The notes under the pieces are model-generated. The model did no database searches. It saw only the letters and a program-made list of their open reading frames with translations, and was not told where the DNA came from. This document shows positions 1 through 64,000 of a stretch of 64,000 nucleotides of DNA, piece after piece. The position numbers were made by a program, and so were the translations under genes. Every line of letters begins with the position of its first letter. Positions within the stretch are counted from its first letter, which is position 1. Source of the stretch: Escherichia phage phiWec179; sequence record LC739533.1. One strand, written 5' to 3'.

Positions 1-1
1 T

Positions 2-598
2 ACGGTTATCGAAGCCGATGATGAATTAGAGAAGTACGGTTTCCAAGGCTACAAAGATTACAAACGCACAGGCAAATTCTCTTACATCCTGGCGTCAATA
101 GATAAAGACAGCCTATCCACTCCAAGCATCCTCTTTAACTTCTACAAAGAAGACGGTGTATTCAAGAATCCCGATATCATTCTGATAGACGAGTCCATTG
201 GAGATTTGTGGATTGTTGAGAAGGGCAAGAAAAAAGAGGTTAAGGGTTGGGGATCTTTCTGGTTGGCCTATCAGATGCTGATGGGAGATAAAACGGATAG
301 CATCCGTCCTTACCAGGATTTTGGTATTAAGTTTGGAGATGTTTCTTGTTTCAACTTGATATCTGAATGCAAGACCCAAGCTGAACTTTTCCAGAAAGTG
401 AAAGATACATTTTATACCTGGTTCCCTGAAGGTGTTAAATTTACATCTTGGGATGGGGAAGCAGTAGAATTAACAACCGATCAATGGATCGAGACAATAT
501 TCCAACTCGTTTACATGAAACGTTGGGATAACGATAACACAACTTTTGAGAGTATGCTTCAAGCGTACATTTCACAACAGGAGATAATTAATGAGTAA
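2..598 (+). CDS. hypothetical protein, 5' end outside window
   Basis: Frame stays open from window start to stop at 598 (track ORF 206..598 is its in-frame tail); no motif recognised. Confidence 0.45.
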   Translation, partial: TVIEADDELEKYGFQGYKDYKRTGKFSYILASIDKDSLSTPSILFNFYKEDGVFKNPDIILIDESIGDLWIVEKGKKKEVKGWGSFWLAYQMLMGDKTDSIRPYQDFGIKFGDVSCFNLISECKTQAELFQKVKDTFYTWFPEGVKFTSWDGEAVELTTDQWIETIFQLVYMKRWDNDNTTFESMLQAYISQQEIINE

Positions 599-1556
599 AT
601 TAACAACAGAGCAGAAAGTAGAAATCATTAGCCTTAAAACACAAGGTCTTTCTTCTCGCCAGATCGCTGCATTAGTTCTCGGTAGCGCGACAAAGAAAAG
701 CACAGTGAACGATTTCTTGGTTCGTGAAAACTCTGCCAATGCTGGAACTCCTAAAGTTAAACCAGAAGGTCCAGTAGTTAAAATTATTGACGTTGAAACA
801 GCACCAGAAATTGCGTATACTTTCCGTCGATTCAAAGCTTTTATCTCTCCTGATCAGGTGATTCGCCGTGGTTACTTGCTGTCCTACTCTTCCGCAGATC
901 TGCGTACTGCTGAAGTTGAAGGTAAGAACTTGGCAAGCTACCCTCTGTTCGATATTGATCACACAGACGATTGGGAACTGTGTCAAGACATTTGGAAGCT
1001 TCTGGATGAAGCTGATATCGTTGTAGCTCACAACGGTGTTAAATTTGACCGTGCTTATATTAACCAGCGTTTCGCATACCACGGAATGGTTCCTCCGTCG
1101 AACTATGTTGTGGTCGATACTCTGAAAGCGGCTAAGAAACAATTCTTCTTACCGTCTAATTCTCTGAAAGAGATGGGTGCTTACTTCGAAACAGAGAGCG
1201 AAAAACTTGATAACGAAGGGTTCCCATTGTGGAAGGCTTGTTGTGAAGGTGATCGTGATGCGTTTGAACGTATGCAAACTTACAACGATGGTGATGTAGT
1301 TTCTCTGCGAGATCTGTACATTAAGATTCTGGCATGGATTCCGCAACATCCTAACGTATCTGCTTACTACGAAGATACCAAAGTTCGTTGCTCTCGTTGT
1401 GGCAGTGCACATGTGAATGTACTGGCAGATAAGAAGTACCACACAGCAGTAAGTTCTTTTGATATTATTCGTTGTGAAGATTGTGGTGGACTTTCTCGTG
1501 GACGTGTTAACAGCCGTTCCAAAGATAAGATGAAAAACACCATTGTAGGGATTTAA
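591..1556 (+). CDS. DnaQ-like (DEDD) 3'-5' exonuclease with N-terminal HTH-like region and C-terminal zinc ribbon
   Basis: Exo motifs IDVETAPE (DxE), VVAHNGVKFD (H-N..FD), YNDGD; C-terminal CSRCGS..CEDCGG; RBS caggag before ATG. Confidence 0.7.
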   Translation: MSKLTTEQKVEIISLKTQGLSSRQIAALVLGSATKKSTVNDFLVRENSANAGTPKVKPEGPVVKIIDVETAPEIAYTFRRFKAFISPDQVIRRGYLLSYSSADLRTAEVEGKNLASYPLFDIDHTDDWELCQDIWKLLDEADIVVAHNGVKFDRAYINQRFAYHGMVPPSNYVVVDTLKAAKKQFFLPSNSLKEMGAYFETESEKLDNEGFPLWKACCEGDRDAFERMQTYNDGDVVSLRDLYIKILAWIPQHPNVSAYYEDTKVRCSRCGSAHVNVLADKKYHTAVSSFDIIRCEDCGGLSRGRVNSRSKDKMKNTIVGI

Positions 1557-1562
1557 TAAGAA

Positions 1563-1584
1563 AGGGGCTTCGGCCCCTTTTTTA
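1563..1584 (+). terminator. rho-independent terminator (GGGGC-TTCG-GCCCC + T6)
   Basis: Perfect 5-bp GC stem with TTCG tetraloop followed by TTTTTT directly after stop of exonuclease gene. Confidence 0.6.
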
Positions 1585-1593
1585 ATTTAAGTG

Positions 1594-1622
1594 TTGACAT
1601 AGAGAACCAAGTGCGATACAAT
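1594..1622 (+). promoter_or_regulatory. sigma70-type promoter TTGACA-17-TACAAT
   Basis: Consensus -35 at 1594-1599, 17-nt spacer, TACAAT at 1617-1622, about 40 nt upstream of ORF 1665. Confidence 0.6.
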
Positions 1623-1664
1623 CTTTATCAAGAAGGCATATCGCCTTAACAAGAGGAGACTATC

Positions 1665-2123
1665 ATGAGTAAGAATATTATTGTTTTTCGTAACGCTGCT
1701 GATTTCCGTAATTATGCCGCAGAATCTGGTCGTAACAATGCAGCCCGTGCTTTGTATCGTCAGTTCTTACGTTTAAATAATCTGGAGCGTAACGAGCTAA
1801 TCCAGGATTCCTCTGGTTTGACAGTAGGGAAAGATAACCGTCAACAAGTACTTATCGGAGGTTGCCTGTACGGTGTGTCTGTGAACGATAAAGGTGATTG
1901 TCGTCAGTACGACACTGACTATGTTGGTCTGATTAATATCTCCCCGACTACAGGCAGAGTTCTACTGGCATTCACTAACGATTTATCTTTACACAAGAAA
2001 CCAAACTTGATCCGCACAAAAGGAAACAATGCATCTTATAACGCTGCTCTTAGCAAAGATGCTTCTGTAGAGCTTGAAAACTTTAAAATCTGGGATAACA
2101 CCACTCCAGAACAAAATTACTAA
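1665..2123 (+). CDS. hypothetical protein
   Basis: 152-aa ORF with RBS gaggag; follows promoter. Confidence 0.6.
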   Translation: MSKNIIVFRNAADFRNYAAESGRNNAARALYRQFLRLNNLERNELIQDSSGLTVGKDNRQQVLIGGCLYGVSVNDKGDCRQYDTDYVGLINISPTTGRVLLAFTNDLSLHKKPNLIRTKGNNASYNAALSKDASVELENFKIWDNTTPEQNY

Positions 2124-2132
2124 GGAGGTTGA

Positions 2133-2360
2133 ATGAGCATTACATTAACAGGTAATGAAATTTTTGAATTATTTGAAATGTTGGGTATGAACTACTCAAT
2201 CGAAAAAGATCCAGAATTATTGGACGTTAGCATCACCGTCTTAGAAGACAAAGAACTTCTTGATGATAATGGTAACGTTATGTACAAAGGTCGTGTAGCT
2301 TTCTATACAGATTACCCTGAAGAGGGTGGAGTTGGAATCCAGGAGGAAAATTATGTCTAA
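2133..2360 (+). CDS. hypothetical protein
   Basis: 75-aa ORF, RBS aaggagg. Confidence 0.5.
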   Translation: MSITLTGNEIFELFEMLGMNYSIEKDPELLDVSITVLEDKELLDDNGNVMYKGRVAFYTDYPEEGGVGIQEENYV

Positions 2361-2751
2361 TGCATTTAATGATCAAGTTGACGGACACCATTACACAGAT
2401 ATGGTAATGCAACCTATAGAGTTGGCTTATCTTGTAGGTGGCACACCTTGTTTCTGCAAGCTTGCTAAATACTCTACTCGTGTCAAGGGTGATCGCATGA
2501 TCAACTTGGACAAAGCTATTCATTGCATCGCGCTGGAAGCTACCATGATGGAAAACCATAGTTTCATGGTACAGGAAAACTACCCAGCAGCCACAAGTAA
2601 GGCCAAAACTGATCAAGCCATGTTACTGATTGACTTCTTCACAAAAGATCCGTTAATCCGCGAAGCTTTGAAGTGTATGTATTGTTCTTACTACCAAGAT
2701 GCAATGATGGCTATCCGAAAACTTAAGGAACAAATTAGTAATGGCGAATAA
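2353..2751 (+). CDS. DUF3310-like phage protein
   Basis: Start moved to ATG 2353 (RBS aggagg); VDGHHYTD..QPIEL..KYSTRVKGDRMINLDKAIHCI resembles DUF3310 pattern (from memory). Confidence 0.45.
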   Translation: MSNAFNDQVDGHHYTDMVMQPIELAYLVGGTPCFCKLAKYSTRVKGDRMINLDKAIHCIALEATMMENHSFMVQENYPAATSKAKTDQAMLLIDFFTKDPLIREALKCMYCSYYQDAMMAIRKLKEQISNGE

Positions 2752-2932
2752 CACAAAACAGTACGGAGAAGGTGAGGTTTATAAAATTTATAACCGTAAA
2801 GGGGATAAGCTTTTAGTAACTATCACCATCCCAGAAAATATGTGCAAGGCAGGTTTGGATCGCCTGTTGTTCTTTAAACACAATATTCCACCTGGTGAAT
2901 ACACAATCAAGAAGGTGCCAATTGTCAAGTAA
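2741..2932 (+). CDS. hypothetical protein
   Basis: 63-aa ORF overlapping neighbours by a few nt. Confidence 0.45.
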   Translation: MANNTKQYGEGEVYKIYNRKGDKLLVTITIPENMCKAGLDRLLFFKHNIPPGEYTIKKVPIVK

Positions 2933-2945
2933 AGAACCAAAAATA

Positions 2946-3500
2946 ATGTGGGGCGAAGGAACGCCCTGGAAGTCACAAGCAGAGTTTTACACTTATCTTC
3001 GTGGCTGTCTTCGTCAGGCTTGGATGCGTCACCCTAACAAAATCAAACTCCTGAATGCAAAACGATACAAAGCGGATCGTCTTGACAAAGATGGTAAGGT
3101 GATGTTAGATAAGAAGACTGGCTTACCGAAACAGGTTTGGCATTGTTCTTGTGAAGTGTGCGGATACACTGGAGGTATGAAAGACTTCCAAGTGGATCAT
3201 ATCCATGCAGCAAAAAACTTGCAATGTTTTGATGACATTCCTATGTTCGTTCTACGTCTGATTTATGTCAATGTGGAAGACTTACGTATGGTTTGTAAAT
3301 CTTGTAACTCTATCTTAGCTTACGCTGACAAGCAGGGCATTTCTTTCGAACAAGCAAAAGTTGAGAAAGAAGCTATTGCGATCTGCAAAGATAAGCAAGA
3401 TAAGAAATGGTTAACGAAACGAGGTATCGAACCAGCAAGTACCGTAGCAAAACGAAGAGAACAAATAGTCAAAATCCTATTGCAGGAAATCGAAAGTTAG
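2946..3500 (+). CDS. HNH endonuclease-like protein
   Basis: CSCEVCG..VDHIHAAKN..CKSCN matches HNH CxxC/DH/N/CxxC arrangement; start taken at ATG 2946 rather than upstream GTG 2895. Confidence 0.6.
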   Translation: MWGEGTPWKSQAEFYTYLRGCLRQAWMRHPNKIKLLNAKRYKADRLDKDGKVMLDKKTGLPKQVWHCSCEVCGYTGGMKDFQVDHIHAAKNLQCFDDIPMFVLRLIYVNVEDLRMVCKSCNSILAYADKQGISFEQAKVEKEAIAICKDKQDKKWLTKRGIEPASTVAKRREQIVKILLQEIES

Positions 3501-3534
3501 GTTAATATAACAATACTGGAAGAGAGGAGGGATT

Positions 3535-4152
3535 ATGAAGATAGTTTGTGATTGGGATCTGGTGGTTGCTCCACTGGATGTTGCTTGGCTGGAATGGTTG
3601 GTTAAAGTTAGTGGAGATTGTGTAGGCTTCTCCGAAGCTGTCAAGAATGTTGACTACGATCTTACTAAATACTTCCCAGGTTTCCGTGAGAAGTTTAACA
3701 TCGATCCTTACGGCTTTCTGGATAATCCCCATCTCTATGACACGATGGGATGTATCAAACCTATGGCTGACTTCTTAGAAGGTATTGTGAAAGAGGGCGA
3801 TAATGCACTTATTGCAAGTGTGACTAAAGGTGGACACCTTAGCTCAAAACACAAACATGTTTTAAGAACTTTGCCAACCATTGATTTTGGTAAAGGTTCT
3901 GGTAACGGTTTCTTTGCCACAAAAGAAAAATACCTGTTGCCTTGTGATATTGCCATAGATGATAGGGCAGAAAACCTGTTGTATTTTCCAGATCATGTTG
4001 TTAAGATTTATTACAATACGATGTATAAAGATTTGTATTTGGAAGAATTAAAAAAGAAACCAAACGTAGTTGTCACGGGTTTGTACAATCAAGCAGAAAC
4101 CTGTTGGCAGGTTTATTCAATGTTAAAAGAACGAGGAGAAATTAATGTCTAA
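3535..4152 (+). CDS. HAD-superfamily 5'(3')-deoxyribonucleotidase-like protein
   Basis: N-terminal CDWDLVV (DxDxV HAD motif I); RBS agaggagg; sits in nucleotide-metabolism cluster. Confidence 0.5.
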   Translation: MKIVCDWDLVVAPLDVAWLEWLVKVSGDCVGFSEAVKNVDYDLTKYFPGFREKFNIDPYGFLDNPHLYDTMGCIKPMADFLEGIVKEGDNALIASVTKGGHLSSKHKHVLRTLPTIDFGKGSGNGFFATKEKYLLPCDIAIDDRAENLLYFPDHVVKIYYNTMYKDLYLEELKKKPNVVVTGLYNQAETCWQVYSMLKERGEINV

Positions 4153-5134
4153 TATCAGTGCACAAGTCATCGCCCAATCCATCAACGAAGAAGGACAGAT
4201 GATCACAACTTTCGAACTGGAATATCCACGCATCATCCATTCGGAACTGATGACACACCGCCTATTCTCCCGAAACGCTGCTTCAAGCCGCGCTATTCCC
4301 GTCAAGACTTTGATTGAGATGGTTCGCAACGAACCTGCGGCACCTGTTCGATTTGGTCAACACCAACCTGGGATGCAGGATCAAGGTGTAGAGTATGATG
4401 CTCTCATTGGGGTAGGTTATTCGAGTCGTGAGTGGTGGAATTTAGCTGCACTTAGTGCGGCAAACTTTGCAGAACAAATGGCGGAAGCTGGTTACGCGAA
4501 GCAGGTTTGTAATCGCCTTCTTGAACCATTCCAAAAAATGAAGACGGTTCTGACAGCAACCGAATATGAAAACTTCTGGTGGCTACGTGATGATGCTGAT
4601 GCTGATCCGACTATTGAAGCTTTAGCCAAAATTATGTTTGAAGCCTATGAAGCTTCTACTCCAGAACTACTGGCTCCAGGTCAATGGCATACGCCTTACG
4701 TAGATCATGTCTACGAGAACATTGGTTTGGAAGGTGATGATGTTTGGGTATTCAGTGGGTATAGCACTACAGATGAAAATGGCAATACTATCATGCTGTC
4801 GCTGGAAGAAGCACTTGCAATCTCTTCTTCTTGTTGCGCACAAGTGAGCTATCGTCGTCTGAATGCAACTAAAGATAAAGCTTTGGACATTTATGGACGT
4901 TTGCTTACCGGACGTAAAGTTCACGCTTCCCCTTTTGAACATCAGGCAACCCCAATGAAAAAAATGGATTTGTCAGGCTTAAAACGACAGGAGCATGGTG
5001 TTAATATTCCTCCGTTCCCGATTTCTTGGGAACCAGGCGTTACTCATGTAGATCGTAATGGTCAATTCTGGTCGGGGAATATGAAGGGTTGGGTACAACA
5101 TCGTCAACTTTTAGACAATCATACTAAATGGTGA
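4145..5134 (+). CDS. ThyX-like (flavin-dependent thymidylate synthase family) protein
   Basis: ELMTHRLFSRNAASSRAIP resembles ThyX RHR-x7-S-x-R motif but with T in place of first R; 329 aa. Confidence 0.6.
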   Translation: MSNISAQVIAQSINEEGQMITTFELEYPRIIHSELMTHRLFSRNAASSRAIPVKTLIEMVRNEPAAPVRFGQHQPGMQDQGVEYDALIGVGYSSREWWNLAALSAANFAEQMAEAGYAKQVCNRLLEPFQKMKTVLTATEYENFWWLRDDADADPTIEALAKIMFEAYEASTPELLAPGQWHTPYVDHVYENIGLEGDDVWVFSGYSTTDENGNTIMLSLEEALAISSSCCAQVSYRRLNATKDKALDIYGRLLTGRKVHASPFEHQATPMKKMDLSGLKRQEHGVNIPPFPISWEPGVTHVDRNGQFWSGNMKGWVQHRQLLDNHTKW

Positions 5135-5230
5135 TTCGAGTAAATTCTTATTGACTTTAGTGTTAGATTTAGTGTAGTATAGCAAAACGTTGGGGGAGGT
5201 GAGATTCCCCCTTTATAAAAGGAGAAAATT

Positions 5231-5641
5231 ATGTCATTAGTAAACACTACCACTTGGGCTACCGTGAGCATGTCTACCGTTAAGTCTACCCCGATCTGGA
5301 AGCAAGAGTCAGAAAAATACCGTGGTCATATTCCTCACGATCGTCACGCAGATGTACTTCGTGCCGCTCTGGTGTTCCTTGGTATGAACGAAGATGGCAA
5401 CTTCTCTGTTGAACGTAATGTTAACATTCGTAGTAACAACGACAACAGTTTGGTTTATATCAACACAACTCTTTATACTTTTGCTGTTAAAGAAAGCTGT
5501 CCTTTCAAACATATCTACCAAAAGAATGATATTTTTCATTACGGAGATGAAGAGTTTGGCGGTTGGGGTGTGACCCACACAAAAATGGATGATTTCGGTA
5601 ATTCCTATGATCCTGCGAGAGCAGAAGATAATTCACTTTAA
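5231..5641 (+). CDS. hypothetical protein
   Basis: 136-aa ORF, RBS aaggag. Confidence 0.55.
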   Translation: MSLVNTTTWATVSMSTVKSTPIWKQESEKYRGHIPHDRHADVLRAALVFLGMNEDGNFSVERNVNIRSNNDNSLVYINTTLYTFAVKESCPFKHIYQKNDIFHYGDEEFGGWGVTHTKMDDFGNSYDPARAEDNSL

Positions 5642-5651
5642 GAGAGGGATA

Positions 5652-5897
5652 ATGACCGATAATAAATACGAAGGCTGTGAGATTGAAGTTTACTTTGATG
5701 AGACAGTAGGCTGTAATGTTACAGTTATTTTAGATACTTCCAAACGCTTATCACCAAAACGACAGGAAGCAGATCGCAAAGCTAAAGCGAAAGGTTTCCA
5801 TGATATAAATCATTTTGAAGGGTTCCTTTATGCGAACGGGCTGTTTAACGAAATGAAATTTGGATACGATGTAGACGTGCTTGGGATTCATAGTTAA
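5652..5897 (+). CDS. hypothetical protein
   Basis: Start taken at ATG 5652 (RBS agagaggga) instead of overlapping 5589. Confidence 0.5.
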   Translation: MTDNKYEGCEIEVYFDETVGCNVTVILDTSKRLSPKRQEADRKAKAKGFHDINHFEGFLYANGLFNEMKFGYDVDVLGIHS

Positions 5898-5911
5898 TAT
5901 AGGGAGGAGAA

Positions 5912-8152
5912 GTGATTCGATACGTTACTAAATCAAATGGTAAGACAGAAGAGTTCAATCCTGAAAAACTGCGTAAATGGTCTGAATTTGCAGCAGGGAA
6001 ACTGAACTGGTCGGAAATTGAATTAGAAGCTGTGAAACGTTGTTACGATGGTGTGTCTACTCGTGATTTACATAAAGCTATGATCGCTGCGTGTATTGAT
6101 AAGAAGACTCAAGCGTACAGTGATATGGCAGGTCGATTGCTTCTCGGTATGATTTACAAACAGGCTCACGGGGGATACCACAGTATCCCTTCCCTGTACA
6201 CTTTCTACCAAGATATGGTGAAGCGTGGACATTGGGCCAAGATGGACTATACCGAAGAAGAAATCAAAGAGATTGGTAAGATTGTCAAACATAACAAGAA
6301 TCTAACCTACGGTTATTCTGTTCTTCGTCAGATGGCGGATAAATACTTGGTTCGTGATGCTGTGAATGATGTTGTTCACGAGTCACCGCAATTCCTGTTT
6401 ATTGGTGTGGCAATGCGTGTTATGGAGATCCAGCCTAAAGATCGTCGTATCAACGATATCAAAAAGCTGTACACATACGTAAGTGATCTTCAGATTAACT
6501 TACCATCTCCTTATCTGACAACGTTACGTACTCCGATCAAAGGTAGCGCGTCTTGTTGTTTATTCCGTGCAGACGATACAGCAGAGTCTTTGGCTATTGC
6601 AAACTATCTGGCACACGAATATACGTTGAATAATGCAGGGATTGGTGTTAACCTCCAAACTCGTGCAACTGGACAGGGTGTTAAGAACAACCGTATCGTT
6701 CATGGTGGTCTTCTCCCTTACCTCAAGTGGATGGAAGATAGCGTAGGAGCTTCTAAACAAGCGAGTCGTGGAGGTAGTGCAACGGTTACGTTCACAATCT
6801 TGGAGCCAGATTTTGAAGATCTGATTCGACTGAAGAACCCAACCACTCCGATCGATAAGCGTGTTGATAAGCTGGATTACTCTGTTGTTGTAAACCGCTC
6901 CTTCCTTCGCCGTGCGGCTAAAGGTGAAGAGTGGATGCTTGTGAGCTGTGACGAAGCACCGGAACTTTACGAAGCATTGTACAAAAGTGAAGAAGAGTTC
7001 GATGCGGTCTACGATAAAGTTAGTCGCCGTCGCATCAAAAAGAAAATTGTTAAGGCTCGTGACCTGTTGACTGAAATCATTGTTCAACGTGCAGAAACTG
7101 GACGTATTTATATGTTCTTCGCTGACAACGTAAACAATCACAGTCCTTTCCTGGATACTGTGTATCAGTCAAACTTATGTCAGGAGATCTTTTTACCTAC
7201 TAAAGCGTTCCATAAAATGACGGATCTCTTTACTGGTGAAAACACAGAAGATCAAGAATTGGCTTTATGCTTCTTGTCCTCTATTGTTGCTGGGCGCGTT
7301 ACGCCGGAGCAATATGAAGATGTTGCGTATTATACTGTATTGACGATTGATAACGTTATTGAGACGATGGAATATCCGTTCAAACATAACGAGATCACAG
7401 CTAAGGCTCGCCGCTCTATCGGCGTAGGTATTACAAACCTTGCACATTACTTGGCAAGCAACTTTGTAACCTATTCTGATCCTTATGCGAAGAAGCTGAT
7501 GCATGAATTAGCAGAACGTCATTACTTCTGGTTGGCACAAGCCTCTCTGCGCTTGGCGAAAGAGAAAGGTAATGCCGAGTGGATGGATAAAACTAAGTGG
7601 CCTCAAGGTTGGCTCCCTATTGACACCTACGCTAAAGCAGTAGATACTATTGGGGACTTTGAACTGAAGCTGGATTGGGAAGGCTTACGTGCTGGTATCA
7701 TTGAACAAGGTGGTATCCGTAACAGTGTGCTTGCAGCAGTGGCCCCGAACGAATCAAGTAGCTTGGTGAGTAATACGACCAACTCACTCTACCCTGTACG
7801 TGACACGATCATGTACAAACAGAGTCAGAAAGGTAACGTACTGTTTATCGTACCAGATTACGAAAAACTGAAAATGTTCTATCAGTCGGCGTGGGATACC
7901 CCGTCTAAAGATATTGCCGAGATGTATGGACTCTTCACTAAGTTTACGGATCAGGGTATCTCCTGTGATGCTTGGTTAGATTATTCCAAAATGGAAGGTG
8001 GACGTTTATCAGTGAAAGCCGAGATGCAATTTATCTTAACATTTGCAAAGCTTGGTGGTAAATCTCTTTACTACCTGAACAGCCGAACCAAATCAGCGGA
8101 ATCTATGGCCCAAGAAGATTCTGATGGTGGTTGTGAAGCTTGTAAAATGTAG
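5912..8152 (+). CDS. nrdA: ribonucleoside-diphosphate reductase large subunit (class Ia)
   Basis: 746 aa; N-terminal ATP-cone-like VTKSNGKTEEFNPEKL; length and conserved blocks typical of NrdA; GTG start with RBS agggaggag. Confidence 0.9.
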   Translation: MIRYVTKSNGKTEEFNPEKLRKWSEFAAGKLNWSEIELEAVKRCYDGVSTRDLHKAMIAACIDKKTQAYSDMAGRLLLGMIYKQAHGGYHSIPSLYTFYQDMVKRGHWAKMDYTEEEIKEIGKIVKHNKNLTYGYSVLRQMADKYLVRDAVNDVVHESPQFLFIGVAMRVMEIQPKDRRINDIKKLYTYVSDLQINLPSPYLTTLRTPIKGSASCCLFRADDTAESLAIANYLAHEYTLNNAGIGVNLQTRATGQGVKNNRIVHGGLLPYLKWMEDSVGASKQASRGGSATVTFTILEPDFEDLIRLKNPTTPIDKRVDKLDYSVVVNRSFLRRAAKGEEWMLVSCDEAPELYEALYKSEEEFDAVYDKVSRRRIKKKIVKARDLLTEIIVQRAETGRIYMFFADNVNNHSPFLDTVYQSNLCQEIFLPTKAFHKMTDLFTGENTEDQELALCFLSSIVAGRVTPEQYEDVAYYTVLTIDNVIETMEYPFKHNEITAKARRSIGVGITNLAHYLASNFVTYSDPYAKKLMHELAERHYFWLAQASLRLAKEKGNAEWMDKTKWPQGWLPIDTYAKAVDTIGDFELKLDWEGLRAGIIEQGGIRNSVLAAVAPNESSSLVSNTTNSLYPVRDTIMYKQSQKGNVLFIVPDYEKLKMFYQSAWDTPSKDIAEMYGLFTKFTDQGISCDAWLDYSKMEGGRLSVKAEMQFILTFAKLGGKSLYYLNSRTKSAESMAQEDSDGGCEACKM

Positions 8153-8158
8153 CAATAC

Positions 8159-8180
8159 AGGGGCTTCGGCCCCTTTTTTA
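8159..8180 (+). terminator. rho-independent terminator (GGGGC-TTCG-GCCCC + T6)
   Basis: Same hairpin as at 1563, immediately after nrdA stop. Confidence 0.55.
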
Positions 8181-8193
8181 TTGAGGAGCGATT

Positions 8194-8532
8194 ATGAGCA
8201 CACTTATAGTTTTACCTGGAGTAACCCCAATCTACCGACCTGGGTTTAAGCCTCTGTTGCTTTGCCCTGAAGATTTCACCCCTACTTGGTGTCACCATTA
8301 TCTTGGTGGACGTGAAATAGCTAACATGCAGATTTGGGAATCTTTTTATCCAGAAGCCACGGCTTACGCAATAACAAGAGCAAGAAGTGAAGAAACAGTG
8401 ACTGTTATACTTGGTAGAAGCGTATGGGAAGCATTAGAAGGTTTCTACCGGAGTAATGGTTTTGAGGAACAAGATATTTTAAACTTAAAAGGTTTTTGTG
8501 AAATAGTGGAGGATTTAAATGGCAGCAATTAA
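8194..8532 (+). CDS. hypothetical protein
   Basis: 112-aa ORF between nrdA and nrdB. Confidence 0.5.
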   Translation: MSTLIVLPGVTPIYRPGFKPLLLCPEDFTPTWCHHYLGGREIANMQIWESFYPEATAYAITRARSEETVTVILGRSVWEALEGFYRSNGFEEQDILNLKGFCEIVEDLNGSN

Positions 8533-9604
8533 TTTACATAATGAGACTTACAAAACAGGTAAATATCCGGTATTCATGGGTGAGCAATTGGGGATCTTTG
8601 ACTCAATTAATGTGACGTATCCTGAAATGCACCGTCTGTATAAACTTCAGAAAGCCCAAGATTGGGATGAGAATGAAGTGGATCTTAGTCAGACCCGTAA
8701 AGACTTTGTAGCGTGTTCAAAAAACAACTACGATGTTATGATCAAGAACTTGTCGTTCCAGTGGGAGAATGATTCTCTGGCAAAATCCATCATCACTTTG
8801 TTCTCTCCGTTTTTGAGCAACAATGAAGCATGTGCTATGATGATGAAGCAGAGTGAGATGGAAGTGCTTCACGCTCTAACTTACTCGGAGATTGTTCGCC
8901 AGTGTACTCCAAACCCTGTAGAAGTTATTGATCAGATTATGGAGAACGACAAGATCTTCAACCGTATGGGTATCATTGCAGAGATCATGGGAGAGTTGGA
9001 AGAAGCAGGTCACAAATATGCACTTGGTCTGATTGAAGCTGATGATAAACTACGTTTGCTGGTCATGAAAGGTCTGGTAGCCCTGATTGGTCTGGAAGGT
9101 ATCCAGTTTATCTCTTCTTTCTCGGCAACGTTCGCCTTGGCAGAACAGCAACTGTTTGTAGGTGCTTGTAAGCTGATTCAGAAAATCATGTTGGATGAAA
9201 TCCTGCATGTTAAAATGGACTATGCTGTCATTGATGCTCTGATGCAAGATCCTGTGTGGAAGAAGATCTACGAAGATAACATCGAAGAACTTACAACTAT
9301 TCTGGATACAGTTATCGCTCAAGAAGAGCAGTGGTGTGATTATCTGTTTAGCGAAGGACGTTTTATCGTTGGGCTGAATGCTGAACTGTCCCGTCAATGG
9401 GTGTACTTCAATGCGGCTCCAATTTATCGTCGTTTGAAGATGAAGCACAGCTTTAAATCTCCTAAACAGAACCCACTACCTTGGATGGACATTTGGTTAA
9501 ACCCAGATCAGATTCAAGCAGCGGCGCAAGAGATCCAAGTTACAGCTTACAAACTGAACTCGGCTAACAAAGATGTTTCTGATGATATGGAGTTTGACTT
9601 CTAA
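8519..9604 (+). CDS. nrdB: ribonucleoside-diphosphate reductase small subunit
   Basis: 361 aa with diiron-carboxylate NrdB-like blocks (EVLHALTYSEIVRQ), C-terminal acidic tail; RBS gtggagga. Confidence 0.9.
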   Translation: MAAINLHNETYKTGKYPVFMGEQLGIFDSINVTYPEMHRLYKLQKAQDWDENEVDLSQTRKDFVACSKNNYDVMIKNLSFQWENDSLAKSIITLFSPFLSNNEACAMMMKQSEMEVLHALTYSEIVRQCTPNPVEVIDQIMENDKIFNRMGIIAEIMGELEEAGHKYALGLIEADDKLRLLVMKGLVALIGLEGIQFISSFSATFALAEQQLFVGACKLIQKIMLDEILHVKMDYAVIDALMQDPVWKKIYEDNIEELTTILDTVIAQEEQWCDYLFSEGRFIVGLNAELSRQWVYFNAAPIYRRLKMKHSFKSPKQNPLPWMDIWLNPDQIQAAAQEIQVTAYKLNSANKDVSDDMEFDF

Positions 9605-9822
9605 TGAAACTTAAATGTGTAGGATTGATCGACACATTCAAAGACGTATTTGACAAAGGGGCTTCCTATGAAGCCTCGGAGTTAAAGAACGGTTTTTGTG
9701 ATGTGCATGGTAAACGTCTTAAGAAAAACGGAGAACCTTGGCTTGGTGTTATGTCTTGTGGTCATATTGTGGTTAACGGTGTTGCAAAGTTTGAAATCGT
9801 AAAGGAGGAAGATAATGAGTGA
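9604..9822 (+). CDS. hypothetical protein
   Basis: 72-aa ORF with ATGA overlap to nrdB stop. Confidence 0.5.
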   Translation: MKLKCVGLIDTFKDVFDKGASYEASELKNGFCDVHGKRLKKNGEPWLGVMSCGHIVVNGVAKFEIVKEEDNE

Positions 9823-9958
9823 GTTTAGTTTTTGCCCTATTTGTGGTGGTACAGGTAATGCCTTAATTAGTGCGGAGCAGTACAGCCCGTGTTGGCATTG
9901 TTCTGGTAGTGGTTTGGTAGTTGAAGAAAACAAAGAGGAGGAAAAAGATGGGGATTGA
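9815..9958 (+). CDS. small zinc-ribbon protein (47 aa)
   Basis: Not in track (<60 aa); MSEFSFCPICGG..CWHCSG with two CxxC pairs; strong RBS aaaggagg 7 nt upstream. Confidence 0.4.
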   Translation: MSEFSFCPICGGTGNALISAEQYSPCWHCSGSGLVVEENKEEEKDGD

Positions 9959-10274
9959 TATCGAATGGAAGATGGTGCAAGGCGCACCATATAAGAAATG
10001 GGAAGAAGTGTTTAAAGGCGATCCGCAGATTGAGGATCAATTCGATGGGGATTTCAACTGGTTTCTTTACGAAGGTATTGGGTTAGTGAGTGTCTCCCCG
10101 TGGTTTGATGCAGATCCTGAAGATTGTGTCTTTGGTATTGAACTTGCGTCAGGATGCAGCGCACGGGCAATAGATCTCACAAGCTTGGATAAAAAAGCAA
10201 ACGAGATCTATTTTGAACTGCTTAATAAGTATAATATTGAGACTGAAACGTTAGTATCACAAAACGTTTGGTAA
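9948..10274 (+). CDS. hypothetical protein
   Basis: Start at ATG 9948 with RBS gaggagg. Confidence 0.5.
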   Translation: MGIDIEWKMVQGAPYKKWEEVFKGDPQIEDQFDGDFNWFLYEGIGLVSVSPWFDADPEDCVFGIELASGCSARAIDLTSLDKKANEIYFELLNKYNIETETLVSQNVW

Positions 10275-10283
10275 GGAGAACTA

Positions 10284-11276
10284 ATGCGCTATCTGGTAAC
10301 AGGTGGTCTTGGTTTTATTGGGAGCGCCGTTGTGCGCTCTCTTTGTCAAGATCCTAATAACGAAGTTTTTGTCATTGATAAAATGGGCTACGCAGCCGAT
10401 ATTGAAAATGTAGGGGATATCACTCACGCCAAACTAAGCATGACGGATTTGGCAAACGAAGCACAGGTCAAAAGTTTGGTGGTAGAATGCAACCCTGATT
10501 TCATTATTCACTTAGCGGCAGAGAGTCATGTGGACAACTCTATCAAAAATCCACGAGCTTTCATCGACTCCAATATCATCGGTACATATAATTTACTGGA
10601 AGCTGCGAGACTACTCCCAAGGAATAAGCTGAAGATGTTTGTACACGTCTCCACAGACGAAGTGTACGGCGATATGGCAGACTCTGGCGCTCCCTTTACC
10701 GAAGAGACAGCATATACTCCTTCAAGCCCGTACAGCGCGTCCAAGGCGGCTTCTGATCATCTTGTGAAAGCTTGGCACCGTACTTATGACTTGCCTGTAG
10801 TGATAACTAATTGCTCCAATAATTTTGGACCTTACCAATACCCTGAAAAATTGATTCCAAAAGTAATCACAAGCATCTTGACGAACAAAGAAATCCCAGT
10901 GTATGGTAAAGGTGATCAGGTACGAGACTGGCTTTTTGTTGAGGACCATGCACGAGCTATTCTTCAGGTAGCTTCTGGCGGCGAACCTGGACAAACTTAC
11001 AACGTAGGTACACGTAATCCTAAAACCAATATGGAGATCATCTATATGATTTGTGATTACATGGATGCCGTACACCCGCAAAGTGGAACCTACCCCTCTT
11101 CAAGTTTAATAACTTTTGTTGAAGATCGTAAAGGACATGACTTGCATTATGAAATCAACCCTGCTAAGATTGAATCTGAACTGGGTTGGAGTGCAAACTC
11201 CACATTTGAACAAGACCTTTACTCTACGATAGAGTGGTATTTAAACAACCCTCAATGGTGGAGAGAAAAGATTTAA
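10284..11276 (+). CDS. rfbB: dTDP-glucose 4,6-dehydratase
   Basis: TGGLGFIGS Rossmann motif, YSASK catalytic YxxxK, about 330 aa SDR-extended. Confidence 0.9.
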
Positions 11277-11284
11277 GGAGGGTT

Positions 11285-12163
11285 ATGAAAGGTATTATTT
11301 TGGCTGGAGGAAGTGGAACCCGCCTACATCCAGTAACACGCAGTGTGAGCAAGCAATTGCTCCCTGTGTATGACAAACCTATGATTTATTATCCTTTATC
11401 AGTCTTGATGTTGGCAGATATTAAGGATATCTTAATCATCACAACCCCAGGCGATCAGGAAGATTTTGAGTATCTTCTTGGAGATGGATCTATGTTTGGG
11501 ATAAAGATCACTTACGCAATGCAGTCTGAACCACGAGGTCTTGCAGATGCTTTCATCATTGGTAAAGATTTCATTGGGGAAGATTCTGTTGCCCTTATTT
11601 TAGGGGATAACTTGTTCTTCGGACAAAGTTTCGGAAAACTTCTTATCCAAGCCAGCGAAATGGTGGATGTTTGGGGTGGAGCTTGTATCTTCGGGTATCT
11701 GGTGAAAGATCCTGAACGATTCGGTGTTGTTGAGTTTGGAAGTAATCGCCAAGCTATCTCTATTGAAGAGAAACCGGAACATCCTAAATCAGACTATGCT
11801 GTCACGGGTTTGTATTTCTATGACAACTCTGTTGTTCAACGTGCATTGGAAGTAACCCCTTCCGAGCGTGGAGAACTGGAGATCACAGATATCAATCGCA
11901 GCTACCTCGAAGACAGGAAGTTACAAGTTGAAGTTCTTGGAAGAGGATTCACTTGGTTGGATACAGGGACACACGCCAGTCTAATGGAAGCAGGTCAATT
12001 CGTGCAGACTATTGAGAACTGCCAAGGATTGAAGATTGCGTGCCTGGAAGAGATCGCTTTCAAAAAAGGGTGGATTTCTTTAGAGACTTTGGTGTATCAT
12101 GGCAACTCATTGAAGAAAACAGAGTACGGGCAATATTTGTTAAAATTAGCGGAGGGTAAATGA
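11285..12163 (+). CDS. rfbA: glucose-1-phosphate thymidylyltransferase
   Basis: [37 protein letters not shown]-terminus typical of RmlA; start at ATG 11285. Confidence 0.9.
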
Positions 12164-12720
12164 AAATAAAAGAATTAAGTATTCCTGGTCTGGTTGTCTT
12201 TAAACCTCAAGTTTACAAAGATGATCGTGGTTACTTCACGGAGACGTTTAACGAGAAGATTTACGAAGAGGTTATTGGCAAACAAACGTTTGTTCAGGAT
12301 AACCATTCATTCTCTACTTTAGGTGTTCTTCGCGGAATGCACTTTCAAGTAAACAATCCGCAAGGTAAGCTTGTACGTTGCACACGAGGTGAAGTTTTTG
12401 ACGTGGCTGTAGATCTTCGTGAAGGTAGTCCAACCTTCGGACAATGGGAAGGTGTGATTCTTAGTGGGCGTAACAATAAACAGTTTTGGATTCCACCTGG
12501 CTTTGCACATGGTTTTGTTGTAACCTCTTATGAAGCCAACTTTGAATACAAGTGCACCAACTACTACGATCCGGCATCTGAACGTAGTTTGTTGTGGAAC
12601 GATCCTACTGTGAATATTGATTGGGGTTTTGATATGATTTTCAATGATGAGAATTTTGTACCTATCATTTCGGAAAAGGATGCACAAGCTAAAACACTGA
12701 AGGAGCTTATGGAATCATGA
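12160..12720 (+). CDS. rfbC: dTDP-4-dehydrorhamnose 3,5-epimerase
   Basis: 186 aa; [18 protein letters not shown] cupin block typical of RmlC. Confidence 0.85.
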
Positions 12721-13559
12721 AAACATATTTAGTATTGGGTGGTAATGGTCAATTAGGTCAGGCACTGCGTAAAGTGGTGCCGGAGAATGTGACTTTGGTG
12801 TATCCAGAAAAGCGTGTAGATATCACCAGTTTCGAAGCTGTAAGAAAAGCGATCATGGACACCCCAAATATTAACGGTGTTATCAACTGTGCGGCATACA
12901 CTGCGGTGGACAAAGCAGAGACAGATGTTGATGCAGCTATGGCTGTAAATTTACACGGGGCAGCTAATATTGCTGCCTTCTGTAAGGCTTGGGATATTGA
13001 CATGGTGCATATTTCTACTGACTATGTGTTCAACAGCGATAAACCGTTGTTCCATCAGGATGAACCCAACCCTATCAATGTTTACGGGTTATCTAAAAGT
13101 TTGGGTGAAGCTGCTGTTCGTGGTATCTACCATAAAGCTTTTATTATCCGCACGGCTTCTGTGTATAGCGAGTTTGGTAACAACTTCCTGAAGACTATGG
13201 TGTCTCGTTACAACGATGGTCAAAGAGACTTCTCGGTAGTTGCAGATCAAACATCTCGACCAACTTATGCCCCAGATTTGGCTAAGATGATTTTCCAAGT
13301 GTTGGAAACAGGATATAACACCCGTACTTTGCATTACGCTGGGAACATCACTGTTTCGTGGCACCAGTTCGCAAAAATGATATTGACACGTATGCCTGAA
13401 TCTGTTATTATACACCCGACCTCTGCTGCAACCTATAATTCGGCAGCGATGCGACCAGCAAAGTCTATACTAATTACGTCTGGTTGGAACGAACCTTCAA
13501 GCGTCGGACAAGGTATTGAAGAATCTTTAGCAGTATTACTTAATAAGGAGAGAGCATGA
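12717..13559 (+). CDS. rfbD: dTDP-4-dehydrorhamnose reductase
   Basis: LVLGGNGQLGQAL Rossmann motif, about 280 aa, directly after rfbC. Confidence 0.85.
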   Translation: MKTYLVLGGNGQLGQALRKVVPENVTLVYPEKRVDITSFEAVRKAIMDTPNINGVINCAAYTAVDKAETDVDAAMAVNLHGAANIAAFCKAWDIDMVHISTDYVFNSDKPLFHQDEPNPINVYGLSKSLGEAAVRGIYHKAFIIRTASVYSEFGNNFLKTMVSRYNDGQRDFSVVADQTSRPTYAPDLAKMIFQVLETGYNTRTLHYAGNITVSWHQFAKMILTRMPESVIIHPTSAATYNSAAMRPAKSILITSGWNEPSSVGQGIEESLAVLLNKERA

Positions 13560-13816
13560 ATTTTGTAATTTACGGCAAACCAAATTGCCAGTTCTGTGAA
13601 ATGTCCAAACAACTCTTAACTATGCGTGAAAAAGAGTTTGAATATCTGACATTAGATCAGGACTATGATTTTGAAGTGATGACTCAAGCAGTGATCGCAG
13701 CAACAGGAATTGCACCTCGCACCTTCCCGCAGATTTTTGTGGAAGAGCTTGGAGCAGTAACCCACGTAGGCGGTTTTACCGAACTGCGTGATTTCATGGC
13801 TCAAATTGCGGAGTAA
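13556..13816 (+). CDS. glutaredoxin/NrdH-like redoxin
   Basis: 86 aa, N-terminal CQFC redox motif in thioredoxin-fold context. Confidence 0.65.
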   Translation: MNFVIYGKPNCQFCEMSKQLLTMREKEFEYLTLDQDYDFEVMTQAVIAATGIAPRTFPQIFVEELGAVTHVGGFTELRDFMAQIAE

Positions 13817-13821
13817 TATAA

Positions 13822-13971
13822 ATGAAAAGTAAACAGAAACGTAAGATCTTTTCTCGTGCTTTAGCAAACGAGCTTAAGTCCAACACAAAGAAGACGAAAC
13901 CGAAACGTGAGACTTCTCCTGAACATTTACTGTTTGACGAACTGGATCACGGAGTAGAGGACGACGAATAA
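13822..13971 (+). CDS. small basic protein (49 aa)
   Basis: Not in track; MKSKQKRKIFSR..; weak RBS. Confidence 0.3.
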   Translation: MKSKQKRKIFSRALANELKSNTKKTKPKRETSPEHLLFDELDHGVEDDE

Positions 13972-13979
13972 AGGAAAAC

Positions 13980-14483
13980 ATGGCTAAAAAAGTAGTAGAT
14001 GAGTTTGACATGTTGGCTGTTGATGAAGGACTGAAGCTGACTGTTTACCCAGACACCTTGGGATATTGGACAGTCGGCATTGGACACCTCTTAACTAAAA
14101 AGAAAGATAAGGCGGAAGCTATTCGTATTCTGGATGCTCTTGTTGGTCGCAAGACTAACGGAGTTATCACAGAGAAAGAAGCCCGTGCTATCTTTGCTGA
14201 CGATGTTGAAAAGGCGAAAAAACAGATTAAAAACAGTTCCATTCTTGCCCCAATTTATGATAAGGTGAGTGAAACCCGTAAACTGGCAATCATCAATATG
14301 GTGTTCCAGTTGGGGTTAACAGGAACGGAAGGCTTTAAAAATAGCTTGACTTTAATCAGTAATTCGTACTATACTCAAGCTGGTAAAAACATGAGAGCCA
14401 GTAAATGGTACTCTCAAACGCCAAACCGTGCAGAACGAGTAATCAAGGTTCTAACATCTGGGACTCTTGATTCTTACAACTAA
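13980..14483 (+). CDS. T4-type lysozyme (GH24 endolysin)
   Basis: DEGLKLTVYPDTLGYWTVGIGHLL..LINMVFQLG..SKWYSQTPNRAERVI closely parallels T4 lysozyme e. Confidence 0.9.
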   Translation: MAKKVVDEFDMLAVDEGLKLTVYPDTLGYWTVGIGHLLTKKKDKAEAIRILDALVGRKTNGVITEKEARAIFADDVEKAKKQIKNSSILAPIYDKVSETRKLAIINMVFQLGLTGTEGFKNSLTLISNSYYTQAGKNMRASKWYSQTPNRAERVIKVLTSGTLDSYN

Positions 14484-14520
14484 CAAAGGGGCGCAAGCCC
14501 CTTCTATAAGGAGTGCTACT

Positions 14521-15276
14521 ATGGGAAAAACAGCTACCGCTAAATCACCGCGCCAGAAGTTAGCTTCTAATGCGAAAGTAGAAAGTCGTTATGCTGCAAA
14601 AGCAGTTGGAAATGATGACTATCGTTTAGATGGGTTTTCACCAGAAGGAGATCAGCAGCAAATCGTTCAAAGTATGATCTGGAATGATCTTACAGTCGTA
14701 AATGCTCCAGCAGGGACAGGCAAGACTTCCGTGACTTTATGGAAAGCTTTGCAGATGCTTCGAGCAGGAGATTTCCGTAAGCTTCTTTTTATTAAAAACC
14801 CGACTGAAGTTGGTGATGATCAGATTGGTTTCCTTTCAGGAGATAAAACTGATAAACTGGCGGCGCACTACGAATCAACCAAACGAATCTTCCAGCAGTT
14901 TATGACTGCAAACAAATTAGAGAATGATATTGGTTCCGGTAAGATTGAACTTAATATCCCGAACTACCTACTGGGTGCTACCCTGGACAACACTATTGTG
15001 ATCATTGATGAAGCACAGCTTATGTCTCCAGAAACATTAAAACTTCTGGTAGAGCGTGCAGGGATCAACACTCATGTTGTTGTTCTTGGAGATGTTCGTC
15101 AAACCTACGCTATCAAGAAGCGTGCAAACGGTTTGAAAGATCTTCTTGACAAAGTTGCCCCTGAAGGTGAAGATGGTGTTCGTGTCCCTCTGGTAGACTT
15201 TATCGGTTATGTGCAGTTAACCACAGATGACAACAAACGATCTCGTTTGTCTAAGTTCATCACGGAAATTTATTAA
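14521..15276 (+). CDS. phoH: PhoH-like ATPase
   Basis: Walker A APAGTGKTS, Walker B VIIDEAQ; start at ATG 14521 with RBS aaggag. Confidence 0.85.
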   Translation: MGKTATAKSPRQKLASNAKVESRYAAKAVGNDDYRLDGFSPEGDQQQIVQSMIWNDLTVVNAPAGTGKTSVTLWKALQMLRAGDFRKLLFIKNPTEVGDDQIGFLSGDKTDKLAAHYESTKRIFQQFMTANKLENDIGSGKIELNIPNYLLGATLDNTIVIIDEAQLMSPETLKLLVERAGINTHVVVLGDVRQTYAIKKRANGLKDLLDKVAPEGEDGVRVPLVDFIGYVQLTTDDNKRSRLSKFITEIY

Positions 15277-15315
15277 TAACAAAAAAGCAAGGATGCTTTA
15301 TTAAAGGGAGGGTCG

Positions 15316-15813
15316 ATGGTACAGACAATTATAGATCGGACTGGTATTGATGAATGTTACCAAACTGGGCTTGTGAAGCCTAACGAGTTCCGACAGATTT
15401 GCGTGAATCATATTGAGAAAGAAATTGCACTAACTTTGGAGAACCTTACTCTCCGAGACAAGCTGTCAATGTTTGTGGCTTGGTGTAAAGGTGAAGATTG
15501 GTTATTGGCCCATTTTCAAGAACTTTCTGATAGTCAAGAAGGCTTATATGAATGTATAATAGGAATAGCTGGCTCCAATCCTGAACTTCTCCATTTGGAA
15601 GAAGAAGAGGCGAAGTTATTGTTCTTAAGCAACATGTTCAATCGTAAAGCATTGCTTGTTCGTGAGTGTAGTGATCTTTTAAATCATCCACTGGCGATCA
15701 CAAACGAAATACTGGTTGACAAAGAGACATTACGTGCGATAGACTATCTGCGCAAGTATGTCAACGGCGGGAAAGCAGTTCTTAAAACATTAACAGAGGA
15801 GGAAGCAGAATGA
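15316..15813 (+). CDS. hypothetical protein
   Basis: 165-aa ORF, RBS aagggagg. Confidence 0.55.
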   Translation: MVQTIIDRTGIDECYQTGLVKPNEFRQICVNHIEKEIALTLENLTLRDKLSMFVAWCKGEDWLLAHFQELSDSQEGLYECIIGIAGSNPELLHLEEEEAKLLFLSNMFNRKALLVRECSDLLNHPLAITNEILVDKETLRAIDYLRKYVNGGKAVLKTLTEEEAE

Positions 15814-16499
15814 CTACAATTATCGCAACCAAAAACAAGATCCTTAGCGACGGTAAAGTAACTTTCGGTGGTCGTGTAGATTCAACCAATTTCAAGAAAG
15901 TACGTAAGATTGGGGATTATCTCGTAGGTGGCGCAGGGCGTTTGACTTCGGTATTAGCTTTCTTCCAGTGGTTCGAACAGAACCTGCAATGTGAAGCGGC
16001 GCGTGAGGCAGTGCCTGGGTTGATGATCAGTTCTAACCCTGATCGTGAAGATGAAGAGTTTATTGCTCTCGTTGTTCACCCAGACGGACGTATTTTCCTG
16101 CATGAAGGTAATGATCCTACTCGTGCATACCCAATCGACGAAGAATACTACGCAGTAGGTAGTGGTTCCGATTTCGCGCTCGCAGCACTGGACGGCGGTG
16201 CTTCTCCAGAAGCTGCTATGGAGGTTGCCAAGAAGCGTGACGCATACTCCGGTGGCGAAACCTTCGTTGAAGAATTAGATGAGATCATTGAACTGACTGA
16301 CGAAGATCTCGAAAACTTCACCAAACAAGAACTGATCAACCTGCTCAAGTTTGGTGATCCTTCTGGTGAAGAAACTCCTCGTGACGTGGCAGGTGACGAG
16401 ACGGTAGAAGAAGAGGTTGCTGTAGAAAAAGACTTGACTTCTAAACCGGAAAATATTAATCTCGTAAACGTAGCGGATTTCGACAATCCCGCTGCTTAA
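15810..16499 (+). CDS. HslV/proteasome-like Ntn peptidase with acidic C-terminal tail
   Basis: MTTIIA (Thr nucleophile after Met), FKKVRKI, VGGAGR, AVGSGSDFALAAL parallel E. coli HslV blocks; extra about 60-aa acidic tail. Confidence 0.6.
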   Translation: MTTIIATKNKILSDGKVTFGGRVDSTNFKKVRKIGDYLVGGAGRLTSVLAFFQWFEQNLQCEAAREAVPGLMISSNPDREDEEFIALVVHPDGRIFLHEGNDPTRAYPIDEEYYAVGSGSDFALAALDGGASPEAAMEVAKKRDAYSGGETFVEELDEIIELTDEDLENFTKQELINLLKFGDPSGEETPRDVAGDETVEEEVAVEKDLTSKPENINLVNVADFDNPAA

Positions 16500-16504
16500 T
16501 AAAA

Positions 16505-16527
16505 CTGCCCCTTCGGGGGCATTTCTT
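16505..16527 (+). terminator. rho-independent terminator (GCCCC-TTCG-GGGGC)
   Basis: Hairpin plus T-rich tract after HslV-like gene. Confidence 0.5.
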
Positions 16528-16544
16528 ACACAGAGGAGATTATT

Positions 16545-16982
16545 ATGTTGAACGTTCCTGTTAAATTCGTCGATAGCTGTGTTAATGCTTACCAACAAAC
16601 TTGTAAACGTGCCTCAAACTGTTTGCAGTCTTTGATTCAAACGCGGTACGTGATCCAAAAGAAAAGAAAGTGGTTTGGTAAGGATTCTTATAGTGTTAAT
16701 GCGTTTGGGGAGTATCAACTCCAATATGACGATAACATGCAGCACATCTTAGAGTTTTTACTGATAAAAGATAAAATCTCCCCTGCGGATTACCAGTTAC
16801 TTAAATTCTACGATCAGAGTTTGTCTATTGAGGAAGTTATTGAAGATATCCTTTCTCGTAAGACAGATAAGAACACTATTGGTATTACAAACTTAGAGAT
16901 GCAATTGCTTAATGAGATCTTTTTGTTTGTGGAAGATGAGTCTGTAACTAAGGAGGAGCTTTTAAATGGCTTTAAGCTATGA
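16545..16982 (+). CDS. hypothetical protein
   Basis: 145-aa ORF, RBS gaggag. Confidence 0.55.
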   Translation: MLNVPVKFVDSCVNAYQQTCKRASNCLQSLIQTRYVIQKKRKWFGKDSYSVNAFGEYQLQYDDNMQHILEFLLIKDKISPADYQLLKFYDQSLSIEEVIEDILSRKTDKNTIGITNLEMQLLNEIFLFVEDESVTKEELLNGFKL

Positions 16983-17475
16983 TCGTCCAGAGTCCGATTA
17001 CTATCCGACTCCGCAAAAAGCGATTAACTCGTTATTTAGCATTATTGATTTTAAAAATTTGAAAGAGGAAGGATTTACATTTGCAGAACCGTGTAAAGGA
17101 CAAGCAGCGGCTATTTACCGTCACTTCCCTGAAGGTTCTCAGTATTGTGAGCTTGAAGAAGGTAAAGATTATTTTAGTCACGTATGGGAAAATCGTCCCG
17201 ACATTATAATCACTAACCCCCCGTTCAAGCTGGCATTAGAGTTCTTGGAAAAGAGCTTGAAAGAAGCAGACGTATCAGTCTACCTGCTTCGCTTGGGATT
17301 CCTTGAGTCAAAGAAACGTCGAGCGTTTCATCAAGAAAACCCACCTACGAATTTGATTGTACTCTCCGAACGTCCTTCGTTCGTAGCGGGTGGAACAGAT
17401 AAGACAGCGTATGCTTGGTACGTATACGATCCAAAACAAATTTTGGGTCTAACTCAACCATTTTATTTCGTTTAA
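16966..17475 (+). CDS. DNA N6-adenine methyltransferase (small phage Dam-like)
   Basis: DYYPTP and ITNPPF motifs. Confidence 0.75.
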   Translation: MALSYDRPESDYYPTPQKAINSLFSIIDFKNLKEEGFTFAEPCKGQAAAIYRHFPEGSQYCELEEGKDYFSHVWENRPDIIITNPPFKLALEFLEKSLKEADVSVYLLRLGFLESKKRRAFHQENPPTNLIVLSERPSFVAGGTDKTAYAWYVYDPKQILGLTQPFYFV

Positions 17476-17485
17476 GGAGCACACT

Positions 17486-17722
17486 ATGGCTAAATTTATT
17501 ATGACCGTTTCTATTGATTTTGATGATGAGGACGGAGGCATTAACTTAGGTATTGCTCAGAACCTGGAAGGGGATTTGAACCCGACAGAAGCAGCTATGG
17601 CGGTATTCTTTAAAGATGCCATAACAGCCACAGCAACGCATTCTGCAAATCAAACTGTAGATTACGGTAGCATGGTTCAAGCCTTGGTTGATGCTCAAAA
17701 CGGTGAAGATTGGGATGATTAA
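17486..17722 (+). CDS. hypothetical acidic protein
   Basis: 78-aa ORF, RBS aaggag. Confidence 0.5.
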   Translation: MAKFIMTVSIDFDDEDGGINLGIAQNLEGDLNPTEAAMAVFFKDAITATATHSANQTVDYGSMVQALVDAQNGEDWDD

Positions 17723-17925
17723 TGGCTTACAATTATTATTGCGTTTACGCAAATGAAGCAAAGAAAGGCGACACTGGCACTAATGTCTATGCAGAATCAG
17801 AAATACATGCAAAAGAAATTGGTGCGATCCTTCTGTCACGTTGGACAGGTGGTAACTATTCTGCTGCGGATTTGTTCGCAGAAATGGATGACACCATCCA
17901 AGAAGATACCATCACCACAACCTGA
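17722..17925 (+). CDS. hypothetical protein
   Basis: 67-aa ORF, ATGA-coupled to previous. Confidence 0.5.
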   Translation: MAYNYYCVYANEAKKGDTGTNVYAESEIHAKEIGAILLSRWTGGNYSAADLFAEMDDTIQEDTITTT

Positions 17926-17946
17926 TATTGCTTGAAGTAGTTGGTA

Positions 17947-17977
17947 CTCTCCTTGTTTCGGCAAGGAGGGTATTTTT
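17947..17977 (+). terminator. putative rho-independent terminator
   Basis: CTCTCCTTG/CAAGGAGGG stem (one mismatch) + TATTTTT. Confidence 0.4.
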
Positions 17978-17989
17978 AAGGAGGAAATT

Positions 17990-18181
17990 ATGCAGGAGAA
18001 TGAAGAGATAGTTGTTAAAAAGTTCCCGACACGTACACAGGCAGTCAACTTTGCCTCTGATTTGCTTTTGGATGTGGAAGGAGTTCTCATTAGACATGAA
18101 GGGGATTCCTGGAATGTCTCTTATAATGTAAACAGATCAATTATATATTTAGGAGAAGAGAACTTCTCTCGTATAGAGTGA
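17990..18181 (+). CDS. hypothetical protein
   Basis: 63-aa ORF, RBS aaggagg. Confidence 0.5.
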   Translation: MQENEEIVVKKFPTRTQAVNFASDLLLDVEGVLIRHEGDSWNVSYNVNRSIIYLGEENFSRIE

Positions 18182-18195
18182 TCGAAGGAGCAATT

Positions 18196-18768
18196 ATGCG
18201 TTCTACTTACACAGGTAAGATTAATTCTGGTATCATTTTAGCAGCAGCAGGAATCATCAGCAAAACTTTCAAAGTGGCAAACCTACCAGAGTGTGTAGAT
18301 TTTGACCACGTATTCAATCCATTAAATCCTTCTCGTTGTGTTGTTCGTAGCAACGTTGAGAATCCAAATGAGAACTTGTTTTATGTAACATCACCTTCAC
18401 AAAGTATTCTAAACCAAGTGGAGGCTAAAATTATTACCGAAGGTAGTTATTTCTCATTGCTACCTTGTAAATCGGTGGAGATTGAAGATAGTATCACCTT
18501 CGCAAATAACTTGGTCTTGACCATGTTCATGGTTTCTGATAAAGACTGTGGAGACGATATGGTTTTAGCTGTAAGGAATGTTTATGACACATTGGGTATT
18601 GCTTATAGCTGTAAGTTGTGCGATGATTATAAATCTTGTTCAGACTTTTACATAAATGGTGTTCGGGTATGCCGTGTTGAATCCTACTGGGTGCAAGACA
18701 CATACATAACAGTAGCGAACGTGATCAATGAACCTATGTTCAGCCACGCTTTAGCGTTAATCATTTGA
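18196..18768 (+). CDS. hypothetical cysteine-rich protein
   Basis: Start at ATG 18196 with RBS gaaggag. Confidence 0.55.
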   Translation: MRSTYTGKINSGIILAAAGIISKTFKVANLPECVDFDHVFNPLNPSRCVVRSNVENPNENLFYVTSPSQSILNQVEAKIITEGSYFSLLPCKSVEIEDSITFANNLVLTMFMVSDKDCGDDMVLAVRNVYDTLGIAYSCKLCDDYKSCSDFYINGVRVCRVESYWVQDTYITVANVINEPMFSHALALII

Positions 18769-18778
18769 GGAGGAAGGA

Positions 18779-19108
18779 ATGGAAATTACTACAGAACAGG
18801 CTCTTATCGACGAAGGGCGTAAAATCTTAGAGAAGCATTTGGGAGATATACATCAAACCCCTGGCTACTTAGGGTGGCGCATGGTTGAAGCTGTAGATTT
18901 CCTTCCTCGTACAAAACAAGACGTTGAAATGCGTTCTCTGTTCTTGCTTGTCAAAGTAGACGGGGATACGCCTTTCAAACTCGCAGCTTCACACATTGAG
19001 AAGGTGGAGGAGAAAGCTTATTCAGAGTTTGCCGAACTCGTATTACAGGAGGATCTCGAAGGGAAGGTAAACATTTTTATTTTTCTGGATTTTGAGGAGG
19101 AGATATGA
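18779..19108 (+). CDS. hypothetical protein
   Basis: 109-aa ORF, RBS gaggagg. Confidence 0.55.
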   Translation: MEITTEQALIDEGRKILEKHLGDIHQTPGYLGWRMVEAVDFLPRTKQDVEMRSLFLLVKVDGDTPFKLAASHIEKVEEKAYSEFAELVLQEDLEGKVNIFIFLDFEEEI

Positions 19109-19842
19109 TTTTATATAAAGAGATTACCGTGGAGCAGGATCAAGACCTCTTCATCATCGGGGACTTACATGGTTGCTACGATCTTTACTTGAAAGGTAAG
19201 AATTATCTTGGTATCCGAGATACAGATGTGGTTGTGTCTCTCGGAGATTTGACAGATCGCGGTAAACAAAACTTCAAATGTGTTGTGGAATTTACACGCA
19301 AAGAGAATCGTTATGCGCTTTGTGGTAATCACGAAGATATGATGATTAAAGGCTTACTGGAAGGGGATCGTCGTTACTACGAATGTTGGTATCAGAACGG
19401 TGGTCATACAGTGTTGGCAGAATGTGATGAAGAAGGCTCTACATTACTTGCTACGATGGTCGAGGACAACCCTGTGGTTTTGGTTGTGAATTACCGAGGT
19501 ATGAAGTTAGGGTTTATTCATGGCGGATATCCTTCCTCTTTTGAATATATTCCGCTGACAGACATACCGCACCTACGTATGAACAAAGCAAGAGAGGCTA
19601 CTTTTGCTGAAGCTTTGATGTGGGATCGTGACATGGTGGAGTGTGCTAAAGAAGGTATGAAACTTCCGGTTGTTATGGGTGTTGATTATGTGTTTCACGG
19701 GCACTCTTATGTGAAAGAACCTTTGATCAATGCTAATCGTGTTTATATGGACACTGGGTCTGTTTTCAATAACAACTTAACGTTTGCCTATTTTGATGCA
19801 GACGGTGGACTTCAGTTTTATTCAACTTTACAGGAGGATTAA
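19105..19842 (+). CDS. Ser/Thr protein phosphatase (PPP-family metallophosphatase)
   Basis: GDLHG, GDLTDRG, GNHE signature motifs. Confidence 0.85.
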   Translation: MILYKEITVEQDQDLFIIGDLHGCYDLYLKGKNYLGIRDTDVVVSLGDLTDRGKQNFKCVVEFTRKENRYALCGNHEDMMIKGLLEGDRRYYECWYQNGGHTVLAECDEEGSTLLATMVEDNPVVLVVNYRGMKLGFIHGGYPSSFEYIPLTDIPHLRMNKAREATFAEALMWDRDMVECAKEGMKLPVVMGVDYVFHGHSYVKEPLINANRVYMDTGSVFNNNLTFAYFDADGGLQFYSTLQED

Positions 19843-20135
19843 TGTATAAAATTACAATCGTAGAATCTGTGGGTGAGATTCGTAAAGAAATTATTCTGGA
19901 GACGGAAGATCTGGAACTGGTACGTGAAATCATAATTGGTAAGAATGTAGACAAGGTGGAGTCGGACGCACCCAACCTGATGATCGATGACCAATATGCA
20001 GAATTTCGTCGTATTTTTGAGGAAGAAAGGAAGAAGTGGGGCAAAGAACCAAACGTTTTTCGTCCTTATAATCCGTATCCTTCTGGTGATCCGTGGATCA
20101 TGACTAACAGAAACCCGTTTGAAATAACCTGTTGA
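19842..20135 (+). CDS. hypothetical protein
   Basis: 97-aa ORF, ATGA-coupled. Confidence 0.55.
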   Translation: MYKITIVESVGEIRKEIILETEDLELVREIIIGKNVDKVESDAPNLMIDDQYAEFRRIFEEERKKWGKEPNVFRPYNPYPSGDPWIMTNRNPFEITC

Positions 20136-20722
20136 GGTGGCCTATGAGCAACCTATTTTACACAGGCGTGGGAAGTCGAGAGATAACCCACGAAGAATGG
20201 GATTTAATGGTCGCTGTAGCAAAGTGGTTGGCTAACTGTGGTTTTACTTTACGTTCAGGTAATGCAAACGGTAGTGACTCTGCTTTCGAAACAGGTGTGG
20301 AAGAATCCAAAAACAAATCTCTCAAGGAGATTTATATCCCTTGGGAGAAGTTTGAAGGCAATGATATTCCAGGTGAGAAAATAGTTCTTGCTAAACCTGA
20401 CAGTATGAACTATGCTATCAGTCTCCAGTGGATAAAGGATATTCATCCGGCATTTGATAAATTGAAACAAGGTGCACGTAAATTGCATCAACGTAACGTT
20501 CATCAGGTGTTGGGACAAGATCTGGAGCATCCAATTCCTTCTTTGTTTTTACTGGCTTGTTCCAAAGAAGATAAGAAGGGAGACGTTATGGGTGGAACAC
20601 GGACGGCGTGGCTCATCGCTAAAGCTAATAACGTTCCATGTTTTAACTTACGTGGTAAAACAAAGGAAGAACTTTATGCTTTTCTTAAACCGTTGGTCAA
20701 GGGGGCAATCAGTGGCAATTAA
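20132..20722 (+). CDS. DprA/Smf-like (SLOG-type) Rossmann-fold protein
   Basis: TGVGSREIT..FTLRSGNANGSDSAFETGV resembles DprA GSR / SGxAxGxD blocks. Confidence 0.5.
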   Translation: MRWPMSNLFYTGVGSREITHEEWDLMVAVAKWLANCGFTLRSGNANGSDSAFETGVEESKNKSLKEIYIPWEKFEGNDIPGEKIVLAKPDSMNYAISLQWIKDIHPAFDKLKQGARKLHQRNVHQVLGQDLEHPIPSLFLLACSKEDKKGDVMGGTRTAWLIAKANNVPCFNLRGKTKEELYAFLKPLVKGAISGN

Positions 20723-21236
20723 GTTAAATCGTGCAAACGTAGGTAATCGTTTTAACCTTAGCCGTATAAACGAGGACGTAGATGTTACAGCAGATATTGA
20801 AAAAATCATGCAGGGTATTGTCCATCACGGTTTGCGTTTTGCCAGGGATTTGGTAATCTTCCGTTATGACGGAGAAGATGATCGTTCAAAGAATGATGGG
20901 ATTATCTTCGTAGATAAAGATTTAACCCAAGCAGATATTGAACAGATCAACCGTTATTTTATTGGTGTAGGGGATCTTCAAGACACGCAGCTTGCACGTA
21001 TGGCAGAAATTCTGGCGAATAAATTGTTGCAAGATATCGGAAAAGTTCTTGACAAAAATCCAAAACATGTTATAGTGACTATCCACAAAATGAGTTTTAT
21101 TAAGTATCTTAACAAACCTGGTAAACTGGGTTATGGATGGATACGCACAAGTGGACCACAAACCACTCTCGAAACCGAGATGTGCTATACAATTGAAGAA
21201 GTAAAACGTGAGGAGGAAGAGAATGGCGGAATTTAA
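20712..21236 (+). CDS. hypothetical protein
   Basis: Start uncertain: GTG 20712 (RBS aaggggg) or ATG 20808; the track start 20472 overlaps the previous gene. Confidence 0.4.
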   Translation: MAIKLNRANVGNRFNLSRINEDVDVTADIEKIMQGIVHHGLRFARDLVIFRYDGEDDRSKNDGIIFVDKDLTQADIEQINRYFIGVGDLQDTQLARMAEILANKLLQDIGKVLDKNPKHVIVTIHKMSFIKYLNKPGKLGYGWIRTSGPQTTLETEMCYTIEEVKREEEENGGI

Positions 21237-21513
21237 TGAAGTGAAAAGTTACGAAAGCAATTTCGTAAGCAATTGGGAAGCATGGGATGAGATGGGTGTT
21301 GGTGAACTCTATTTCTACAATGTAACCCTTCGTCCAGAATATCAACATCTCATTCCAGAAGGCACTGTGCAGATCGGTATGTTCATGTCTTCTCAAGACG
21401 GTGTTGTGCAGTTTGAGTTTTACTCTGACACAGAACAGAACGAATTCACTTATCGTGCATTCAATATCGTATTAGCTTTAGGAGAGGAGAAATTTTATGA
21501 CGACGAAGTATAA
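21223..21513 (+). CDS. hypothetical protein
   Basis: Start at ATG 21223 with RBS gaggagg. Confidence 0.5.
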   Translation: MAEFNEVKSYESNFVSNWEAWDEMGVGELYFYNVTLRPEYQHLIPEGTVQIGMFMSSQDGVVQFEFYSDTEQNEFTYRAFNIVLALGEEKFYDDEV

Positions 21514-21694
21514 AACAGTAGCAGAAGCACTGAAAGCAGCACACGAAGCCATTGCAGAAGCTGAACAATTGGCTGATGAAACTGGCACAAGTTTTCACTT
21601 CTCTGTTGAATATGGGATGGGTGGTACTTATGACCCAGAAGATGAGAACGAATACACTGGGACCAACTGGCACCCATCTTCCCTCGGTTGTTAA
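21497..21694 (+). CDS. small protein, member of tandem paralog triplet
   Basis: C-terminal W-x-SS-x-C motif shared with the next two ORFs. Confidence 0.5.
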   Translation: MTTKYKTVAEALKAAHEAIAEAEQLADETGTSFHFSVEYGMGGTYDPEDENEYTGTNWHPSSLGC

Positions 21695-21708
21695 TAAGGA
21701 GAAATAAA

Positions 21709-21927
21709 ATGAGTGATCGTAATGCACAAGCATTAGCAGACAAAGCAAAAGAAATCATGAAGCTTGTGGATGCACTGGCAGCAGAAGCAGAAAAGGAAGG
21801 TTTCGGTCTTAGCTTAGAAAACAATACAATCTGTTTTGAAGATTGGCAGTCTTCTGCTTGCTATGGCGAAGCTGATGATGGTTTCACCGTTGACTCTGAC
21901 GGTGTTTGGTATAGCAGTAATTGTTAA
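21709..21927 (+). CDS. small protein, member of tandem paralog triplet
   Basis: Ends WYSSNC; RBS aaggag. Confidence 0.5.
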   Translation: MSDRNAQALADKAKEIMKLVDALAAEAEKEGFGLSLENNTICFEDWQSSACYGEADDGFTVDSDGVWYSSNC

Positions 21928-21936
21928 GGAGGGATC

Positions 21937-22206
21937 ATGTCAGAAGGTAGTGCCTTAATCAAGGCAAAAGTTAAAGAGATGGAAGAATCACAACAGAAGT
22001 TCCGCAACGAGATTGAAGAGCTTTGTGAGCAGTTCCAAGAACAAGCGTGGATCGGTGATTACGGGAATGGGGAAACTTACTACCCAACAGGAACAAACGC
22101 AGAAGAACATTATCTCACCTATATCTGCGGAGACTATGATATTGAGATTGACGAAAACGGTCTGATGACCGAAGGTCTTTGGGTGTCTTCCTCGGAAATG
22201 TGCTAA
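21937..22206 (+). CDS. small protein, member of tandem paralog triplet
   Basis: Ends WVSSSEMC; RBS aaggagg. Confidence 0.5.
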   Translation: MSEGSALIKAKVKEMEESQQKFRNEIEELCEQFQEQAWIGDYGNGETYYPTGTNAEEHYLTYICGDYDIEIDENGLMTEGLWVSSSEMC

Positions 22207-22215
22207 TAAATAATA

Positions 22216-22237
22216 ACCCGCTTCGGCGGGTTTTTTA
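22216..22237 (+). terminator. rho-independent terminator (CCCGC-TTCG-GCGGG + T6)
   Basis: Perfect hairpin followed by TTTTTT. Confidence 0.6.
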
Positions 22238-22248
22238 TTGTGTGAGTG

Positions 22249-22277
22249 TTGACAAGACACGAAGAACCTGGTAGACT
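22249..22277 (+). promoter_or_regulatory. sigma70-type promoter TTGACA-17-TAGACT
   Basis: Consensus -35, 17-nt spacer, -10 TAGACT, about 30 nt before ATG 22306. Confidence 0.5.
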
Positions 22278-22305
22278 TGTCTCATCAACTAAGAGAGGAG
22301 GATAT

Positions 22306-23244
22306 ATGAAAGTATTAATCGGTAGTCGTGCGTTGGAAATGATTTGTCGTTCTCGTGGTGTAGAACTGTATCGTGCTTGCGTAGATCTGGATTACCTCTG
22401 CACTGAAGAAGAGTGGCAAGCAGAAGCCCAGAAATTCTCGAAAGATCGTTTCGTAGAAATTGTTGAACGTAAAGGTAACAAAGGGCATATCAAAATGATC
22501 GCGGGCGCTCATCTGGAATATGATATTGCACAACCAGGCGACTCTACAGATGCTTTGATTCAATACATCAAAGAGAATGCAGATCATCTGCCGCGTATTG
22601 GTTATGATGTGGTCGCGCCTTTGGATGTTTTATACCTTCTGAAGATGAGTCACCGTTTTAAGAAGGACAGTCCTCACTTCCTGAAAACAATGAAGGATAT
22701 CCACTTCATGCGTAACCTTGGAGCGAAGATCCCTGAAGAGTTGGAAGATACATACAAACTGCGTCAGAAGGAGTCCTATAATTACGGGCACCCTAATCTG
22801 AACGTGAAAAGTAAAGATTTCTTCAAGGGTGATGAAGTGCCTTATGTGTATGATCACGATAGCCTGCACAGAGTTTTAGCTGTAATGGAGGAACCAGCTT
22901 ACACGAACTACCTAAAGGATGGTAACGAGGTAATGACAAGTAAAGATAAGTTCTATGCTGTTGACGAAACTACCAGATTGCTTGGGGTGTTAGAGGAGAG
23001 TTTGGTTCTGGCTTCGGAAAGGTGTCTAATACCTTTCAACTACAGTGTTACAGGGAAGAAGGCATTTCTTATGGCTTTGACTAAAGTTTGCACTTCTATC
23101 ACATCGGGCTACTTTCGAGAATATGCTTATGAAAAGTTCTTCCTTGTGTGTAAGGTATACGATAATATGTATCCTAACGACGAGTGGGTGGATACGTTAA
23201 GACAAGCCATAGATAAGGGGGCTGTTGATGTATATAAAGCATAA
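22306..23244 (+). CDS. hypothetical protein
   Basis: Start at ATG 22306 (RBS agaggagg); track start 22246 would overlap the promoter. Confidence 0.6.
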   Translation: MKVLIGSRALEMICRSRGVELYRACVDLDYLCTEEEWQAEAQKFSKDRFVEIVERKGNKGHIKMIAGAHLEYDIAQPGDSTDALIQYIKENADHLPRIGYDVVAPLDVLYLLKMSHRFKKDSPHFLKTMKDIHFMRNLGAKIPEELEDTYKLRQKESYNYGHPNLNVKSKDFFKGDEVPYVYDHDSLHRVLAVMEEPAYTNYLKDGNEVMTSKDKFYAVDETTRLLGVLEESLVLASERCLIPFNYSVTGKKAFLMALTKVCTSITSGYFREYAYEKFFLVCKVYDNMYPNDEWVDTLRQAIDKGAVDVYKA

Positions 23245-23839
23245 ATATTTAGGAATCACAGACGAAGACTCCAAAGATGGAGAATTCGTCTACACGATCA
23301 CAGCAGCGAATGGATACTACCAGACCCGTATAGGGGGTTTATGGAGAGCTTTAAATGCGCGGGTAGGTAAGGGATCATACACAAACGTATGTGTAGATTT
23401 TAAAGATTTCAAAGAGTTTGCCGAGAGTGTAACAATATTAGCCAATTATAAAACATTAGATAGTTATGGGAACCACTATCACTTAGATAAAGACTTAAAA
23501 TGTTACAAGAAGGATAAATCTTACAACAAAGATTCAGTGCTGTTTATCCCTGGGCACTTAAATACCGCCTTGAAAGGTGTGATCCCTTACTTGGAGTGTG
23601 GGGCTACTTGTGGAGTCAGTTTTAGTAAGATTCGGAATAAGTTTCGAGCCTACTGTAATGATGGCGGTAGTAGACAGATACATTTAGGGTACTTCGAAAG
23701 TAAAGAAGCTGCTCAAAAAGCTTGGGTATTGGAGAAGATAAATCAAATAAAACGTTCCTTAATCAAAGAGAACATCTCGGACGAAGATATTTTGTATTTT
23801 ACGGGTGTTTTGATAAGCGATTTAGAAGGAGGTTATTGA
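23228..23839 (+). CDS. HNH homing-endonuclease-like protein with C-terminal AP2-type domain
   Basis: C-terminal GVSFSKIRNKFRAYCNDGGSRQIHLGYFESKEAAQKAW resembles AP2 domain; upstream GNHYHLDKD histidine-rich block. Confidence 0.5.
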   Translation: MYIKHKYLGITDEDSKDGEFVYTITAANGYYQTRIGGLWRALNARVGKGSYTNVCVDFKDFKEFAESVTILANYKTLDSYGNHYHLDKDLKCYKKDKSYNKDSVLFIPGHLNTALKGVIPYLECGATCGVSFSKIRNKFRAYCNDGGSRQIHLGYFESKEAAQKAWVLEKINQIKRSLIKENISDEDILYFTGVLISDLEGGY

Positions 23840-23840
23840 T

Positions 23841-24239
23841 ATGGGTTGGTGTGATCAGTCACAAAGTTACTTCAAAGTGACACATGTGGATCTCAACAAG
23901 GCAAGAGTGAAGCTGTTGAGTATTGAAAAAGAAACAGCAGCTATTGACAAACGCCTCCGAGAGAGTAAAGTGGTAATCACTTCTTGGTTCGGACTGAAAC
24001 GTAAAGTCCTCACGCAGCGAGAGCATGTAATTAAAAATATGCATGGTTGGGCTTGGTTCCACGACATGGCAAAACACCTGGGGTACATTTCTACTGAAGA
24101 ACACGACCTCTTGGAGCTACGTTATCGCCTTCCAGATGTAGAAGATTTAGATTTGTGGATCAGTTCCGAACAAATCTTCTTAACCGAGAGCGATTGGAAG
24201 AAAGTCAATATTTGTCTTAAATGGAGGGAGAATGAGTAA
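23841..24239 (+). CDS. hypothetical protein
   Basis: 132-aa ORF, RBS ggaggt. Confidence 0.55.
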   Translation: MGWCDQSQSYFKVTHVDLNKARVKLLSIEKETAAIDKRLRESKVVITSWFGLKRKVLTQREHVIKNMHGWAWFHDMAKHLGYISTEEHDLLELRYRLPDVEDLDLWISSEQIFLTESDWKKVNICLKWRENE

Positions 24240-24915
24240 AGTAGTTTTATCAACATTTGATGGATCTGGGATCATGGTACTTCGTTACGCAGAAGCGGGA
24301 CATAAATGCTATTGTGTAAATGCTGACGAAGGTGATCACGGGGCTTATGAAGTTCGCATGGAACATCCTAACATCACTTACGTGAACGCATGGATTGATT
24401 CCAACTTCAACCCTGAAGATTACGGTATTCCTAAGCCAGATATTATCTTTGGCTTCCCTCCATGTACCATGCTTGCTGGTTGCGGTAGTAAGCACGAACG
24501 TAGCGCAGAAGAGTTGGAAGAAGCTTTGGCTAACATTCGTATCGTGGAAGCTTTAGGAAATAAATACAACGTTCCGTGGATGATTGAGAATCCGGTGGGT
24601 AAACTGTCAACATTGTGGCGTAAACCGGATTTCTATTTCGATCCTTACGAATATGGCGGATATCTGTTTGATGAAGAAGGCAGCTTCCACCCTAAAATGC
24701 CTACCCGTGACGGTTACACAAAGAAAACCTGTATTTGGCATGGCAATGGTTTTGTTAAGCCTGTGAAGAAGCCTGTGGAACATATTGGTTGCTTCTGGGG
24801 CTGGAAAAGTTTAGGCGGAGCAAGTGCGAAAACAAAGCAACTCCGATCGTTAACTGCTCGCGGTTTTGCTCGTGCTGTGTTTTTATCTAACAACCTTTTA
24901 GATAAGGAGGAATGA
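24232..24915 (+). CDS. DNA (cytosine-5) methyltransferase-like protein (short form)
   Basis: FDGSG (motif I FxGxG), GFPPC (motif IV), MIENPVG (ENV motif VI); only 227 aa. Confidence 0.55.
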   Translation: MSKVVLSTFDGSGIMVLRYAEAGHKCYCVNADEGDHGAYEVRMEHPNITYVNAWIDSNFNPEDYGIPKPDIIFGFPPCTMLAGCGSKHERSAEELEEALANIRIVEALGNKYNVPWMIENPVGKLSTLWRKPDFYFDPYEYGGYLFDEEGSFHPKMPTRDGYTKKTCIWHGNGFVKPVKKPVEHIGCFWGWKSLGGASAKTKQLRSLTARGFARAVFLSNNLLDKEE

Positions 24916-25580
24916 TGACCCATTTAAAACCTTTTGGTGGAAAACCTATTGTGGCGTATCAAGTAGATCGTGATGATTGGGAAGGCAGTGTAGTTGTCTT
25001 TGGTAATCATTTCTTTGCTGTGCGTCGTAAAGGCGCAAGCATGTTAGATTGTGAGGAGGAGTATTGTCATGTCTCCCGTGCCAAAGAATTCGACCAGTAT
25101 GTAGAAAAAGGTTTTGTGCCTGTCAAAGCTTTACTGGAGGCAGGATGGTGGATACACTCTGCTCATGATGGTGTTAGACTTGACGAGTCTGTAGATAGTC
25201 TTGAGGCAGATTTTGACGAATGTGAAGATGGCATGTATATTGAGGGGGATCTTGTATTTTCCCTTGACGAGAAAAGTGTGTGGAAGAACTGGGAAGAAAT
25301 GGAACGTCACGCGCATTTTATCAATGATGCTTTGATTCGTAAAGCTTGGTTCACGGAGGCGGTGAAGGTAGCGTATCCGCAATTCACCTTTACAGAGGTT
25401 TGGGGCGGTCCACACCACATCACCCATACAGCATTTTTCGACTTCCCTGGTTCACGTTACAAAGGTAATGTAATGTGGGACTGGGATGAGAATGAAGTAC
25501 CATCTGTTCAAGACTTTCGTTGTTATGTTTGCCAAGGCGATCAAGAAGCCCTTGACAAATACCTGCAAAGTCTGGTATAG
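24912..25580 (+). CDS. hypothetical protein
   Basis: 222-aa ORF, RBS aaggagg. Confidence 0.55.
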   Translation: MMTHLKPFGGKPIVAYQVDRDDWEGSVVVFGNHFFAVRRKGASMLDCEEEYCHVSRAKEFDQYVEKGFVPVKALLEAGWWIHSAHDGVRLDESVDSLEADFDECEDGMYIEGDLVFSLDEKSVWKNWEEMERHAHFINDALIRKAWFTEAVKVAYPQFTFTEVWGGPHHITHTAFFDFPGSRYKGNVMWDWDENEVPSVQDFRCYVCQGDQEALDKYLQSLV

Positions 25581-25595
25581 TGCCAGCATCTGAAC

Positions 25596-25626
25596 AAAGC
25601 CTCCTGCTTCAGGGGGCTTTTCTTTT
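25596..25626 (+). terminator. putative rho-independent terminator
   Basis: AAGCCTCCTG/CAGGGGGCTT stem followed by T-rich tract. Confidence 0.45.
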
Positions 25627-25638
25627 ATGGGAGGAAAT

Positions 25639-26133
25639 ATGTTTCAAGTAGAAATTCATGTGCACAACAGTTGTTCAAATTGCGAAACTTGTGGTTACAA
25701 TAGTTCAACCATGATCACTGTTAGCGGAGACTTAGGACATGCCAAGTTTGGCGAAGTCGCAAGCTGCTTCAGCGGAGAGGATGCAGATTGGCATGATATT
25801 GCTTTGTGGCTATGCGGAAGACTGAATGTAAATTGTAAAGACTTCCCTGAACTGTTGAGCCGAAATCTTATTGATAGTCGGGAACAAGCCTACAATATTT
25901 ATGCCGCTTCTGTTTATGTTGATCATAAATGGGTAGAAGATGAAGAAGCTGAACGTTTGCTGCGCCTCTACTACGAAGCAGAGGAAGCTTATGATAACTA
26001 TTATAGCATGTCCAACATTCTACGCTTGTTTGCAGAGTTTGATATTTACTTTGAAGTGAGTTATTCTGAAGAGGAAGTGTATGATTTTGATGACGATGAT
26101 TACGAGGAGGATGAAGAATGCCAAGACGATTAA
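25639..26133 (+). CDS. hypothetical protein with highly acidic C-terminus
   Basis: Start at ATG 25639 (RBS gggagg); CxxC pair near N-terminus. Confidence 0.5.
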   Translation: MFQVEIHVHNSCSNCETCGYNSSTMITVSGDLGHAKFGEVASCFSGEDADWHDIALWLCGRLNVNCKDFPELLSRNLIDSREQAYNIYAASVYVDHKWVEDEEAERLLRLYYEAEEAYDNYYSMSNILRLFAEFDIYFEVSYSEEEVYDFDDDDYEEDEECQDD

Positions 26134-26918
26134 TAGTGATCAGCGGTGCTGGTCTAAGCGCCGATAGCGGTGTACGTACTTTCCGCACTGATACAGATAG
26201 CGGGAAAGCTTTGTGGGATGAATACGACCTTTCTGAAGTGTGCGATATTTTCAATTTCCGTGCTGGCTACCAGCAAGAACAATGTGTTCCTGGCGCTGCT
26301 GGTGGATTAGATGCAGAGGGATACAACCTCTACCGTAAAACTCACGACTTCTACAATAAACGTCGCGTAGAGATGGATAGTGTGTCTCCTAACGCTGCGC
26401 ATTACCAGATCGCAGAGTGGTTCCAAGAGTACGGCTGCGATCGTGTTATCAACATCACAACAAACGTAGATGATCTTCTGGAACAAGCAGGGGTTGTTCA
26501 TGAAGATGTTCTGCATGTTCACGGCTTCCTGCCTGAAGTGATTGTAGACAATAGAATCATCAAGGATGTTGGTTATGCTGCTATTGATGTAGATGATTAC
26601 AAGTATGTGAAGCCCAATGTAGTGTTCTTTGGGGAGACTGCCCCACTGTATAACGATATGTACCACATCTTAGACGGCTTGACGGCTCAAGATATGGTGG
26701 TTGTAGTGGGCTGCTCTAATCAAGTGATCAACTTCAACTGGGATTTGTTCCCAGCCCTCAACATAGGAACAAAGATGGTCGTAGTTAATCCTGGGGTTAA
26801 TTACGAAGAAACACTTCTCTATGAAGATCGTGGAGTTTTTGTTTACCGAGAAAAAGCTGCAACAGCCTTCAGTAATGAAGGTTTCATTAAAATGATCGAA
26901 GACCACTTAAACAAATAA
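26118..26918 (+). CDS. Sir2-like (sirtuin family) NAD-dependent protein
   Basis: GAGLSADSGVRTFR, catalytic HG, KPNVVFFGE, VVVGCSNQV sirtuin blocks; no Zn-binding Cys tetrad seen. Confidence 0.75.
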   Translation: MPRRLIVISGAGLSADSGVRTFRTDTDSGKALWDEYDLSEVCDIFNFRAGYQQEQCVPGAAGGLDAEGYNLYRKTHDFYNKRRVEMDSVSPNAAHYQIAEWFQEYGCDRVINITTNVDDLLEQAGVVHEDVLHVHGFLPEVIVDNRIIKDVGYAAIDVDDYKYVKPNVVFFGETAPLYNDMYHILDGLTAQDMVVVVGCSNQVINFNWDLFPALNIGTKMVVVNPGVNYEETLLYEDRGVFVYREKAATAFSNEGFIKMIEDHLNK

Positions 26919-26926
26919 ACCAACCA

Positions 26927-26948
26927 AGGGGCTACGGCCCCTTTCTTA
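26927..26948 (+). terminator. rho-independent terminator (GGGGC-TACG-GCCCC)
   Basis: Hairpin plus T-rich tract after Sir2-like gene. Confidence 0.55.
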
Positions 26949-26961
26949 TTAGGAGATTACT

Positions 26962-27234
26962 ATGCAACAAGAAACTTTCGATTTTTATCTCGCCAATTAC
27001 GTCTACTACTTCTCTAATGGTACACAGAAAGGGGAAGGCAACCTTTACCTGGCTACCAACACTGGAGCAGGTGTTCGTAAAGCCAATATTGATTTAGCAA
27101 GAGAAACAGTTCGCTCTGGACTGGAAGAGACGCTTGAAACTCCCGTTGTTGTGGTTATACAAACTATCAGTTACCTTGCAACTTGTACTAAAGAAGATTT
27201 TGAGGCTCCTCAAACGCAATCTAACGAAGCATAA
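26962..27234 (+). CDS. hypothetical protein
   Basis: 90-aa ORF, last gene of rightward block. Confidence 0.5.
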   Translation: MQQETFDFYLANYVYYFSNGTQKGEGNLYLATNTGAGVRKANIDLARETVRSGLEETLETPVVVVIQTISYLATCTKEDFEAPQTQSNEA

Positions 27235-27266
27235 AAGAAAGGCACCCAAGTGGGTGCCTTTTCTAT
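27233..27266. terminator. bidirectional terminator at strand switch
   Basis: GGCACCC-AAGT-GGGTGCC hairpin flanked by A-tract (left) and T-tract (right) between convergent blocks. Confidence 0.5.
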
Positions 27267-27303
27267 TTGAGAGCGTCTCTGTGCGATTTAAGGGGGTTCT
27301 CGG

Positions 27304-27534
27304 CTATTTGTGAAGTGCTCTCTCGTACAACTCGATAATCAACTCGTCTTCGGCAGTAATACGGGCCATTTGATCTGTCTTCAGGATTGCTGGTTGGTAA
27401 TGATGCATTTCACTGCTCAAGATACACTCCCACTCATCTTCCCCTACTCTCTCACCTACGTGAATCTTCACAGGATACCAGAAAGGATTGTCCACCAGGA
27501 ATGCCATACAACCTTCTTCGATTTTGCTCAACAT
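27304..27534 (-). CDS. hypothetical protein
   Basis: 76-aa ORF, RBS aaaggag. Confidence 0.5.
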   Translation of the reverse strand: MLSKIEEGCMAFLVDNPFWYPVKIHVGERVGEDEWECILSSEMHHYQPAILKTDQMARITAEDELIIELYERALHK

Positions 27535-27556
27535 AGTAATCTCCTTTGTTCAGATA

Positions 27557-27581
27557 TGAAAAAACCCGCCGAAGCGGGTTC
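27557..27581 (-). terminator. rho-independent terminator (AACCCGC-TTCG-GCGGGTT + T6 on minus strand)
   Basis: Hairpin with downstream T-tract on minus strand. Confidence 0.5.
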
Positions 27582-27624
27582 ATGTGCTGCGGTAGGATCA
27601 GTATCCTACAGCACGAATTGTTTG

Positions 27625-27909
27625 TCAACGTTTGGAGTAGAAAAACTCCTCATATTCTGATCGTGTGACTATTGCTGGGCGACCTTTAGTGCCGAAGAAG
27701 TTTGCGCTTGGGCCTTGTGCCATACCTTTATTGAACAAGCAGTAATCCCCACGCATATAAATCCCAGAGAATGTTTCAACAACATCGTATTTGCCAACGC
27801 TGGAGAACTTAATTTCTCCATCTGCATCTCGAACTGCGATCACAGCTTGTTCAGGCCATTCTTCGTTGAGAGCTTTAAGACCGTTGTAAACTTCTTGTAC
27901 GAGTTCCAT
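27625..27909 (-). CDS. hypothetical protein
   Basis: 94-aa ORF, RBS aaggaggt. Confidence 0.55.
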   Translation of the reverse strand: MELVQEVYNGLKALNEEWPEQAVIAVRDADGEIKFSSVGKYDVVETFSGIYMRGDYCLFNKGMAQGPSANFFGTKGRPAIVTRSEYEEFFYSKR

Positions 27910-27918
27910 ATTACCTCC

Positions 27919-28092
27919 TTAAAGTACGATTTTTTCTTCGTCTGGTTTGTCATAATTTGGAGAGTAGACATGTGAAGGGTTGAAACCCTTGAAGCTACCA
28001 CGTCCTTTACGAGGACAGTTGAAAGTACGAGCCTGATGATCACCGAAAGACTTACCACAATGCACACATTTGAAGTTGGTAACTTTATTCAT
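27919..28092 (-). CDS. small zinc-ribbon protein
   Basis: CVHCGK..CPRKG; start at ATG 28092 with RBS aaaggag. Confidence 0.5.
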   Translation of the reverse strand: MNKVTNFKCVHCGKSFGDHQARTFNCPRKGRGSFKGFNPSHVYSPNYDKPDEEKIVL

Positions 28093-28147
28093 GTTCTTCT
28101 CCTTTAGGTTAATAGGCTGCACCTATTAAGATGCAGCTTTTGATAGA

Positions 28148-28249
28148 TTACTTAGATGAGTCCAGAATATCTTTTACTTTGGCGATGATAACATCTTGAT
28201 ACTTATGGATGTGATATCCTACTACTAAACCTACGATAAATGCAATCAT
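28148..28249 (-). CDS. small hydrophobic peptide (33 aa)
   Basis: Not in track; TAATG overlap with upstream stop; RBS aggag. Confidence 0.3.
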   Translation of the reverse strand: MIAFIVGLVVGYHIHKYQDVIIAKVKDILDSSK

Positions 28250-28848
28250 TATTTTCTCCTATTTTGCTCGAATGTAGCTTGTGTCGGTATGTCAAACCAG
28301 TGGAAGTAACCTTTTTGTTGGGGTGCGATGCTGGTGCCAGTTGCCACAGCCAACACATCCACACTGATACCTATCTGATCATCTTCTACCGTATAATCCG
28401 AGGACCATAATTTAACAGTCAACGGTGTCTTTCCGACGAGGAAGTGAAGTCCTGCGTTTCCCCAGAGATTCACTTCAATCGCCTCGTCTTGAGATACATC
28501 TTGCTCTACTTCCTGTAGTTTGTCAAACACTTTCTGCACATCTTTTGGGTTAAGACGGATACTGTGCAGATAGTCAAACATGTTCACAAAATCTTGTGCT
28601 CGTTTTGTGTTTTTGGATACAGGATGAAGACAGTGTGGCACTAACGGCGACACACGAATATACCCTCCATCATCGTACCAACGCACAATAAACACGTCTC
28701 GACTTGGCTGACGATCTTTTGCTAAGATCGTAACTTCTTGACCCTCTTCAATAGATGGGTAGTCTGGATCATACGCTGATGCACCATAGACCAAAGCTAC
28801 GTGTCCAACATCCAAAGGTGTTTTTCCGTCCCAATAATTTGTTTCCAT
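28249..28848 (-). CDS. hypothetical protein
   Basis: 199-aa ORF, RBS taggaggg. Confidence 0.6.
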   Translation of the reverse strand: METNYWDGKTPLDVGHVALVYGASAYDPDYPSIEEGQEVTILAKDRQPSRDVFIVRWYDDGGYIRVSPLVPHCLHPVSKNTKRAQDFVNMFDYLHSIRLNPKDVQKVFDKLQEVEQDVSQDEAIEVNLWGNAGLHFLVGKTPLTVKLWSSDYTVEDDQIGISVDVLAVATGTSIAPQQKGYFHWFDIPTQATFEQNRRK

Positions 28849-28857
28849 TTTCCCCTC

Positions 28858-29121
28858 CTAAATAAGATCTGTGAAGTAGTGAATAACTTCAATATTATGG
28901 AAAAGCGTTTTACGCTCTTTTGTGTATTCTGTTGTCGTGACAGTTACCTTCGCCACCCCAAAATCTTTCATAGGGAACGTGGGTGCCTCTTTCAGGATAT
29001 TATGTACTGTTTGGATGGCTTCAAATTCTGTCTCCCAGTAACTGAAGTAACCTTCGTCATCCGTGACGAGATTCTTGCCTTCCAAGTTCACGAAACAATA
29101 AAACTCTCGCGGTGTTGTCAT
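28858..29121 (-). CDS. hypothetical protein
   Basis: 87-aa ORF. Confidence 0.55.
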   Translation of the reverse strand: MTTPREFYCFVNLEGKNLVTDDEGYFSYWETEFEAIQTVHNILKEAPTFPMKDFGVAKVTVTTTEYTKERKTLFHNIEVIHYFTDLI

Positions 29122-29276
29122 TCCACCTTCTCCAAAGCTTTCTTGAAGAATGTAGCATGTAACAGATGGCCCTCTGTATCAAACCATGTCACTTTACAGG
29201 AGTCCCCGTAGTCCTCTGTGACGGTCATGATAACAGCTTCCCCACGTAAGGTTACAACATCGCCTACTGTAATCAT
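29118..29276 (-). CDS. small protein (52 aa)
   Basis: Not in track; fills gap with ATGA overlaps at both ends. Confidence 0.4.
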   Translation of the reverse strand: MITVGDVVTLRGEAVIMTVTEDYGDSCKVTWFDTEGHLLHATFFKKALEKVE

Positions 29277-29719
29277 AAATCCTCCGGTGTACCAGCACGT
29301 AAAGCAGCTAAAGGTTCGGCTACAGCTTCCAGGGCGGCTTCAATTTGATCTTCAATCACATCACGAACCATTGCAATACGCTCATCAATATGCACAACGA
29401 AAGCATCGCTATAAGCACCAACTAACGTATTGTAAAATGTTTCTTGTGCGCTTAACGCGCCGCTAAGAATGAAATTACGTTGATCTTCAGGTAGTTGTTG
29501 GTGCTCTTCATATTTGGCAAACGTTTCACGGTTGATTTCCAACAGAGTCCCCATCATAAGGTCAAACTGCAAATCTTTGTCCGAGGGATTTCCCATTACA
29601 ATGGTATTGTAAATGTTCAGCAAGCTGGTGCTAACACGAGCATTGTTTTCTACACCTTCCATCTGACGGAAAATAGTTAACACATCAATAGTTTCTTCAA
29701 TCTTTTCGTTTTGGTTCAT
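29273..29719 (-). CDS. hypothetical protein
   Basis: 148-aa ORF. Confidence 0.6.
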   Translation of the reverse strand: MNQNEKIEETIDVLTIFRQMEGVENNARVSTSLLNIYNTIVMGNPSDKDLQFDLMMGTLLEINRETFAKYEEHQQLPEDQRNFILSGALSAQETFYNTLVGAYSDAFVVHIDERIAMVRDVIEDQIEAALEAVAEPLAALRAGTPEDL

Positions 29720-29897
29720 ATACGTTCTCCTCTATTATTGGAAGATATCCTGTAGTTTTACAGGGATTGCACTCATAAAGCTGGCCTACATCAACCATAA
29801 CGTAGCCTAAACCTCCACAATATGGACACTCCATAGGGGTACAAGGTACAGGTGTTGTTACGGTTACATCCACAACACGGGCAATTCTCATTCCCAT
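29697..29897 (-). CDS. small zinc-ribbon protein
   Basis: CPYCGG..CNPC. Confidence 0.5.
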   Translation of the reverse strand: MGMRIARVVDVTVTTPVPCTPMECPYCGGLGYVMVDVGQLYECNPCKTTGYLPIIEENVYEPKRKD

Positions 29898-30139
29898 TCT
29901 CCTATAAGCTGGGGATTCAAGGCGAATTGTGACATACGTTCAGTGGGAGAGTATAAGTACGGAGGTGTAATTTGCTCCAGCACCTTAGCTGCACGTACTT
30001 CATCTTCCACATCAATATGGAAACCACGTTCCATAGTTAATACGCCATGATCATTAAGAAGGAATAGAGATTCTACTCCATCTACCTTATCAATTGCAAC
30101 ATAAAGTTTAGTCATATTATCTCCATTACCATTCGGCAA
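29888..30139 (-). CDS. hypothetical protein (C-terminal PQLIGEW motif)
   Basis: Shares C-terminal motif with the next ORF. Confidence 0.5.
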   Translation of the reverse strand: MPNGNGDNMTKLYVAIDKVDGVESLFLLNDHGVLTMERGFHIDVEDEVRAAKVLEQITPPYLYSPTERMSQFALNPQLIGEWE

Positions 30140-30341
30140 TCAGTTGAGGTTTGACAGCAAAAGCTTGAAAGGTTGTAATATCATAAAGAAAGACATTAGT
30201 CGCCTCTTTCAGCTTAGTTGTCATGCCAGCCTTAGTTTCTCCGTTCCACGGGAAGATAGCAACACCTTGCTCTCCAACTAACCACCAGTGGTAATTGCCG
30301 TCACGAAGATCTTTTGCTTTATAAAGATAATTAGTAATCAT
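30126..30341 (-). CDS. hypothetical protein (C-terminal PQLIAEW motif)
   Basis: Start taken at internal ATG 30341; the longer 101-aa version has an atypical basic N-terminal extension. Confidence 0.45.
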   Translation of the reverse strand: MITNYLYKAKDLRDGNYHWWLVGEQGVAIFPWNGETKAGMTTKLKEATNVFLYDITTFQAFAVKPQLIAEW

Positions 30342-30504
30342 TGCCACGTTTCTCCCATCTTTGCATCGCCTGTAACCAGCCCTCGGCTCTTTCCCTGGTT
30401 TCGAAGTAGACAGGAATACCCGTCCCTGCAAATGTGACCCACCAAGTGAAGATCCACCAACCTGTTTTTATGCGATATCCTGTTTCATATTCGACCACTT
30501 TCAT
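30331..30504 (-). CDS. small protein (57 aa)
   Basis: Not in track; only consistent with the short version of the previous ORF. Confidence 0.3.
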   Translation of the reverse strand: MKVVEYETGYRIKTGWWIFTWWVTFAGTGIPVYFETRERAEGWLQAMQRWEKRGNDY

Positions 30505-30694
30505 GAGTCACCTTTAAAATCGTCTCACTATATCATTTACTATGTGTGTCTGTCAAGTTTTTCTTAGGGAAGAAGAGATCACAATAATGAATGTAGAAAA
30601 GTTCCACCAAAACCTCATCCTTGTACGACAAACACTGCTCATCCTATTATTTTACATTAAAGCTTGGATAACAACCATCAGACAAATCTTAGTA

Positions 30695-30859
30695 TCATCT
30701 TATGGCTACAAGATAGAAACATAGAACACATCCAACCACACTTACTAAGAAACTGACATAAACAACAAACCTGTTATCGTCCACAATAGCCACAGCTAAT
30801 GCGGCAGATGTTATCAGGAAAAGAACCATCAACAGAATATCCCTGTTTACTGCATCCAT
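30695..30859 (-). CDS. small membrane protein (54 aa)
   Basis: Not in track; strong RBS aagaggagg; two hydrophobic segments; preceded by TTGTAA-17-TATACT promoter-like site. Confidence 0.45.
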   Translation of the reverse strand: MDAVNRDILLMVLFLITSAALAVAIVDDNRFVVYVSFLVSVVGCVLCFYLVAIR

Positions 30860-31146
30860 AGACACCTCCTCTTGTTAGTTACAGAGAGTATAATACCGGA
30901 ACGTTACGATTACAACTACGAAGAACGGGTGATTTTTGATTGATAGGTAGGACTTATCTGAAAGGAATAATTGATAGGGAACGCTGTATTGACTTTTGCG
31001 AAAAAACATGCTACCCTAAACATATGTTTACGAGCGATAGCGAGTAGTGATTTCTATAGTATTATTGCATGTTACTCACGATAGGGAGTAAGCAATGTTA
31101 GTGAGGTAGACAGACTATGATCAACCATCTACCTACTAACTATCTA

Positions 31147-31347
31147 TTACTCAGAGAAGGTACATTCGAGTACAGTCCAGACTAATATTACAGTCCAAGA
31201 TGCTAACAGTATCCTGAAGATAGTCCACCAACTAAACACATCTACCGTAATCCAGTGTCCAGCTACCAGTGATCCTGCTAACCAACCTCCTACAACAGTG
31301 ATAACCCAAAGAATAAAACCTATCAAAGAAAACGTAGCAAGTTTCAT
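31147..31347 (-). CDS. small membrane protein
   Basis: 66 aa, W-rich hydrophobic segments. Confidence 0.5.
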   Translation of the reverse strand: MKLATFSLIGFILWVITVVGGWLAGSLVAGHWITVDVFSWWTIFRILLASWTVILVWTVLECTFSE

Positions 31348-31628
31348 TAGACTTCTCCTCTATAAAGTTTATCTTCTCTTCTAACTTCAATCTTACACTC
31401 TTTGTCTACCACAATCAAGACTGAACATGAGTAATATCCTTCTGCAACAGTCTCGATCTGTTCTTCCAGATCCTTCGTCAATTCCTCTCCCATGAGATAG
31501 AAGGCAAACTTCGTGCAATGTAATAACTCTTCCTTGAAGTTAACCATCTTGTAGATGTTCATCCCAGTCTTATGTTCATCTACTGTCCAACCACTTGATC
31601 GAAGTCTGACTGCTGCGTTATGTCTCAT
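31347..31628 (-). CDS. hypothetical protein
   Basis: 93-aa ORF. Confidence 0.5.
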   Translation of the reverse strand: MRHNAAVRLRSSGWTVDEHKTGMNIYKMVNFKEELLHCTKFAFYLMGEELTKDLEEQIETVAEGYYSCSVLIVVDKECKIEVRREDKLYRGEV

Positions 31629-31768
31629 CGTCCGTTACCATTCAATTGATCACGTAGCTTTTCTGCATCTCGTTTCTGTGGGAACGTGGCAACAGAGACA
31701 TTGAATTCATTAACAACAGAAAAGGACTTGTCCAGGTTTTCACGGATAGTAAAAGGTTTCTTGCTCAT
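31625..31768 (-). CDS. small protein (47 aa)
   Basis: Not in track; RBS ggaggg; ATGA overlaps at both ends. Confidence 0.4.
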   Translation of the reverse strand: MSKKPFTIRENLDKSFSVVNEFNVSVATFPQKRDAEKLRDQLNGNGR

Positions 31769-32118
31769 AATCTCCCTCCATCTTTAAGACGATTTTTAAC
31801 CCAGCGTAGACGATCTGGATCTGTGTGTTGTGAAGCGTTTTCCGAATCCAGTAAATAAGCCTTTCTTCCGAACGGATAGGTTTCACATAACCCTGCTTCA
31901 ATAAACTGATTATACATCTCTTTCATAGTGTTTTCGATTAAATACCAGTTACCTTCTGGAAGGTCTAAATCATACAACCAATACTCAAGATTACCACACA
32001 ACCCTACAGAAGAGCTAAACACGTCTTCCATAACAAGGCCCGTCTCGTCTCCATTTTCAGCCCAAGATAACCAAGCCTGATAAAAATCTAAAAGTAATTT
32101 ACTTGATGCAATCTTCAT
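31765..32118 (-). CDS. family-A paralog (LxFY..WL.W / GLC.NL / PF / H.N..R..WV)
   Basis: LLLDFYQAWLSW..VGLCGNLEYW..TYPF..HTDPDRLRWVKNRL; start at ATG 32118 (RBS ggagag). Confidence 0.6.
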   Translation of the reverse strand: MKIASSKLLLDFYQAWLSWAENGDETGLVMEDVFSSSVGLCGNLEYWLYDLDLPEGNWYLIENTMKEMYNQFIEAGLCETYPFGRKAYLLDSENASQHTDPDRLRWVKNRLKDGGRL

Positions 32119-32120
32119 GC

Positions 32121-32306
32121 TCACTCTCCTACACTTTCTGGTGTGCCATCCCAAGCACCTAAGACTTCTTTCAGGTGTGCACGGGGTTCTTTAAAATACT
32201 CCTCCATTTTATCCAGAAGATCGTCTGTGTTTGGGCTGTATCCCAACATCCCACGTAAAACTCTTTCTTCTTGCAAGACCAACCATCTATGATAGCTTCG
32301 AATCAT
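32121..32306 (-). CDS. hypothetical protein
   Basis: Start at ATG 32306 (RBS ggagg). Confidence 0.45.
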   Translation of the reverse strand: MIRSYHRWLVLQEERVLRGMLGYSPNTDDLLDKMEEYFKEPRAHLKEVLGAWDGTPESVGE

Positions 32307-32721
32307 AATATTCCTCCAAGAGTTTCTCAATTCTCTGAACGGTCTTAGTATCCCAATAAACCTTATTAAAGTCAAGTGTTCCATGTGCATTTCTTTTTGT
32401 TTCGAAGTAATAACCACCTTCCCGCTCCAAGCGATCACGGATCACTTCTATAAGATGATCCTTACCTATCTGCGTCAAACAATAATCATACTCTCCTTTT
32501 AAGAGATCTATAGAAGGTTGACGGTTATCTCCAACCTGGGAAATCTTCCAATTTACCAATGATCCTTGTATACCAACGTCTGTCTGCTTCACAGCGAAGC
32601 CTTTGGCACCCCAGCTACCCAACGTTACCACTAACAGGGCTTCTCCCGTCAGAGAGCGATTAAGCGTGTCGCTTCGGGGTTCACTTAAAGTTGAAAACCA
32701 TTTAAGAATCTTTTTAAACAT
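32287..32721 (-). CDS. hypothetical protein
   Basis: Start at ATG 32721 (RBS gaggag). Confidence 0.55.
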   Translation of the reverse strand: MFKKILKWFSTLSEPRSDTLNRSLTGEALLVVTLGSWGAKGFAVKQTDVGIQGSLVNWKISQVGDNRQPSIDLLKGEYDYCLTQIGKDHLIEVIRDRLEREGGYYFETKRNAHGTLDFNKVYWDTKTVQRIEKLLEEYYDSKLS

Positions 32722-32782
32722 TATATGCTCCTCTCGTTCAACATGCACAAACAATAACACCCTCCAAAGAGGGTGTCAATGA

Positions 32783-33010
32783 TTAATCGATCACAAAAAA
32801 CGTAGCGTTCAAACGTCTGAATGTCGCAGGGCTATATCCATGATCACACTCTTCAATGAACTGATCTGTAGTCTGATCGTAACTATAATACTGATCATTT
32901 TGGAAATGGAAGGACGCACAGAACAAATCATTTCCTACAGTCCACACTGCCACAAAATTCTTACCGAACGGATAACCTTCAGCTACTTTCATTCTCCCTC
33001 CTCTTACCAA
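32783..33010 (-). CDS. hypothetical protein
   Basis: 75-aa ORF. Confidence 0.5.
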   Translation of the reverse strand: MVRGGRMKVAEGYPFGKNFVAVWTVGNDLFCASFHFQNDQYYSYDQTTDQFIEECDHGYSPATFRRLNATFFVID

Positions 33011-33273
33011 GAAACATACATAGAATACACAAAATCATTGCAGTCTGTCGTAAACGTCGCACTGCAACCTTGAGATCTGAATTTATCACAAATCCCGCGT
33101 ACAATCGAAGCTTGTAGTTCTTTACCTTTCGGTAGACCTAAAGCTTTTACTGGGTTCTGAATCGTCGTGCTGTAGTAACCCCCTTCTGCTGCCGTTGTAA
33201 TGAGGATTTCTGCTCGTTTGATATATTCAAAGTTCACAGAGTCAGCCAAAGCGTGTAAAGAATATGCATCCAT
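33004..33273 (-). CDS. hypothetical protein
   Basis: 89-aa ORF. Confidence 0.5.
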   Translation of the reverse strand: MDAYSLHALADSVNFEYIKRAEILITTAAEGGYYSTTIQNPVKALGLPKGKELQASIVRGICDKFRSQGCSATFTTDCNDFVYSMYVSW

Positions 33274-33283
33274 TATAACCTCC

Positions 33284-33619
33284 TCAAGAACGATCGAGTT
33301 TCATTAAAAATACAATCATAGCTGCACGCAGTGGTTTATCGTCTTCACGGGACGGTACACCTTCTGTCTTCGCAAGCCAACCGCGAGGAAAACCATCTTC
33401 CCCTGTTACAGGGCTGATACAAATCCTATGTTTTACTATGATAGCCCAAGCATCTGCTGGATCATTGCAGTAATCATACCAAGTGTAATTGCCGTTGCAG
33501 TCATTCCCCACTGATCGTCCATCTGCATTGTGCGGATAACCTAAAGGCTTGACACCGTGGACTGCTGCAAACACACGCTTGTTGATTTCAAAATCACTCA
33601 TTACTCCATATTCTGTCAT
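33284..33619 (-). CDS. hypothetical protein
   Basis: 111-aa ORF. Confidence 0.55.
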   Translation of the reverse strand: MTEYGVMSDFEINKRVFAAVHGVKPLGYPHNADGRSVGNDCNGNYTWYDYCNDPADAWAIIVKHRICISPVTGEDGFPRGWLAKTEGVPSREDDKPLRAAMIVFLMKLDRS

Positions 33620-33945
33620 GCTTTCTCCTTATCTTTGGATACTGGAAGGATATTGATCATAACAACCCCATCATATCCGTAGGTATCGTTGATTGTAGTT
33701 TCAACTTCACGTATGTCGGCTAAAGATGGAGGCCAATCTGTGAATTGCACATCAATATTACCTGTCCCGATAAAATTACCTTCTTCTGGTCTGTAGTTGT
33801 ATACAAACACAGCATCGTAACGAAACTCCTTCTGTTTGTTACGCTTCTTAAAAGTGCGGTCTAAGGCATAGATGCTTCCTATGACACATACCGCTACAGC
33901 AACAACAACAATGTTAAAATAGAGTTCTTGTAAAATTGCGCTCAT
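33616..33945 (-). CDS. membrane-anchored hypothetical protein
   Basis: N-terminal hydrophobic helix. Confidence 0.55.
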   Translation of the reverse strand: MSAILQELYFNIVVVAVAVCVIGSIYALDRTFKKRNKQKEFRYDAVFVYNYRPEEGNFIGTGNIDVQFTDWPPSLADIREVETTINDTYGYDGVVMINILPVSKDKEKA

Positions 33946-33947
33946 TG

Positions 33948-34277
33948 TTATTTACCCCCTTTCAGTTTTGATTTAACCCATGCCAACCGTTCTTTGTTCA
34001 TATGTTGCGTGCCGTGCTCATAATCCTGCATATAAGCTAAGTCACCAAATGGGTACAAGGTGTCTTGGAAATCTTTGAAAAGCATCTCTGCAAATGCTTC
34101 GTTAACTTCGTCAATTTCTTTTAATGAAAACCCTTGTTCCAGTAACCAGTAAGACAAAGAGTCGCAAAGCCTAACAAGTGTGCTGAAAGGTTTGACATTC
34201 TCTCTTTTCGGAGCCACTTTAGCCCAGGCTAACCATGCCTTAAGAAATTGTTGGATAATCACTTCGTTCTTTGTCAT
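33948..34277 (-). CDS. family-A paralog
   Basis: IQQFLKAWLAW..LYPF..HMNKERLAWVKSKL; start at ATG 34277 (RBS aggag). Confidence 0.55.
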   Translation of the reverse strand: MTKNEVIIQQFLKAWLAWAKVAPKRENVKPFSTLVRLCDSLSYWLLEQGFSLKEIDEVNEAFAEMLFKDFQDTLYPFGDLAYMQDYEHGTQHMNKERLAWVKSKLKGGK

Positions 34278-34285
34278 TTTAGCTC

Positions 34286-34966
34286 CTATTTGATGTTCAG
34301 TTTGTTGAGCAGACGTTGAACCGTATAAGGGTGCCATGTGGTACTGCCACGAACGGTTTCAATTTTCTCTTCAGTAAAGATCTCTGCAATTCGAGTCAGA
34401 GATGCTCCTGCTTTCCTCATTAACGTCACTTTATCACGAAGCTTCTCTGCATACAAGACACTTTTATCATTTTTTCGAGGTTGTTTGTAGTCTTGACGTG
34501 ATTCTTTATACTTAGGGGAAGCAGATCCTAAAAGAACTCCTTTGCTCTTAGCTACTGCCAAACCTTTTTTGATACGATCTGCCATACCGCGAACTTCCTG
34601 TTCGGCGAGAACAGATAAAAGCTGGATAACCATCTTATCCGCATCTGGCATAATGGCGATCTTAACGTCGATCATTTCCAGCAAGATTGCTACCGAGGCG
34701 TTGTTACGACCTAAACGGTCCACTTTAGCTACCAGGAGGGTTGCTCCGGTAGCTTTACACATCTCAACAGCCTTGACAAGTTCTTTACGTTGCTTCCAGT
34801 CACCTTTACCTGAATAGAATTCAGAAAACTCTCCGATCACTTCAGCCTCCGGCACAGACTCCAAGAAGTAACGGATATCGTTCTCCTGACTCTGCATACC
34901 ATACTGGGCTTCGCCTTTCTTCTGTTTGGACAAACGGCTGTAAACAACAAACTTTTTCATGATCAA
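34286..34966 (-). CDS. serine recombinase (resolvase/invertase family)
   Basis: YSRLS..Q catalytic Ser region, LLVAKVDRLGRN, AEQEVRGMADRIKKGLAVAKSKG, C-terminal HTH-like segment. Confidence 0.8.
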   Translation of the reverse strand: MIMKKFVVYSRLSKQKKGEAQYGMQSQENDIRYFLESVPEAEVIGEFSEFYSGKGDWKQRKELVKAVEMCKATGATLLVAKVDRLGRNNASVAILLEMIDVKIAIMPDADKMVIQLLSVLAEQEVRGMADRIKKGLAVAKSKGVLLGSASPKYKESRQDYKQPRKNDKSVLYAEKLRDKVTLMRKAGASLTRIAEIFTEEKIETVRGSTTWHPYTVQRLLNKLNIK

Positions 34967-34970
34967 CTCC

Positions 34971-35177
34971 TCAATCGTTATTAGGCTTCCATTTTACAAA
35001 CTTGAAGCAGTTATTGTCAAGGAATTTATTGGCATCTTTTTCCTGTTTCCAAACGGTGCATTGTTCTTTAAGGGCTATCTGTTCATTCTGCACATCTGAT
35101 ACCACATCAGCAAGGAGGATCAGAAATCCCAAAAAGACCAACATCAATAACAGATTAAAGAAAGTTTGAAAACTCAT
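34971..35177 (-). CDS. small membrane protein
   Basis: Start at ATG 35177 (RBS gggagg); hydrophobic helix. Confidence 0.5.
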   Translation of the reverse strand: MSFQTFFNLLLMLVFLGFLILLADVVSDVQNEQIALKEQCTVWKQEKDANKFLDNNCFKFVKWKPNND

Positions 35178-35428
35178 GCGTCCTCCCATTTGATCCACAG
35201 AATCATTTCTTCAACGTAAACCTCTTTACCTTTGTTATTGATGAAAGTGTATTCTATGAACTCCGCTGTATACTTTTTGTTGTATTGCTCCGCTGCTGGG
35301 ATCGGACACTTTGTCATACGTGTCTCAACCCATTGACGATGAATCGTTGCCTTGTTTTTGGGGTCAAACGGGTGTAAATAGTGTGGTTCCCCACCCTGAC
35401 TTTGCCCCATCTTATTTTTCTTTGCCAT
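35174..35428 (-). CDS. hypothetical protein
   Basis: Start at ATG 35428 (RBS ggagg). Confidence 0.5.
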   Translation of the reverse strand: MAKKNKMGQSQGGEPHYLHPFDPKNKATIHRQWVETRMTKCPIPAAEQYNKKYTAEFIEYTFINNKGKEVYVEEMILWIKWEDA

Positions 35429-35756
35429 GCTGCACCTCCTCCAGACGGTCATACACCCAAGCAAGACGATCGAAGTTTTTGTGTTGGGTGCCGGACTTCT
35501 TCTCAATCCAATAACAAGGAATCCAACCTGACAGATCCCACTCGCCATCGAACGGATAGTTCCATTCTAAACCTTCCGCTTCAAACTGCTCTACCATTTC
35601 ATCAGAAAGGGAAATATACAAATCTTGGTCTTCCCCGCAATACACTTCCACTGCATGACACAAACCGCAAGCTTTGATGTTTTCGTGCGGATCTTGGCCC
35701 ATAGCCTGATCCAACCACCACTCATAAAACTCCAGTAAAGCTTCACTTGATCTCAT
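35412..35756 (-). CDS. family-A paralog
   Basis: LLEFYEWWL..CGLC..YPF..HKNFDRLAWVYDRL; start at ATG 35756. Confidence 0.55.
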   Translation of the reverse strand: MRSSEALLEFYEWWLDQAMGQDPHENIKACGLCHAVEVYCGEDQDLYISLSDEMVEQFEAEGLEWNYPFDGEWDLSGWIPCYWIEKKSGTQHKNFDRLAWVYDRLEEVQHGKEK

Positions 35757-36129
35757 TTTCTTCCCCTCCCCCTTTTCCAATAAGCGGCGAAGCCGCGATC
35801 ATCGACTTATAGACAACTTCGGCTGTTCGGGTTAGCCCCGTCCAGTCCTTCGCTGCCTCCAACATTTCTGGGGTAGGCTCTTTCGGGACCAAGACATACC
35901 CTTCTGGGACACACATCCCACTCTCTTTCTTTTCGGCTTCTTCCGACATAACTTGCCACACTCCATAGCTGCAATTCTCGAACAAACAATAGAGTTCAGA
36001 TCCTTCATCATCCACGACAATGAAACAGTTCTCATCTGCTACTTTGGCATTATAGATCCGACCTATGGTCAAATAGTCTCGGACATTAATAAACTTAGAG
36101 GCAAGAAACTTCACACGAATGTTTTTCAT
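35743..36129 (-). CDS. hypothetical protein
   Basis: 128-aa ORF. Confidence 0.55.
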   Translation of the reverse strand: MKNIRVKFLASKFINVRDYLTIGRIYNAKVADENCFIVVDDEGSELYCLFENCSYGVWQVMSEEAEKKESGMCVPEGYVLVPKEPTPEMLEAAKDWTGLTRTAEVVYKSMIAASPLIGKGGGEENEIK

Positions 36130-36365
36130 TTCTTAAACTCCGAAAAGCAACCCAAAGAGATGACCCCGCCATTATAGACGATAGCAAACTGGCACCCTGT
36201 CTTTGTGTCTGTGATGATGTAATCTAAAGCCCCAGTCATGCCAGTTTGAACAAAGCGATCCTTGGTTACAACTTTTGAGTCCGAGAAGCCGTTAACTTTC
36301 GGCACAGTGTCTGCCATAACAGTAGGAGTCACCAGAAACAATGCGATCAGTAATGCCTTTTTCAT
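36126..36365 (-). CDS. small secreted protein (signal peptide)
   Basis: MKKALLIALFLVTPTVMA N-terminus. Confidence 0.55.
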   Translation of the reverse strand: MKKALLIALFLVTPTVMADTVPKVNGFSDSKVVTKDRFVQTGMTGALDYIITDTKTGCQFAIVYNGGVISLGCFSEFKK

Positions 36366-36376
36366 AAACCCTCCAG

Positions 36377-36691
36377 TTAGCCTTGAAATGAATTGCGACG
36401 ACCAATACGGGCACAGCGATCACCTTCATAAGAGGTGAAATCCAGACTCACTCGGAAGCCAGGGTGGGTATCAGAGATCCCCACATTCTTCACCCACATC
36501 TCGAAACTGCCGATATGTAAGGTCATAATGTTTACATACCATTCCAGCGTCACTTCTGTGCCGTCTACGCCTGTGATGTAGAAATCACGAGCGAAATGGG
36601 TGTCGTGCTTCTGTTTCTGACGCTCATACTTAGCGATTGCACCTTTCTCAACAGCCGCTTTCAGGATCACTTCTAACTCTTCTATTTGCAT
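36377..36691 (-). CDS. hypothetical protein
   Basis: 104-aa ORF, begins MQIEE like the next ORF. Confidence 0.55.
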   Translation of the reverse strand: MQIEELEVILKAAVEKGAIAKYERQKQKHDTHFARDFYITGVDGTEVTLEWYVNIMTLHIGSFEMWVKNVGISDTHPGFRVSLDFTSYEGDRCARIGRRNSFQG

Positions 36692-36745
36692 GTTCTCTCT
36701 CCTTTATTGTTGATGCAACCACTATAATATGTCTGACACTCTCTG

Positions 36746-36961
36746 TCAAATGTTTTCTGCTTCCAGCACTACTCTTTGGATCTGCACGTCATCAATGTTT
36801 GCGAGACAATTCCCTAAAATAAGCCCTGCTCGGAAAGGGGCTTGGAACTTGGAGGAAGCCCCCACTCGAATAGAATACTCCACACCGCACATAACATAAT
36901 CTACACGGTACATATTCAAGCCCATGAACATGAGTTCTTCTTCCGACTCTTCGATTTGCAT
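36746..36961 (-). CDS. hypothetical protein
   Basis: 71-aa ORF. Confidence 0.5.
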   Translation of the reverse strand: MQIEESEEELMFMGLNMYRVDYVMCGVEYSIRVGASSKFQAPFRAGLILGNCLANIDDVQIQRVVLEAENI

Positions 36962-36973
36962 TTTTATCTCCTC

Positions 36974-37528
36974 TTAGTTCCAACTAATAATGATGTGTTT
37001 GATAACCCCAAAAACGCTATATTCCGCTGTTGTCAACGTTACATCTAAACCTTTTGCACGCAACATTGCGGCTACTACATTCACCCCTTCTTTCTGTTTA
37101 TCCATCTCTTCGTAAGAAGAAGGGCTGTTACACAAACCAAAACTCGAAGGTTCAAAATATTTTTGGAATTTTCCCTGTTCTGCATAATCTTCAATCTCCA
37201 GCAGAACACAGTCTACCATTTCAGTAAAATGGGAATTTGCTTGCAGTGCTTTACTACGTAGTTTATCACGTAAACTTCCCACAAACCCTTCCTGATCTTC
37301 TGTTTGCTCTACTTCACAGAAAGGATGAAGTTCAGCCCAGTCCCAAACGTCTCCCTCTAAAGCAAACGTTGTGTTGTAGTTGAAGAAGGTGCAACGTGGA
37401 AGTTCCCCGTTGAAAGAATCCTTCAGCAAAATGTATTTCTTACCATTTGCGTGGAAGAGTTCCCCTTTGATAACCTTGCCTTTCTGGATATCGCTGTCGG
37501 TGGAACGGGTGCAGATAAACTGTTTCAT
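36974..37528 (-). CDS. hypothetical protein (family-C C-terminal domain)
   Basis: C-terminal F.PSSFGLCNSP..VVAAMLRAKGLDV shared with ORF 43765..44067. Confidence 0.6.
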   Translation of the reverse strand: MKQFICTRSTDSDIQKGKVIKGELFHANGKKYILLKDSFNGELPRCTFFNYNTTFALEGDVWDWAELHPFCEVEQTEDQEGFVGSLRDKLRSKALQANSHFTEMVDCVLLEIEDYAEQGKFQKYFEPSSFGLCNSPSSYEEMDKQKEGVNVVAAMLRAKGLDVTLTTAEYSVFGVIKHIIISWN

Positions 37529-37582
37529 GATTTTCTCCTCTCTGTTTCGATGAGATGATTATGACAAAGACAGATCCTTCTG

Positions 37583-37909
37583 TCAACCAATTATTTCTTC
37601 TGCTATACGTTCTTTTACCCAGTTCACACGATCCACATTCAAATGACAACGGCTTCTTTCCGCTTCTAAGGTGTACTTTCCAAAATTACTGTTGAAAGGC
37701 AACACCATAACCAAATCTTTGCGGTAGAACTGCTCATGCATTTCATCCAGTACAGGTTCGTATCGTTCGCTTTCCCCCATATCGTAAAAATCATAGAGGT
37801 TCGAGCACAAACCTGTGCAACGGGTGAACGGTTCACCTTCAGGAGCACCAGCTTCCAACCATGCCAAATACGTGCGGTAAAATGTTAATAGTTCTTCGCT
37901 CATTTCCAC
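37583..37909 (-). CDS. family-A paralog
   Basis: LLTFYRTYLAWLEAGAP..GLCSNLYDF..LPFN..CHLNVDRVNWVKERIAEE. Confidence 0.65.
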   Translation of the reverse strand: MEMSEELLTFYRTYLAWLEAGAPEGEPFTRCTGLCSNLYDFYDMGESERYEPVLDEMHEQFYRKDLVMVLPFNSNFGKYTLEAERSRCHLNVDRVNWVKERIAEEIIG

Positions 37910-38112
37910 TCTCCTTCATGATAGTAAACCTCAAAAGAATAGTAAGTGAACATGCTCATTGTAACACCTCCCATTTCTGGATCAACGGAAGTGTTGTTAT
38001 ACATGTCAACTACTGCCTGACCCGCTGCTTTGGCATGTGCTGCCGAATCACAGGCACAAACATCTTTCTCCCACGGAAACTTGCCATCATACTTAAGACG
38101 GACAATCCACAT
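37900..38112 (-). CDS. hypothetical protein
   Basis: 70-aa ORF. Confidence 0.5.
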   Translation of the reverse strand: MWIVRLKYDGKFPWEKDVCACDSAAHAKAAGQAVVDMYNNTSVDPEMGGVTMSMFTYYSFEVYYHEGEWK

Positions 38113-38114
38113 GA

Positions 38115-38342
38115 TTATTCCTCCATCTTAAACCATTGAGGGAATACTTTACGGAAGACACGAGTTGCTTCCAAAAGGAATTCCAATTCTTTTTCCCGAT
38201 CTGCGTTCCAACCGTGTACTTTAACATTGATCGCCAGTGCATCAGCGCGCTGACTCAATGCTTGGCAAATCGGATCGCGCAACACTACCGCATCATAAAA
38301 CTGACAAACAGCTTCAAGTTCATACCAATTATAAGCAGCCAT
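38115..38342 (-). CDS. hypothetical protein
   Basis: 75-aa ORF. Confidence 0.5.
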   Translation of the reverse strand: MAAYNWYELEAVCQFYDAVVLRDPICQALSQRADALAINVKVHGWNADREKELEFLLEATRVFRKVFPQWFKMEE

Positions 38343-38668
38343 TATTCATTCTCCTCTGCAATACGATCTTTAACCCAATTAATCCTGTCCACGTTCAGGT
38401 GACAGGCATCTGCATCTGACTCTAAAACATATGCATCGTAGTTCTCATTGAAAGGGAGTTCTTGACTCAACCCTTTATAGTGGAACTGTGCGTGCATCTC
38501 ATCTGACAAGGTTATTATAATGAGATTGAAGCCATCCCTGTGCACATAATCGAACAAGTTGGCACACAAACCCACACTTGGCAGAAACGGTCTGCCATAA
38601 GGAGCACCATTTTCAATCCATGCCAGATACTTTTTGTAAAACTTCATCAACTCTTCACTTGTTTTCAT
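38342..38668 (-). CDS. family-A paralog
   Basis: LMKFYKKYLAWIENGAP..GLCANLFDY..LPFN..CHLNVDRINWVKDRIAEE. Confidence 0.65.
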   Translation of the reverse strand: MKTSEELMKFYKKYLAWIENGAPYGRPFLPSVGLCANLFDYVHRDGFNLIIITLSDEMHAQFHYKGLSQELPFNENYDAYVLESDADACHLNVDRINWVKDRIAEENE

Positions 38669-38906
38669 TTAGCCACCTCGTCAGTTTTTCTTGCTCTTTG
38701 TTTGCGCGTTCTAAGCTTCTAAACTTTAAACAAAGGGGAAGAGTATCCACACCCATGCACAAGCTTTTATCTAAGCTGTGCTCCCCAACCAACCAAAGAG
38801 AATATGTTTGAACATCTAACCCATAGTTTCTGTCTTTCCATAATCTCACCCCAAGAACATCAAAAGGCGCTTCCGCGACTAAAGAAAGAAACCGATCTTT
38901 ATTCAT
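38655..38906 (-). CDS. hypothetical protein
   Basis: 83-aa ORF. Confidence 0.5.
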   Translation of the reverse strand: MNKDRFLSLVAEAPFDVLGVRLWKDRNYGLDVQTYSLWLVGEHSLDKSLCMGVDTLPLCLKFRSLERANKEQEKLTRWLNENK

Positions 38907-38907
38907 G

Positions 38908-39252
38908 TTACACCACCTCTACCACATGAATGGACACATCGTCACGGTAGTATTTATCATCCCCGTAAATCTGGCCCAAACGTACACATGCGTCGTAGAT
39001 AGAAAGGGCTGGGATCTGATAAGTTTTAATACTGCCGTTATCTTTTGTATACCGGATCTCAAAAAGACGCATCACATCTTCAGCTACCACCTCAAAAGTG
39101 GCGCAGCCCATTCTCAACTCAATAACACAATCTGTTCCGTCATCACTATTGATCCAGTAGTAGTCCACATCCTCGTCTGTATTTGTCACAGGGTATTGCT
39201 TACCAACAGTGAAATATGGAACGGAAGATGATACGCACAAAAGTTTAGTCAT
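38908..39252 (-). CDS. hypothetical protein
   Basis: Start at ATG 39252 (RBS aaggagag). Confidence 0.5.
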   Translation of the reverse strand: MTKLLCVSSSVPYFTVGKQYPVTNTDEDVDYYWINSDDGTDCVIELRMGCATFEVVAEDVMRLFEIRYTKDNGSIKTYQIPALSIYDACVRLGQIYGDDKYYRDDVSIHVVEVV

Positions 39253-39312
39253 TTTTCTCTCCTTATTGTCTTGATGTGGTAAGCATACCATACAGAAATC
39301 AGGTGTCAAGCT

Positions 39313-39513
39313 TTATCGACACAGATAGTTGTAACGATCTGCTTTATCCTCTGCTTCAGCAAAGTCAGCAATCAAGGAAGTTTTGAGTTCTTCCAACTCT
39401 TTCACCCAAGAGTCGTAATCGCTCTGTGTTTCCCCGATGGTTTGGAGAAAACAATCGTCGTAGCCAATAGACATGGCTAACTCGATAATACGTTCCAGTT
39501 TTTCTTCCATCAT
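39313..39513 (-). CDS. hypothetical protein
   Basis: 66-aa ORF. Confidence 0.5.
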   Translation of the reverse strand: MMEEKLERIIELAMSIGYDDCFLQTIGETQSDYDSWVKELEELKTSLIADFAEAEDKADRYNYLCR

Positions 39514-40034
39514 TTCTCTCCTTCTACAGATTCTTGTTTAATATGATAATAGGCACCCCGTGCCAGATACACTTCGTGTTCTACATCGCTGATCGGGAAC
39601 CCATCAGGATTGGAAAGTCCTTGCTCAATAGTGAGAATAAGGCTTCGCAAACTAAGAGCCAGCAATTCTATACGTGCTTCAAGCACACGGTTGTGTTTAC
39701 GAGAAATATCGTAGTTGCACTGTGCTTCCTTCCATTGTTCGGTGGCATGTTCCGCTACACGCAGAAGAACAGCTTTCTCCTGTTCAGCTTTAGATACTTC
39801 CCAGTTCACAGAAGTGTCAGCAGGAACAAGAATGAAAGGTTCTTCTTTCTCTCCCACAACAGACCAACGCCCCAGCTTACTATCTTTCAATGTATCCCAC
39901 GCATAGTCCCCATCGTCACAAGTAAATCGGAATACCTCTCCTTCCTTGGCCTCCCATTCAGCCTCGTAAGTTTTACCAGTGGTAACAAAGGAATGTTTAG
40001 AGAGACTACAGTAAACAGCGAATACCTTGCTCAT
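39510..40034 (-). CDS. hypothetical protein
   Basis: 174-aa ORF. Confidence 0.6.
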   Translation of the reverse strand: MSKVFAVYCSLSKHSFVTTGKTYEAEWEAKEGEVFRFTCDDGDYAWDTLKDSKLGRWSVVGEKEEPFILVPADTSVNWEVSKAEQEKAVLLRVAEHATEQWKEAQCNYDISRKHNRVLEARIELLALSLRSLILTIEQGLSNPDGFPISDVEHEVYLARGAYYHIKQESVEGEK

Positions 40035-40276
40035 TCTACCTCCTCATTAGAAATTACAGACAAAGAGAGCGTAGCAAAACCTACAGAGATTGCTCGCCCC
40101 TCATCAATAGCTTCGTTAATCATATAACTTACCAAACTGGTAGTAGCAAAATCACCATCTTCAGTAAGGCGAAACACTTCTTGATCCGGTTCGGTGATGA
40201 AAGGCAGAAGGTATTCTTTCTTTGTATCCAGGAAACGTACTACATGGAATAAACGGGTTTTATTTCCGTAAGACAT
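40031..40276 (-). CDS. hypothetical protein
   Basis: Start at ATG 40276 (RBS aaaggagag). Confidence 0.5.
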   Translation of the reverse strand: MSYGNKTRLFHVVRFLDTKKEYLLPFITEPDQEVFRLTEDGDFATTSLVSYMINEAIDEGRAISVGFATLSLSVISNEEVE

Positions 40277-40541
40277 TCTTTCTCTCCTTTGCTTTTGGAT
40301 ACTCCCAACCCTCTGGGAGATCTTCGTTAAGCATCCACTCAAAAGGCCAGCGACAATAGCTATGCCACTTTCCATCCAAGTAGAGGCAATCTTCATCTAC
40401 TGGTCCACAAGGATTGATAACTACAACACACCCTTTTGCTCGCCAATACTGAACTATTTCGGGGTAAAAACAAGAAACATCAGTCCACTCCCAAATACGT
40501 TCATCATTCAAACGATACGCTGCTGGTAATGTTTCTTTCAT
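40260..40541 (-). CDS. hypothetical protein
   Basis: 93-aa ORF. Confidence 0.5.
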   Translation of the reverse strand: MKETLPAAYRLNDERIWEWTDVSCFYPEIVQYWRAKGCVVVINPCGPVDEDCLYLDGKWHSYCRWPFEWMLNEDLPEGWEYPKAKERKNVLRK

Positions 40542-40545
40542 CCGA

Positions 40546-40992
40546 TCAAACCTCTGTCAAAGAGAAACGCCAATCTTTACTACTACCCACACCAAGGAAG
40601 TAATAGTCTCCGGTACTAACGGAAATACGCCAAGCGGAAATCCAGTCAGGAATCTCTGGCTTATGGCTGTAGCCATAGCGATCACCACTTGAATCTGTTG
40701 CAATATAATTAACAAATTCAGGCACATCTAAAGTTTCACCTTGATACTCTACACGCTTGAAGCCATCTTCCACTTGTTCCTCCCCTTCTACCAGAAGGGC
40801 AAGAAGCTGAATGTGCGGACAAGTGAAATCTTGCCCTGGATAACGTGAACGGATATCTGTAAGCAGAGCGATCACCGCGTCTGCCAGATTTTGGTAATCT
40901 TCATACTTCACGAACGTCCCTTTTGTAGGATCATCCGAACACAAAAGCCAAGCGTCGTTCGGATTCACTCCATAATGTTTAACTTTAGACAT
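40546..40992 (-). CDS. hypothetical protein
   Basis: 148-aa ORF. Confidence 0.6.
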   Translation of the reverse strand: MSKVKHYGVNPNDAWLLCSDDPTKGTFVKYEDYQNLADAVIALLTDIRSRYPGQDFTCPHIQLLALLVEGEEQVEDGFKRVEYQGETLDVPEFVNYIATDSSGDRYGYSHKPEIPDWISAWRISVSTGDYYFLGVGSSKDWRFSLTEV

Positions 40993-41072
40993 ACACCCTC
41001 CTATTCGTACATTAAGAAGCCCAAAATAATAATCAGGGCAGCGAAAATAATAATCTCTATCATATCACATTC

Positions 41073-41285
41073 TCACTTATTCATAGAAGCAGGAAGAATC
41101 GAATGACACTTCCTGCACACTTTCACTTTAACAAGATTATCACTCCCTTCTGCGTAAATCAAAGCTTCTTTCAACTTATTCCCACACGAACAATACTCTG
41201 TTAGGTCCAGGGGAACATCAAAAAGCCCGTAATCGCTCTCATATTGTTTCTTACACAACGAAACCACTCTTGTAAAGTAAGACAT
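41073..41285 (-). CDS. small zinc-ribbon protein
   Basis: CSCGNK..CRKCHS. Confidence 0.5.
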   Translation of the reverse strand: MSYFTRVVSLCKKQYESDYGLFDVPLDLTEYCSCGNKLKEALIYAEGSDNLVKVKVCRKCHSILPASMNK

Positions 41286-41288
41286 TTC

Positions 41289-41510
41289 TTATTCCTCGAT
41301 CACTTCTACATCCCAAGAGAAGAATACATAGTCACAACCTTCCCAAACATCATCCTCCAGGATCTCACAACCTTCCACTTTAGCCATCTCTTCTTGGGAA
41401 ACGAAGAATGTTTGCAGATCATCGCTGAAAAGGTGTGCTTCAACAACAAAAGGAAGCTGAACGTTCTCGAAACCTACATAGCCTGTAACATCAATAATCT
41501 TAATTTTCAT
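41289..41510 (-). CDS. hypothetical protein
   Basis: 73-aa ORF. Confidence 0.5.
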   Translation of the reverse strand: MKIKIIDVTGYVGFENVQLPFVVEAHLFSDDLQTFFVSQEEMAKVEGCEILEDDVWEGCDYVFFSWDVEVIEE

Positions 41511-41701
41511 GATGGTTCTCCTTTATAAAGTAAACCTCTTAGTTCGCATTCTGCCACCAATAGACGGTTGGCTTGATTGTCCATAGACACGTCTATCTCC
41601 ACACTCCAAGCATTAATATACACTTCGTTGATCTTTGCGTCAAGCATTTGTGCAACTAAAGCTACGGCTCCAGCATATTCAAGTTTGATCTCTATAATCA
41701 T
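41507..41701 (-). CDS. hypothetical protein
   Basis: 64-aa ORF. Confidence 0.5.
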   Translation of the reverse strand: MIIEIKLEYAGAVALVAQMLDAKINEVYINAWSVEIDVSMDNQANRLLVAECELRGLLYKGEPS

Positions 41702-41985
41702 TTAAGATGATCCCTTACCCATTGGATACGGACAGCATTGAGATGAGAACCATCTTCCTTGTATTCTTTCGCGTAATCATCCCAATCCTTATTGAACGGG
41801 AGTTCTGGGTCCAACCCCGCAGCTTCAAACTGTTTTGACATTTCATACAGCAAATCATCATCACAATAACCGAAGAAATAGAGATTAGTACATAAACCCC
41901 ATTCACGGCGGAAAGGATTACCGTCTGGCGCTCCCGCGTCCACCCAATCTGCGTAAGCTTGATAGAACTCTCGTAATGTTTTCAT
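41698..41985 (-). CDS. family-A paralog
   Basis: LREFYQAYADWVDAGAP..GLCTNLYFF..LPFN..SHLNAVRIQWVRDHL; start at ATG 41985. Confidence 0.6.
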   Translation of the reverse strand: MKTLREFYQAYADWVDAGAPDGNPFRREWGLCTNLYFFGYCDDDLLYEMSKQFEAAGLDPELPFNKDWDDYAKEYKEDGSHLNAVRIQWVRDHLK

Positions 41986-42140
41986 AACCACCCCTTATCT
42001 TGATAACCTTTAGAAAACCCTTCTTCCCACTCTTGAAACTGTTCAGGATGTTTATTGGGATCGTAAGGATTGTGGCGGCAAAACATGCCGAATTTATAAC
42101 CCTGTGCGTAGCCTTTATCGAATGCGTTCTTACTCTCCAT
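41982..42140 (-). CDS. small protein (52 aa)
   Basis: Not in track; RBS gaggagag; ATGA overlap with next gene. Confidence 0.4.
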   Translation of the reverse strand: MESKNAFDKGYAQGYKFGMFCRHNPYDPNKHPEQFQEWEEGFSKGYQDKGWL

Positions 42141-42152
42141 TGTTCTCTCCTC

Positions 42153-42425
42153 TTATTCAACGTTCCAGAAAACACCCCGTTTATCTGTAATGTCTATACG
42201 ATACTCCTCCCACATCTTAGTTACAAGAGGTCTTTTCACATAACCGTGAAAATAAACTTCAGAATGCACCCCGTAAGCTGTGTAATTGTCAACAGTCCCT
42301 TCTACCTTGAAGATCACCATGTCTCCACCTAAAAATCTTTCAAAAACCAAGGTGAAACAGTCGAACTTAACAACGTCTCCCTCGAAGAGGGAGATATCTT
42401 TCACCTTACAGAAATGTCCGATCAT
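42153..42425 (-). CDS. hypothetical protein
   Basis: 90-aa ORF. Confidence 0.5.
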   Translation of the reverse strand: MIGHFCKVKDISLFEGDVVKFDCFTLVFERFLGGDMVIFKVEGTVDNYTAYGVHSEVYFHGYVKRPLVTKMWEEYRIDITDKRGVFWNVE

Positions 42426-42434
42426 TTTCTCTCC

Positions 42435-42626
42435 TTAATACACATCACCTACAAACCAGATTTCTGGATCGCCATACTGATCCTTCTCGTAAGATTTGTA
42501 GACACTACAGCAATATTTCAAAACACCGTCCACAAGGATTGTTGATCTTTCTTCTGGAATCTCTGTGATCTCCCCTTTGCGGGTTTCGAAGATGGTATCA
42601 CCCTTTTCAATTAGTCGGATTTTCAT
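42435..42626 (-). CDS. hypothetical protein
   Basis: 63-aa ORF. Confidence 0.5.
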   Translation of the reverse strand: MKIRLIEKGDTIFETRKGEITEIPEERSTILVDGVLKYCCSVYKSYEKDQYGDPEIWFVGDVY

Positions 42627-42627
42627 A

Positions 42628-42825
42628 TCATACCTCCCTCAATGCGATTAGTGCGTTCACCAGATTATCAACACCTTGAGCATCCAGGGCAATAACATCA
42701 AAGTTAAACCCTGTATCAGTTGGGACTTTACGTGTTATGGTGTAATAATCCTCTGCATGACGTTCAACATATGCGTATGGGTAACTGGTGTTCGGATCAT
42801 GTTTTACGCGAATAGATGTTTTCAT
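42628..42825 (-). CDS. hypothetical protein
   Basis: 65-aa ORF. Confidence 0.5.
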   Translation of the reverse strand: MKTSIRVKHDPNTSYPYAYVERHAEDYYTITRKVPTDTGFNFDVIALDAQGVDNLVNALIALREV

Positions 42826-43295
42826 GTTTTGTTCTCCTCTTTAGTTGCAACACGGAACTTATTAGCTTCTCTCACCTGGAACATGAAGTCTTTCTTCTTC
42901 ATAATCCCGATGGACATTTCATCCAGTTCTTCTGGATGGATCTGGAGATTACGGCGATCGGACAGGAACCAAGATTTCTCCCACCAGAAGCGTTGATCCT
43001 CCTCCTTGTGGTGCTTGTATTCCTCTTTTTCTTTTTCTGTGAGGATCTTGAAGCGATTCTTTCCTTCCCAACGCATTGCTGTGTTAAAAGGAATACCGTT
43101 ATCCCCATTATACACTGCGGAAGTAGGAAGGCAATAGCCAGTTTCTGCGTCGATCATTTGGTAGTGAAATTCACATTCCAGTTCAACGTACTCTAAATCC
43201 CCATAAAAATCACTGATCAAGAAAGCAATGTAAGTTTCACCATGTTCGGGAACAAATTCTTGCTTTGTCAACATCTCCAGTTTCAAACCTGCCAT
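42822..43295 (-). CDS. hypothetical protein
   Basis: 157-aa ORF. Confidence 0.6.
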   Translation of the reverse strand: MAGLKLEMLTKQEFVPEHGETYIAFLISDFYGDLEYVELECEFHYQMIDAETGYCLPTSAVYNGDNGIPFNTAMRWEGKNRFKILTEKEKEEYKHHKEEDQRFWWEKSWFLSDRRNLQIHPEELDEMSIGIMKKKDFMFQVREANKFRVATKEENKT

Positions 43296-43307
43296 TGCTT
43301 TCTCCTT

Positions 43308-43541
43308 TTAGTCGAACCAGTTATATTCAGAAGGGTAACGCGCATAGTTTGGCTTATACCCCAGCCTTTTCATCTTAACAGACATACGAGTGAAGCCAAA
43401 GGTTTTTTTGCCCTTAGACATAAACTTCTTCCCACTCTTCATTGGCTTCTTAGGGTCTTTGATCGCCTGGTTTAACGCTCGCGCAAGCCACAAAGTGTAT
43501 GCGCTCGGTGCTTGGTTAACTTTCATCTTGTTACCCTTCAT
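43308..43541 (-). CDS. small highly basic protein
   Basis: 77 aa, K/R-rich. Confidence 0.5.
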   Translation of the reverse strand: MKGNKMKVNQAPSAYTLWLARALNQAIKDPKKPMKSGKKFMSKGKKTFGFTRMSVKMKRLGYKPNYARYPSEYNWFD

Positions 43542-43552
43542 ACGATCTCCTC

Positions 43553-43783
43553 TTATAAAATTTCAAGTTCTTCGAGTGTTTCTTTCAGGGAAACTGGCAA
43601 ATCACACTCCACATCCAGCATCGAAACCAACCAAGAGGTGGCTTCGGCTAACTTCTGGTAATCATCATACAACACATAACCCCCTTCGTCAACCTCTACG
43701 ATGCAACGATAAGATGCAAAAGGGTTTTTGCTCATTTCTTCAATGTCATAACGTTCAACAACCATTATTTCACCTCTGACCAA
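43553..43783 (-). CDS. hypothetical protein
   Basis: 76-aa ORF. Confidence 0.5.
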   Translation of the reverse strand: MVRGEIMVVERYDIEEMSKNPFASYRCIVEVDEGGYVLYDDYQKLAEATSWLVSMLDVECDLPVSLKETLEELEIL

Positions 43784-44067
43784 TCAACAGTAATACATTG
43801 ATAAGCTTGATGATTTATGTCCAATTCAATATAAACCACAAGCCCACGCTCGCGGAGTGCTGTTACCACCATATACATTAACTCGCGCTGTCTGGCGATC
43901 CCATCTTGGGAAAGAGGACGATTACAGAAGCCAAAATCAGAGGGCGTGAAATCCCGTTGGTAATTTCCCGCCCGTGCTTCTGAAAAACACGTCTCAATAA
44001 CCTCTTCAATAGGAAAACCGATGGAAGCTTCTTTGGCAATACTGCGTAACTGTTCGGTCAAATTCAT
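43765..44067 (-). CDS. hypothetical protein (family-C domain)
   Basis: F.PSDFGFCNRP..VVTALRERGLVV parallels the C-terminus of ORF 36974..37528. Confidence 0.55.
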   Translation of the reverse strand: MNLTEQLRSIAKEASIGFPIEEVIETCFSEARAGNYQRDFTPSDFGFCNRPLSQDGIARQRELMYMVVTALRERGLVVYIELDINHQAYQCITVDWSEVK

Positions 44068-44132
44068 TTCATTTCTCCTCTCGTCTGTGTATGCAAAGAT
44101 TATCTACCAACGTGATCCTTATGTCAAGCTAT

Positions 44133-44645
44133 TTATTCAAAATAAACTTTAACTTGTGCCGTGCTGTAGCGATTGTAAATCTCGACCACGGCTTTAGCAT
44201 TATCTTCTTTATAGGATTCTGCCAGATCTTCCGCATCTCGGATATTTCCGGCAACACCTACGAGAACAAGATCCACCATTACAAGATATTTTTTATCTTC
44301 TGGACTCTCTTGAGAAGGCTCTTGCACTGGTTCTTCCTTTGGTTCTGGTGGCAAACCAACCTCTGCCTCAACATAAGAGTCAAACCAAGTGATATCGTTA
44401 AAATGCTTTAACTCGTGTTTGGACAGCAGCATACCACAATCAACGAAAGCACCTGCATCAGCTTCAAAGACATGCCCTTCAAATGTTTGGAACTTAACCA
44501 CATCCCCTTTTTCTGTTGTCTCCAACACCAGGAAGTGTTTTGGCCCCAGCAGATCTGAAATCTTTCGGTTCAGATTGACAGCTTCACGGAACGCATTGTA
44601 CTCTTTTGTATTTTTGAATTTATAAGAATGCCCTTGAATAAACAT
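44133..44645 (-). CDS. family-B paralog
   Basis: 170 aa; C-terminal KKYLVMVDLVLVGV..VEIYNRYSTAQV parallels the adjacent ORF. Confidence 0.6.
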   Translation of the reverse strand: MFIQGHSYKFKNTKEYNAFREAVNLNRKISDLLGPKHFLVLETTEKGDVVKFQTFEGHVFEADAGAFVDCGMLLSKHELKHFNDITWFDSYVEAEVGLPPEPKEEPVQEPSQESPEDKKYLVMVDLVLVGVAGNIRDAEDLAESYKEDNAKAVVEIYNRYSTAQVKVYFE

Positions 44646-44657
44646 AGTAGTCTCCTC

Positions 44658-45176
44658 TTAGTCAAATATCACATTACTTACGAGTTTCGCTGTGCTACGC
44701 AGAGTATAAATCTCCACAAGCTTCCCTGGACTCTCTTTCTTCGCTTTCGTGGCTCTTTCTTGTGCCTCTGAAAAAGATGATACAGTATGCACTACTACGT
44801 AGTCAACAATAACTGCAAACTTTTTAGGCACAATATCGGCATCAGGACGATCGTCGTGCGCAGAAACATCCTTACCTGGCTGTGGTGCCAGCGGCGGCAA
44901 GCCTGTCATTAACAGTGCACCTCCATCAAAGAAATATCCGATTTCATCGTGTGCAATAAGGAAGCGATCCATTTGAGCATCACCTACTCCCTGATCCCAG
45001 AACACTTTCCTATCTTCTACGAAGATGATAAGGGACAGGACATTCCCATGAACATCCGTGTTAACTGGTTGGAACCAGTGATCCCCAATCGCTTCAGCCA
45101 ATTGTTTAGAGATTGATTGAAACAACTCTTGGTACGTGCCTTGTCTGAAACGATATACATTATTTGTTTTAAACAT
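44658..45176 (-). CDS. family-B paralog
   Basis: 172 aa; C-terminal KKFAVIVDYVVVHT..VEIYTLRSTAKL. Confidence 0.6.
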   Translation of the reverse strand: MFKTNNVYRFRQGTYQELFQSISKQLAEAIGDHWFQPVNTDVHGNVLSLIIFVEDRKVFWDQGVGDAQMDRFLIAHDEIGYFFDGGALLMTGLPPLAPQPGKDVSAHDDRPDADIVPKKFAVIVDYVVVHTVSSFSEAQERATKAKKESPGKLVEIYTLRSTAKLVSNVIFD

Positions 45177-45198
45177 TAGTGTCTCCTCTTGTATTAAA

Positions 45199-45657
45199 TT
45201 ATTGTTCTACTTCACGCAGCCACGCTAAAGCCTCTTCTGGGGATTTATCGAAGTCGTTGAGCAGTTCCTGCTCCAACTCCTCTTTCATTTCATTCAGCAC
45301 TTGTAGTTGACGTGCCTTTTTCCACAAGGCTACACGATAATCAACACCTTGTGGTGCTTCTTCTGCCACTTTTACATTACCTGTCGGGCAGCGAGGAAGA
45401 TAGTCTTCAATATCTTCCAAGGCACGGCGATAATTGGGGTCCATGTAGTTCACACGAACACGATTACATTCTAACAAAGTGGCACGGAACACTTCATAAC
45501 GTGTTTCGGATAGAATGTGTTTCACACAGACAGCACCAGTATCTTCTGAAATTACGCTATACACTTCCAGTAGGCTGGAGTTTCTCTTGACATAATCTGT
45601 AACGCATTGCACATATGCTCCCAATATTGTGGAAGCTCTCGCTGGTTTTTCGCTCAT
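45199..45657 (-). CDS. hypothetical protein
   Basis: 152-aa ORF. Confidence 0.6.
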   Translation of the reverse strand: MSEKPARASTILGAYVQCVTDYVKRNSSLLEVYSVISEDTGAVCVKHILSETRYEVFRATLLECNRVRVNYMDPNYRRALEDIEDYLPRCPTGNVKVAEEAPQGVDYRVALWKKARQLQVLNEMKEELEQELLNDFDKSPEEALAWLREVEQ

Positions 45658-45893
45658 TTTCTACCTCCCCATAATGCCACCATTTTATTAAAGATGGAAG
45701 CGCGTCGTGCACGAGATGCTAACATACGATTGGCTTCTTCGTAGCCATAGAACAAACGATCTGTCAATACCAACGCCAGTGTCTTCTCTTGCAGAGACTG
45801 GCAATTATGTTCAGGACGACAGTCGTGCCCTGCATCGAAGTACAGATTGTTCAGATAGTTGTTTGCTCTCTCATTCTGCTTTGCAGTGATCAC
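45654..45893 (-). CDS. hypothetical protein
   Basis: 79-aa ORF. Confidence 0.5.
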   Translation of the reverse strand: MITAKQNERANNYLNNLYFDAGHDCRPEHNCQSLQEKTLALVLTDRLFYGYEEANRMLASRARRASIFNKMVALWGGRK

Positions 45894-45902
45894 GATCCCT
45901 CC

Positions 45903-46133
45903 TTAATGAACAATTTCATATTCGTGAGGAAGGAAAACATAATCTTCCCCTTCACCTGCATCTTCTTCATCCCAGAAGAAACCTGGTATCTCAATCATCT
46001 TCGAAAAGCGCACATGCGCCAACCCACTATACCCTATCTGTGCATTCAGCACAACGGGTAACTCTGCACCAATCAGACCTACATACCCGCAAGCGGTTTC
46101 AATACGAATTTTCATACGTTTTATGTTATGCAT
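45903..46133 (-). CDS. hypothetical protein
   Basis: 76-aa ORF. Confidence 0.5.
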   Translation of the reverse strand: MHNIKRMKIRIETACGYVGLIGAELPVVLNAQIGYSGLAHVRFSKMIEIPGFFWDEEDAGEGEDYVFLPHEYEIVH

Positions 46134-46335
46134 CTTTCATATTCTCCACGAAGTGACGAGCAACAGGATTCCCGTAGAAATATTCATTGATGAAATCGAT
46201 CACACAGGTTTCACTGCCTGTCACAACGGACGGTGCGAAGTTTCGGAACTGCACGAGTACACGACTTGCGTTAGCAAGGGCGTTCACACGATCAGTATTA
46301 GCTAAATACAAGGATACAGTTTTCATATTCGACAT
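46126..46335 (-). CDS. hypothetical protein
   Basis: 69-aa ORF. Confidence 0.5.
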   Translation of the reverse strand: MSNMKTVSLYLANTDRVNALANASRVLVQFRNFAPSVVTGSETCVIDFINEYFYGNPVARHFVENMKDA

Positions 46336-46406
46336 TTCAATCTCCTCATTGGCTATCTGTTATGCGCGGTATTGCGCCTCTCATGCAAACAAGTATACAG
46401 ACATTT

Positions 46407-46775
46407 TTATTCAATGCAAGCATTATTTGCATCTTCGATGCGATCTTTCACCCATTGAAGACGTAACGTGTTGGTATGACACGCCAAGTCTATACACTCT
46501 GAAAGGTAATCCATGCAATCTGCATTGAACGGAAGATTGTAGTCCAGTTTTGCACATGTAAATTGTTTCCTCATTTCGTATTTCAAACTATCCAACAAAC
46601 GATCACGCCATCTTTTATCTTCTTCTCTAATTACCTCACCAACAAAATCATCTACATAATCTACCAGACAACCACACAAGCCACTCGTTGTGCGATTCAT
46701 TGCCGGATGGTTGGCAATCCATGCTTTATAGAATCGTATTAATGTTGCACTGCTCAACGGAATGTTACTTTTCAT
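46407..46775 (-). CDS. family-A paralog (NIPLSS subgroup)
   Basis: MKSNIPLSSATLIRFYKAWIANH..GLCGCL..LPFN..CHTNTLRLQWVKDRI; start at ATG 46775 (RBS gaaggagg). Confidence 0.6.
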   Translation of the reverse strand: MKSNIPLSSATLIRFYKAWIANHPAMNRTTSGLCGCLVDYVDDFVGEVIREEDKRWRDRLLDSLKYEMRKQFTCAKLDYNLPFNADCMDYLSECIDLACHTNTLRLQWVKDRIEDANNACIE

Positions 46776-47130
46776 TATTGCCTCCTTCACAATCCTGGAT
46801 ACGATCTTCTACCCATTGCACACGCAGTCGGTTGAGATGACATTTTCTGTTTTCACATTCTTCCTCGTAGTCGAAGAAGTTGGTATTGAAAGGTGTGGTT
46901 TTAGACAACCCTGCATACATAAACTGTACCAGCATTTCATCAGCTAAAGCTTCACGCATCTCCCAAAACTGATCCACATCGGCACCATGTATCGGACACA
47001 ATACGTCCCATGCAAAATTGCCTAAACATACGCACAAGCCATTCGCTGTGTTCACCAACTCACTACGGTGAGCCATCCAATTCTTATAGAACATCAGAAG
47101 AGTATCACTACTCAAGGGAATATTTTTCAT
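46765..47130 (-). CDS. family-A paralog (NIPLSS subgroup)
   Basis: MKNIPLSSDTLLMFYKNWMAH..GLCVCL..TPFN..CHLNRLRVQWVEDRI. Confidence 0.6.
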   Translation of the reverse strand: MKNIPLSSDTLLMFYKNWMAHRSELVNTANGLCVCLGNFAWDVLCPIHGADVDQFWEMREALADEMLVQFMYAGLSKTTPFNTNFFDYEEECENRKCHLNRLRVQWVEDRIQDCEGGNNEK

Positions 47131-47131
47131 A

Positions 47132-47512
47132 TCAGGCTCCTTTACGATTATGGAAACAATCTTTCACTCGCTCTTGCACCCACTCTACACGAAGCTTGTT
47201 TTCATGCGCTCTGTTGTGGTTATGCTCTTGCACATAGTCTTCGTAGTTCACATTAAAGGGAACACTGACAGACAATCCTGCACAACGAAATTGTTTCTTC
47301 ATTTCTTTTAATGTCGCATCACTTAGGGCACAAAGCTGATTTGCCTGTTCCTCACTGAAGTTACTGTCCCACATCTCATCCCAGATAAAACTATCCAAGC
47401 ATACACATAACCCATGCCTTGTGCGCTCTTTAGTATGATGATCAGCAAGCCAACTTTCATAGAAAGCTAACAACACCGGACTACTCAACGGAACATTTTT
47501 ACTCTCTTGCAT
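47132..47512 (-). CDS. family-A paralog (NIPLSS subgroup)
   Basis: MQESKNVPLSSPVLLAFYESWLADH..GLCVCL..VPFN..AHENKLRVEWVQERV; start at ATG 47512 (RBS gagaggag). Confidence 0.6.
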   Translation of the reverse strand: MQESKNVPLSSPVLLAFYESWLADHHTKERTRHGLCVCLDSFIWDEMWDSNFSEEQANQLCALSDATLKEMKKQFRCAGLSVSVPFNVNYEDYVQEHNHNRAHENKLRVEWVQERVKDCFHNRKGA

Positions 47513-47870
47513 GATAATCTCCTCTCTTGGTTTCATGACAAACATCCTAATTCTCAACGAGGAACATCTTACGATCAATCCTCGGCAATTACAATTCATT
47601 TATCATCGCTTTTCCCTATCAATTATTCTATATATACCTGTTATTTTTGACACCCCCTTTGGTCAAATATTAATCGGCAAAATATCTGGGGGTACTCTAT
47701 AAAATGATGCCCCCTGTTCCTGCAATTTATCGAGGAGAATATCATTCGACTATCATCGGCAAAGAGACAGAAAAGCCTTTGGTAGCAAGGATTTATGGCG
47801 AGTACGTCAGGACTGCTTAACGCGAATTTTTCGGCCCCTCCACTTCTGCGAGCCGGAATCCTCAAATATC

Positions 47871-47902
47871 AATGAGAATAATTATCATTATCATTCGTAT
47901 TC
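47871..47902. repeat. Fur-box-like ATTATC hexamer repeat; left copy of about 31-bp imperfect direct repeat
   Basis: aatgagaataattatcattatcattcgtattc; 28/32 identical to 62407-62438; core matches 19-bp Fur-box consensus as recalled at about 16/19. Confidence 0.5.
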
Positions 47903-48289
47903 AATAACTTAGGCGATCTTTTCCCCTGCTATAAGGTCGGGCCTAACTTAACCATCACTTTTCAAACAATCCTTTATCAATCAACTACTTAACAACCTAA
48001 ACATATGATTACTACGGTGTAAAGGTGCCGCCCATAACAGACTACCTATAAAATAGATGAGAATGATTATTATTCAGACAATTCTTACAACAAATCGACC
48101 AACAAATCAAGAATTTTCTTATTTTTATTCACGTTTAAGAGAACGTGCTCAACATTCCGCTACGCGTAACGGTTCGCCCCCAAAAGATTAGCCTTTGCTT
48201 TCCTGTATATTTATACACTATGTGCAAGGTGTCGCTACACGCTCGCCTTGCCCCGCATAATCCTTCACTGTGCTAATGATTTCATAGTG

Positions 48290-48445
48290 CAACAATAACA
48301 CTTATTATTATATTACGCTTAATTATTCTTACATACAATGCTAATAATAAGCCAGCGTAATTAGTGTAAGCGTAATACGCTTGCAATAATTGCAAGCTAC
48401 ATAATCACAAGAAATAACCATCACCGATGGTTATGATTGTGGGGG
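48290..48445. repeat. cluster of perfect palindromes in ORF-free region
   Basis: aagcgtaatacgctt and cttgcaataattgcaag adjacent; ataaccatcaccgatggttat; later atgataatggttatcat at about 48791. Confidence 0.5.
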
Positions 48446-48539
48446 TGTAGTTGGCTTATTATTAGCTCGCTACGTGTCCGGCGTAGCGTGCTAATGATGA
48501 CTCTATGAATGATTCATTTTGCAATTATTACAGTCTTCA

Positions 48540-48770
48540 CTATTTCGGCAATAGTTATTATTTTAATGGTTTCATTTGTTATCGTTAGTTAGTTGGTTGT
48601 TTTGTCGTGTTATCGTTATCTTGCTTAGTATTCATCATGGTTTGATTGTTTGTCGTTATCAATCATCTTTCTATTATTCCTTTGATTATGATTAGTTTGC
48701 TTATTGTTTTAAGTCGTTAGTTGGTTAGTTGTTGCGAACTGTTATCAACATTATAGTTATGCACTTATAT
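48540..48770. repeat. AT-rich iteron region (GTTATCGTT / TTAGTTGGTT repeats), candidate origin
   Basis: Repeated gttatcgtt, ttagttggtt, TTATCAACA (DnaA-box-like, one mismatch to TTATCCACA); no ORF of 60 aa or more in any frame across 47.6-49.05 kb. Confidence 0.4.
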
Positions 48771-49011
48771 TGCATAGATACGCAAGGGTAGATGATAATG
48801 GTTATCATTGCACTGGAAAGGAAGAAAACAGCCTTTTTCGGTTGTTTGTTGTTGGTTGTTGATCGATTTTAACCGCTCTAAATAGCTCTCTAATAGCCTG
48901 TTGCCCTGGGGTGTATGGTTATTCGTTTAATGGTTGATTAGCTCGATACCGCGATCTATTCAGTTTTGTTCTGTGTCGGTTTTTCATAGGCGGAATCTAT
49001 CAACATTGTTC

Positions 49012-49042
49012 GGGCAAAAAGAAAGGGCGCTTTGTGCGCCCT
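49012..49042 (-). terminator. rho-independent terminator closing the leftward small-gene array
   Basis: AGGGCGC-tttgt-GCGCCCT hairpin with T-tract on minus strand, just downstream of ORF 49057..49476. Confidence 0.5.
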
Positions 49043-49056
49043 TGTTTTGTTGTCAA

Positions 49057-49476
49057 TTATAACGCTTCATAGATTGAGTAGATCCGGTTTGCCAGGTCAT
49101 TACGAAAGCGGAATTTTTCATCACGTTTAATCATCAGATCCTTAAAACCGCATTCTTTCAAGGCTTCATTAACTTTACTGCGGCATACTTTCATATTGTC
49201 CTGCGCGTCACCAATAAACTTATTGCTATGATGCATTGTTTTGATCTCTTCCTCCAGGACCAGGGCAACTACACGGATCGGATCAAGCTGATACGCGGTA
49301 ACATCCATGCGGCATTGTAAACGGCTTTTAACATCGTTTACCGGATACACTGCAACCTCTTCCCCGTCAACGTTCACAATAACCAGCTTACCATCAATTT
49401 CGAAGCCTTTCGCGGCGCTACCGTGGCAAAAAGCGTTATCGAAGGAGTAAGCCGGATTATTTGATTTAATGTTCAT
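49057..49476 (-). CDS. hypothetical protein
   Basis: 139-aa ORF; E. coli-like GC-richer codon usage. Confidence 0.6.
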   Translation of the reverse strand: MNIKSNNPAYSFDNAFCHGSAAKGFEIDGKLVIVNVDGEEVAVYPVNDVKSRLQCRMDVTAYQLDPIRVVALVLEEEIKTMHHSNKFIGDAQDNMKVCRSKVNEALKECGFKDLMIKRDEKFRFRNDLANRIYSIYEAL

Positions 49477-49521
49477 GTTGTTGTCCTTTGTTTCGTTTCG
49501 TTGTTTGCTGCCAGTGAGTTA

Positions 49522-49550
49522 AATATAATATAACGCCGATCCCCTGTCAA
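49522..49550 (-). promoter_or_regulatory. sigma70-type promoter (minus strand) TTGACA-17-TATATT
   Basis: Minus-strand TTGACA at 49550-49545 with AT-rich -10. Confidence 0.45.
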
Positions 49551-49616
49551 TAGGCGATAGCGCATTATTTACATTTCTTTACGTTAAAGGGCGCTTAGTG
49601 CGCCCCTTGTACAATC

Positions 49617-49985
49617 TTACTTTGTGCTGTTGTAAACGTTATCGCGTTCAACCATCAGGGCAAGGCGGATCAGTTGATCAGTTGTATCGCGTAAGCTGTC
49701 AGGCCATGTTTTATTGTTCCAGCTATCTAAATTTGATTGAATATAGGTTTCAATGGCTTGATCCATATTGTCGAACAAGTTTTCCTCCAAGCTCTCGGCT
49801 GTTTCACACTGGAAAGCATCAGCGACACTATTAATCAATAAGCAAGCCAGTAAATCAGCGTTGCGCCAATTTTTACGGATAGTTTCATCTGTCAGATAAC
49901 CAACGAGATTAACCTTTGCGCCAGTGGTGGACGTTGCGATCACTTCTTGCGCTTTTTCAACTGCTTTAATTGCTGATTTGCTCAT
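49617..49985 (-). CDS. hypothetical protein
   Basis: 122-aa ORF. Confidence 0.55.
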   Translation of the reverse strand: MSKSAIKAVEKAQEVIATSTTGAKVNLVGYLTDETIRKNWRNADLLACLLINSVADAFQCETAESLEENLFDNMDQAIETYIQSNLDSWNNKTWPDSLRDTTDQLIRLALMVERDNVYNSTK

Positions 49986-50063
49986 CTTCTTTTCCTCTTT
50001 GTGGGCTTGCTGTATTGCTTGCCCTACGCAATAACTATAAGTTAACAGGGTGTATAAAGCAAG

Positions 50064-50297
50064 CTATTTTTTATAAAATTTTTCTGCTGTGATATTCTTC
50101 CCTGTAGGCTTAACCGCTTGCAAGATCTTATCATGTGCCGAACGTCCAAAGGAATAAGATCCGTAAACGGTAAACCAATAATCCCCGTTCGGTTGAACGG
50201 TTACGGCGGCGTATGGTGTGCCTTTTTCATTATCACCAATAAAGTGTGAAACATTGCCGTTAACGTTCGGTTTAGTGCTTTTAATTTGTTCGATCAT
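50064..50297 (-). CDS. hypothetical protein
   Basis: 77-aa ORF preceded by cassette. Confidence 0.55.
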   Translation of the reverse strand: MIEQIKSTKPNVNGNVSHFIGDNEKGTPYAAVTVQPNGDYWFTVYGSYSFGRSAHDKILQAVKPTGKNITAEKFYKK

Positions 50298-50315
50298 GAT
50301 GTGACTCCTAAATCA

Positions 50316-50374
50316 GGCGGGAAACATTCCCGCCCTACGTGATAAATAATAATATAAGGGTGATCCGGTGTCAA
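50316..50374 (-). promoter_or_regulatory. promoter-leader cassette (TTGACA-17-TATTAT then GGCGGGAA-acat-TTCCCGCC leader hairpin)
   Basis: Read on minus strand; hairpin lies between -10 and RBS. Confidence 0.5.
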
Positions 50375-50548
50375 TAGGTAGAATTGTAAAGATTTGATAG
50401 TTTATCTCTTTGATGTTTTGTTGTTTGATAGGTGTTAGCTATCAATATATAGCGGGGTCGTCCGGTGATTACCTCCCCCGTTGCCAGTGCCGCCCGTTCA
50501 GTAAGCATAACAAAAAACAGGACAAAAACAAGCCCTGTTTTGTAAAGA

Positions 50549-50752
50549 TTAGATGATCTGCATATCCTCCACGATAATTTCTAATTTCCAAACAAGATGA
50601 TCTAAGCTCCCTGATAAAAATGATTCCGATACATAACCGCCATCGGACACCGTAGCAAGGATCTCGCCATTTGCTTGCTCTTTGATTTGAACATCCAGGC
50701 GGTTAGCCTTTGCTTTGTTCAGGACGGCGATCAAGCGGTTAGCTGTAGTCAT
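50549..50752 (-). CDS. hypothetical protein
   Basis: 67-aa ORF. Confidence 0.5.
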   Translation of the reverse strand: MTTANRLIAVLNKAKANRLDVQIKEQANGEILATVSDGGYVSESFLSGSLDHLVWKLEIIVEDMQII

Positions 50753-50774
50753 GGTGTTTTCCTTCCAGTCGTGA

Positions 50775-50830
50775 GCGGCACCATTGCCGCCCTACGTGAT
50801 ACATCTTACACTATCAGATACATTGTGCAA
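50775..50830 (-). promoter_or_regulatory. promoter-leader cassette (TTGCAC-16-TAAGAT then GCGGC-accatt-GCCGC hairpin)
   Basis: Conserved gtgagcggcaccattgccgccctacgtgatacatcttac block. Confidence 0.5.
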
Positions 50831-50836
50831 GCTATT

Positions 50837-51028
50837 TTAGATCTCGTCACCTATATAATCAGATCTGTTTTTCTCTGTCATACGCTTAAGCAATTCTTGC
50901 ATATGGCTTATAGCTTGCAATGTGTCTTCTTCCAGGCTTGAATCGAGATAATCAGGATCATTCTTTACCTTGCTATGGTTGTGATACCGCAACGCTGCTA
51001 ATACCTTTCTAACTTGTTCTGCATTCAT
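50837..51028 (-). CDS. hypothetical protein
   Basis: 63-aa ORF. Confidence 0.5.
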   Translation of the reverse strand: MNAEQVRKVLAALRYHNHSKVKNDPDYLDSSLEEDTLQAISHMQELLKRMTEKNRSDYIGDEI

Positions 51029-51171
51029 TTTTATTACTCCTTAAAACCAGGTGCCAACCGTTTCCAATAAGTCACTGACTACCAGAACAACATTGATTAG
51101 CACATATTTAATCAGGAAGGGGATTAGCGCCAGCGTCGCTACTATGATCCCCATTATGATGATTATTTTTC

Positions 51172-51462
51172 TCATGGTTGGCGGTTTACGTGGGCTTTAC
51201 CGTTTACGGTCATCGGTATGGCCTCAAGGTCTGGATCTTCCTTAAGGTCGCGTGCAAGCTCACCGCACCGGATACCCTCGAATCCGTGGTATTCTGTTTC
51301 CCCGTCCTTAAAAGTTTTAGCGGCAAGGCATAGGCGATAATTAACACCGATCCGGTTTACTGCGTTGATATCGGTTAACGTGATCGATTCCGGCAAATCG
51401 TTAGCCATTACAGGCGCGTTAATACCAACAACCAGGGCAACTACTGCGATCATCTTTTTCAT
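51172..51462 (-). CDS. small secreted protein (signal peptide)
   Basis: MKKMIAVVALVVGINAPVMA N-terminus. Confidence 0.55.
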   Translation of the reverse strand: MKKMIAVVALVVGINAPVMANDLPESITLTDINAVNRIGVNYRLCLAAKTFKDGETEYHGFEGIRCGELARDLKEDPDLEAIPMTVNGKAHVNRQP

Positions 51463-51517
51463 GTGTCTATCCTCTTCCTATTGCGTTTAATGGGGGCGTT
51501 GCCGCCCCGCTTATGGT

Positions 51518-51754
51518 TTATTGCTTGATGTTATGATGAAAGTTATTTTCTTCAACGGCTTTTAAAATAAAAGCCGTGATCGCTTTCGTGTCTACTTGTT
51601 CGAACGTATCAGAATAGCACCAATAATAATCATCCCCTACTTTCGGCGGGTAAACCTGGACAAGGAGATCCCCACCATGTTGATCTATAAGCTCAACATG
51701 TAAGCCGGATGATTCAGCGGTTTTAACGGCGTTTAATACTGTTGCAATACTCAT
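51518..51754 (-). CDS. hypothetical protein
   Basis: 78-aa ORF. Confidence 0.5.
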   Translation of the reverse strand: MSIATVLNAVKTAESSGLHVELIDQHGGDLLVQVYPPKVGDDYYWCYSDTFEQVDTKAITAFILKAVEENNFHHNIKQ

Positions 51755-51798
51755 AATCTTTTCCTTTCTGATGTGGGGCGTTGCCGCCCCTTTGTTGA

Positions 51799-52098
51799 TT
51801 AGATCGCTGTTTCCAGTAGTTCGGCTAACGTCTTACCGCCTGATAGTTGGTCTAATGTTTGCTCTTCTGGCAAGAAATTAGCTGATATTAAACCGACTTG
51901 ATTCCCTTTGTGCCAGTTAGCCTGGCGGGTGATTCCATCCTTTAAGGATTTTACCGCCATTGTGCAACCGTCGCCAAATGATTCATTTTTATGGTCCATC
52001 ACTTCATAAGCGCCCAGCTTGCTGCTGTTAGGCACCATTAACGCGAATACATCACCAACAACCAGTTTTTCTACGGTAACAATAGCGATAGTTTCCAT
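51799..52098 (-). CDS. hypothetical protein
   Basis: 99-aa ORF preceded by cassette. Confidence 0.55.
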   Translation of the reverse strand: METIAIVTVEKLVVGDVFALMVPNSSKLGAYEVMDHKNESFGDGCTMAVKSLKDGITRQANWHKGNQVGLISANFLPEEQTLDQLSGGKTLAELLETAI

Positions 52099-52116
52099 TT
52101 TGTTTTCCTCATTATC

Positions 52117-52173
52117 GGCGGCACCATTGCCGCCCTACGTGGTAAATATTATCACACTGGCGATCTGTGTCAA
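52117..52173 (-). promoter_or_regulatory. promoter-leader cassette (TTGACA-16-TAATAT then GGCGGC-accatt-GCCGCC hairpin)
   Basis: Perfect -35 and perfect 6-bp stem. Confidence 0.55.
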
Positions 52174-52179
52174 TACTTT

Positions 52180-52566
52180 TTATTCAATATAAATCAAATT
52201 ATCTTCACCAATGTAAGCCGACACGTCCGGCATGAATTTAGCGGCATTTGTTAGGCGGTTGGCTGTGTTAGTTGTGTATATTTCAGGGCGATCCCAAAAT
52301 CCTACGCCGTGACCGTTACGGGTAAAATGTAAATCATTGCCGATCTGGTTGGCTGTAGCGCCGTCGCTCATTGCCTCAGAGATAGCGGCAAGATTAGCAT
52401 TAATAAAGGCTGTTACATCTTGGGCGATTCGTTCATCCGCACCAGGAGAAAAATCATAATCGCCTAAGTTATCAATAAAATCACCTTCGTGATCCCTGGC
52501 TGATTCAGCAAAAATAAAAGCCTCTTTATAACCGTTGATGATTTCAATAATGATTTCTGTTTTCAT
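52180..52566 (-). CDS. hypothetical protein
   Basis: 128-aa ORF. Confidence 0.6.
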   Translation of the reverse strand: MKTEIIIEIINGYKEAFIFAESARDHEGDFIDNLGDYDFSPGADERIAQDVTAFINANLAAISEAMSDGATANQIGNDLHFTRNGHGVGFWDRPEIYTTNTANRLTNAAKFMPDVSAYIGEDNLIYIE

Positions 52567-52787
52567 GCTGTACGCTCGACAATAATAATAGTTTGCGGGA
52601 TCTCGTTTTCTACTACTAACAAGGCTTTTTTCTGTGTGATAGATATTTTAACACGTTGTAAAGTAGCGGTAAAGTCTTTCATTTCGTTATGCGCCGACTT
52701 GCTGCAATGCCAGATCTCAGGCTTACCGACTTGTAAGCCGCGTAAAAATTCTGTTTTGCCTGTTTTGTTCGTGATCATCTGTTTCAC
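52563..52787 (-). CDS. hypothetical protein
   Basis: 74-aa ORF. Confidence 0.5.
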   Translation of the reverse strand: MKQMITNKTGKTEFLRGLQVGKPEIWHCSKSAHNEMKDFTATLQRVKISITQKKALLVVENEIPQTIIIVERTA

Positions 52788-52788
52788 C

Positions 52789-52893
52789 TTAACCGATACC
52801 GTGGGAAGATAGGATCATATTAGCCATAGTTGCAACCACTCCAACCGATAACGCCAGGCCAACCACTGCAACCGTGAAAATTTTCTCTAACAT
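52789..52893 (-). CDS. small hydrophobic peptide (34 aa)
   Basis: Not in track; RBS gaggg; single hydrophobic helix. Confidence 0.3.
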   Translation of the reverse strand: MLEKIFTVAVVGLALSVGVVATMANMILSSHGIG

Positions 52894-52956
52894 GATGCTA
52901 CCCTCATTAATGGGCGTTGCCTTATTGCCCCGCCCTACAAGATGAATACTACGCGC

Positions 52957-53139
52957 TTATTTTGCTGTTGTCAACAACGGGCGAAAAAACTTTTTGATCT
53001 GGCTTGCTGTTAGGCGCATATCTGCTTTGAGCGTTGCCAGGCGATAAGCTTTACCCTTAACCAGTTTATGGTGTCCGGTGCCGTTGCCGATGATAACATC
53101 AATTTCACACAATACGCGGGAAGCATCAATCTTTTTCAT
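52957..53139 (-). CDS. hypothetical protein
   Basis: 60-aa ORF. Confidence 0.45.
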   Translation of the reverse strand: MKKIDASRVLCEIDVIIGNGTGHHKLVKGKAYRLATLKADMRLTASQIKKFFRPLLTTAK

Positions 53140-53221
53140 GTTGTTACCTTTCGTGTTATGGGGCGCTTGTCGCCCCCTGTCTGATAAAGATAATCCCTTT
53201 CGGGATATCTGTCAACTATTT

Positions 53222-53407
53222 TTATTGTACGGTGTGGCGATCGCTGTATTCAGCGTAAAACTCACATCCATCGTCACGGCTATCAAGTTTAACGATGTAC
53301 CCGCTATTCCAACGTTCAACTGATACTACCGGATAATACTTCCCGTTAAGGATATTTTTCACCAGGTCGCCTTTTACCAGTTCTTTCGTTTTCTTATAAG
53401 TAGTCAT
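53222..53407 (-). CDS. hypothetical protein
   Basis: Start at ATG 53407 just after the leader cassette. Confidence 0.5.
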   Translation of the reverse strand: MTTYKKTKELVKGDLVKNILNGKYYPVVSVERWNSGYIVKLDSRDDGCEFYAEYSDRHTVQ

Positions 53408-53606
53408 GATGTTTTCTCTTCTGTTTTGCGGTGGACCGTTCCGCCGCCCTATGTGGTAAACTATACGCGCCAACGTTCCAGGCGTCAAGCATATTTTTAA
53501 AATTATTTTCTACAACGTAAAACGCCCCAGCATAAGCCAGGGCGCACTAATTAAATCAGGTAGGGGGATTGCATTGCCTTACACCTTTTAGGCTGTTAGC
53601 TGGCGA

Positions 53607-53834
53607 TTAATAGCGTAGGATGTTTACACGCTCATCCCGCCCCAAGATATCCTCATATCTGTTTCCCCTTCCTTCGTACCAGATGATCACGGTATGAGGA
53701 TCAAACGGATTGTTTTCGATAGCCGTTACCTTGCAGAAGTCATAAGACGGGAACGGATAAACGCCAACCTGTAAACGCGCCCGATCTCCTGGGCGAATGG
53801 TAGCGGCACGATCTGCAATGATATTGTTATACAT
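53607..53834 (-). CDS. hypothetical protein
   Basis: 75-aa ORF. Confidence 0.5.
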   Translation of the reverse strand: MYNNIIADRAATIRPGDRARLQVGVYPFPSYDFCKVTAIENNPFDPHTVIIWYEGRGNRYEDILGRDERVNILRY

Positions 53835-53958
53835 GGTGCACCCCCTTAATATTTTTCTTTTTCTTTGCTTCCGTTCGTCTAAGGTTACGGCTTGACTTGT
53901 TACGCAAGGCGCTCAAATCATCATAACCTTTAAAAGGTTGCATATTGTTCGGATTCAT
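53827..53958 (-). CDS. small basic protein
   Basis: Start at ATG 53958 (RBS aagggg). Confidence 0.4.
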   Translation of the reverse strand: MNPNNMQPFKGYDDLSALRNKSSRNLRRTEAKKKKNIKGVHHV

Positions 53959-53968
53959 GCTACGCCCC

Positions 53969-54247
53969 TTAACGGTTATAGATATTGTGGATAGTGATAA
54001 AGGCGCTACGGTCATAAGCTGCCAAATCGGGATTGATCCAAGTGTTATCTAATAGTGTTTCAAGGATAATAGACTCATCATGAATAGCATCATAGAAATC
54101 AGGGTTAATAATGGTGTCAATGTCGCTTTCTGTTAACTCTACATTCAGCTTGCAAACCGCTTGCAAATCGGCTTCACGCTTCCAATCTTGCAGATTAGTA
54201 GTCAGAATGTTGGTGATCTCTTCGGTAGATAATTTGGTGATGGTCAT
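53969..54247 (-). CDS. hypothetical protein
   Basis: 92-aa ORF preceded by cassette. Confidence 0.55.
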   Translation of the reverse strand: MTITKLSTEEITNILTTNLQDWKREADLQAVCKLNVELTESDIDTIINPDFYDAIHDESIILETLLDNTWINPDLAAYDRSAFITIHNIYNR

Positions 54248-54265
54248 GATATTTTCTCTCTGTTA

Positions 54266-54323
54266 GGCGGGGCGCTTGTCGCCCCTATGTGATACATCTT
54301 ATCAGGTTGATTCAGCTTGTCAA
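54266..54323 (-). promoter_or_regulatory. promoter-leader cassette (TTGACA/TAAGAT then GGGGCG-cttgt-CGCCCC hairpin variant)
   Basis: ctctctgttaggcggggcgcttgtcgcccctatgtgatacatctta block. Confidence 0.5.
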
Positions 54324-54329
54324 TACTTT

Positions 54330-54536
54330 TTAACGTGTCGCGTAAATAATATTACTTGCCGGACTACTGCAAACCAGGTTAAGCGGCTTGCTGTTATATT
54401 GCATCTTGTCGGCTTGTTTGCTTGCTGCGATGATTCCATCTATTACACGTTGCAAACTAACCTTTACCGCCTTTTTTGCCAACCGTTGACGCTTTACCAG
54501 TGCCTGGATCTTTTTCTTGTCTGCGTTGCTTAACAT
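54330..54536 (-). CDS. hypothetical protein
   Basis: 68-aa ORF. Confidence 0.5.
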   Translation of the reverse strand: MLSNADKKKIQALVKRQRLAKKAVKVSLQRVIDGIIAASKQADKMQYNSKPLNLVCSSPASNIIYATR

Positions 54537-54545
54537 GGTGCGCCC

Positions 54546-54725
54546 TTACTTGTTAGCCGGATTGTATGCCAGGATCGCGCCGCTTGCTTTCACGCTTTCA
54601 TCTTCATAGTTGCGCAGATCGTTTTCTGTAAGATTGAGCGCGATCACTTCCTCGATCTCAATGCCAGTGGCAAGGGCGATCTCTTTAATGATGTTTGATG
54701 ATCTGATAACGTTTACTGTTTTCAT
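54546..54725 (-). CDS. hypothetical protein
   Basis: Start at ATG 54725. Confidence 0.45.
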   Translation of the reverse strand: MKTVNVIRSSNIIKEIALATGIEIEEVIALNLTENDLRNYEDESVKASGAILAYNPANK

Positions 54726-54735
54726 GGTGTGCACC

Positions 54736-54855
54736 TTATAAGATGATTGATAAGATAGTGATAACGAAAGCGATAACACCAACGGCGATCGTAGTCTTAC
54801 GCCCTTCGGATACTGCCGGATTCTCTACCGTGTATTCTACTGTGTATTTGTTCAT
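54736..54855 (-). CDS. small membrane peptide (39 aa)
   Basis: Not in track; RBS gagagga; hydrophobic C-terminus. Confidence 0.3.
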   Translation of the reverse strand: MNKYTVEYTVENPAVSEGRKTTIAVGVIAFVITILSIIL

Positions 54856-54954
54856 TGTGTTATCCTCTCGCTTGCTTTGAGAACTATTCCCGCCGCCCTA
54901 TGAATTAAATATACACTATCCCAAAATGATTGCAAGCCTTTTTCTAAATTATTT

Positions 54955-55239
54955 TTATGCAGTAAACAGACCATCATTTACAACGGCGGCGATGATCTCC
55001 CGTGCCATTGATTCAGGGAACGGGGCGCTATAGTCCTGGCTTGTCTCGTCGCTGTCTGTTACCCAATGATAAGCCAACGAGTAAAAGCCTTTACTCCCTG
55101 TTTTCAGTGAAACGATGATCACTCGGTTAAGTCCATCGGTAAACGTTGCCGTTAATGTGTTATCATCTTGCGTCATGTTGGACAAGTAAGCGGCATCATT
55201 AACCAGGGAAAACAGTAGCACCGTGTTAGCTTTAACCAT
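54955..55239 (-). CDS. hypothetical protein
   Basis: Start at ATG 55239 (RBS gagga); the track start 55269 falls inside the leader hairpin loop. Confidence 0.55.
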   Translation of the reverse strand: MVKANTVLLFSLVNDAAYLSNMTQDDNTLTATFTDGLNRVIIVSLKTGSKGFYSLAYHWVTDSDETSQDYSAPFPESMAREIIAAVVNDGLFTA

Positions 55240-55295
55240 GATTTGATCCTCAAACGGGCGCGGCACCATTGCCGCCCTACGTAATACACTTTACC

Positions 55296-55496
55296 TTATT
55301 TCTTCCAAAAAGCAAGTTTATTTGCAATTGGTGACAAATAACGTTTACCCGCGTAAAACAGTACAGCGACACTAACCACGGCGGCGATCTCATGCATAGC
55401 CGACGGGAAACGAGTATCATAATAAGATCCAATAATAGCAATAGCGGCAACGGCTGCAACGTCGATAATGATTTTTTCTTGTTTTGCGGTGATCAT
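55296..55496 (-). CDS. small membrane protein
   Basis: 66 aa, hydrophobic helices. Confidence 0.5.
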   Translation of the reverse strand: MITAKQEKIIIDVAAVAAIAIIGSYYDTRFPSAMHEIAAVVSVAVLFYAGKRYLSPIANKLAFWKK

Positions 55497-55584
55497 AATA
55501 TTTACCTTTTTGTATGGTGGGGGGAACTATTCCCCGCCCTGATGTAATACAGTTTAACAGATCCGGTTATAGTGTCAACCACTT

Positions 55585-55770
55585 TTAAAGATATTTTATA
55601 CTGATAACATTTTCCGGTTTAACCTGGTTGTGATAAGCATCAATGTAAATCAAACCATCGTTAGAAACGCCCAGGATCACGCCTTGCGCAATAAAACCGT
55701 ATCGGTCGCGGTAACGTGCCGCCACTTTGTTCGCTGCGTTGTAGGCTGTTTTAATCTCGTTTAAGGTCAT
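55585..55770 (-). CDS. hypothetical protein
   Basis: 61-aa ORF, RBS gagagga. Confidence 0.5.
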   Translation of the reverse strand: MTLNEIKTAYNAANKVAARYRDRYGFIAQGVILGVSNDGLIYIDAYHNQVKPENVISIKYL

Positions 55771-55828
55771 GTGCTGTTATCCTCTCGTTAGATATAAGAA
55801 AGGGCGCTATTTGCGCCCTTGATTTGTT

Positions 55829-55975
55829 TTAGTCTTCCAGGTCCATCCATGCACGTTTCTCGGTGCGGTCGCGCTTAGTTTTGTTGCGCTTGTCGCCCTT
55901 GCGGATCACTTCTTCATTCCACGCTGCGCGTGTTTTAGAAGATTGGATTTTTTCGGCGCGATTAGATGTATTCAT
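55829..55975 (-). CDS. small basic protein (48 aa)
   Basis: Not in track; follows leader cassette at about 55990-56070. Confidence 0.35.
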   Translation of the reverse strand: MNTSNRAEKIQSSKTRAAWNEEVIRKGDKRNKTKRDRTEKRAWMDLED

Positions 55976-56073
55976 GATGTTTCCTCTTTTTAGTTGTGAG
56001 CGGCACCATTGCCGCCCTACGTGTTTTAATTTACTTTATTGTTTGATGCCTGTCAACTACTTTTAAAAACTTT

Positions 56074-56427
56074 TTATTCGTGGGAAAGTGTAAGGATCAC
56101 ACCTGCAATATATAACCAATAGTTTTCCCTTTCTTTCTGGATCTTGTTTTCGCTACTACGCTCGTTAATGTACCCCCAGGATGTTAACAACCGATCTACT
56201 TCCCAATACTCGAAAGCTATATTAATATTTGACGGTAAACCTTGTAACCATGATGCTATTGCTCTGATAATGTTATGATCGTAACGTTTTTGATTATCGG
56301 TGTACCAATATTCAGATTTAAAACAGCGCATCAATTCCGCGATCTTCTCTTTCTCTTCTGTGATGCCATACTCGCTATAATCAATTGAGGCCAGAATATA
56401 AAGTTTAATTGCATTTTGTGCTTTCAT
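56074..56427 (-). CDS. hypothetical protein
   Basis: 117-aa ORF preceded by cassette. Confidence 0.6.
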   Translation of the reverse strand: MKAQNAIKLYILASIDYSEYGITEEKEKIAELMRCFKSEYWYTDNQKRYDHNIIRAIASWLQGLPSNINIAFEYWEVDRLLTSWGYINERSSENKIQKERENYWLYIAGVILTLSHE

Positions 56428-56448
56428 GGTGTCTCTCTTCTGTTGTGA

Positions 56449-56504
56449 GCGGCACCATTGCCGCCCTATGTGTTACATCTTACCGGATTTTTAAAACTTG
56501 TCAA
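56449..56504 (-). promoter_or_regulatory. promoter-leader cassette (TTGACA-16-TAAGAT then GCGGC-accatt-GCCGC hairpin, CACAACAGAAGAGAGA, ATG)
   Basis: Worked example: minus strand reads TTGACAagttttaaaaatccggTAAGATgtaacacatagGGCGGCaatggtGCCGCtcacaacagaagagagacaccATG. Confidence 0.55.
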
Positions 56505-56726
56505 TCATTTTTCTACTATCATTTGATAACCTGTTTCAAGGTTAGTAAACACCGTGATCCCGTCCTGGCGTTCACTCATAAGCAAGCAAGGCGCTAACAT
56601 CCTTCCTACTTCCTTGCACTCGTTATAAGCGGCGGTAATGTCTCCCGCTGCTTTGTCTTCTGTGGTGAATGTATCGTTTACGTAAACTTTACCAGCGACA
56701 ACGGCGACAATAGCAAAAGTGATCAT
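56505..56726 (-). CDS. hypothetical protein
   Basis: Start at ATG 56726. Confidence 0.5.
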   Translation of the reverse strand: MITFAIVAVVAGKVYVNDTFTTEDKAAGDITAAYNECKEVGRMLAPCLLMSERQDGITVFTNLETGYQMIVEK

Positions 56727-56804
56727 GATGTTTTCCTCTTTGTGTTTTTCGTTTTGATTAGTTGATAATACAGCAATTCGCAGATTAGTCTTTAGCAATT
56801 CATG

Positions 56805-57023
56805 CTATTTACTCACAACAGTATCGAAAACAAATTTTTCTTTGTTGTCGAAGCTAACATATCCGATTCGACCACGCAAGCCGCCAGTAGTGCCGTATTC
56901 GTAACCATCAAGGCCTTTAACCTTCCAATCCGTACCCATTAAAACCGCATTATATTTCTGACCAACTACAAACGCGCCACCAGTTGATTCAATGCAAACA
57001 ACTTTAATTTTACGGATTGCCAT
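56805..57023 (-). CDS. hypothetical protein
   Basis: 72-aa ORF. Confidence 0.5.
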   Translation of the reverse strand: MAIRKIKVVCIESTGGAFVVGQKYNAVLMGTDWKVKGLDGYEYGTTGGLRGRIGYVSFDNKEKFVFDTVVSK

Positions 57024-57101
57024 TTTCTTTCTCTCTTTGTGGTGATTGGTTTCTCTTCTCTATAGCGCCCATTATAAGGCGCTATAACGAAAAGTCAACG
57101 A

Positions 57102-57269
57102 TTATTTTTTACGGCTTAAGGTGCCCAAGTTATCAGCGTGACGCAGACCAGGGAAGATCCAAGCGCCGGATTCATCTTTTACAGGTGCCTTAACACTTGC
57201 GCCCAGGTTGGCGGCGTTAACTTTACGTGCTACGTTGCGAGCGGCTTCACGGGTAGTAAAAGTAATCAT
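57102..57269 (-). CDS. small protein (55 aa)
   Basis: Not in track; follows leader cassette. Confidence 0.4.
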   Translation of the reverse strand: MITFTTREAARNVARKVNAANLGASVKAPVKDESGAWIFPGLRHADNLGTLSRKK

Positions 57270-57511
57270 GATGTTTTCCTCTTCTCTTTGTTAGGCGGTG
57301 GACCATTCCGCCGCCTTGATGTAATACAGTTTACTCTATTTTTATTTCTTTGCAACTACTTTTATATTTTCTTTCTTTGCCTCTTCCACCTGGTCCGCCC
57401 ACTGCTTACCCCACGTTTGAGCGTTATAGTGATATTGACAAAGAGCAACACCACGTTTTAAACCAGCGATAGACTTTTTACCACATTGACAAGTTTTCAT
57501 TTTGTGATCCC

Positions 57512-57724
57512 TTAGTTGATGATAGTCAGTGTAAAATTATAATCACCATTCTTATATAACACCATATTACCGAAGGTGCCGACTCGACGCATATCCATAC
57601 GGATACCTATAACATCTTTAACGTCTTTAATGTTTTTAACGCCCGTGATATCTTTATTAAAATATTCCTCGTCTGAAAATAAAACTTGACTTGCATTTTT
57701 TAACAGTGTGCGGATATTAGCCAT
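57512..57724 (-). CDS. hypothetical protein
   Basis: 70-aa ORF. Confidence 0.5.
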   Translation of the reverse strand: MANIRTLLKNASQVLFSDEEYFNKDITGVKNIKDVKDVIGIRMDMRRVGTFGNMVLYKNGDYNFTLTIIN

Positions 57725-57749
57725 CGTGATAATCTCTCTTCTGTTGTGA

Positions 57750-57807
57750 GCGGCACCATTGCCGCCCTACGTAATACAGTTTACTCTTTTTCTTTCCGGT
57801 GTCAACA
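57750..57807 (-). promoter_or_regulatory. promoter-leader cassette (TTGACA-18-TAAACT then GCGGC-accatt-GCCGCC hairpin)
   Basis: Conserved gtgagcggcaccattgccgccctacgtaatacagtttac block. Confidence 0.5.
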
Positions 57808-57813
57808 ATCTTT

Positions 57814-58041
57814 TTAGATTAATTCGTCCAGGCATAACAGGCGATCAACGTTGAGATCGGTCAGGCTGATGGTTGGCACCTGATAAGATTCGATGTACTC
57901 GACGCTTGCATATTCCCCAAAGTTAGCAATAGCCCACTTATTCAAGATCTCACATACATCATTAATCTTTTTGTTTGTTACAACTGCAATAACCTGGGAA
58001 GTGCCAACGGTGCCGGATACGCGAACAATATTGATAGCCAT
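57814..58041 (-). CDS. hypothetical protein
   Basis: 75-aa ORF. Confidence 0.5.
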   Translation of the reverse strand: MAINIVRVSGTVGTSQVIAVVTNKKINDVCEILNKWAIANFGEYASVEYIESYQVPTISLTDLNVDRLLCLDELI

Positions 58042-58060
58042 GATTTTTCTCTCTTCTGTT

Positions 58061-58118
58061 AGGCGGGGCGCTTGTCGCCCCTATGTGATACATCTTACAC
58101 TAATTTAAAACTTTGTCA
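58061..58118 (-). promoter_or_regulatory. promoter-leader cassette (hairpin variant GGGGCG-cttgt-CGCCCC)
   Basis: Near-identical to the copy at 54266. Confidence 0.5.
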
Positions 58119-58214
58119 AATTATTTTCTATTTCTTCCGTAATAGCCCAATTTATGATCTAAGCTAAAACGTTTTGTGAGATAGGTCGAACGATGTTTCA
58201 TTTTTATGTCTCCT

Positions 58215-58454
58215 TTACATTCCAACCATAGCGGCGCGGATCGCGGTAGTGCTATACTTGAAACCGTCTGGAGTTTTATCTTGTCCAGTCTGTTCCAGAA
58301 AGAGCATCATATCACGCGCCGCATCGTTACGGTTAGAATTATAACTAATAAATTCTTTCGCGGTGCGGTATAATGATTCATCGTTATTAATCCAAAGGCT
58401 TACATTCCAATGAGTTTTGTTTTTGTGACCTAAGAACATTTTTGATTTAGCCAT
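58215..58454 (-). CDS. hypothetical protein
   Basis: 79-aa ORF. Confidence 0.5.
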   Translation of the reverse strand: MAKSKMFLGHKNKTHWNVSLWINNDESLYRTAKEFISYNSNRNDAARDMMLFLEQTGQDKTPDGFKYSTTAIRAAMVGM

Positions 58455-58543
58455 GATGTTAATCTCTTTTTCAGTGAGGCGGGAACTATTCCCGCGCCCT
58501 ATGTAATACAGTTTACTCTTTTTATTCGTGCTGTCAATGCTTT

Positions 58544-58897
58544 TTATAAATCTTTTTTACGTTTTACATCGCTTGCATGACTGTATACAGCGATCCCATT
58601 ATCACGACAAAAACGGGTAAGGTATGATCCGCGTGAAAACTCTTTCCCTTCCAGGTCAACAACCTTGCTAAATTCTTCCAGGGCAACGGTATCAAAATGA
58701 TCACCATAACCATATTGAAACGGCACGTTAACAACTTCAATCAATTTACCGCCGATCTCAACGTCCACGCTTAAAGAAAAATATGTGTTACCGTAGGACT
58801 GTTGAAACCAGCGACGGGCGCTAATGTGAACGGCTTCAATCTCACCAATTTTAAATTGAGTGTTACCCAGGATCGCAACGTTGATATTTTTAGCCAT
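58544..58897 (-). CDS. hypothetical protein
   Basis: 117-aa ORF. Confidence 0.6.
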   Translation of the reverse strand: MAKNINVAILGNTQFKIGEIEAVHISARRWFQQSYGNTYFSLSVDVEIGGKLIEVVNVPFQYGYGDHFDTVALEEFSKVVDLEGKEFSRGSYLTRFCRDNGIAVYSHASDVKRKKDL

Positions 58898-58993
58898 GAT
58901 TTTTTCTCTCTTTTTGGTTAGTGGGAAGTGTTCCCGATAAAAGTTATTATGCTTATACTATCGTTTTTTGTCAATAGTATAAGACTAAAACTT

Positions 58994-59173
58994 TTAACGA
59001 TAATCATCGTAGGCTTTATTAACCTGGCGAATATAACATTCGAAAGCGAGATCAATAGAATCATATTCCCGCACATAATCCCCGTAAGAAACTACATACA
59101 CACCTTTTTGATCCTCAAACGTCATGATGATAGAATCCAGGCCGATGATTTCAGTTTTAGCGATGATAGTCAT
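58994..59173 (-). CDS. small protein (59 aa)
   Basis: Not in track; follows leader cassette at 59190-59250. Confidence 0.45.
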   Translation of the reverse strand: MTIIAKTEIIGLDSIIMTFEDQKGVYVVSYGDYVREYDSIDLAFECYIRQVNKAYDDYR

Positions 59174-59261
59174 AATAATAACCTTTTTATTGTTGGCGGC
59201 ACCATTGCCGCCCTACGTGATAAACTATACCAGAATTTTAAACAGTGTCAAACGTTTTTTC

Positions 59262-59507
59262 TTAGTTTGCGAAATATGGCGCGGCGGCTGATGCCGTTAA
59301 TCTCCAAGTGATTTGGCTATCGATCAAGTATTCTTCATTCTTGATCCGCACGGTATCAATCGAGAAGTTACTGAAAGGCTTGCTCTTGATTTTACGAACA
59401 ACCGTTACACGACGGTTATTTTTCATCTCTTTTAACTGAATCCAGGCGTAACCTTTTTCATTGACAAATATTTCATTGTGATTGGTGATAGATGATAAGT
59501 GTTTCAT
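59262..59507 (-). CDS. hypothetical protein
   Basis: 81-aa ORF. Confidence 0.5.
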   Translation of the reverse strand: MKHLSSITNHNEIFVNEKGYAWIQLKEMKNNRRVTVVRKIKSKPFSNFSIDTVRIKNEEYLIDSQITWRLTASAAAPYFAN

Positions 59508-59530
59508 GATTTTTCTCTCTTCTGTTTTGA

Positions 59531-59589
59531 GCGGTGGACCATTCCGCCGCCCTATGTGTTACATCTTACTACTTTTTTAAACATTGTCA
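59531..59589 (-). promoter_or_regulatory. promoter-leader cassette (hairpin variant GCGGtGG-accatt-CCgCCGC)
   Basis: gagcggtggaccattccgccgccctatgtgttacatcttac block with TTGACA on minus strand. Confidence 0.5.
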
Positions 59590-59598
59590 AGGATATTT

Positions 59599-59880
59599 TT
59601 AACTATATGATCCACATCGTTCGCAGTAGTGATCATCGTCGTCATCTGCTACCTGGCTGATAAAATGATCTACCTTTGCTTTCAAATTATTATAATTGCT
59701 TTCTACTTCCTGTAGTCGTCGTTGGTAGTATTCCAGGGCTTGCACATAGGCCATTTGTTCGGTTTTAGCTTGCATAGCTAAATTCATGCCACGCGTTTCA
59801 TCGTATAACCAATAACCATCATTACATTCACTAATAGATAGTGTAGGGCTTAGTTTTTCGTGACGGATAACCTTGCTCAT
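59599..59880 (-). CDS. hypothetical protein
   Basis: 93 aa; C-terminal CERCGSYS. Confidence 0.5.
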   Translation of the reverse strand: MSKVIRHEKLSPTLSISECNDGYWLYDETRGMNLAMQAKTEQMAYVQALEYYQRRLQEVESNYNNLKAKVDHFISQVADDDDDHYCERCGSYS

Positions 59881-59890
59881 AGTGTGCCCC

Positions 59891-60124
59891 TTACTTCAAA
59901 ATGATTGTTGTGATAACTGCTACGGTGATCCAGAATGGAACAACTAAGATAATAGCGTTAATCGTTCCAACTGTCAAACTATTTTCTTTCTTGATCATCA
60001 TGTTTTCCTTACAGTGTCCAAAGAATGATTTCAAGTGCAGCACGGAAACCAGGAATAAAATTGATTGCAAAAAACAGGGAAGTAGTAAACATTTTTCTAT
60101 CCTTTCAGTTGTGAGCGGCACCAT
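59891..60124 (-). CDS. small hydrophobic membrane protein(s)
   Basis: The track ORF may be two short hydrophobic peptides; exact start unclear. Confidence 0.35.
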   Translation of the reverse strand: MVPLTTERIEKCLLLPCFLQSILFLVSVLHLKSFFGHCKENMMIKKENSLTVGTINAIILVVPFWITVAVITTIILK

Positions 60125-60170
60125 TGCCGCCTGATGAGTTAACTATAAGGGATCACGTTTTACCTGTCAA
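60115..60170 (-). promoter_or_regulatory. promoter-leader cassette
   Basis: gtgagcggcaccattgccgcc with TTGACA on minus strand at about 60170. Confidence 0.45.
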
Positions 60171-60724
60171 CCTAAATCATCAAAATAAAGATAATTTTTT
60201 TCGGCTTCTTTCTTCTCTTCCTGTGATGCCTCAAAGACTGGGAGAAAGTGATCAAAGGCGACGCACTCAACCGCTTGATCGTCTTCCTCTTCCTGGTCTT
60301 CCTCCTGGGCTATGGCTGCAATTTTGGCTAATTTCCTTTCAGCCTGGATCAGCTTACCATCTAAAACGCTTTTAGCGGTGCTGTACGCCGTCCAAGTGAT
60401 GCGCTTACTTTCCAGCGCGGCATCAAGCGCCGCTATCTTGCTGGGGTATTCATCCAGGACACGAAAAGCCGGATCTACCTTGTACAGCGGATTATCTTTC
60501 GCGCCGTCGCTATCATCTGCGGCGCTTGCAATGTCAGCGTTACCATTCGCCAGCCAACCAGGGCGATCGCTGCGTGTTTTGGTATTCCCATGACTACGCG
60601 CCGATCTGTTGCCTACTTGCTCGCCACTATAGCCAGGAGCATGATCGATCATGTCGTCCGGTATAATGCGCGGATCATTAACGTCATGTTTTACCCAGGA
60701 CTGGATCACATATTCGCGCCCCAT
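60167..60724 (-). CDS. hypothetical protein
   Basis: 185 aa, largest protein in the array; RBS aaagggg. Confidence 0.6.
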   Translation of the reverse strand: MGREYVIQSWVKHDVNDPRIIPDDMIDHAPGYSGEQVGNRSARSHGNTKTRSDRPGWLANGNADIASAADDSDGAKDNPLYKVDPAFRVLDEYPSKIAALDAALESKRITWTAYSTAKSVLDGKLIQAERKLAKIAAIAQEEDQEEEDDQAVECVAFDHFLPVFEASQEEKKEAEKNYLYFDDLG

Positions 60725-60984
60725 TATACACCCCTTTTAACAATCATTTCACACACAAGAAATAAGCTGGCGGAATCACGGCAAGGATAGAAAGATGTAC
60801 GATAATCTCTCACCCCTGCTTTTATGATCTCCGTGGTTTTACCTGATAGCACATTGTAAATAGTGTAACTTGTCGGACTGTTTTTATATACCTTGCCAGG
60901 GTAGATCATAACATAACGAGCAAGGTTATAAAATTCCTCGTTACGAAAGGCTATGATCTTCCCGCATACCTTAAGAAAGTGCAC
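60724..60984 (-). CDS. hypothetical protein
   Basis: Probable GTG start with RBS aaggggg. Confidence 0.45.
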   Translation of the reverse strand: MHFLKVCGKIIAFRNEEFYNLARYVMIYPGKVYKNSPTSYTIYNVLSGKTTEIIKAGVRDYRTSFYPCRDSASLFLVCEMIVKRGV

Positions 60985-60994
60985 GTTAGCCCCC

Positions 60995-61267
60995 TTACAG
61001 CAAAAAGTTTACTTGTCTTGCTGTTAATGTAGTATCAACCATTTTCGGGCTTTTATAATTGACAAAACGCGCGGTTTTTTCAATAGCGAAGCCGAGATAA
61101 TCTTGTTTGTTGAAATTACATTCTTTCTTAAATGTTTCCCGTGCAATGGCGATCGCTGCGTCCAGGGATAAACGCCCGTCAATATTGATATTTGCGAAAG
61201 ATCCGCCACCGCTCATAGGTTTACCAGTGGTGCCCGTTACGATCATTGTTGCGCTATATGATGCCAT
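60995..61267 (-). CDS. hypothetical protein
   Basis: Start at ATG 61267 after the leader cassette. Confidence 0.5.
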   Translation of the reverse strand: MASYSATMIVTGTTGKPMSGGGSFANINIDGRLSLDAAIAIARETFKKECNFNKQDYLGFAIEKTARFVNYKSPKMVDTTLTARQVNFLL

Positions 61268-61357
61268 GATGATAATCTCTCTTAGTTGTGAGCGGTGGAC
61301 CATTCCGCCGCTCTACGTGATACATCTTATCAGGTTGTTGCCTGTTGTCAATACTTT

Positions 61358-61555
61358 TTATTCAAGCCCTACGATATGTAAGACACGGCGATTAGCAATA
61401 GCGTGCTGGTCTTCTGTTATAACGCCCATTTCTACCAGTGAATCAAGAAAGGAAAGCACCGTGATATATTCGTCATCGGGTACACTCATTTCATTAGTAC
61501 CGTTTACCACTACGTTGATTTGTCCTGCTTTCGCTACAATGTGCAATGTTGCCAT
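61358..61555 (-). CDS. hypothetical protein
   Basis: 65-aa ORF, first gene of the array. Confidence 0.5.
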   Translation of the reverse strand: MATLHIVAKAGQINVVVNGTNEMSVPDDEYITVLSFLDSLVEMGVITEDQHAIANRRVLHIVGLE

Positions 61556-61829
61556 GATCTTAACTCCAGGTGATGAATGATGTTTTTTGTTGGTTGACGG
61601 TGGATTATGGAGATCCTCACCTTTGCCCGTCCTGCATTGCGCCCTCCTGTTGTTTATTGTCGTTGTGCCTCGCCCCCCTCGACAAGATTAATACTACGCT
61701 ACCAGGTGCGGAACGTCAACGACTTTTTCAATCTTTTTTATTTTCTTTTTGCTTGCTATATATAAAGGAAAGGGCTATCATCTTTCTACCGCGCCAACCA
61801 GGGCGCACAACAGAAGAAAGGGCGACACC

Positions 61830-62096
61830 ATGACAACTACTACATTACACCTTATGCACTCGTTAGGCTGGCAAGGCGGCACGGTCCACCAGGTAGCAAG
61901 CGCAACGGGCTTAAAGGTTGAAACAGTTCTCAACCTGGGCGATCATAAAGTGGAAGAGATAGACCATTTTGATCCGTTCGCTGATGGTTATCTCTGGGCT
62001 TGCAGTGGCGGCGGGGAAAGCAAGATACCGCCAGCCGCGCGGGGCGATATGCATTTTTGGTTAGGTGTTCTCTCCTGGCAAGAAAACAAAAAATAA
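61830..62096 (+). CDS. hypothetical protein (isolated rightward gene)
   Basis: Start at ATG 61830; leader has GCGCC-aaccag-GGCGC hairpin followed by ACAACAGAAGAAAGGG, mirroring the minus-strand cassettes. Confidence 0.5.
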   Translation: MTTTTLHLMHSLGWQGGTVHQVASATGLKVETVLNLGDHKVEEIDHFDPFADGYLWACSGGGESKIPPAARGDMHFWLGVLSWQENKK

Positions 62097-62098
62097 TC

Positions 62099-62133
62099 TT
62101 GACAAGCCCAGGGATCGGGCTTATACTGTTTTA
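62099..62133 (+). promoter_or_regulatory. orphan sigma70-type promoter TTGACA-17-TATACT
   Basis: Consensus -35 at 62099-62104, 17-nt spacer holding an AGCCC/GGGCT inverted repeat, -10 TATACT; no downstream ORF of 60 aa or more. Confidence 0.5.
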
Positions 62134-62140
62134 CATACAG

Positions 62141-62240
62141 AAGAGGAAGCGCCACCCCACGGCGTAAAGGCGGGGCTAACATACCAGGGGCACTGGTTGG
62201 AAGGTCGATCGCCGGGAGGCTGGGCGCTATATATTTGTAA
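62141..62240 (+). ncRNA. candidate small structured RNA downstream of orphan promoter
   Basis: GC-rich, self-complementary stretches after the promoter; no credible ORF; ends uncertain. Confidence 0.25.
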
Positions 62241-62351
62241 AGAAATGTAAAGATAAAATAATCGCTTGCTTTCCTGGCTGGATCTGTTATTCTTATTACA
62301 TGGCGAGGGGACACGGGAGCGCGAGACAATCACCGGACCTGCCCGTCATTC

Positions 62352-62378
62352 TGCAAATGAGAAAAATTCTCATTTGCA
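62352..62378. promoter_or_regulatory. perfect 27-bp palindrome, operator-like
   Basis: tgcaaatgagaa aaa ttctcatttgca, 12-bp arms. Confidence 0.5.
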
Positions 62379-62405
62379 AATAAGACTCATTCGCATTTAA
62401 TAATT

Positions 62406-62438
62406 GAATGAGAATCATTCTCATTCTCATTCGTATTT
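62406..62438. promoter_or_regulatory. perfect 21-bp palindrome plus right copy of about 31-bp direct repeat
   Basis: gaatgagaat c attctcattc (62406-62426); 62407-62438 is 28/32 identical to 47871-47902. Confidence 0.5.
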
Positions 62439-62448
62439 CGATTTTAAG

Positions 62449-62463
62449 TGAGAATAATTCTCA
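62449..62463. promoter_or_regulatory. perfect 15-bp palindrome, operator-like
   Basis: tgagaat a attctca; third site sharing the TGAGAA(T) half-site. Confidence 0.45.
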
Positions 62464-62477
62464 TTTCGGTAATTTTC

Positions 62478-62540
62478 ACGTAAACTTTAGAATTTGCTTT
62501 TCAACTTTCACTTTTGTAAAAGCAAAAAAACTTTAAATAC
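62478..62540. repeat. direct repeat copy 1 (about 62 bp)
   Basis: acgtaaactttagaattt..tcacttttgtaaa..aaactttaaata. Confidence 0.5.
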
Positions 62541-62616
62541 CTGGTGCGCGCGACTTTTTAAAAAATTTTTCTCGGTTTTTTGCTTTGAAATCTGGCCCAC
62601 CAATTTGAGATAGTGT

Positions 62617-62680
62617 ACGTAAACTTTAGAATTTGGTTTTGGATTCTCACTTTTGTAAACTCGTAAAAAGTTTAAATAAT
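62617..62680. repeat. direct repeat copy 2 (about 62 bp)
   Basis: acgtaaactttagaattt..tcacttttgtaaa..aaagtttaaata; identical 18-nt and 13-nt blocks with copy 1. Confidence 0.5.
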
Positions 62681-62808
62681 TGTAGGGATTTTGAGATAGT
62701 TTGCTTGTAAGGTTTGAGATAATCCTTCCCGAAGATGTTACGCAGCCTACAGCCTACCTGAATGCTCGTCTAACGAGATTAACTCTAAAAGATGAGTGTT
62801 GGTGTAGC

Positions 62809-62845
62809 TAAAGAGAAAAGGCTCTCTACGGTGTTGTAGGAGCCT
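62809..62845 (-). terminator. rho-independent terminator for NADAR gene
   Basis: GGCTCCTAC/GTAGAGAGCC hairpin (one bulge) with T-rich tract on minus strand. Confidence 0.5.
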
Positions 62846-62916
62846 TATTTCTGTGGCACAAAGTTGACGTATTCTTTTTAAAAACGAATTTTTTCAAAAT
62901 ATCACGAATATCGCCT

Positions 62917-63444
62917 TTATGGTATTTTGGCTGGGAACAGGATTTTAATCAGATTGTTGTGGTATTGTCCTAAAAGATTCTGCCCTTTCCAGTTGGCAGG
63001 ATTAAGCACCCCTGGTTCGTACATACCCATTCCAATTCCGTAAACCTTATCATAAGGACTCGCCTCAACGAACGTTTTGAATTGGTACAGTCGCAAGTCA
63101 GAATAAAGATCAGGGTTCTGTGTATACTTCAAGCATAAGCCTCGCATTACGATACGCTCTCGGTACTCTTCCCACATGTCATTATTAAAACCAGACACCG
63201 CTCGACCCATGCGCTTGTAGTATGCCTGTCCCTTCTCGTCGTCACGCTTCATTGAGTGATCAAGGATAGCTGCTGCGATTACCTGATCCTTGAACAGCAA
63301 AGCCTTACGCCACATCATGTATTGCTCTACACAACAGAAAGTTTCATTGTACCCTGGTTCCGTCTCTGTGAATGGTGCAATGTACCAATTGCTAAACACA
63401 TCTTTATGTGAAAAGAAGAATACATATTCATTAGTTATTCGCAT
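62917..63444 (-). CDS. NADAR-family (YbiA-like) protein, candidate ADP-ribosyl hydrolase
   Basis: FFFSHKDVFSNWY, CVEQYMMWRKALLF, KYTQNPDL, VEASPYDKVYGIGMG, KGQNLLGQ follow NADAR/DUF1768 blocks; RBS aagagg. Confidence 0.7.
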   Translation of the reverse strand: MRITNEYVFFFSHKDVFSNWYIAPFTETEPGYNETFCCVEQYMMWRKALLFKDQVIAAAILDHSMKRDDEKGQAYYKRMGRAVSGFNNDMWEEYRERIVMRGLCLKYTQNPDLYSDLRLYQFKTFVEASPYDKVYGIGMGMYEPGVLNPANWKGQNLLGQYHNNLIKILFPAKIP

Positions 63445-63619
63445 TTTTCATGCCTCTTAAGACTTCAGCTTGCCCGTCTTGAAAAGCTTTCATCAGAACT
63501 ATCTTAAGATTGACTTCCAAGCGTTCTTCATCCTCTTTATAACAATCCAACACTGCCTTAAGTTCATCATAGTGGTTCAGAATAGGTTTAAAGATTTCAT
63601 GATCTGCTAAACGTGCCAT
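63431..63619 (-). CDS. hypothetical protein
   Basis: Start at ATG 63619 (RBS aaggag). Confidence 0.45.
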   Translation of the reverse strand: MARLADHEIFKPILNHYDELKAVLDCYKEDEERLEVNLKIVLMKAFQDGQAEVLRGMKNANN

Positions 63620-63632
63620 AGTTTCTCCTTTG

Positions 63633-63998
63633 TTAGTCCATCCACCAGTAGCCATAAACTGCGTCTGCGTCGATGAGTTTGTGTTTGTTGTTCCGCATGT
63701 AGTCTAAGATAAGTAGACGTTTATTGTATCTGGAGAGATTATGACCCTCTTTTCCGCCATAGTCAAAATATTTTGCAAGACTTTTACACTCAAACAAAAT
63801 CAGTTCGGGAGTTTCTTCACATTGGTCTGTCTGGTACACTTGACGGATGATCATGTATACGTCATCGTCTTCCGCTAAGTGCTCTACTGGTCCACACCCA
63901 GCAGGAATAAATTCATAGTCCCATCGAATCAGATGTTTCTCTACTGCTTCAAAGAAATCCATTTTTTCGCTACGCATGATCTGAACATCAATTAACAT
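63633..63998 (-). CDS. hypothetical protein (start near window edge)
   Basis: 121-aa ORF; true start may lie at internal Met or beyond the window. Confidence 0.45.
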   Translation of the reverse strand: MLIDVQIMRSEKMDFFEAVEKHLIRWDYEFIPAGCGPVEHLAEDDDVYMIIRQVYQTDQCEETPELILFECKSLAKYFDYGGKEGHNLSRYNKRLLILDYMRNNKHKLIDADAVYGYWWMD

Positions 63999-64000
63999 AA

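Follow-up and report, generated by a model that had tools for sequence, protein, structure and literature searches.

A non-coding gap between two gene blocks

The DNA analysed here (the window) is a stretch of 64,000 nucleotides from Escherichia phage phiWec179 (LC739533.1), a phAPEC8/phi92-like myovirus of the Stephanstirmvirinae. Between two gene blocks, at 27-47 kb and 49-61.6 kb, it contains an effectively non-coding, AT-rich and hairpin-rich gap (47513-49056), across which no genes are called in annotated relatives. The left part of the gap holds the following features.

47513-47818, minus strand: predicted left-end leader, unique non-coding DNA from the terminal repeat (see below) to the first left-end gene
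47566-47594, minus strand: candidate weak sigma-70 promoter of the left-end genes, TTGTAA-17-TAAGAT

A preliminary description had presented the region as ORF-free and packed with perfect palindromes and AT-rich iterons. The GC content at 48-49 kb is 0.36, the lowest of the window, against about 0.42 elsewhere, and the gap contains six perfect inverted repeats (arm of at least 7, loop of at most 7), compared with 0.89 +/- 0.92 in composition-matched random sequence. All four palindromes singled out previously exist, to within 1-3 nt of the positions given (48368-82, 48379-97, 48414-34 and 48792-808), but the first pair share 4 nt instead of abutting. The gap in coding is also real, except that a TTG-start ORF of 74 aa (47641-47865, minus strand) lies inside it and an ORF of 63 aa (47511-47702) overlaps its left edge, neither being conserved as a protein. 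Comparison of the gap ORFs of at least 30 aa with distant relatives revealed no protein conservation. We rejected the idea that small proteins are encoded here, since matches only follow DNA identity and the frames are broken by indels. A search for tRNA and tmRNA found none.

The first left-end gene has its start codon at 47512, with the Shine-Dalgarno sequence GAGGAG, and the first CDS of relatives begins at the equivalent position. The leader itself is variable among relatives, with indels. Its putative promoter scores 8/12 in the window and 9/12 at the homologous site in phAPEC8, Schickermooser and arall, the version found in relatives being TTGTAA-17-TATGAT. A sigma-70 scan of five lineages detected no site of at least 10/12 inside the gap of the window, phAPEC8, Schickermooser or arall; the two 10/12 matches of Tr1 were not placed relative to the gap. 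In contrast, the flanking early block has sigma-70 promoters. The phage promoter motif CTATAAAAT, the T4-late-like motif TATAAATA and the phAPEC8 'PHIRE' hairpin are either not enriched in the gap or absent from it. As previously noticed, the gap separates compositionally different gene blocks. These differ in skew and promoter content, probably because they form opposite ends of the chromosome in the virion.

A probable collapsed terminal repeat with conserved edges

From the homologies described in this section it is likely that the two physical ends of a linear chromosome meet here, a chromosome of the T7 type with short direct terminal repeats that assembly has merged into one copy. The preliminary description had overlooked this apparent main identity, a chromosome end with a collapsed repeat of about 331 bp and flanking terminal sequences.

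47815-47821, plus strand: left candidate cut-site motif GCT/TAAC (GCTTAAC; the stroke marks the putative cut), chromosome end predicted at 47817/8 or 47818/9
47819-48149, unstranded: predicted direct terminal repeat (DTR), about 331 bp, present once in the collapsed assembly and expected at both virion DNA ends
48147-48153, plus strand: right candidate cut-site motif GCT/CAAC, the repeat ending at 48149
48157-48172, unstranded: short GC-rich near-palindrome CCGCTACGCGTAACGG just inside the right boundary, followed by conserved TTCGCCCCCAAAAG

The position of the repeat and of its edges in phiWec179 is deduced solely from homology. The DTR of the window (bases 1-331) aligns over its full length to positions 1-328 of more than 10 independently deposited records, which start at one homologous base. 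The records of WPEC1/2/4/6, BI-EHEC and further phages each contain a DTR-like segment twice, Schickermooser and Mt1B1_P17 carry exact repeats of 329 and 328 bp at both record ends, and phi92 is annotated at this site with a 'right end direct terminal repeat' of 343 bp. The same sequence is therefore found at both ends in the homologues, as in a T7-type repeat, and is predicted there by homology in phiWec179, the interior of whose DTR is approximately 50-70% identical to that of relatives with known ends. The closest deposited relatives, phiWec181 and phiWec186, are linearised elsewhere, at an assembly overlap, and provide no independent support for the terminus. The record ends of phiWec181 were considered as termini and rejected, this record opening mid-gene with a 148-bp assembly overlap.

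Repeats of 328, 342, 459 and 514 bp and T7-type ends have been reported in related phages (PMC6563267, PMC12210895, PMC7471380, PMC9862379), and a DTR is also supported for the group by PMC12695924. Two-fold repeat coverage and read-start peaks were described in the relatives KPP-1 (PMC9862379) and BME3 (PMC12210895), and the mechanism class of short-repeat ends is described in PMC5557969.

Both edges of the DTR sit in a direct repeat of one conserved motif, GCT/YAAC. On the left, the context (R)GGTGCTT/AACGCGA is kept in all lineages, and it is precisely at the motif that the Mt1B1_P17, Schickermooser, phi92 and Kp phi1_175008 records begin or end. On the right, the heptamer GCTCAAC is invariant in the Wec-clade, Phapecoctavirus, Justusliebigvirus, Kp phi1 and Tr1, with variable bases just upstream. 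By itself the motif is too short to confer specificity, its decamer near matches in the window numbering 6 against 6.3 expected. By inspection, a hairpin of other sequence occupies the place equivalent to 48157-48172 in phAPEC8, Schickermooser and Kp. We also observed that a direct repeat of GCT/YAAC alone is ill-suited to nicks on opposite strands.

Published notes on these phages give the repeat length only; the cut-site motif, the Fur-like boxes and the adjoining folded element described below are absent from them. The region appears to be of a known kind, a T7-type DTR junction, with conserved cis elements of putative function that are apparently undescribed.

A conserved strand-specific folded element

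To the right of the repeat, the gap contains a single-copy element with five helices.

48340-48488, plus strand: folded element of about 150 nt, five helices with covariation
48340-54 with 48452-66: helix P1
48357-73 with 48377-93: helix P2, the long arm
48396-410 with 48437-51: helix P3
48414-34: helix P4, a hairpin
48468-88: helix P5, a hairpin

Three of the palindromes noted previously fall in this element. Its plus strand has a minimum free energy of -75.9 kcal/mol (z -9.5) and its minus strand one of -58.3 kcal/mol (z -7.0). In 17 genomes from five or more lineages, 97% of cells are paired and 17 pairs covary; over all the covariation analyses, 97-98% of cells are paired and 14-17 pairs have changed on both sides. 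None of 500 shuffled controls was as good, and slid controls gave 25-50%. Ten pairs alternate between Watson-Crick and G.T and none goes to A.C; therefore it is the plus strand that folds, as RNA or as single-stranded DNA. The structure is conserved by compensation on one strand, as expected of a structured RNA gene. A covariance model found one match per genome (114-182 bits) and none elsewhere. A search of the whole window against Rfam 15 retrieved no family at the gathering threshold, pRNA included. Relaxing the cut-off to E <= 10 identified no family either; the best sub-threshold match over the folded element was ARRPOF, with 18 bits against a threshold of 127. For scanning metagenomes, a palindromic pattern of 17 bases was not selective enough: only 3 of about 120 loci were true homologues.

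One reading of these data is that 48340-48488 encodes a structured non-coding RNA of plus polarity, approximately 150 nt long, which would be made during infection and act in trans, either as a packaging RNA comparable to the pRNA of phi29 or on a host factor that it regulates or for which it serves as a decoy. The multi-helix fold with a three-way junction and 17 covarying pairs, the ten pairs that would alternate between Watson-Crick and G.U with none going to A.C, and the far greater stability of the plus strand all argue for it. In addition, the P2 arm is expanded in Justusliebigvirus only, as happens in RNA families, and by inspection four of the seven lineages have a -10-like hexamer (TATAAT, TACAAT, TAGAAT or TATATT) immediately ahead of P1. 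However, no conserved sigma-70 promoter (-35/-10 pair) or intrinsic terminator brackets the element on the plus strand, a transcript would be antisense to every neighbouring gene, no Rfam family matches, pRNA included, and tolerance of G.T is also in keeping with single-stranded DNA. A literature search for transcriptomes of the subfamily yielded nothing usable. We regard a trans-acting RNA gene as a serious possibility, if one short of an even chance. For the way in which the element acts, we give an even chance to a transcript of plus polarity and a distinctly smaller one to displaced single-stranded DNA serving as a priming or loading signal, which leaves a modest share for any other mode of action. 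The element could conceivably be a single-strand priming signal, with an origin-related role.

Fur-box-like palindromes and other conserved segments

Four Fur-box-like palindromes, matching the consensus at up to 17 of 19 positions, occur in the gap, and four more at 62.4 kb. The boxes of the gap are listed here with its remaining segments.

47873-47887, unstranded: box 1, TGAGAATAATTATCA, a 7-1-7 palindrome whose minus strand, GATAATGATAATTATTCTC, matches the Fur consensus at 17/19
48058-48072, unstranded: box 2, TGAGAATGATTATTA, 14/19 to the Fur consensus
48489-48730, unstranded: spacer, GT-rich on the plus strand, holding two copies each of GTTATCGTT and TTAGTTGGTT
48733-48807, unstranded: box 4 (48733-47), inverted repeat TATGCA-N7-TGCATA (48758-76) and box 3 (48793-807, TGATAATGGTTATCA)
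48938-49022, unstranded: deeply conserved block TTAGCTCGATACCGCGATCTATTCA...TTTTGTTCTGTG...CTATCA, adjoining the terminator
49014-49043, minus strand: intrinsic terminator at the end of the right-hand early-gene block, stem AAGGGCGC/GCGCCCTT, tail TTTCTTTTT

The Fur-box-like ATTATC hexamer repeat mentioned in the preliminary description is genuine (two and a half copies at 47881-95), and the Fur-like motif proved to be one of the four conserved boxes of the gap. Box 1 is kept in phAPEC8, phi92, arall and Kp phi1. The order of box 4, inverted repeat and box 3 is the same in Justusliebigvirus, Kp phi1 and the Vequintavirinae phage Av-05, and the distance from box 3 to the terminator is fixed at 221-223 nt in these phages and the window, across subfamilies.

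The boxes raise the possibility of an iron-responsive hub, in which Fur-Fe bound to the four boxes of the gap and the four at 62.4 kb would control phage promoters in step with the iron status of the host, or in which the many replicated phage copies would titrate Fur. The match to a Fur operator, taken as the 19-bp consensus or as a 7-1-7 palindrome, is close (box 1, 17/19; box 3 and the 62.41-kb box, 15/19; box 2, 14/19), and box 2 of phi92, TGATAATGATTATCA, is identical to the 7-1-7 consensus. The box motif is enriched ten-fold (11 against 1.1 expected) and kept across two subfamilies, and relatives encode an iron-dependent NrdAB. Look-alikes of box 1 in E. coli lie in promoter regions, between fepB-type and siderophore NRPS genes. 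These BLAST matches to E. coli genomes are nevertheless individually non-significant (all E >= 2) and serve as a pointer only, one of the three inspected being off iron loci. Moreover, the phage consensus is TGAGAAT-N-ATTCTCA and not TGATAAT-N-ATTATCA, which makes a phage-encoded dimeric protein equally possible, and no convincing promoter overlaps any box, the promoter-like sites at boxes 3 and 4 being weak (9/12) and inconsistently conserved. On balance we consider an iron-responsive hub rather doubtful.

The block at 48938-49022 shares approximately 80% identity with Vequintavirinae phages and 80% with arall, compared with about 39% for the flanking genes. It shows no unusual folding on either strand; its conservation fits a constraint on primary sequence, possibly through protein binding. 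In the adjoining terminator, the T-tail is invariant on the minus strand only. A candidate small RNA of the plus strand, which would start at a promoter under box 3 and end at a terminator at 49023-43, was rejected as unsupported: its folding is ordinary (z -0.4), its promoter is weak, and its plus-strand T-tail is missing in Justusliebigvirus, Kp and Av-05.

It could be argued that the gap has no specific identity and is simply a long spacer without translation or a junction of mosaic blocks, its palindromes being leftover terminators and chance AT-rich repeats. The left third is indeed variable, and the GT-rich part is neither conserved nor structured (z +0.7, with identity to other genera at the background level of 51-56%). 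Furthermore, the high identity to phAPEC8 right of 48340 runs on into genes. We rejected this identity as evidence of constraint, since in this pair its extension into genes points to a mosaic boundary instead, and judged constraint from comparisons with distant genera. There, the non-coding islands are 60-80% identical across genera, against about 40% for the flanking genes. Together with the strong covariation, the spacings fixed across subfamilies and the exact coincidence of record ends, this makes an unspecific spacer highly improbable.

The region had also been proposed as a replication origin or regulatory hub. It is a dense cis-acting region, as the second term implies, but the arguments originally advanced for an origin fail. 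An origin here would require that an initiator or DnaA binds AT-rich repeats, that the DNA opens and that forks start, which is compatible with the terminus reading. The lowest GC content of the window does lie here, and the strand-specific fold is reminiscent of single-strand initiation signals; a fork entering the chromosome from this end would displace the strand of that polarity. In T7-type phages, replication and packaging involve origins and promoters close to the chromosome ends, which also favours an origin at this place. Against it, the supposed iterons, GTTATCGTT and TTAGTTGGTT, are present in two copies each, irregularly spaced, in a segment at background identity in other genera, and no set of at least three regularly spaced, conserved direct repeats was found. 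The DnaA-box-like TTATCAACA is inexact and not conserved in Justusliebigvirus; the gap has no exact match to TTWTNCACA, and its one-mismatch matches, which number 8 where its length alone predicts 3.8, lack conservation. GC skew, suggested earlier as a check, does not flip at the gap: within these 64 kb of the genome it is negative on both flanks, and its sole sign change, at 27 kb, coincides with the switch in gene orientation. No initiator gene is adjacent, and a candidate of equal or better quality exists in other repeat-rich non-coding DNA, at 62.1-62.9 kb. An origin in the gap thus seems unlikely to us.

Discussion

Taken together, our observations are best explained by a chromosome-end junction. 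To the left of the DTR is a leader of approximately 300 bp ahead of the left-end genes. To its right, non-coding DNA extends for about 870 bp as far as the terminator of an early block, which is driven by the host RNA polymerase and would sit at the opposite end of the chromosome in the virion. These 870 bp contain three islands conserved across genera, unlike the neighbouring genes: the fold of about 150 nt, the Fur-type pair around an inverted repeat, and the 85-bp block. With the repeat edges, they may act as cis signals through which the terminase recognises the concatemer junction, nicks at GCT/YAAC and has the repeat regenerated. Replication or recombination could also be started from the ends at these islands. 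The folded element would work as a single-stranded nucleic acid of plus polarity, and the boxes might be targets of host Fur or of another protein with its specificity.

A more specific proposal, that the plus-strand fold represents a new class of terminal element in Stephanstirmvirinae and that the chromosome ends and the 62.4-kb array carry working Fur operators, is put forward tentatively, as we think it somewhat improbable in its entirety. If it were true, the fold would be a packaging or replication RNA, or a single-stranded DNA loading signal, required to process or replicate short-repeat ends. A lytic phage would then either read the iron status of its host through Fur operators or, with hundreds of replicated copies, titrate Fur, switching on host iron uptake and feeding the iron-dependent ribonucleotide reductase of the phage.

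Junction recognition and repeat regeneration in short-repeat phages have been well studied in T7 and T3 only. The rV5/phi92/phAPEC8 group is widely used in phage therapy work, with the repeat length alone reported. This group now gains testable cis elements, namely a candidate cut-site motif at two edges, a strand-specific fold backed by covariation and conserved blocks with fixed spacing, and the possibility is raised that a strictly lytic phage has host Fur operators at its chromosome ends. In practical terms, our analysis shows at which point annotators should open the genomes of this group.

Comparison with known systems

The boxes resemble the Fur operators of E. coli (GATAATGATAATCATTATC, or TGATAATnATTATCA in 7-1-7 form) in their scores of 14-17/19, their 7-1-7 palindromes and their overlapping hexamer arrays, and score as well as the candidate sites of the host in the promoter regions of siderophore genes. 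Unlike the E. coli operators, they lie in the terminal repeat and non-coding DNA of a lytic phage, not over an identifiable promoter, and prefer GAGAAT to GATAAT. The folded element recalls the pRNA of phi29, a structured RNA of approximately 120-170 nt encoded beside the genome end and needed for DNA packaging. However, it has no Rfam match to pRNA and its transcription is putative, and in phi29 replication is protein-primed and a terminal repeat of this kind is absent.

Single-strand initiation signals are known from the complementary-strand origin of phage G4, the primosome assembly site of phiX174, the minus-strand origin of M13 and the ssi sites of plasmids. Like the element described here, they are strand-specific folded DNA of approximately 60-150 nt with several hairpins. 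They function on one strand only, which matches the polarity-specific fold of the element and its tolerance of G.T but not A.C. In contrast to this element, they act in single-stranded DNA phages or plasmids, and to our knowledge they share no sequence similarity with it.

In the concatemer junction of T7 and T3, packaging signals and a promoter or origin border the repeat, and an inverted repeat lies close to the right end. The pacB site, phiOR and a hairpin intermediate of T7 were reportedly treated by Chung and Hinkle in 1990 and by Fujisawa and Morita in 1997; our literature search on the pacB concatemer junction of T7 returned nothing usable. The phiWec179 region resembles this junction in its predicted short exact repeat with fixed ends, its non-coding flanks and its hairpins, which lie inward of the right-end repeat by a few hundred bp. 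It differs in lacking any sequence similarity and in belonging to a myovirus of approximately 150 kb that uses the host RNA polymerase. We know of no covarying multi-helix element or Fur-type boxes in T7. The ends of T7 and T3, and likewise those considered here, are thought to be made by nicks and extension synthesis (PMC5557969), and PhageTerm assigned relatives of phiWec179 to the class 'T7 type' (PMC9862379).

The closest parallels are phi92 (Justusliebigvirus) and Schickermooser and Mt1B1_P17 (Phapecoctavirus). The interior of the window repeat is approximately 50-70% identical to theirs, and its ends, unlike theirs, are placed by homology. These phages nevertheless carry homologous sequence at the same site, between the equivalents of phAPEC8_0017 and phAPEC8_0018, and share the boundary motifs and the internal boxes, with a repeat of 320-343 bp there and 331 bp here.

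The gap and its relatives

The best database matches to the region are phAPEC8-like myoviruses (Stephanstirmvirinae), with identities of 98% for phiWec181/186, 81-90% for other Phapecoctavirus members and weaker similarity in Justusliebigvirus (the phi92 group). In every annotated relative, a gap of about 1.5 kb separates the homologues of phAPEC8_0018 and phAPEC8_0017; here it spans 47513-49056, with a GC content of 0.36 as compared with about 0.42 elsewhere in the window. Some relatives (approximately 85-90% identical over the region) are labelled as phages of Pseudomonas (PsgM04F), Campylobacter (B15, A145) or Acinetobacter (ABPW7). These host labels look doubtful, the genomes being essentially those of coliphages.

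A preliminary description reported no ORF of 60 aa or more in the gap. Two such ORFs exist, although neither is conserved as a protein. The four palindromes it listed were recovered within a few bases of their positions, and perfect inverted repeats are indeed about six-fold enriched (6 vs 0.89 +/- 0.92). The only other 1.46-kb tile with six of them, at about 26200-27700, probably holds convergent terminators; + and - strand gene blocks converge there and GC skew changes sign.

Features of the gap and related sites
47512, - strand: start of the left neighbour gene (phAPEC8_0018 homologue)
47511-47702, + strand: 63-aa ORF
47641-47865, - strand: 74-aa ORF with a TTG start
47873 and 48058: Fur-like boxes 1 and 2, both within the terminal repeat
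48733 and 48793: Fur-like boxes 4 and 3
49043-49023, - strand: terminator of the right block, T-tail invariant on the - strand only
49057, - strand: stop of the right neighbour gene (phAPEC8_0017 homologue)
62355-62466: array of four boxes, spaced by 23-40 nt

The chromosome ends

Homology identifies the gap mainly as the site of the chromosome ends and places the position and edges of a direct terminal repeat at 47819-48149. Several deposited records start or stop within the gap, and this segment aligns from first to last base with positions 1-328 of more than 10 independent records, several of which carry a second copy at the opposite end. Exact repeats occur at both record ends of Schickermooser and Mt1B1_P17 (329 and 328 bp), in agreement with the 328-bp terminal repeat published for Schickermooser (PMC6563267). 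In the RefSeq entry of phi92 the corresponding segment, 343 bp long, is labelled 'right end direct terminal repeat', and a Klebsiella phage record stops at the same base. T7-type fixed ends with short repeats are reported across the wider group, with 342 bp in BME3 (PMC12210895), 459 bp in Gotham (PMC7471380) and 514 bp in KPP-1 (PMC9862379). A terminal repeat is already known for the subfamily ('Like other Stephanstirmvirinae members'; PMC12695924), and its placement in the phiWec179 genome is ordinary. The single copy in mid-sequence is an assembly effect, since assemblers merge the two copies of T7-type repeats and choose a random opening point (PMC5557969).

In the record of phiWec181 (LC739534.1) the first base falls within a dTDP-glucose 4,6-dehydratase gene, and the two ends share an overlap of exactly 148 bp. 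Because of this mid-gene start and overlap its ends are uninformative, and we rejected them as termini, the overlap stemming from assembly and not from a physical repeat; the latter lies at 37387-37717 of that record.

In every lineage examined (the Wec clade, Phapecoctavirus, Justusliebigvirus, Klebsiella phage Kp phi1_175008, Citrobacter phage Tr1 and metagenomic contigs), the left edge reads (R)GGTGCTT|AACGCGA and the right edge ...GCT|CAACA, the latter preceded by GT, AT, TT or AG depending on the lineage. Both edges therefore fall within a direct repeat of GCT|YAAC. This motif is by itself too short for specificity, so other signals must contribute.

Since the repeat represents the chromosome ends, the virion chromosome carries the 27-47.5 kb block at one end and the 49-61.5 kb block at the other, which accounts for the difference in composition already noticed across the gap. 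The right block is a classic early region for host polymerase. Its - strand carries more than 25 near-consensus sigma-70 promoters, and in eight cases the hairpin TAGGGCGGCAATGGTGCCGC comes after the promoter. The eight copies lie at 50775-60134 (- strand), several of those checked directly downstream of such a promoter. Its annotation by the phAPEC8 authors is 'PHIRE promoters', though a conserved stem-loop in the 5' leader of early transcripts seems the better reading. The early block contains two copies of one bidirectional terminator stem, AAGGGCGC...GCGCCCTT, at 49023-49043 and 55800-55820. At the left end, the first gene (47132-47512, - strand) has two tandem tblastn matches in Schickermooser and phAPEC8 (phAPEC8_0018/0019), so the first two genes past the chromosome end are paralogues.

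Conserved islands and a folded element

Identity to phAPEC8 jumps above 90% at about 48340 and remains high into the flanking genes, so this sequence comparison reveals a mosaic boundary only. Against distant genera the flanking genes are approximately 39-43% identical, whereas discrete non-coding islands stay conserved.

Identity of the islands to distant genera
Repeat edges: 52-77% (59-77% against arall and Kp phi1_175008)
Folded element, 48340-48488: 72-79%
Box 4, inverted repeat and box 3: 61-70%
Block adjoining the terminator: up to 80%

Three of the four palindromes are parts of one structure, the folded element. Here a 15-bp long-range stem (48340-54 with 48452-66) closes around a long arm and a hairpin, with another hairpin after it. 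In the minimum free energy fold of the window, one arm replaces the two palindromes previously described as adjacent. Stem substitutions are compensated in every lineage (AAGCCA/TGGCTT, AACGCA/TGCGTT, ACCGCA/TGCGGT or ATTAAC.../...GTTAAT). One hairpin, ATAACCATC/GATGGTTAT, becomes ATAACTATC/GATAGTTAT, ATTACTATT/AATAGTAAT, GAAACTATT/AATAGTTTC or GTGACTATT/AATAGTCAC elsewhere, and the outer helix of the arm covaries (GTAATTA/TAATTGC, GCAATAA/TTATTGC, GCAACAA/TTGTTGC, GTAATGA/TCATTGC). A MAFFT alignment of 17 homologues gave an RNAalifold structure with 98.4% pairing and two-sided changes in 14 pairs; none of 500 shuffles reached these values, and slid partners gave 26-49% pairing. A covariance model built from ten sequences found exactly one copy per genome, always at the gap locus and in constant orientation, and recovered the four Justusliebigvirus sequences left out of it at 114-119 bits. 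It had no match in the Vequintavirinae phage Av-05, the rest of the window or 22 unrelated loci. Alignment to the model leaves 97.3% of cells paired and shows covariation in 17 pairs; the element matches no Rfam family. In the homologous gap of Av-05 (1440-1720), the corresponding place holds GC-rich hairpins and a separate long-range stem, ACACAATAACGC...GCGTTATTGTGT, which may form an analogous structure of different sequence.

Watson-Crick and G.T pairs alternate at ten positions, A.C at none, and the RNA fold of the + strand reaches -75.9 kcal/mol (z -9.5) vs -58.3 (z -7.0) for the - strand. This asymmetry indicates that selection acts on a + polarity molecule in single-stranded form. A palindrome working at the duplex level, as the site of a dimeric protein, would show neither strand asymmetry nor a stem of 100-nt range. 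There is an even chance that the element acts as RNA. Neither a conserved sigma-70 promoter nor a + strand terminator flanks it, and the + strand also folds well under DNA parameters; displaced single-stranded DNA, serving as a priming or loading signal, is a tentative reading.

Fur-like boxes

The repeat previously likened to a Fur box belongs to a 7-1-7 palindrome, TGAKAAT-N-ATTMTCA, found 11 times at up to one mismatch (1.1 expected), with all exact matches in the gap or the 62.4-kb non-coding region. Boxes 1, 3 and 2 score 17/19, 15/19 and 14/19 to the textbook Fur consensus, and box 2 of phi92 is an exact 7-1-7 consensus. The boxes are kept in Justusliebigvirus and Kp phi1, boxes 3 and 4 also in Av-05, and the distance from box 3 to the terminator is fixed at 221-223 nt in all three. 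Those E. coli sequences that best resemble box 1 (16/19) are individually non-significant; in two of three places inspected they lie between fepB-type and siderophore NRPS genes. The phage consensus favours GAGAAT. The putative binder could equally be host Fur or a phage protein of similar specificity.

Possible roles in replication or packaging

The gap had been proposed as a replication origin, and a strand-specific fold might conceivably have an origin-related role. However, the arguments put forward for an origin fail: the 'iterons' are two-copy repeats that are not conserved, in a GT-rich stretch of background identity (51-56%) folding no better than shuffles; the DnaA-like boxes are inexact, with no exact DnaA box in the gap; and GC skew does not invert there. 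As a candidate origin, the repeat-rich stretch at 62.1-62.9 kb is no weaker than the gap. On its + strand this second non-coding stretch (62099-62900) has a near-consensus promoter (TTGACA-17-TATACT, 62099-62127) with a GC-rich fold of approximately 95 nt (z -2.8) after it, and a 62-nt sequence is directly repeated at 62478-62539 and 62617-62678. The stretch could be a regulatory region, an origin or a small-RNA locus.

In packaging, terminase would recognize the concatemer junction via the conserved repeat edges and neighbouring islands and nick at GCT|YAAC; extension synthesis would then regenerate the repeat, as described for the T7-type class (PMC5557969). The analysis shows where the repeat and its edges lie (by homology), how the element folds and on which strand, that the box motif is enriched and conserved, and how transcription of the flanks is laid out; the main uncertainty concerns function and not description. 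In Rfam and the literature searched, we found no earlier description of the cut-site motif at both repeat edges, the fixed-spacing conserved blocks, the covarying strand-specific element or Fur-type boxes at chromosome ends. As a parallel, the T7 junction reportedly combines packaging signals, a promoter or origin and a hairpin intermediate just inside the right-end repeat (Chung and Hinkle 1990; Fujisawa and Morita 1997).

Follow-up and report, generated by a model that had tools for sequence, protein, structure and literature searches.

Putative Fur operator arrays in the terminal repeat and a second non-coding region of the virulent Escherichia phage phiWec179

Introduction

The DNA of Escherichia phage phiWec179 analyzed here (LC739533.1), a stretch of 64,000 nucleotides referred to as the window, contains two closely similar sequences of about 31 bp on either side of a 14.5-kb block of small genes. 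Such an arrangement raises the question whether the block was acquired or exchanged by recombination, or whether the repeats are duplicated binding sites that coordinate its boundaries. Both options were left open in the initial annotation. The analysis described below favours binding sites, probably for the host protein Fur.

The repeats are members of a larger family of palindromic boxes

The repeat pair, at 47871-47902 (copy 1) and 62407-62438 (copy 2), was confirmed: the copies are identical at 28 of 32 positions and lie on the same strand. A repeat search gave 28/31 (90 %) over 47871-47901 and 62407-62437. A degenerate 31-mer allowing up to three mismatches matched the 64 kb at these two places only, compared with an expectation of 0.00 derived from 100 dinucleotide shuffles. 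Of the four differences, three are indeed A to C changes. They were thought to occupy the same place in successive hexamers, but this holds only for positions 14 and 20, in ATTMTC hexamers; position 10, the third of them, falls on the central spacer base of a 7-1-7 palindrome. Nor are the two non-coding regions of this area flanked by the copies, as had been assumed; copy 1 lies within region A (~47600-49056) and copy 2 within region B (~61556-62916). The block between them is compositionally distinct, as annotated, with an AT skew of -0.10 to -0.16 over 48-62 kb.

These two copies resemble each other more closely than do any other members of a larger family, of which the repeat search found four 28-nt copies in the window (at 47862, 48047, 62398 and 62438). 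Both the identity of a regulator and these further copies had been missed earlier. In each repeat copy, Fur-type hexamers are arrayed around the palindrome TGA[G/T]AATnATT[A/C]TCA. Scanning the window with this palindrome yielded six sites with at most one mismatch (47873, 48058, 48793, 62358, 62409 and 62449; 0.13 expected), all showing the 7-1-7 / 9-1-9 inverted-repeat structure and all confined to regions A and B.

In region A, copy 1 (minus strand, GATAATGATAATTATTCTC) holds a pair of 7-1-7 Fur-type sites that overlap with an offset of 6 bp; the first (47873-47887, TGAGAATAATTATCA) has no mismatches and the second (47879-47893) has two. Further boxes are found at 48058-48072 (TGAGAATGATTATTA), hereafter D1, with copy 1 as D2, and in non-coding DNA at 48793-48807 (TGATAATGGTTATCA). 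The region B cluster starts with a 27-bp palindrome at 62352-62378 (TGCAAATGAGAAAAATTCTCATTTGCA, box core 62358-62372), followed by a weak, degenerate box with three mismatches (62381-62395, TAAGACTCATTCGCA). Copy 2, on the minus strand, has a perfectly palindromic core at 62409-62423 (TGAGAATCATTCTCA) followed by ATTCTC/ATTCGT hexamers; its +6 site is weak, with three mismatches by manual count on the sequence. A perfect box at 62449-62463 (TGAGAATAATTCTCA) completes the cluster. Altogether the phage appears to carry about 6-8 near-consensus Fur-type sites, in non-coding DNA only.

Copy 1 lies in the predicted terminal repeat and the block is the right genome arm

Phages of this group end in direct terminal repeats (DTRs) (PMC12695924). 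The DTR of phiWec179, predicted by homology to the annotated 343-bp DTR of phi92 and supported by a four-genome alignment, would span 332 bp at 47818-48149, on the minus strand; this strand is the forward orientation of the phage, so that the repeat runs from 48149 to 47818. The boundary motif GTT(G/A)^AGCAC is present at both edges, and the records of relatives terminate exactly at the equivalent of 48150. Copy 1 is located inside this inferred DTR, 53-84 bp from a physical genome end, and the distance of the two DTR boxes D1 and D2 from the inferred terminase cuts is 53-91 bp. Being inside the DTR, these two boxes occur at either end of the genome. The layout is two boxes in the DTR, one (48793-48807) immediately before the right-end repeat, and four to five clustered in region B, on the upstream border of the right-terminal early-gene arm.

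Since copy 1 lies inside the DTR, the supposed module is the right-terminal early-gene arm of a linear genome. Its small-gene array (49057-61555, minus strand) comprises at least 11 cassettes, each with a TTGACA-17-TAAGAT promoter and a 5' hairpin. The proposal that the copies mark the recombination boundaries of a mobile or exchangeable 14.5-kb module, as att-like sites, exchange points or a target-site duplication, could draw on the same-orientation direct repeats around a compositionally distinct block and on the block content, which differs between relatives. However, every relative has the arm, which is variable in length (10.6, 11.5 and 14.5 kb) and in content. Between the DTR and region B of the relatives no 31-mer match exceeds 25/31, and the one that reaches it uses a different DTR box; the 31-bp identity is therefore lineage-specific. 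Moreover, there are more than two copies, these are internally palindromic hexamer arrays of the protein-operator type, and no integrase or transposase candidate was found in the block, in which the largest ORF encodes 185 amino acids. The mobile-module reading is largely refuted and scarcely credible. The two copies are better regarded, with fair confidence, as independent instances of an operator array for host Fur than as recombination scars.

The boxes are conserved in relatives and recur in T5-like phages

Comparison of nine phages infecting E. coli, Klebsiella or Salmonella showed that boxes are present in all nine, which belong to the Stephanstirmvirinae and Vequintavirinae, while the surrounding non-coding DNA diverges. 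The box motif is conserved across these two subfamilies. A complete 144.8-kb relative carries five near-consensus sites, all at equivalent places (0.1 expected), and in the left 50 kb of phi92 the two DTR boxes are the only near-consensus ones. The copy 1 box and its flanks are identical in phi92, with the remaining DTR diverging, and the phi92 counterpart of D1 is a canonical 7-1-7 site (TGATAATGATTATCA). The third region A box is also found in phAPEC8 (1658) and DIJ07P2 (92188). In phAPEC8, Schickermooser, dw-ec, FBKp34 and SSBI34 boxes are spaced by exactly 29 bp, a regularity that is unusual for host Fur clusters and reminiscent of iterons.

The motif is also carried by the terminal repeats of T5-like phages. 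Identity is 100 % over 30 nt with phAPEC8, and relatives show exact matches of 19-30 nt to T5-type DRC/pal repeats. A sequence matching copy 2 at 28/32 was found in the terminal repeat of chee24, a T5-like phage, which places copy 2 in the DRC/palE-G-I family by sequence. The matching T5 sites are the annotated palE, palG (AAATGAGAATCATTATCATTT), palI and DRC1-4, repeats that have been annotated but not explained (10.1101/866236). In both cases the motif is clustered in non-coding DNA of a virulent enterobacterial phage. The T5 cluster occupies the untranslated Repeat Region 3, the injection-stop-signal region of the long terminal repeat, where it is interleaved with paired DnaA boxes beside the 7.9 % nick. 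No consensus DnaA box was found in regions A or B, and no homologue of the T5 pre-early genes A1 and A2 or of dmp in the window. The T5 repeat is 10 kb and coding, whereas that of phiWec179 is 332 bp and non-coding. Copy 1 and D1 lie in the inferred DTR, like the T5 repeats, whereas copy 2 and the rest of the region B cluster lie 14.5 kb inside the genome. Measured from the right end, the cluster is located at 14.5 kb (~9.4 %), 11.5 kb (7.7 %) and 10.6 kb (7.3 %) in three genomes, compared to 7.8-7.9 % in T5.

The boxes resemble host Fur operators

Copy 1 matches the classical 19-bp Fur box GATAATGATAATCATTATC at 17 of 19 positions, the best match in the window, and copy 2 at 15 of 19. Both copies are as close to the consensus as proven Fur sites, which show 50-80 % identity to it, and the first 19 nt of copy 1 agree at 18 of 19 positions with the Vibrio Fur consensus AATGATAATAATTATCATT (PMC7536154). 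A 6-bp spacing of overlapping 7-1-7 sites, accommodating two dimers, is typical for E. coli Fur clusters (PMC2189734) and was found at 47873/47879 in copy 1 and at 9614/9620 in T5. A matrix of 29 sites was near-invariant at T4 G5 A6. A8 A9 T10 / A12 T13 T14. T16 C17 A18.

Searching 5,426 E. coli genomes with copy 1 gave best matches that were short and weak (E 0.4-5); all four that were inspected lie in iron-uptake promoters, three of them between divergent fepB/NRPS genes and the fourth ahead of the gene for a TonB-dependent receptor. Two of these sites read AATAATTATCATTtTCATTCGTATT and TGAGAATAATTATCATTAT. As a positive control, the pattern was applied to 27 kb of K-12 around ent/fep, where it matched the entC Fur operator only. 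The phage boxes share with these E. coli operators the 7-1-7 / 9-1-9 palindrome and the 6-bp overlap (PMC11353095, PMC2189734), natural E. coli iron-promoter sites are matched almost exactly over 22-25 nt, and the phage box is nearer to the consensus than most chromosomal operators. Unlike the E. coli boxes, they occur in non-coding DNA of a virulent phage, have no iron-related gene beside them and form 29-bp arrays in several relatives.

They also differ in their relation to promoters. In E. coli 83 % of Fur clusters overlap promoters (PMC2189734). A consensus promoter scan found no sigma-70 promoter (at least 9/12) overlapping any box, which leaves a classical operator-over-promoter role unsupported. 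Weak -35/-10-like hexamers adjoin D1 and D2; the arrangement at D2 is disrupted by hexamer slippage in phAPEC8.

On this sequence evidence, the boxes are probably operator arrays for host Fur, built on the palindrome AAATGA[G/T]AATnATT[A/C]TCATTT extended by GATAAT-type hexamers. The earlier suggestion of duplicated regulator-binding sites is supported in its essentials, the repeats being arrays of a protein-binding palindrome that matches the host Fur operator.

The surroundings of the region B cluster and other candidate binders

Upstream of the cluster and pointing toward it is a near-consensus sigma-70 promoter, TTGACA-17-TATACT (62099-62127, plus strand, 11/12), whose spacer contains a hairpin (62104-62122) that is the terminator of the gp224-like gene. 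The promoter hexamers are invariant in nine phages and the spacer hairpin covaries. The promoter is followed by a highly conserved non-coding element (62133-62345, plus strand), probably a structured RNA, which ends ~10 bp before the first box. Rfam searches with this element yielded no family, only matches at chance level. A minus-strand ORF called over it in phAPEC8 is frameshifted in Schickermooser. The first cluster box (62358-62372) keeps a fixed position beside the element in all nine aligned phages.

The palindromes might alternatively act as RNA hairpins or weak intrinsic terminators for plus-strand RNA from 62099-62127. A terminator scan flagged 62405-62433 as a hairpin with a T-run, and the cluster begins ~10 nt past an RNA-like element. 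However, the stems are AT-rich, Rfam matches stayed at chance level, and the boxes are also found in the DTR and in T5, where such an RNA context is absent. At the variable half-site position of the 29 boxes G was found 32 times, T 25 times and C once; when folded, the variable positions mismatch in 19 of 29 boxes, without covariation. The uncorrelated halves point to a DNA-protein site and not to an RNA hairpin, and the RNA reading is very unlikely.

The binding protein might be encoded by the phage, as a repressor, small terminase, iteron-binding initiator or gp224-like protein, in which case the sites would be Fur-like by resemblance only. The spaced arrays, exactly 29 bp in five relatives, would fit iterons or operator arrays, and two boxes 53-91 bp from the inferred terminase cuts are where cosB/pac-type sites are expected. 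G is preferred where the Fur consensus has T, being slightly commoner than T at half-site position 4. This position (A14 on the other strand) has been flagged as a possible Fur contact (PMC7536154); the affinity for Fur may therefore be lower than mismatch counts suggest, or the true binder may be G-preferring. The gp224-like gene (61830-62096, plus strand, 88 amino acids), the sole plus-strand gene in the area, encodes an HTH-like invariant stretch and adjoins the region B cluster, on the opposite strand, in every relative. Its product was considered as the binder but is not supported: the motif stays constant while the protein diverges to 40 % identity, and homology searches found it absent from T5-like genomes, which carry the identical motif. 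Furthermore, at the sensitivity of sequence-level homology searches, none of 17 T5 terminal-repeat proteins has a homologue here. The failure to find a phage protein common to both families speaks for a host binder, and across the 29 sites practically all specified positions of the host Fur consensus are matched. A phage-encoded binder is considered rather unlikely; host Fur is the preferred candidate.

Discussion

If host Fur is the binder, Fe2+-Fur would occupy the boxes in an iron-replete cell, with two dimers overlapping on copy 1 and a series of spaced dimers in region B. The resulting stable nucleoprotein blocks would be situated within the terminal repeat and, in region B, between its convergent transcription units. 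Such blocks would most likely be iron-dependent roadblocks or repressors of transcription crossing or starting there, including, in region B, read-through of the RNA from the invariant promoter at 62099-62127. Host iron starvation would release them. As a side effect, replicating phage DNA would be a sink for Fur. The candidate roles for the boxes are a roadblock or iron switch, a Fur sink, and terminus architecture. Host DNA is degraded early in T5 infection, which excludes an effect of a Fur sink on host genes as the function common to both phage groups.

A far-reaching extension, which we regard as unlikely, is that Fur is deliberately recruited at the termini of unrelated virulent enterobacterial phages. 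The T5 injection-stop palindromes would be Fur sites, and the early-gene arm of rV5/phi92/phAPEC8-like phages, the right-terminal 7-10 % of the genome, would correspond in function to T5 first-step-transfer DNA, with the same box array as its boundary. Through Fur, host iron status would then control DNA entry or the transition between the first and second stages of infection.

The Fur box is a textbook element, and one is found upstream of stx1 in temperate phage. In phage lambda, IHF sites in cosB place a host architectural protein near the DNA ends. The DTR boxes of phiWec179 likewise lie tens of bp from the inferred terminase cleavage position, but protein and motif differ and extra copies lie 10-15 kb from the end. 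Single Fur boxes upstream of temperate-phage cargo genes are already known, such as that upstream of sitABCD in lambdoid coliphages (PMC6969025). Like the phiWec179 boxes, the cargo boxes of sitABCD and stx1 are host Fur operators on phage DNA, but each is a lone operator over the promoter of an iron-related moron that the prophage expresses, whereas phiWec179 is virulent, has no iron cargo and carries multi-site arrays at the genome termini and in a control region. A full-text literature search yielded no description of a conserved near-consensus Fur-type set in virulent phages, here restricted to terminal repeats and a single control region and common to two families unrelated at the protein level. 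Motif identity, regional confinement, conservation and terminal-repeat location are observed; that Fur binds, and with what effect, is deduced from them.

Binding by Fur would give a concrete, testable identity to the T5 palE/palG/palI/DRC repeats beside the injection-stop point. It would suggest that these phages sense the iron state of the host, or borrow an abundant host repressor for DNA architecture or as a roadblock. Replicating phage DNA could absorb a sizeable share of cellular Fur. If true, such uptake would be relevant to infections in the iron-poor gut and to phage-therapy candidates, as phAPEC8-, rV5- and T5-like phages are widely used.

Fur-type architecture of the repeat copies

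Both copies of the imperfect direct repeat (copy 1, 47871-47902; copy 2, 62407-62438) were recovered on the same strand, identical at 28 of 32 positions or, in the register of the repeat finder, at 28 of 31 (family D17). Only these two sites in the 64-kb window fit the degenerate 31-mer with up to 3 mismatches, while dinucleotide shuffles predicted none, and the two copies form the most similar pair of a larger repeat family (D10). Both centre on the palindrome TGAGAATnATT(A/C)TCA, followed by further ATTMTC/ATTCGT hexamers. The initial annotation assigned three A-to-C differences to one shared position in consecutive ATTMTC hexamers; this holds for two of them, the third being the central base of the palindrome.

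The Fur box, the well-known binding site of the host ferric uptake regulator, is GATAATGATAATCATTATC in E. coli and can be interpreted either as a run of GATAAT hexamers or as a pair of overlapping 7-1-7 inverted repeats, bound by one dimer, by two dimers or as an extended array (PMC11353095). By sequence, the architecture of the copies is that of a Fur binding site. Copy 1, GATAATGATAATTATTCTC on the minus strand, agrees with the E. coli Fur consensus at 17 of 19 positions, the best match in the window, and copy 2 at 15 of 19. The published consensus for Vibrio Fur, AATGATAATAATTATCATT (PMC7536154), fits the first 19 bases of copy 1 with one mismatch. Two 7-1-7 sites are present in copy 1 at a distance of six bases, the spacing of E. 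coli Fur clusters (PMC2189734). In a set of 29 boxes a single specified position varies freely (G 32, T 25, C 1). The two half-sites vary independently and folding would leave a mismatch in 19 of the 29, which argues for DNA sites read by a protein rather than hairpins.

Comparison of the copy-1 region with 5,426 complete E. coli genomes yielded few, short and individually weak matches (E 0.4 to 5). All four matches inspected were located in iron-acquisition promoters, three in a divergent intergenic region between a gene for a fepB-type siderophore-binding protein and a non-ribosomal peptide synthetase gene, and one directly upstream of a TonB-dependent receptor gene. One match, AATAATTATCATTtTCATTCGTATT, carries the 'CATTCGTATT' extension that makes the phage copies resemble a long repeat, and another, TGAGAATAATTATCATTAT, shares 19 identical bases with copy 1, including the non-textbook G. 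Sites were scored by consensus mismatch counts with one positive control, a 27-kb stretch of E. coli K-12 around ent/fep. In this stretch the same pattern with up to 2 mismatches gave one match, the entC Fur operator. The remaining known Fur operators there are more degenerate, so that the phage boxes are nearer to the Fur consensus than most chromosomal sites.

Distribution of the boxes and the linear genome

Two large non-coding regions stand out from the listed ORFs and from how the closest relative is annotated: region A (~47600-49056) and region B (~61556-62916). Each copy lies inside one of them; contrary to the initial annotation, the copies do not flank the two regions. Six sites in the window have at most one mismatch to TGA[TG]AATnATT[AC]TCA (47873, 48058, 48793, 62358, 62409 and 62449), all of them in region A or B; the chance expectation was 0.13. 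The complete genome of a Phapecoctavirus (144.8 kb), assembled from three sequence segments, has five such sites (0.1 expected), two in the equivalent of region B, three in that of region A and none elsewhere in the genome. phi92 has just two in its left 50 kb, and both fall within the left terminal repeat. The motif thus occurs more than twice, but it is confined to regions A and B and not scattered over many other genome positions, the distribution that would have made the flanking a coincidence.

The direct terminal repeat annotated in phi92 (343 bp) has its match in region A, and the physical right end of phi92 corresponds to window position 47818. Alignment of the window with phi92, phAPEC8 and the complete Phapecoctavirus genome places a putative direct terminal repeat of 332 bp at 48149 to 47818, in forward orientation. 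The sequence GTT(G/A)^AGCAC, found at 47818/47817 and 48150/48149, at the start of the repeat and just beyond its end, is kept in phi92, phAPEC8 and DIJ07P2 and is a candidate terminase cleavage motif. The records of two relatives terminate exactly at the equivalent of 48150. The ends of the phiWec181 record fall within a gene, reflecting arbitrary linearisation, and are uninformative on the position of the repeat. Copy 1 lies 53-84 bp from the repeat end and a second box (48058-48072) 77-91 bp from the repeat start. Conservation within the terminal repeat is highest in these two boxes and the sequence directly beside them, and in phi92 the second box is a canonical site, TGATAATGATTATCA.

With copy 1 in the terminal repeat, the block between the copies, initially annotated as a 14.5-kb module possibly recombined between repeats, is the right-terminal arm of the linear genome; it appears internal because the assembly joins both genome ends. 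The recombination or mobile-module reading was rejected on this ground, together with the lineage-specific pairing of the 31-mer and the absence of any ORF longer than 185 aa from the block. The pair is not conserved in relatives: in phi92, phAPEC8 and the complete Phapecoctavirus genome the best within-genome match of a 31-mer between the terminal-repeat region and region B is 25 of 31, and it pairs a region-B box with a terminal-repeat box other than copy 1. The equivalent of copy 1 in phAPEC8 is displaced by whole hexamers. On the sequences compared, the long repeat is lineage-specific and the motif is not. The copies are one operator type evolving independently, not a conserved pair of recombination sites.

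Escherichia phage phiWec181 matches the window at 96-100% identity, with phAPEC8, phi92 and others of the subfamily Stephanstirmvirinae as further kin. The homology match lists include records under the names of Pseudomonas (PsgM04F), Campylobacter and Acinetobacter phages, 80-96% identical to these coliphages; the hosts given are doubtful, and contamination or mis-assignment may account for them. Between 44.6 kb and the window end the genes are on the minus strand, the forward orientation of the phage, except for the gp224-like gene. The small-gene array (49-61.5 kb, minus strand) carries at least 11 cassettes of ~75 nt (50764-61351, minus strand) 5' of small genes, each combining a strong promoter of the host type (TTGACA-17-TAAGAT) with a 5' hairpin downstream of it. 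This hairpin is conserved (GGCGGCA-ATGG-TGCCGC), RNA stability or processing being possible roles. No tRNAs were found in the window. Between the last gene of the right arm and the terminal repeat are ~900 bp of non-coding DNA (48150-49056), rich in short CAACCAAC/AACAA-type repeats, with a hairpin terminator at 49023-49043 and one Fur-type box at 48793. The first three genes past the terminal repeat (46407-47512, minus strand) are paralogues (phrog_2510) that share an N-terminal NIPLSS..L..FY..W motif. They have a conserved promoter of their own, GTGTCA-17-TAGAAT (47653-47625), with no Fur-type box.

Organization of region B

The layout of region B is constant in nine phages of two subfamilies with E. 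coli, Klebsiella or Salmonella as host. It comprises the small gp224-like gene (61830-62096), the sole plus-strand gene of the area, a plus-strand promoter with a hairpin terminator in its spacer (62099-62127), a conserved element of ~215 nt (62133-62345, plus strand) and a cluster of one to five boxes per phage. The position of the first box is fixed, and in five of the nine phages the boxes are spaced by exactly 29 bp. The TTGACA and TATA(C/A)T hexamers of the promoter are invariant, while its hairpin covaries. The ~215-nt element, downstream of this TTGACA-17-TATACT promoter, is nearly invariant; its core, CCCCACGGCGTAAAGGCGGGGCTAA, does not change and the adjacent hairpin loops vary by indels. 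RNAalifold returned helices with some compensatory changes and G-U pairs that favour the plus strand. No Rfam family was matched in the whole window at gathering thresholds, and permissive thresholds over 62080-62520 yielded chance-level matches only, on the palindromes. The core is not a host element, as the genomes of 185,579 species contained it in just one 4-kb MAG contig. The element probably encodes a phage non-coding RNA that has yet to be described, antisense to every neighbouring gene.

Several other features of region B were observed. Within the conserved element, a direct repeat GTAAA-N5-GTAAA (62237-62251) is present in eight of the nine phages with a varying N5 (GAAAT, GAAAC, GAAGT). 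The consensus CpxR binding site has this form; the repeat could be a CpxR-type site or equally an RNA motif. A 62-nt direct repeat occurs in two copies, 84% identical (62478-62539 and 62617-62678), and a good plus-strand promoter, TTGAGA-16-TAGAAT (62605-62632), antisense to the neighbouring genes, stands ahead of the second copy. The NADAR-domain gene upstream (62917-63444, minus strand; Pfam PF08719, E = 1e-33) is labelled 'GTP cyclohydrolase II' in the records of several relatives, which is probably a spread annotation error. The promoter and AT-rich repeats might suggest that region B is a replication origin, but this was not supported: GC skew tracks gene orientation and is uninformative, and neither region A nor region B contains a consensus DnaA box.

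The same boxes in T5-like phages

A scan of IMG/VR viral contigs for the exact 19-mer gave 69 loci, many on contigs from bacterial isolate genomes; those on T5-like and Stephanstirmvirinae contigs were examined further. Contigs of 108-121 kb among the matches belong to T5-like phages, e.g. AKFV33 and chee24, and hold clusters of two to four near-perfect boxes in the untranslated part of the annotated left terminal repeat, interleaved with DnaA boxes. In T5 the boxes coincide with the long-annotated palindromes palE (AATACGAATCATTATCATTCGTATT), palG (AAATGAGAATCATTATCATTT) and palI and with the direct repeats DRC1-4. They occupy positions 9468-9637, where the calculated shear point of first-step transfer falls (9618), shortly ahead of the 7.9% nick. 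The palindromes of this region have been listed in a 'bewildering array' of conserved repeats, in a preprint dedicated to the region that treats DnaA boxes and possible restriction-type cleavage without mention of Fur (10.1101/866236).

The counterpart of copy 2 in chee24 matches it at 28 of 32 positions (AATGAGATTGATTCTCATTATCATTCGCATTT). Region B of phAPEC8 shares 30 consecutive identical bases with chee24, TTAAATGCGAATCATTATCATTTGCATTTC (positions 1424-1453 and 2423-2452 of the respective sequences), and the phAPEC8 terminal repeat shares 21. The 30-base identity joins a phAPEC8-like myovirus and a T5-like siphovirus and exceeds the length that a single Fur site needs. Horizontal exchange of non-coding DNA during co-infection by virulent phages, or else the constraint of overlapping sites, may account for it. 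The 'TTTCACTTTT' motif of the 62-nt repeats reappears between the boxes of T5 Repeat Region 3. Elsewhere in T5 (AY587007.1) a perfect TGATAATCATTATCA lies in the dmp coding sequence (233-247), 233 bp from the left end. A box with 1 mismatch occurs in chee24 at +17 to +31 nt from the physical left end, where T5 has none.

The T5 cluster lies between the rightward pre-early genes and a leftward gene, and the region-B cluster likewise amid convergent transcription. The cluster is 7.3-9.4% of the genome from one end in the present phage group versus 7.8-7.9% in T5, a parallel that is speculative. Machinery of the T5 type was considered and rejected, for want of A1, A2 or dmp homologues and of DnaA boxes.

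Candidate binders of the boxes

The two phage families have hosts and motif in common but no relevant protein, which makes a host protein the simplest binder; host Fur probably binds the boxes. The main rival, a phage-encoded binder missed at sequence-level sensitivity, is considerably less likely. The obvious candidate, the gp224-like protein (88 aa, phrog_19316), is conserved in Stephanstirmvirinae, Vequintavirinae and relatives such as Pectobacterium phage phiTE, and was found in 150 genomes of the rV5/phi92/phAPEC8 type but in no T5-like genome. It belongs to no Pfam family. Its AlphaFold model is confident (pLDDT 93.4) and all-alpha, with no significant structural relative in the PDB and no DNA-binding fold standing out. 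Conversely, homologues of the 17 proteins encoded by the T5 terminal repeat, A1, A2 and dmp among them, were not detected in the window, in the left 50 kb of phi92 or in the complete Phapecoctavirus genome.

Possible role and significance

Classically a Fur box covers a promoter. Such an arrangement was rejected here: no promoter scoring at least 9/12 overlapped any box in the window, and the manual candidates (TTGAAT-18-TATTCT at the copy-1 box, TTGATT-17/18-AAGAAT at the 48058-48072 box and nAGAAT beside the first region-B box) are weak and not consistently conserved, that at copy 1 being disrupted in phAPEC8 by hexamer slippage. The conserved feature is where the boxes lie, close to the terminal-repeat ends and, in region B, between converging transcription from the upstream genes, including the NADAR-domain gene, on the minus strand and from the invariant 62099-62127 promoter, which points toward the boxes on the plus strand. 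Boxes near the termini may also be purely architectural, serving packaging, entry or end protection. Our best guess is that metal-loaded Fur would form stable complexes on the boxes, acting as iron-dependent roadblocks or repressors at the boundaries of the terminal repeat and region B. The Fur pool is some thousands of molecules per cell, and as a secondary effect many copies of phage DNA, with at least eight strong sites each, might compete for it.

Single Fur boxes have been reported upstream of iron-related cargo genes in temperate phages, such as sitABCD in lambdoid coliphages (PMC6969025). In the full-text literature searched, with few subscription journals included, arrays of Fur-type sites in virulent coliphages are not described and the T5 palindromes are not linked to Fur, although an earlier report may exist. 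In the GenBank records of some relatives the region-B cluster carries no more than an unlabelled 'repeat_region' feature. The finding is conserved, common to phage families and directly testable, and it bears on a classical unsolved feature of T5.

Follow-up and report, generated by a model that had tools for sequence, protein, structure and literature searches.

Conserved clusters of Fur-type boxes at the predicted terminal repeat and in another non-coding region of Escherichia phage phiWec179: candidate operators for the host iron repressor

Introduction

Textbook Fur boxes serve bacterial iron genes, and Fur is abundant in the cell. Host regulators of this kind can also act on phage DNA: the stx1 promoter of Shiga-toxin prophages is repressed by Fur. 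Other phage cis elements carry sites for host factors, such as those for IHF at lambda cosB and the DnaA boxes at P1 oriR; to our knowledge, no such packaging or replication role has been described for Fur, a metal-sensing repressor. Fur sites often form clusters in which neighboring sites overlap at a spacing of 6 (or 3) bp, giving hexamer arrays of the F-F-x-R type, and sites of 12–26 bits all shifted (Chen et al., 2007; PMC2189734).

The closest described phage region is the injection stop signal (iss) of T5, whose "bewildering" repeats have gone unexplained for decades. The shear point of T5 first-step transfer was calculated at ~9618, and the function of the T5 repeats was held to be beyond guessing in a study that treated DnaA boxes and not Fur (Davison, bioRxiv 10.1101/866236). 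Our literature searches returned nothing that ties Fur to the T5 iss or to rV5-like phages, and no report of Fur-box clusters in the terminal repeats of lytic phages.

Here, we analyzed a 64,000-nt stretch (the window) of Escherichia phage phiWec179 (LC739533.1), in which a first-pass annotation had flagged a Fur-box-like 19-mer at 47874–47892. The analysis places this site in one of two conserved clusters of Fur-type boxes. We propose that it is, on balance, probably the strongest member of two clusters of operators that recruit host Fe-Fur.

Results

The window and its non-coding gaps

The 64-kb window is 98.6–100% identical to Escherichia phage phiWec181. The phage is a lytic E. coli myovirus akin to phAPEC8 and belongs to the genus Phapecoctavirus (subfamily Stephanstirmvirinae), with a genome of ~150 kb. 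From ~28.2 kb to the end of the window, the genes are, with few exceptions, small and encoded on the minus strand. The flagged 19-mer, GAGAATAATTATCATTATC, is located in the largest non-coding gap (47600–49056), and a second site named by the first-pass annotation is located in a separate gap (62100–62916). These two gaps are the two largest non-coding regions of the phage, hold the Fur-type boxes described below, and are AT-rich (37–39% G+C). No tRNAs were found in the window, and Rfam gave 0 matches at the gathering threshold across the whole window; for the second non-coding region, Rfam returned only chance-level matches (E ~0.6). Subunits of a class Ia ribonucleotide reductase (RNR) and a glutaredoxin are encoded in the window, and an anaerobic RNR is encoded elsewhere in the genome.

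The flagged 19-mer had been described as matching the Fur consensus at about 16 of 19 positions in non-coding DNA, and the count bears this out: against GATAATGATAATCATTATC, it matches at 16/19 positions on the plus strand and 17/19 on the minus strand. Shuffles gave an expectation of 0.04 matches per window with three or fewer mismatches. The second string, gagaatcattctcattctc, also exists as described (14/19 on the plus strand and 15/19 on the minus strand), but it had been placed 2 nt off. It lies at 62410–62428, and positions 62412–62430, read in register, match the consensus at merely 3–4 of 19 positions.

Fur matrix scores

We built a palindromic matrix of 19 columns from 13 E. coli K-12 Fur regions that had been footprinted or confirmed by EMSA, with site coordinates from Table 3 of Chen et al. 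(2007; PMC2189734) and sequences from NC_000913.3. The matrix, which rests on 13 sites and was seeded with the consensus, has the consensus AATGATAATCATTATCATT and holds 16.9 bits; in leave-one-out scoring, the 13 real E. coli sites gave 9.4–23.7 bits (mean 18.2). A scan with a Fur matrix had been proposed by the first-pass annotation as the check on its reading, with a score below background as grounds for dropping it. The flagged site reached 26.0 bits, above all 13 E. coli sites in the matrix, as compared with a mean maximum of 15.7 ± 2.1 bits for a first-order Markov null of the whole window.

The signal was not confined to a single site. Seven sites in the window scored at least 19 bits (19.3–26.0), all inside the two non-coding gaps, as were the nine top matrix scores of the window. 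At a threshold of 15 bits, 11 sites were observed in the window and 0.95 were expected from the Markov null. When the null was fitted to the two AT-rich gaps alone, 0.007 sites of at least 19 bits were expected against the seven observed, and none of 20,000 simulations produced more than one such site. Genome-wide, all but one of the sites of at least 15 bits fell in the two non-coding regions, and the ~90 kb outside the window (taken from phiWec181) held one site at that threshold. Because the matrix scores exceed both the whole-window null and the non-coding-region null, the flagged site stands far above chance.

In the phage, the boxes take the form AATGAGAATnATT(A/C)TCATT, with at least seven boxes and weaker overlapping copies at 6-bp offsets (47871/47877/47883, 62373/62379, and 62407/62413). 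They agree with the E. coli Fur matrix at every high-information position. The sole systematic departure from the consensus is GAGAAT for GATAAT, in the least informative column of the half-site (0.35 bit), and the corresponding ATTCTC hexamer is also found in the footprinted fecI, fhuA, and fepB sites. An unseeded repeat finder grouped five TGAGAATnATTCTCA-like palindromes, at 47873, 48058, 62358, 62409, and 62449. Unseeded expectation maximization returned a diffuse AT-rich motif with 38 sites that correlated with the Fur matrix (r = 0.88) and was no clean rediscovery of it. By k-mer count, the commonest 8-mers of the two non-coding regions were AATGAGAA and ATGAGAAT. Taken together, identity of these sequences as Fur boxes is strongly supported in silico. 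The first-pass annotation had thus seen part of a Fur-type family; it had missed the set of at least seven strong boxes, their position in the terminal repeat, their conservation, and their homology to the T5 iss.

The terminal repeat and its flank

The first cluster lies in and beside a predicted terminal repeat and comprises the following features, none of which is assigned to a strand:

47818–48149: predicted direct terminal repeat, 332 bp, the predicted physical genome ends
47871–47901: Fur-box array 1, GAGAAT-A-ATTATC-ATTATC-ATTCGT, which contains the flagged site; its 19-mers follow in 6-bp steps at 47871–47889 (26.0 bits), 47877–47895 (23.5 bits), and 47883 (10.8 bits)
48056–48074: Fur box GATGAGAATGATTATTATT, 19.3 bits, within the terminal repeat and 75 bp from its outer edge
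48291–48312: overlapping Fur-like sites of lower score (15.2 and 16.4 bits), in the gap that holds array 1
48791–48809: Fur box GATGATAATGGTTATCATT, 20.8 bits, ~640 bp outside the terminal repeat

The repeat was delimited by comparison with relatives. In a six-genome alignment, both predicted edges fall within a conserved G(T/G)GCT|YAAC motif; 47814–47911 has homologues within the 343-bp segment annotated in phi92 as its left direct terminal repeat (DTR-L); and in several Phapecoctavirus records, which start near window position 48148, the segment is present in two copies. Array 1 is located within the repeat, 53 bp from its inner edge. Amid fast divergence across the six genomes, the conserved islands of the repeat are its two edges, the array at 47871–47901, and the box at 48056–48074.

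Array 1 is kept in phiWec181, phAPEC8, nepoznato, ZCKP1, phi92, and JohannJBalmer. Between phages the hexamers are reshuffled while the 6-bp phase is kept, so that the array reads GCGAAT-GAGAAT-A-ATTATC-ATTCGT in phAPEC8 and GAGAAT-A-ATTATC-ATTTGC-ATTATC in phi92. The phi92 orthologue of the box at 48056 contains a perfect 7-1-7 Fur box, TGATAATGATTATCA, and the box at 48791 is identical in sequence across phiWec181, phAPEC8, nepoznato, and ZCKP1. A separate promoter, ~280 bp away, serves the first gene that follows the terminal repeat.

The conserved non-coding element

The second cluster directly follows a conserved element that carries promoter-like sequences:

62099–62352, plus strand: conserved non-coding element of ~250 nt, directly upstream of array 2
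62099–62127, plus strand: promoter P1, near-consensus TTGACA-N17-TATACT
62237–62251: CpxR-consensus box, GTAAAGAAATGTAAA
~62269–62297, plus strand: promoter-like P2, TTGCTT-N17-TATTCT
62356–62397, no strand: array 2a, with sites at 62356–62374 (20.0 bits), 62373 (11.8 bits), and 62379 (16.1 bits)
62407–62431, no strand: array 2b, with sites at 62407–62425 (24.5 bits) and 62413 (14.7 bits); contains 62410–62428
62447–62465, no strand: Fur box AGTGAGAATAATTCTCATT, 20.3 bits

The site at 62356 forms part of a 27-nt near-palindrome, TGCAAATGAGAAAAATTCTCATTTGCA. On the minus strand, 62410–62428 reads GAGAAT-GAGAAT-G-ATTCTC, which is the F-F-x-R layout of Fur sites with G for T at hexamer position 3. 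The sequence GTAAAGAAATGTAAA fits the CpxR consensus, GTAAA-N5-GTAAA.

We found the conserved element in 231 phage records. It is near-identical between Phapecoctavirus and Justusliebigvirus and retains ~70–75% identity in Vequintavirinae and relatives; the P1 hexamers are conserved in seven lineages, and the G+C-rich spacer between them varies. The first box of array 2 begins a few nucleotides past the conserved ...CCCGTCATTCTGCA end of the element. In 6/7 further lineages, namely phages of Klebsiella, Salmonella, Pectobacterium, Serratia, and Proteus, the element is likewise followed directly by one to three boxes above 18 bits in the Fur matrix. In CR9, the box adjacent to the element scores 16.5 bits and is followed by three stronger boxes, and PVP-SE1 and SSE121 retain a single box at the element.

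We also considered what the element itself might be. A small gene was rejected: relatives differ by single-base homopolymer indels, and for this reason the element is taken as not coding. As a stable RNA, it gave minimum-free-energy z-scores of +0.18 and +0.93, and in RNAalifold a double change was seen for a single pair only.

Conservation in relatives and promoter context

Clusters of Fur-type boxes were present in all Stephanstirmvirinae and Vequintavirinae genomes examined. They are kept in phiWec181, phAPEC8, Mt1B1_P17, nepoznato, ZCKP1, phi92, and JohannJBalmer, and also in KP13-16, PVP-SE1, SSE121, CR9, POP15, ChuuTotoro, and Mydo. The flanks of the boxes go down to ~70% identity, and the substitutions within boxes exchange one good Fur hexamer for another (GAGAAT, GATAAT, GCGAAT, and GCAAAT). 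Similarity searches recovered homologous regions in more than 200 rV5/phi92-like records and more than 500 T5-like records.

Consensus scans gave no convincing sigma-70 promoter of a protein-coding gene that overlaps the boxes of the window. Promoters assembled by hand over the boxes (TTGAAT-N18-TATTCT and similar) were weak and unconserved, and we discarded them. The array-2 boxes lie ~56 bp and more downstream of P2. Elsewhere among phages, boxes of this type do occur at promoters: in an unrelated IMG/VR phage contig (L006) they overlap a TTGTAA-N17-TATCAT promoter, and in phage misterkot a 25.4-bit box lies 18–40 bp upstream of a pre-early gene. As judged from their predicted boxes and promoters, these two phages show the classical operator layout.

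The same 19-mer in bacteria

At least 120 bacterial contigs, from many phyla, contain an exact copy of the 19-mer AATGAGAATnATTCTCATT, which is found there upstream of fur, feoA, TonB-receptor genes, and FecI-type sigma-factor genes. We scanned 150 ORFs against Pfam, each with its start no more than 300 bp from the 19-mer on one side or the other; ORF calls were heuristic and the sample had no matched control. The families among these 150 flanking ORFs were:

FUR, 8; TonB-receptor Plug, 8; iron-type ABC binding proteins, 8–9
FeoA, 6; ECF sigma factor, 6; ZnuA, 4
FTR1, 2; Peripla_BP_2, 2; ZIP, 2; AhpC, 2

Genes for Fur make up roughly 0.1% or less of bacterial genes. Their share among the ORFs flanking the 19-mer was 5% (again in a sample without matched control), and from this difference we conclude that the phage-type box is a Fur-family operator sequence in bacteria.

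The first-pass annotation had offered, as an alternative to host Fur, a phage regulator that uses a Fur-like site. This suggestion found no support. A tblastn search of the phage with the N-terminal 115 amino acids of E. coli Fur returned only noise, the FUR family was absent from the best 25 of 51 Pfam families matched by the 138 window ORFs, and the motif is common to phages without detectably shared pre-early proteins.

Relation to the T5 injection stop signal

Positions 62355–62465 match T5-like phages, with array homology detectable by BLAST. The reciprocal search landed on the feature of the T5 left terminal repeat that is annotated as the injection stop signal, and on 535 T5-like records. 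In T5 (AY587007), the Fur matrix located the following sites:

9473–9491: 21.5 bits, DR-C copy 1 / palindrome E
9577–9595: 26.7 bits, DR-C copy 3 / palindrome G
9612–9636: 20.5 and 21.0 bits, DR-C copy 4 / palindrome I

The calculated shear point at ~9618 falls within the Fur-type array at 9612–9636. When the ORFs of at least 40 amino acids from T5 positions 1–12000 (the terminal repeat plus ~1.8 kb) were compared with the whole phage genome by tblastn, the best E value was 0.02, and A1 and A2 were among the proteins that had no detectable counterpart. Since no protein encoded in these 12 kb of T5 is detectably shared, a host protein would be the simplest common reader of the arrays.

Discussion

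Our analyses favor the view that the flagged site belongs to a set of putative operators for the host iron repressor. In an infected cell, dimers of Fe2+-Fur would bind the arrays and spread along the phased hexamers, covering perhaps ~30 bp at 47871–47901 and ~110 bp at 62356–62465, and the block would lift when iron is scarce. Such a block may gate transcription by host RNA polymerase that starts in or crosses these control regions, although we advance this role only tentatively and hold it to be considerably less probable than the recruitment of Fur as such. The clearest candidate for gating would be rightward read-through from P1/P2 of the conserved element, and the phage would thereby read the iron state of its host. 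We favor an iron-gated block of transcription among the roles because the unrelated contig and misterkot have the classical operator layout. Our ranking of roles places the transcription block first, a genome-end or injection function second, and a decoy for Fur third.

Several points weigh against Fur operators. In the window, no convincing sigma-70 promoter of a protein-coding gene coincides with a box, and the gene next to the terminal repeat has a promoter of its own. The steady preference of the phage sites for GAGAAT could point to a different protein, and the position in the terminal repeat, together with T5 homologues at the shear point, suggests a genome-end function over gene control. 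On the latter account, the boxes would be cis elements for terminase recognition and cutting, end protection, or a T5-like stop, read by phage proteins or through DNA structure, and the likeness to Fur sites would be incidental or would reflect an accessory architectural role for Fur like that of IHF at lambda cosB. The predicted repeat does hold two of the arrays, at distances of 53 and 75 bp from its edges, and they count among the few blocks conserved there. In T5, the homologues coincide with DR-C copies and with palindromes E, G, and I of the iss, the shear point falls inside one of these arrays, and, as in the phage, TTGAGATA repeats occur near these regions. The same boxes, however, recur 14.2 kb from the terminus (62356–62465) and 640 bp outside the repeat (48791), whereas a pac- or cos-type terminase signal would be unique to the cleavage ends. 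In Vequintavirinae, moreover, the boxes are tied to the conserved non-coding element and not to an end, no counterpart of the proteins of the T5 12 kb, A1/A2 included, was detectable, chance convergence on all high-information Fur positions is improbable, and in bacteria the same sequence serves as an operator of the iron regulon. We therefore regard a genome-end signal as unlikely. The proposal that the boxes serve a regulator encoded by the phage, or some other host protein able to recognize the Fur-like palindrome TGAGAATnATTCTCA, draws on the consistent G at hexamer position 3 in most phage copies and on the many small early proteins of unknown function that the phage has. Yet no FUR-family or other shared candidate was found, the motif is common to phage families without detectable shared pre-early proteins, and orthologous positions alternate between GAGAAT and the canonical GATAAT/ATTATC, so that we give this proposal little credence. 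Sites for ArgR, Lrp, IHF, and Zur were also considered and set aside; by their consensus sequences, their half-site spacing is wrong.

A further account accepts Fur binding and assigns it a different use. Multicopy Fur boxes derepress Fur-regulated reporters, which is the principle of the Fur titration assay, and at least seven strong arrays per replicating genome might in the same way titrate Fur, derepress host iron uptake and sparing, and feed the iron-dependent RNRs of the phage. The boxes are numerous, very strong, and outside promoters, and the phage encodes iron-dependent ribonucleotide reductases (class Ia and anaerobic) as well as glutaredoxin. A decoy would have no need of fixed positions, however, and yet the first box abuts the element in 6/7 further lineages, while PVP-SE1 and SSE121 keep one box only, at the element. 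T5, moreover, degrades host DNA early (according to the A1 annotation), so derepressed host genes could not help T5. We hold a decoy to be unlikely, and somewhat less probable than a genome-end signal. Finally, the boxes might be chance AT-rich palindromes, or RNA hairpins or terminators with no protein partner: the regions have a G+C content of 37–39%, and a consensus terminator scan flagged 62405–62433 as a weak hairpin with a T-rich tail. Against this stand the composition-matched null (0.007 sites expected and 7 observed), the direct-repeat hexamers of the arrays, which are unable to pair, and the conservation of sequence rather than of pairing. The stems would be AU-rich and lack proper U-tracts, whereas an intrinsic terminator has a G+C-rich stem and conserved pairing, and the terminator scan gave only the one weak match. 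The matrix scores, the composition-matched null, and the bacterial contexts effectively refute this explanation, to which we attach almost no weight.

Returning to host Fur as the reader of the boxes, a wider and more speculative scheme can be drawn, which we consider improbable, though a little less so than a regulator other than Fur. The Fur arrays, the DnaA boxes of T5, and the CpxR-type boxes of both groups might together form a host-factor checkpoint in the genome ends of large lytic enterobacterial phages, with Fe-Fur on the DR-C/palindrome arrays as part of the T5 iss and the rV5/phi92-like arrays gating an early step by host iron. That step might be the passage of the remaining DNA into the cell, or the earliest round of transcription or replication.

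If Fur does bind, these phages would sense or exploit the iron status of the host through the host's own repressor, and Fur would be a candidate protein partner for the T5 iss repeats. Iron availability could then matter for phage therapy and for biocontrol cocktails, in which these phage groups are frequent components.

Compared with the T5 iss, the phage shares the homology to DR-C copies and palindromes and lacks the long repeat, the DnaA-box pairs, and A1/A2. The array homology is evident between AATGAGAATCATTATCATTTGCATT of T5 and AATGAGAATAATTATCATTTGCATT of phi92; in T5 and in the phage alike, the arrays are set in long untranslated stretches associated with terminal repeats; and, like the repeats noted above, GTAAA-N5-GTAAA motifs are common to T5 and the phage. 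In T5, however, the repeat is 10.1 kb long and its arrays lie ~500–650 bp in from the inner edge, whereas the repeat of the phage measures ~0.33 kb. The T5 arrays stand beside four DnaA-box pairs, whereas the phage has only scattered DnaA-like 9-mers with one mismatch. T5 encodes A1/A2, of which the phage has no homologue, and two-step injection is not known for the phage.

The E. coli Fur operators (for example, fecI, fhuA, entC, sodA, and iucA) share with the phage boxes the informative consensus positions, the 7-1-7 core, and the 6-bp steps. The matrix scores of the phage boxes are equal or higher, and the fecI AATGATAACCATTCTCATA and fhuA TATAATAATCATTCTCGTT sites carry the phage-type ATTCTC hexamer. 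They differ in placement: the E. coli operators lie over the -35/-10 of iron genes, whereas the putative phage boxes occupy a terminal repeat and the stretch that follows a promoter-bearing non-coding element. The stx1 prophage promoter resembles the phage regions in that a host Fur box, putative in the phage, lies on phage DNA and gives, or would give, iron-dependent control, but it is a single operator on the promoter of a cargo gene of a temperate phage, whereas the phage has multiple non-coding arrays and is strictly lytic. With lambda cosB and P1 oriR, the phage boxes would share the use of a plentiful host protein that binds DNA in regions controlling packaging or replication, the difference being that the factor would be Fur. 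Overall, the element is of a familiar kind, and what is new is the setting in which its clusters occur.

Predicted Fur-type operators in other phages

We found predicted Fur sites (boxes), scored in bits on a palindromic 19-bp matrix, at the following loci:

IMG/VR contig IMGVR_UViG_3300028388_002117, 10941-13553: cluster of at least eight boxes (21-26.7 bits) in 2.6 kb
Salmonella phage misterkot, 1868-1892: overlapping box pair (21.5 and 25.4 bits)
phiWec181 (LC739534.1), 134169-134187, outside the window: AATAATAATTATTTTCTTT (21.1 bits)

The first is an unrelated phage contig of ∼50% G+C, whose large terminase is distantly similar to that of Salmonella phage ZCSE2. Part of its boxes overlap TTGTAA-N17-TATCAT promoters, and repeated TTGTAACA motifs adjoin them; this contig is a third phage lineage with predicted Fur-type operators. 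The misterkot boxes lie 18-40 bp upstream of the pre-early gene misterkot_2, the classical operator position, and this phage also carries arrays of the type found at the T5 injection stop signal (iss) at 2393-2569. The sole further strong matrix match in the phiWec181 genome, AATAATAATTATTTTCTTT, falls where the tRNA-side and rightward gene blocks diverge, in the intergenic DNA that separates them, and may be just AT-rich DNA. In a scan of viral contigs, AATGAGAATnATT(A/C)TCATT occurred in at least 120 IMG/VR contigs, some of 100-350 kb, with prophage or host fragments possibly among the matches. Fur-type boxes may be widespread in phage genomes.

Terminal-repeat edges and a conserved non-coding element

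Window 47810-47825 and 48141-48156: edges of the predicted direct terminal repeat, sharing the short motif G(T/G)GCT|YAAC
Window 62099-62352, plus strand: conserved non-coding element of ∼250 nt

The edges read ACTGCT|TAACGCG and ACGTGCT|CAACATT. Their common motif is kept from Phapecoctavirus to phi92, and is a candidate terminase cutting motif.

The element, contained in 231 phage records, is nearly identical across Stephanstirmvirinae, and Vequintavirinae copies show ∼70-75% identity. A coding role was ruled out because of 1-nt indels. Its sigma-70 promoter TTGACA-N17-TATACT is conserved, with a variable spacer. We obtained no Rfam match for the element; RNAalifold gave only weak covariation, comprising a single double change in an ACCAG...CTGGT hairpin and GC/GU switches in long-range helices. 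Possible identities for the element are a so far undescribed phage ncRNA and an origin activated by transcription.

CpxR-type boxes, early-gene modules and repeats

Window 62237-62251, plus strand: GTAAAGAAATGTAAA, copy 1
Window 49568-49582, minus strand: GTAAAGAAATGTAAA, copy 2, identical to copy 1
Window 50320-61351, minus strand: at least 11 early-gene modules, each a repeated promoter and hairpin unit
Window 62478-62539 and 62617-62678: two 62-nt direct repeats (84% identity)
Window 62605-62730: three TTTGAGATA(A/G) repeats

GTAAAGAAATGTAAA, with two copies in the window where 0.19 would be expected, agrees with the CpxR consensus, GTAAA-N5-GTAAA. Each copy is followed, 15-18 nt downstream, by a sigma-70 promoter whose spacer is G+C-rich. 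For copy 1 this is the promoter-like P2 within the conserved element and, for copy 2, TTGACA-N17-TATATT upstream of the gene starting at 49476. The box is kept in 12 of 15 fetched loci of related rV5/phi92-type phages, and the first 12 kb of T5 contains three (AY543070 3089, 5080 and 7519). This placement, conservation and recurrence in T5 suggest phage promoters responsive to envelope stress.

About 10 nt beyond the TTGACA-N17-TAAGAT-type promoter of each early-gene module comes a G+C-rich hairpin, GGGCGGCAATGGTGCCGC, which is conserved and lies at the transcript 5' end; there appears to be one module per small early gene. The second 62-nt repeat is preceded by a good plus-strand promoter, TTGAGA-N16-TAGAAT, directed into a NADAR-domain gene on the minus strand. 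As in the window, TTTGAGATA(A/G) is also found in T5, near the right edge of its terminal repeat (AY543070 ∼10120-10150).
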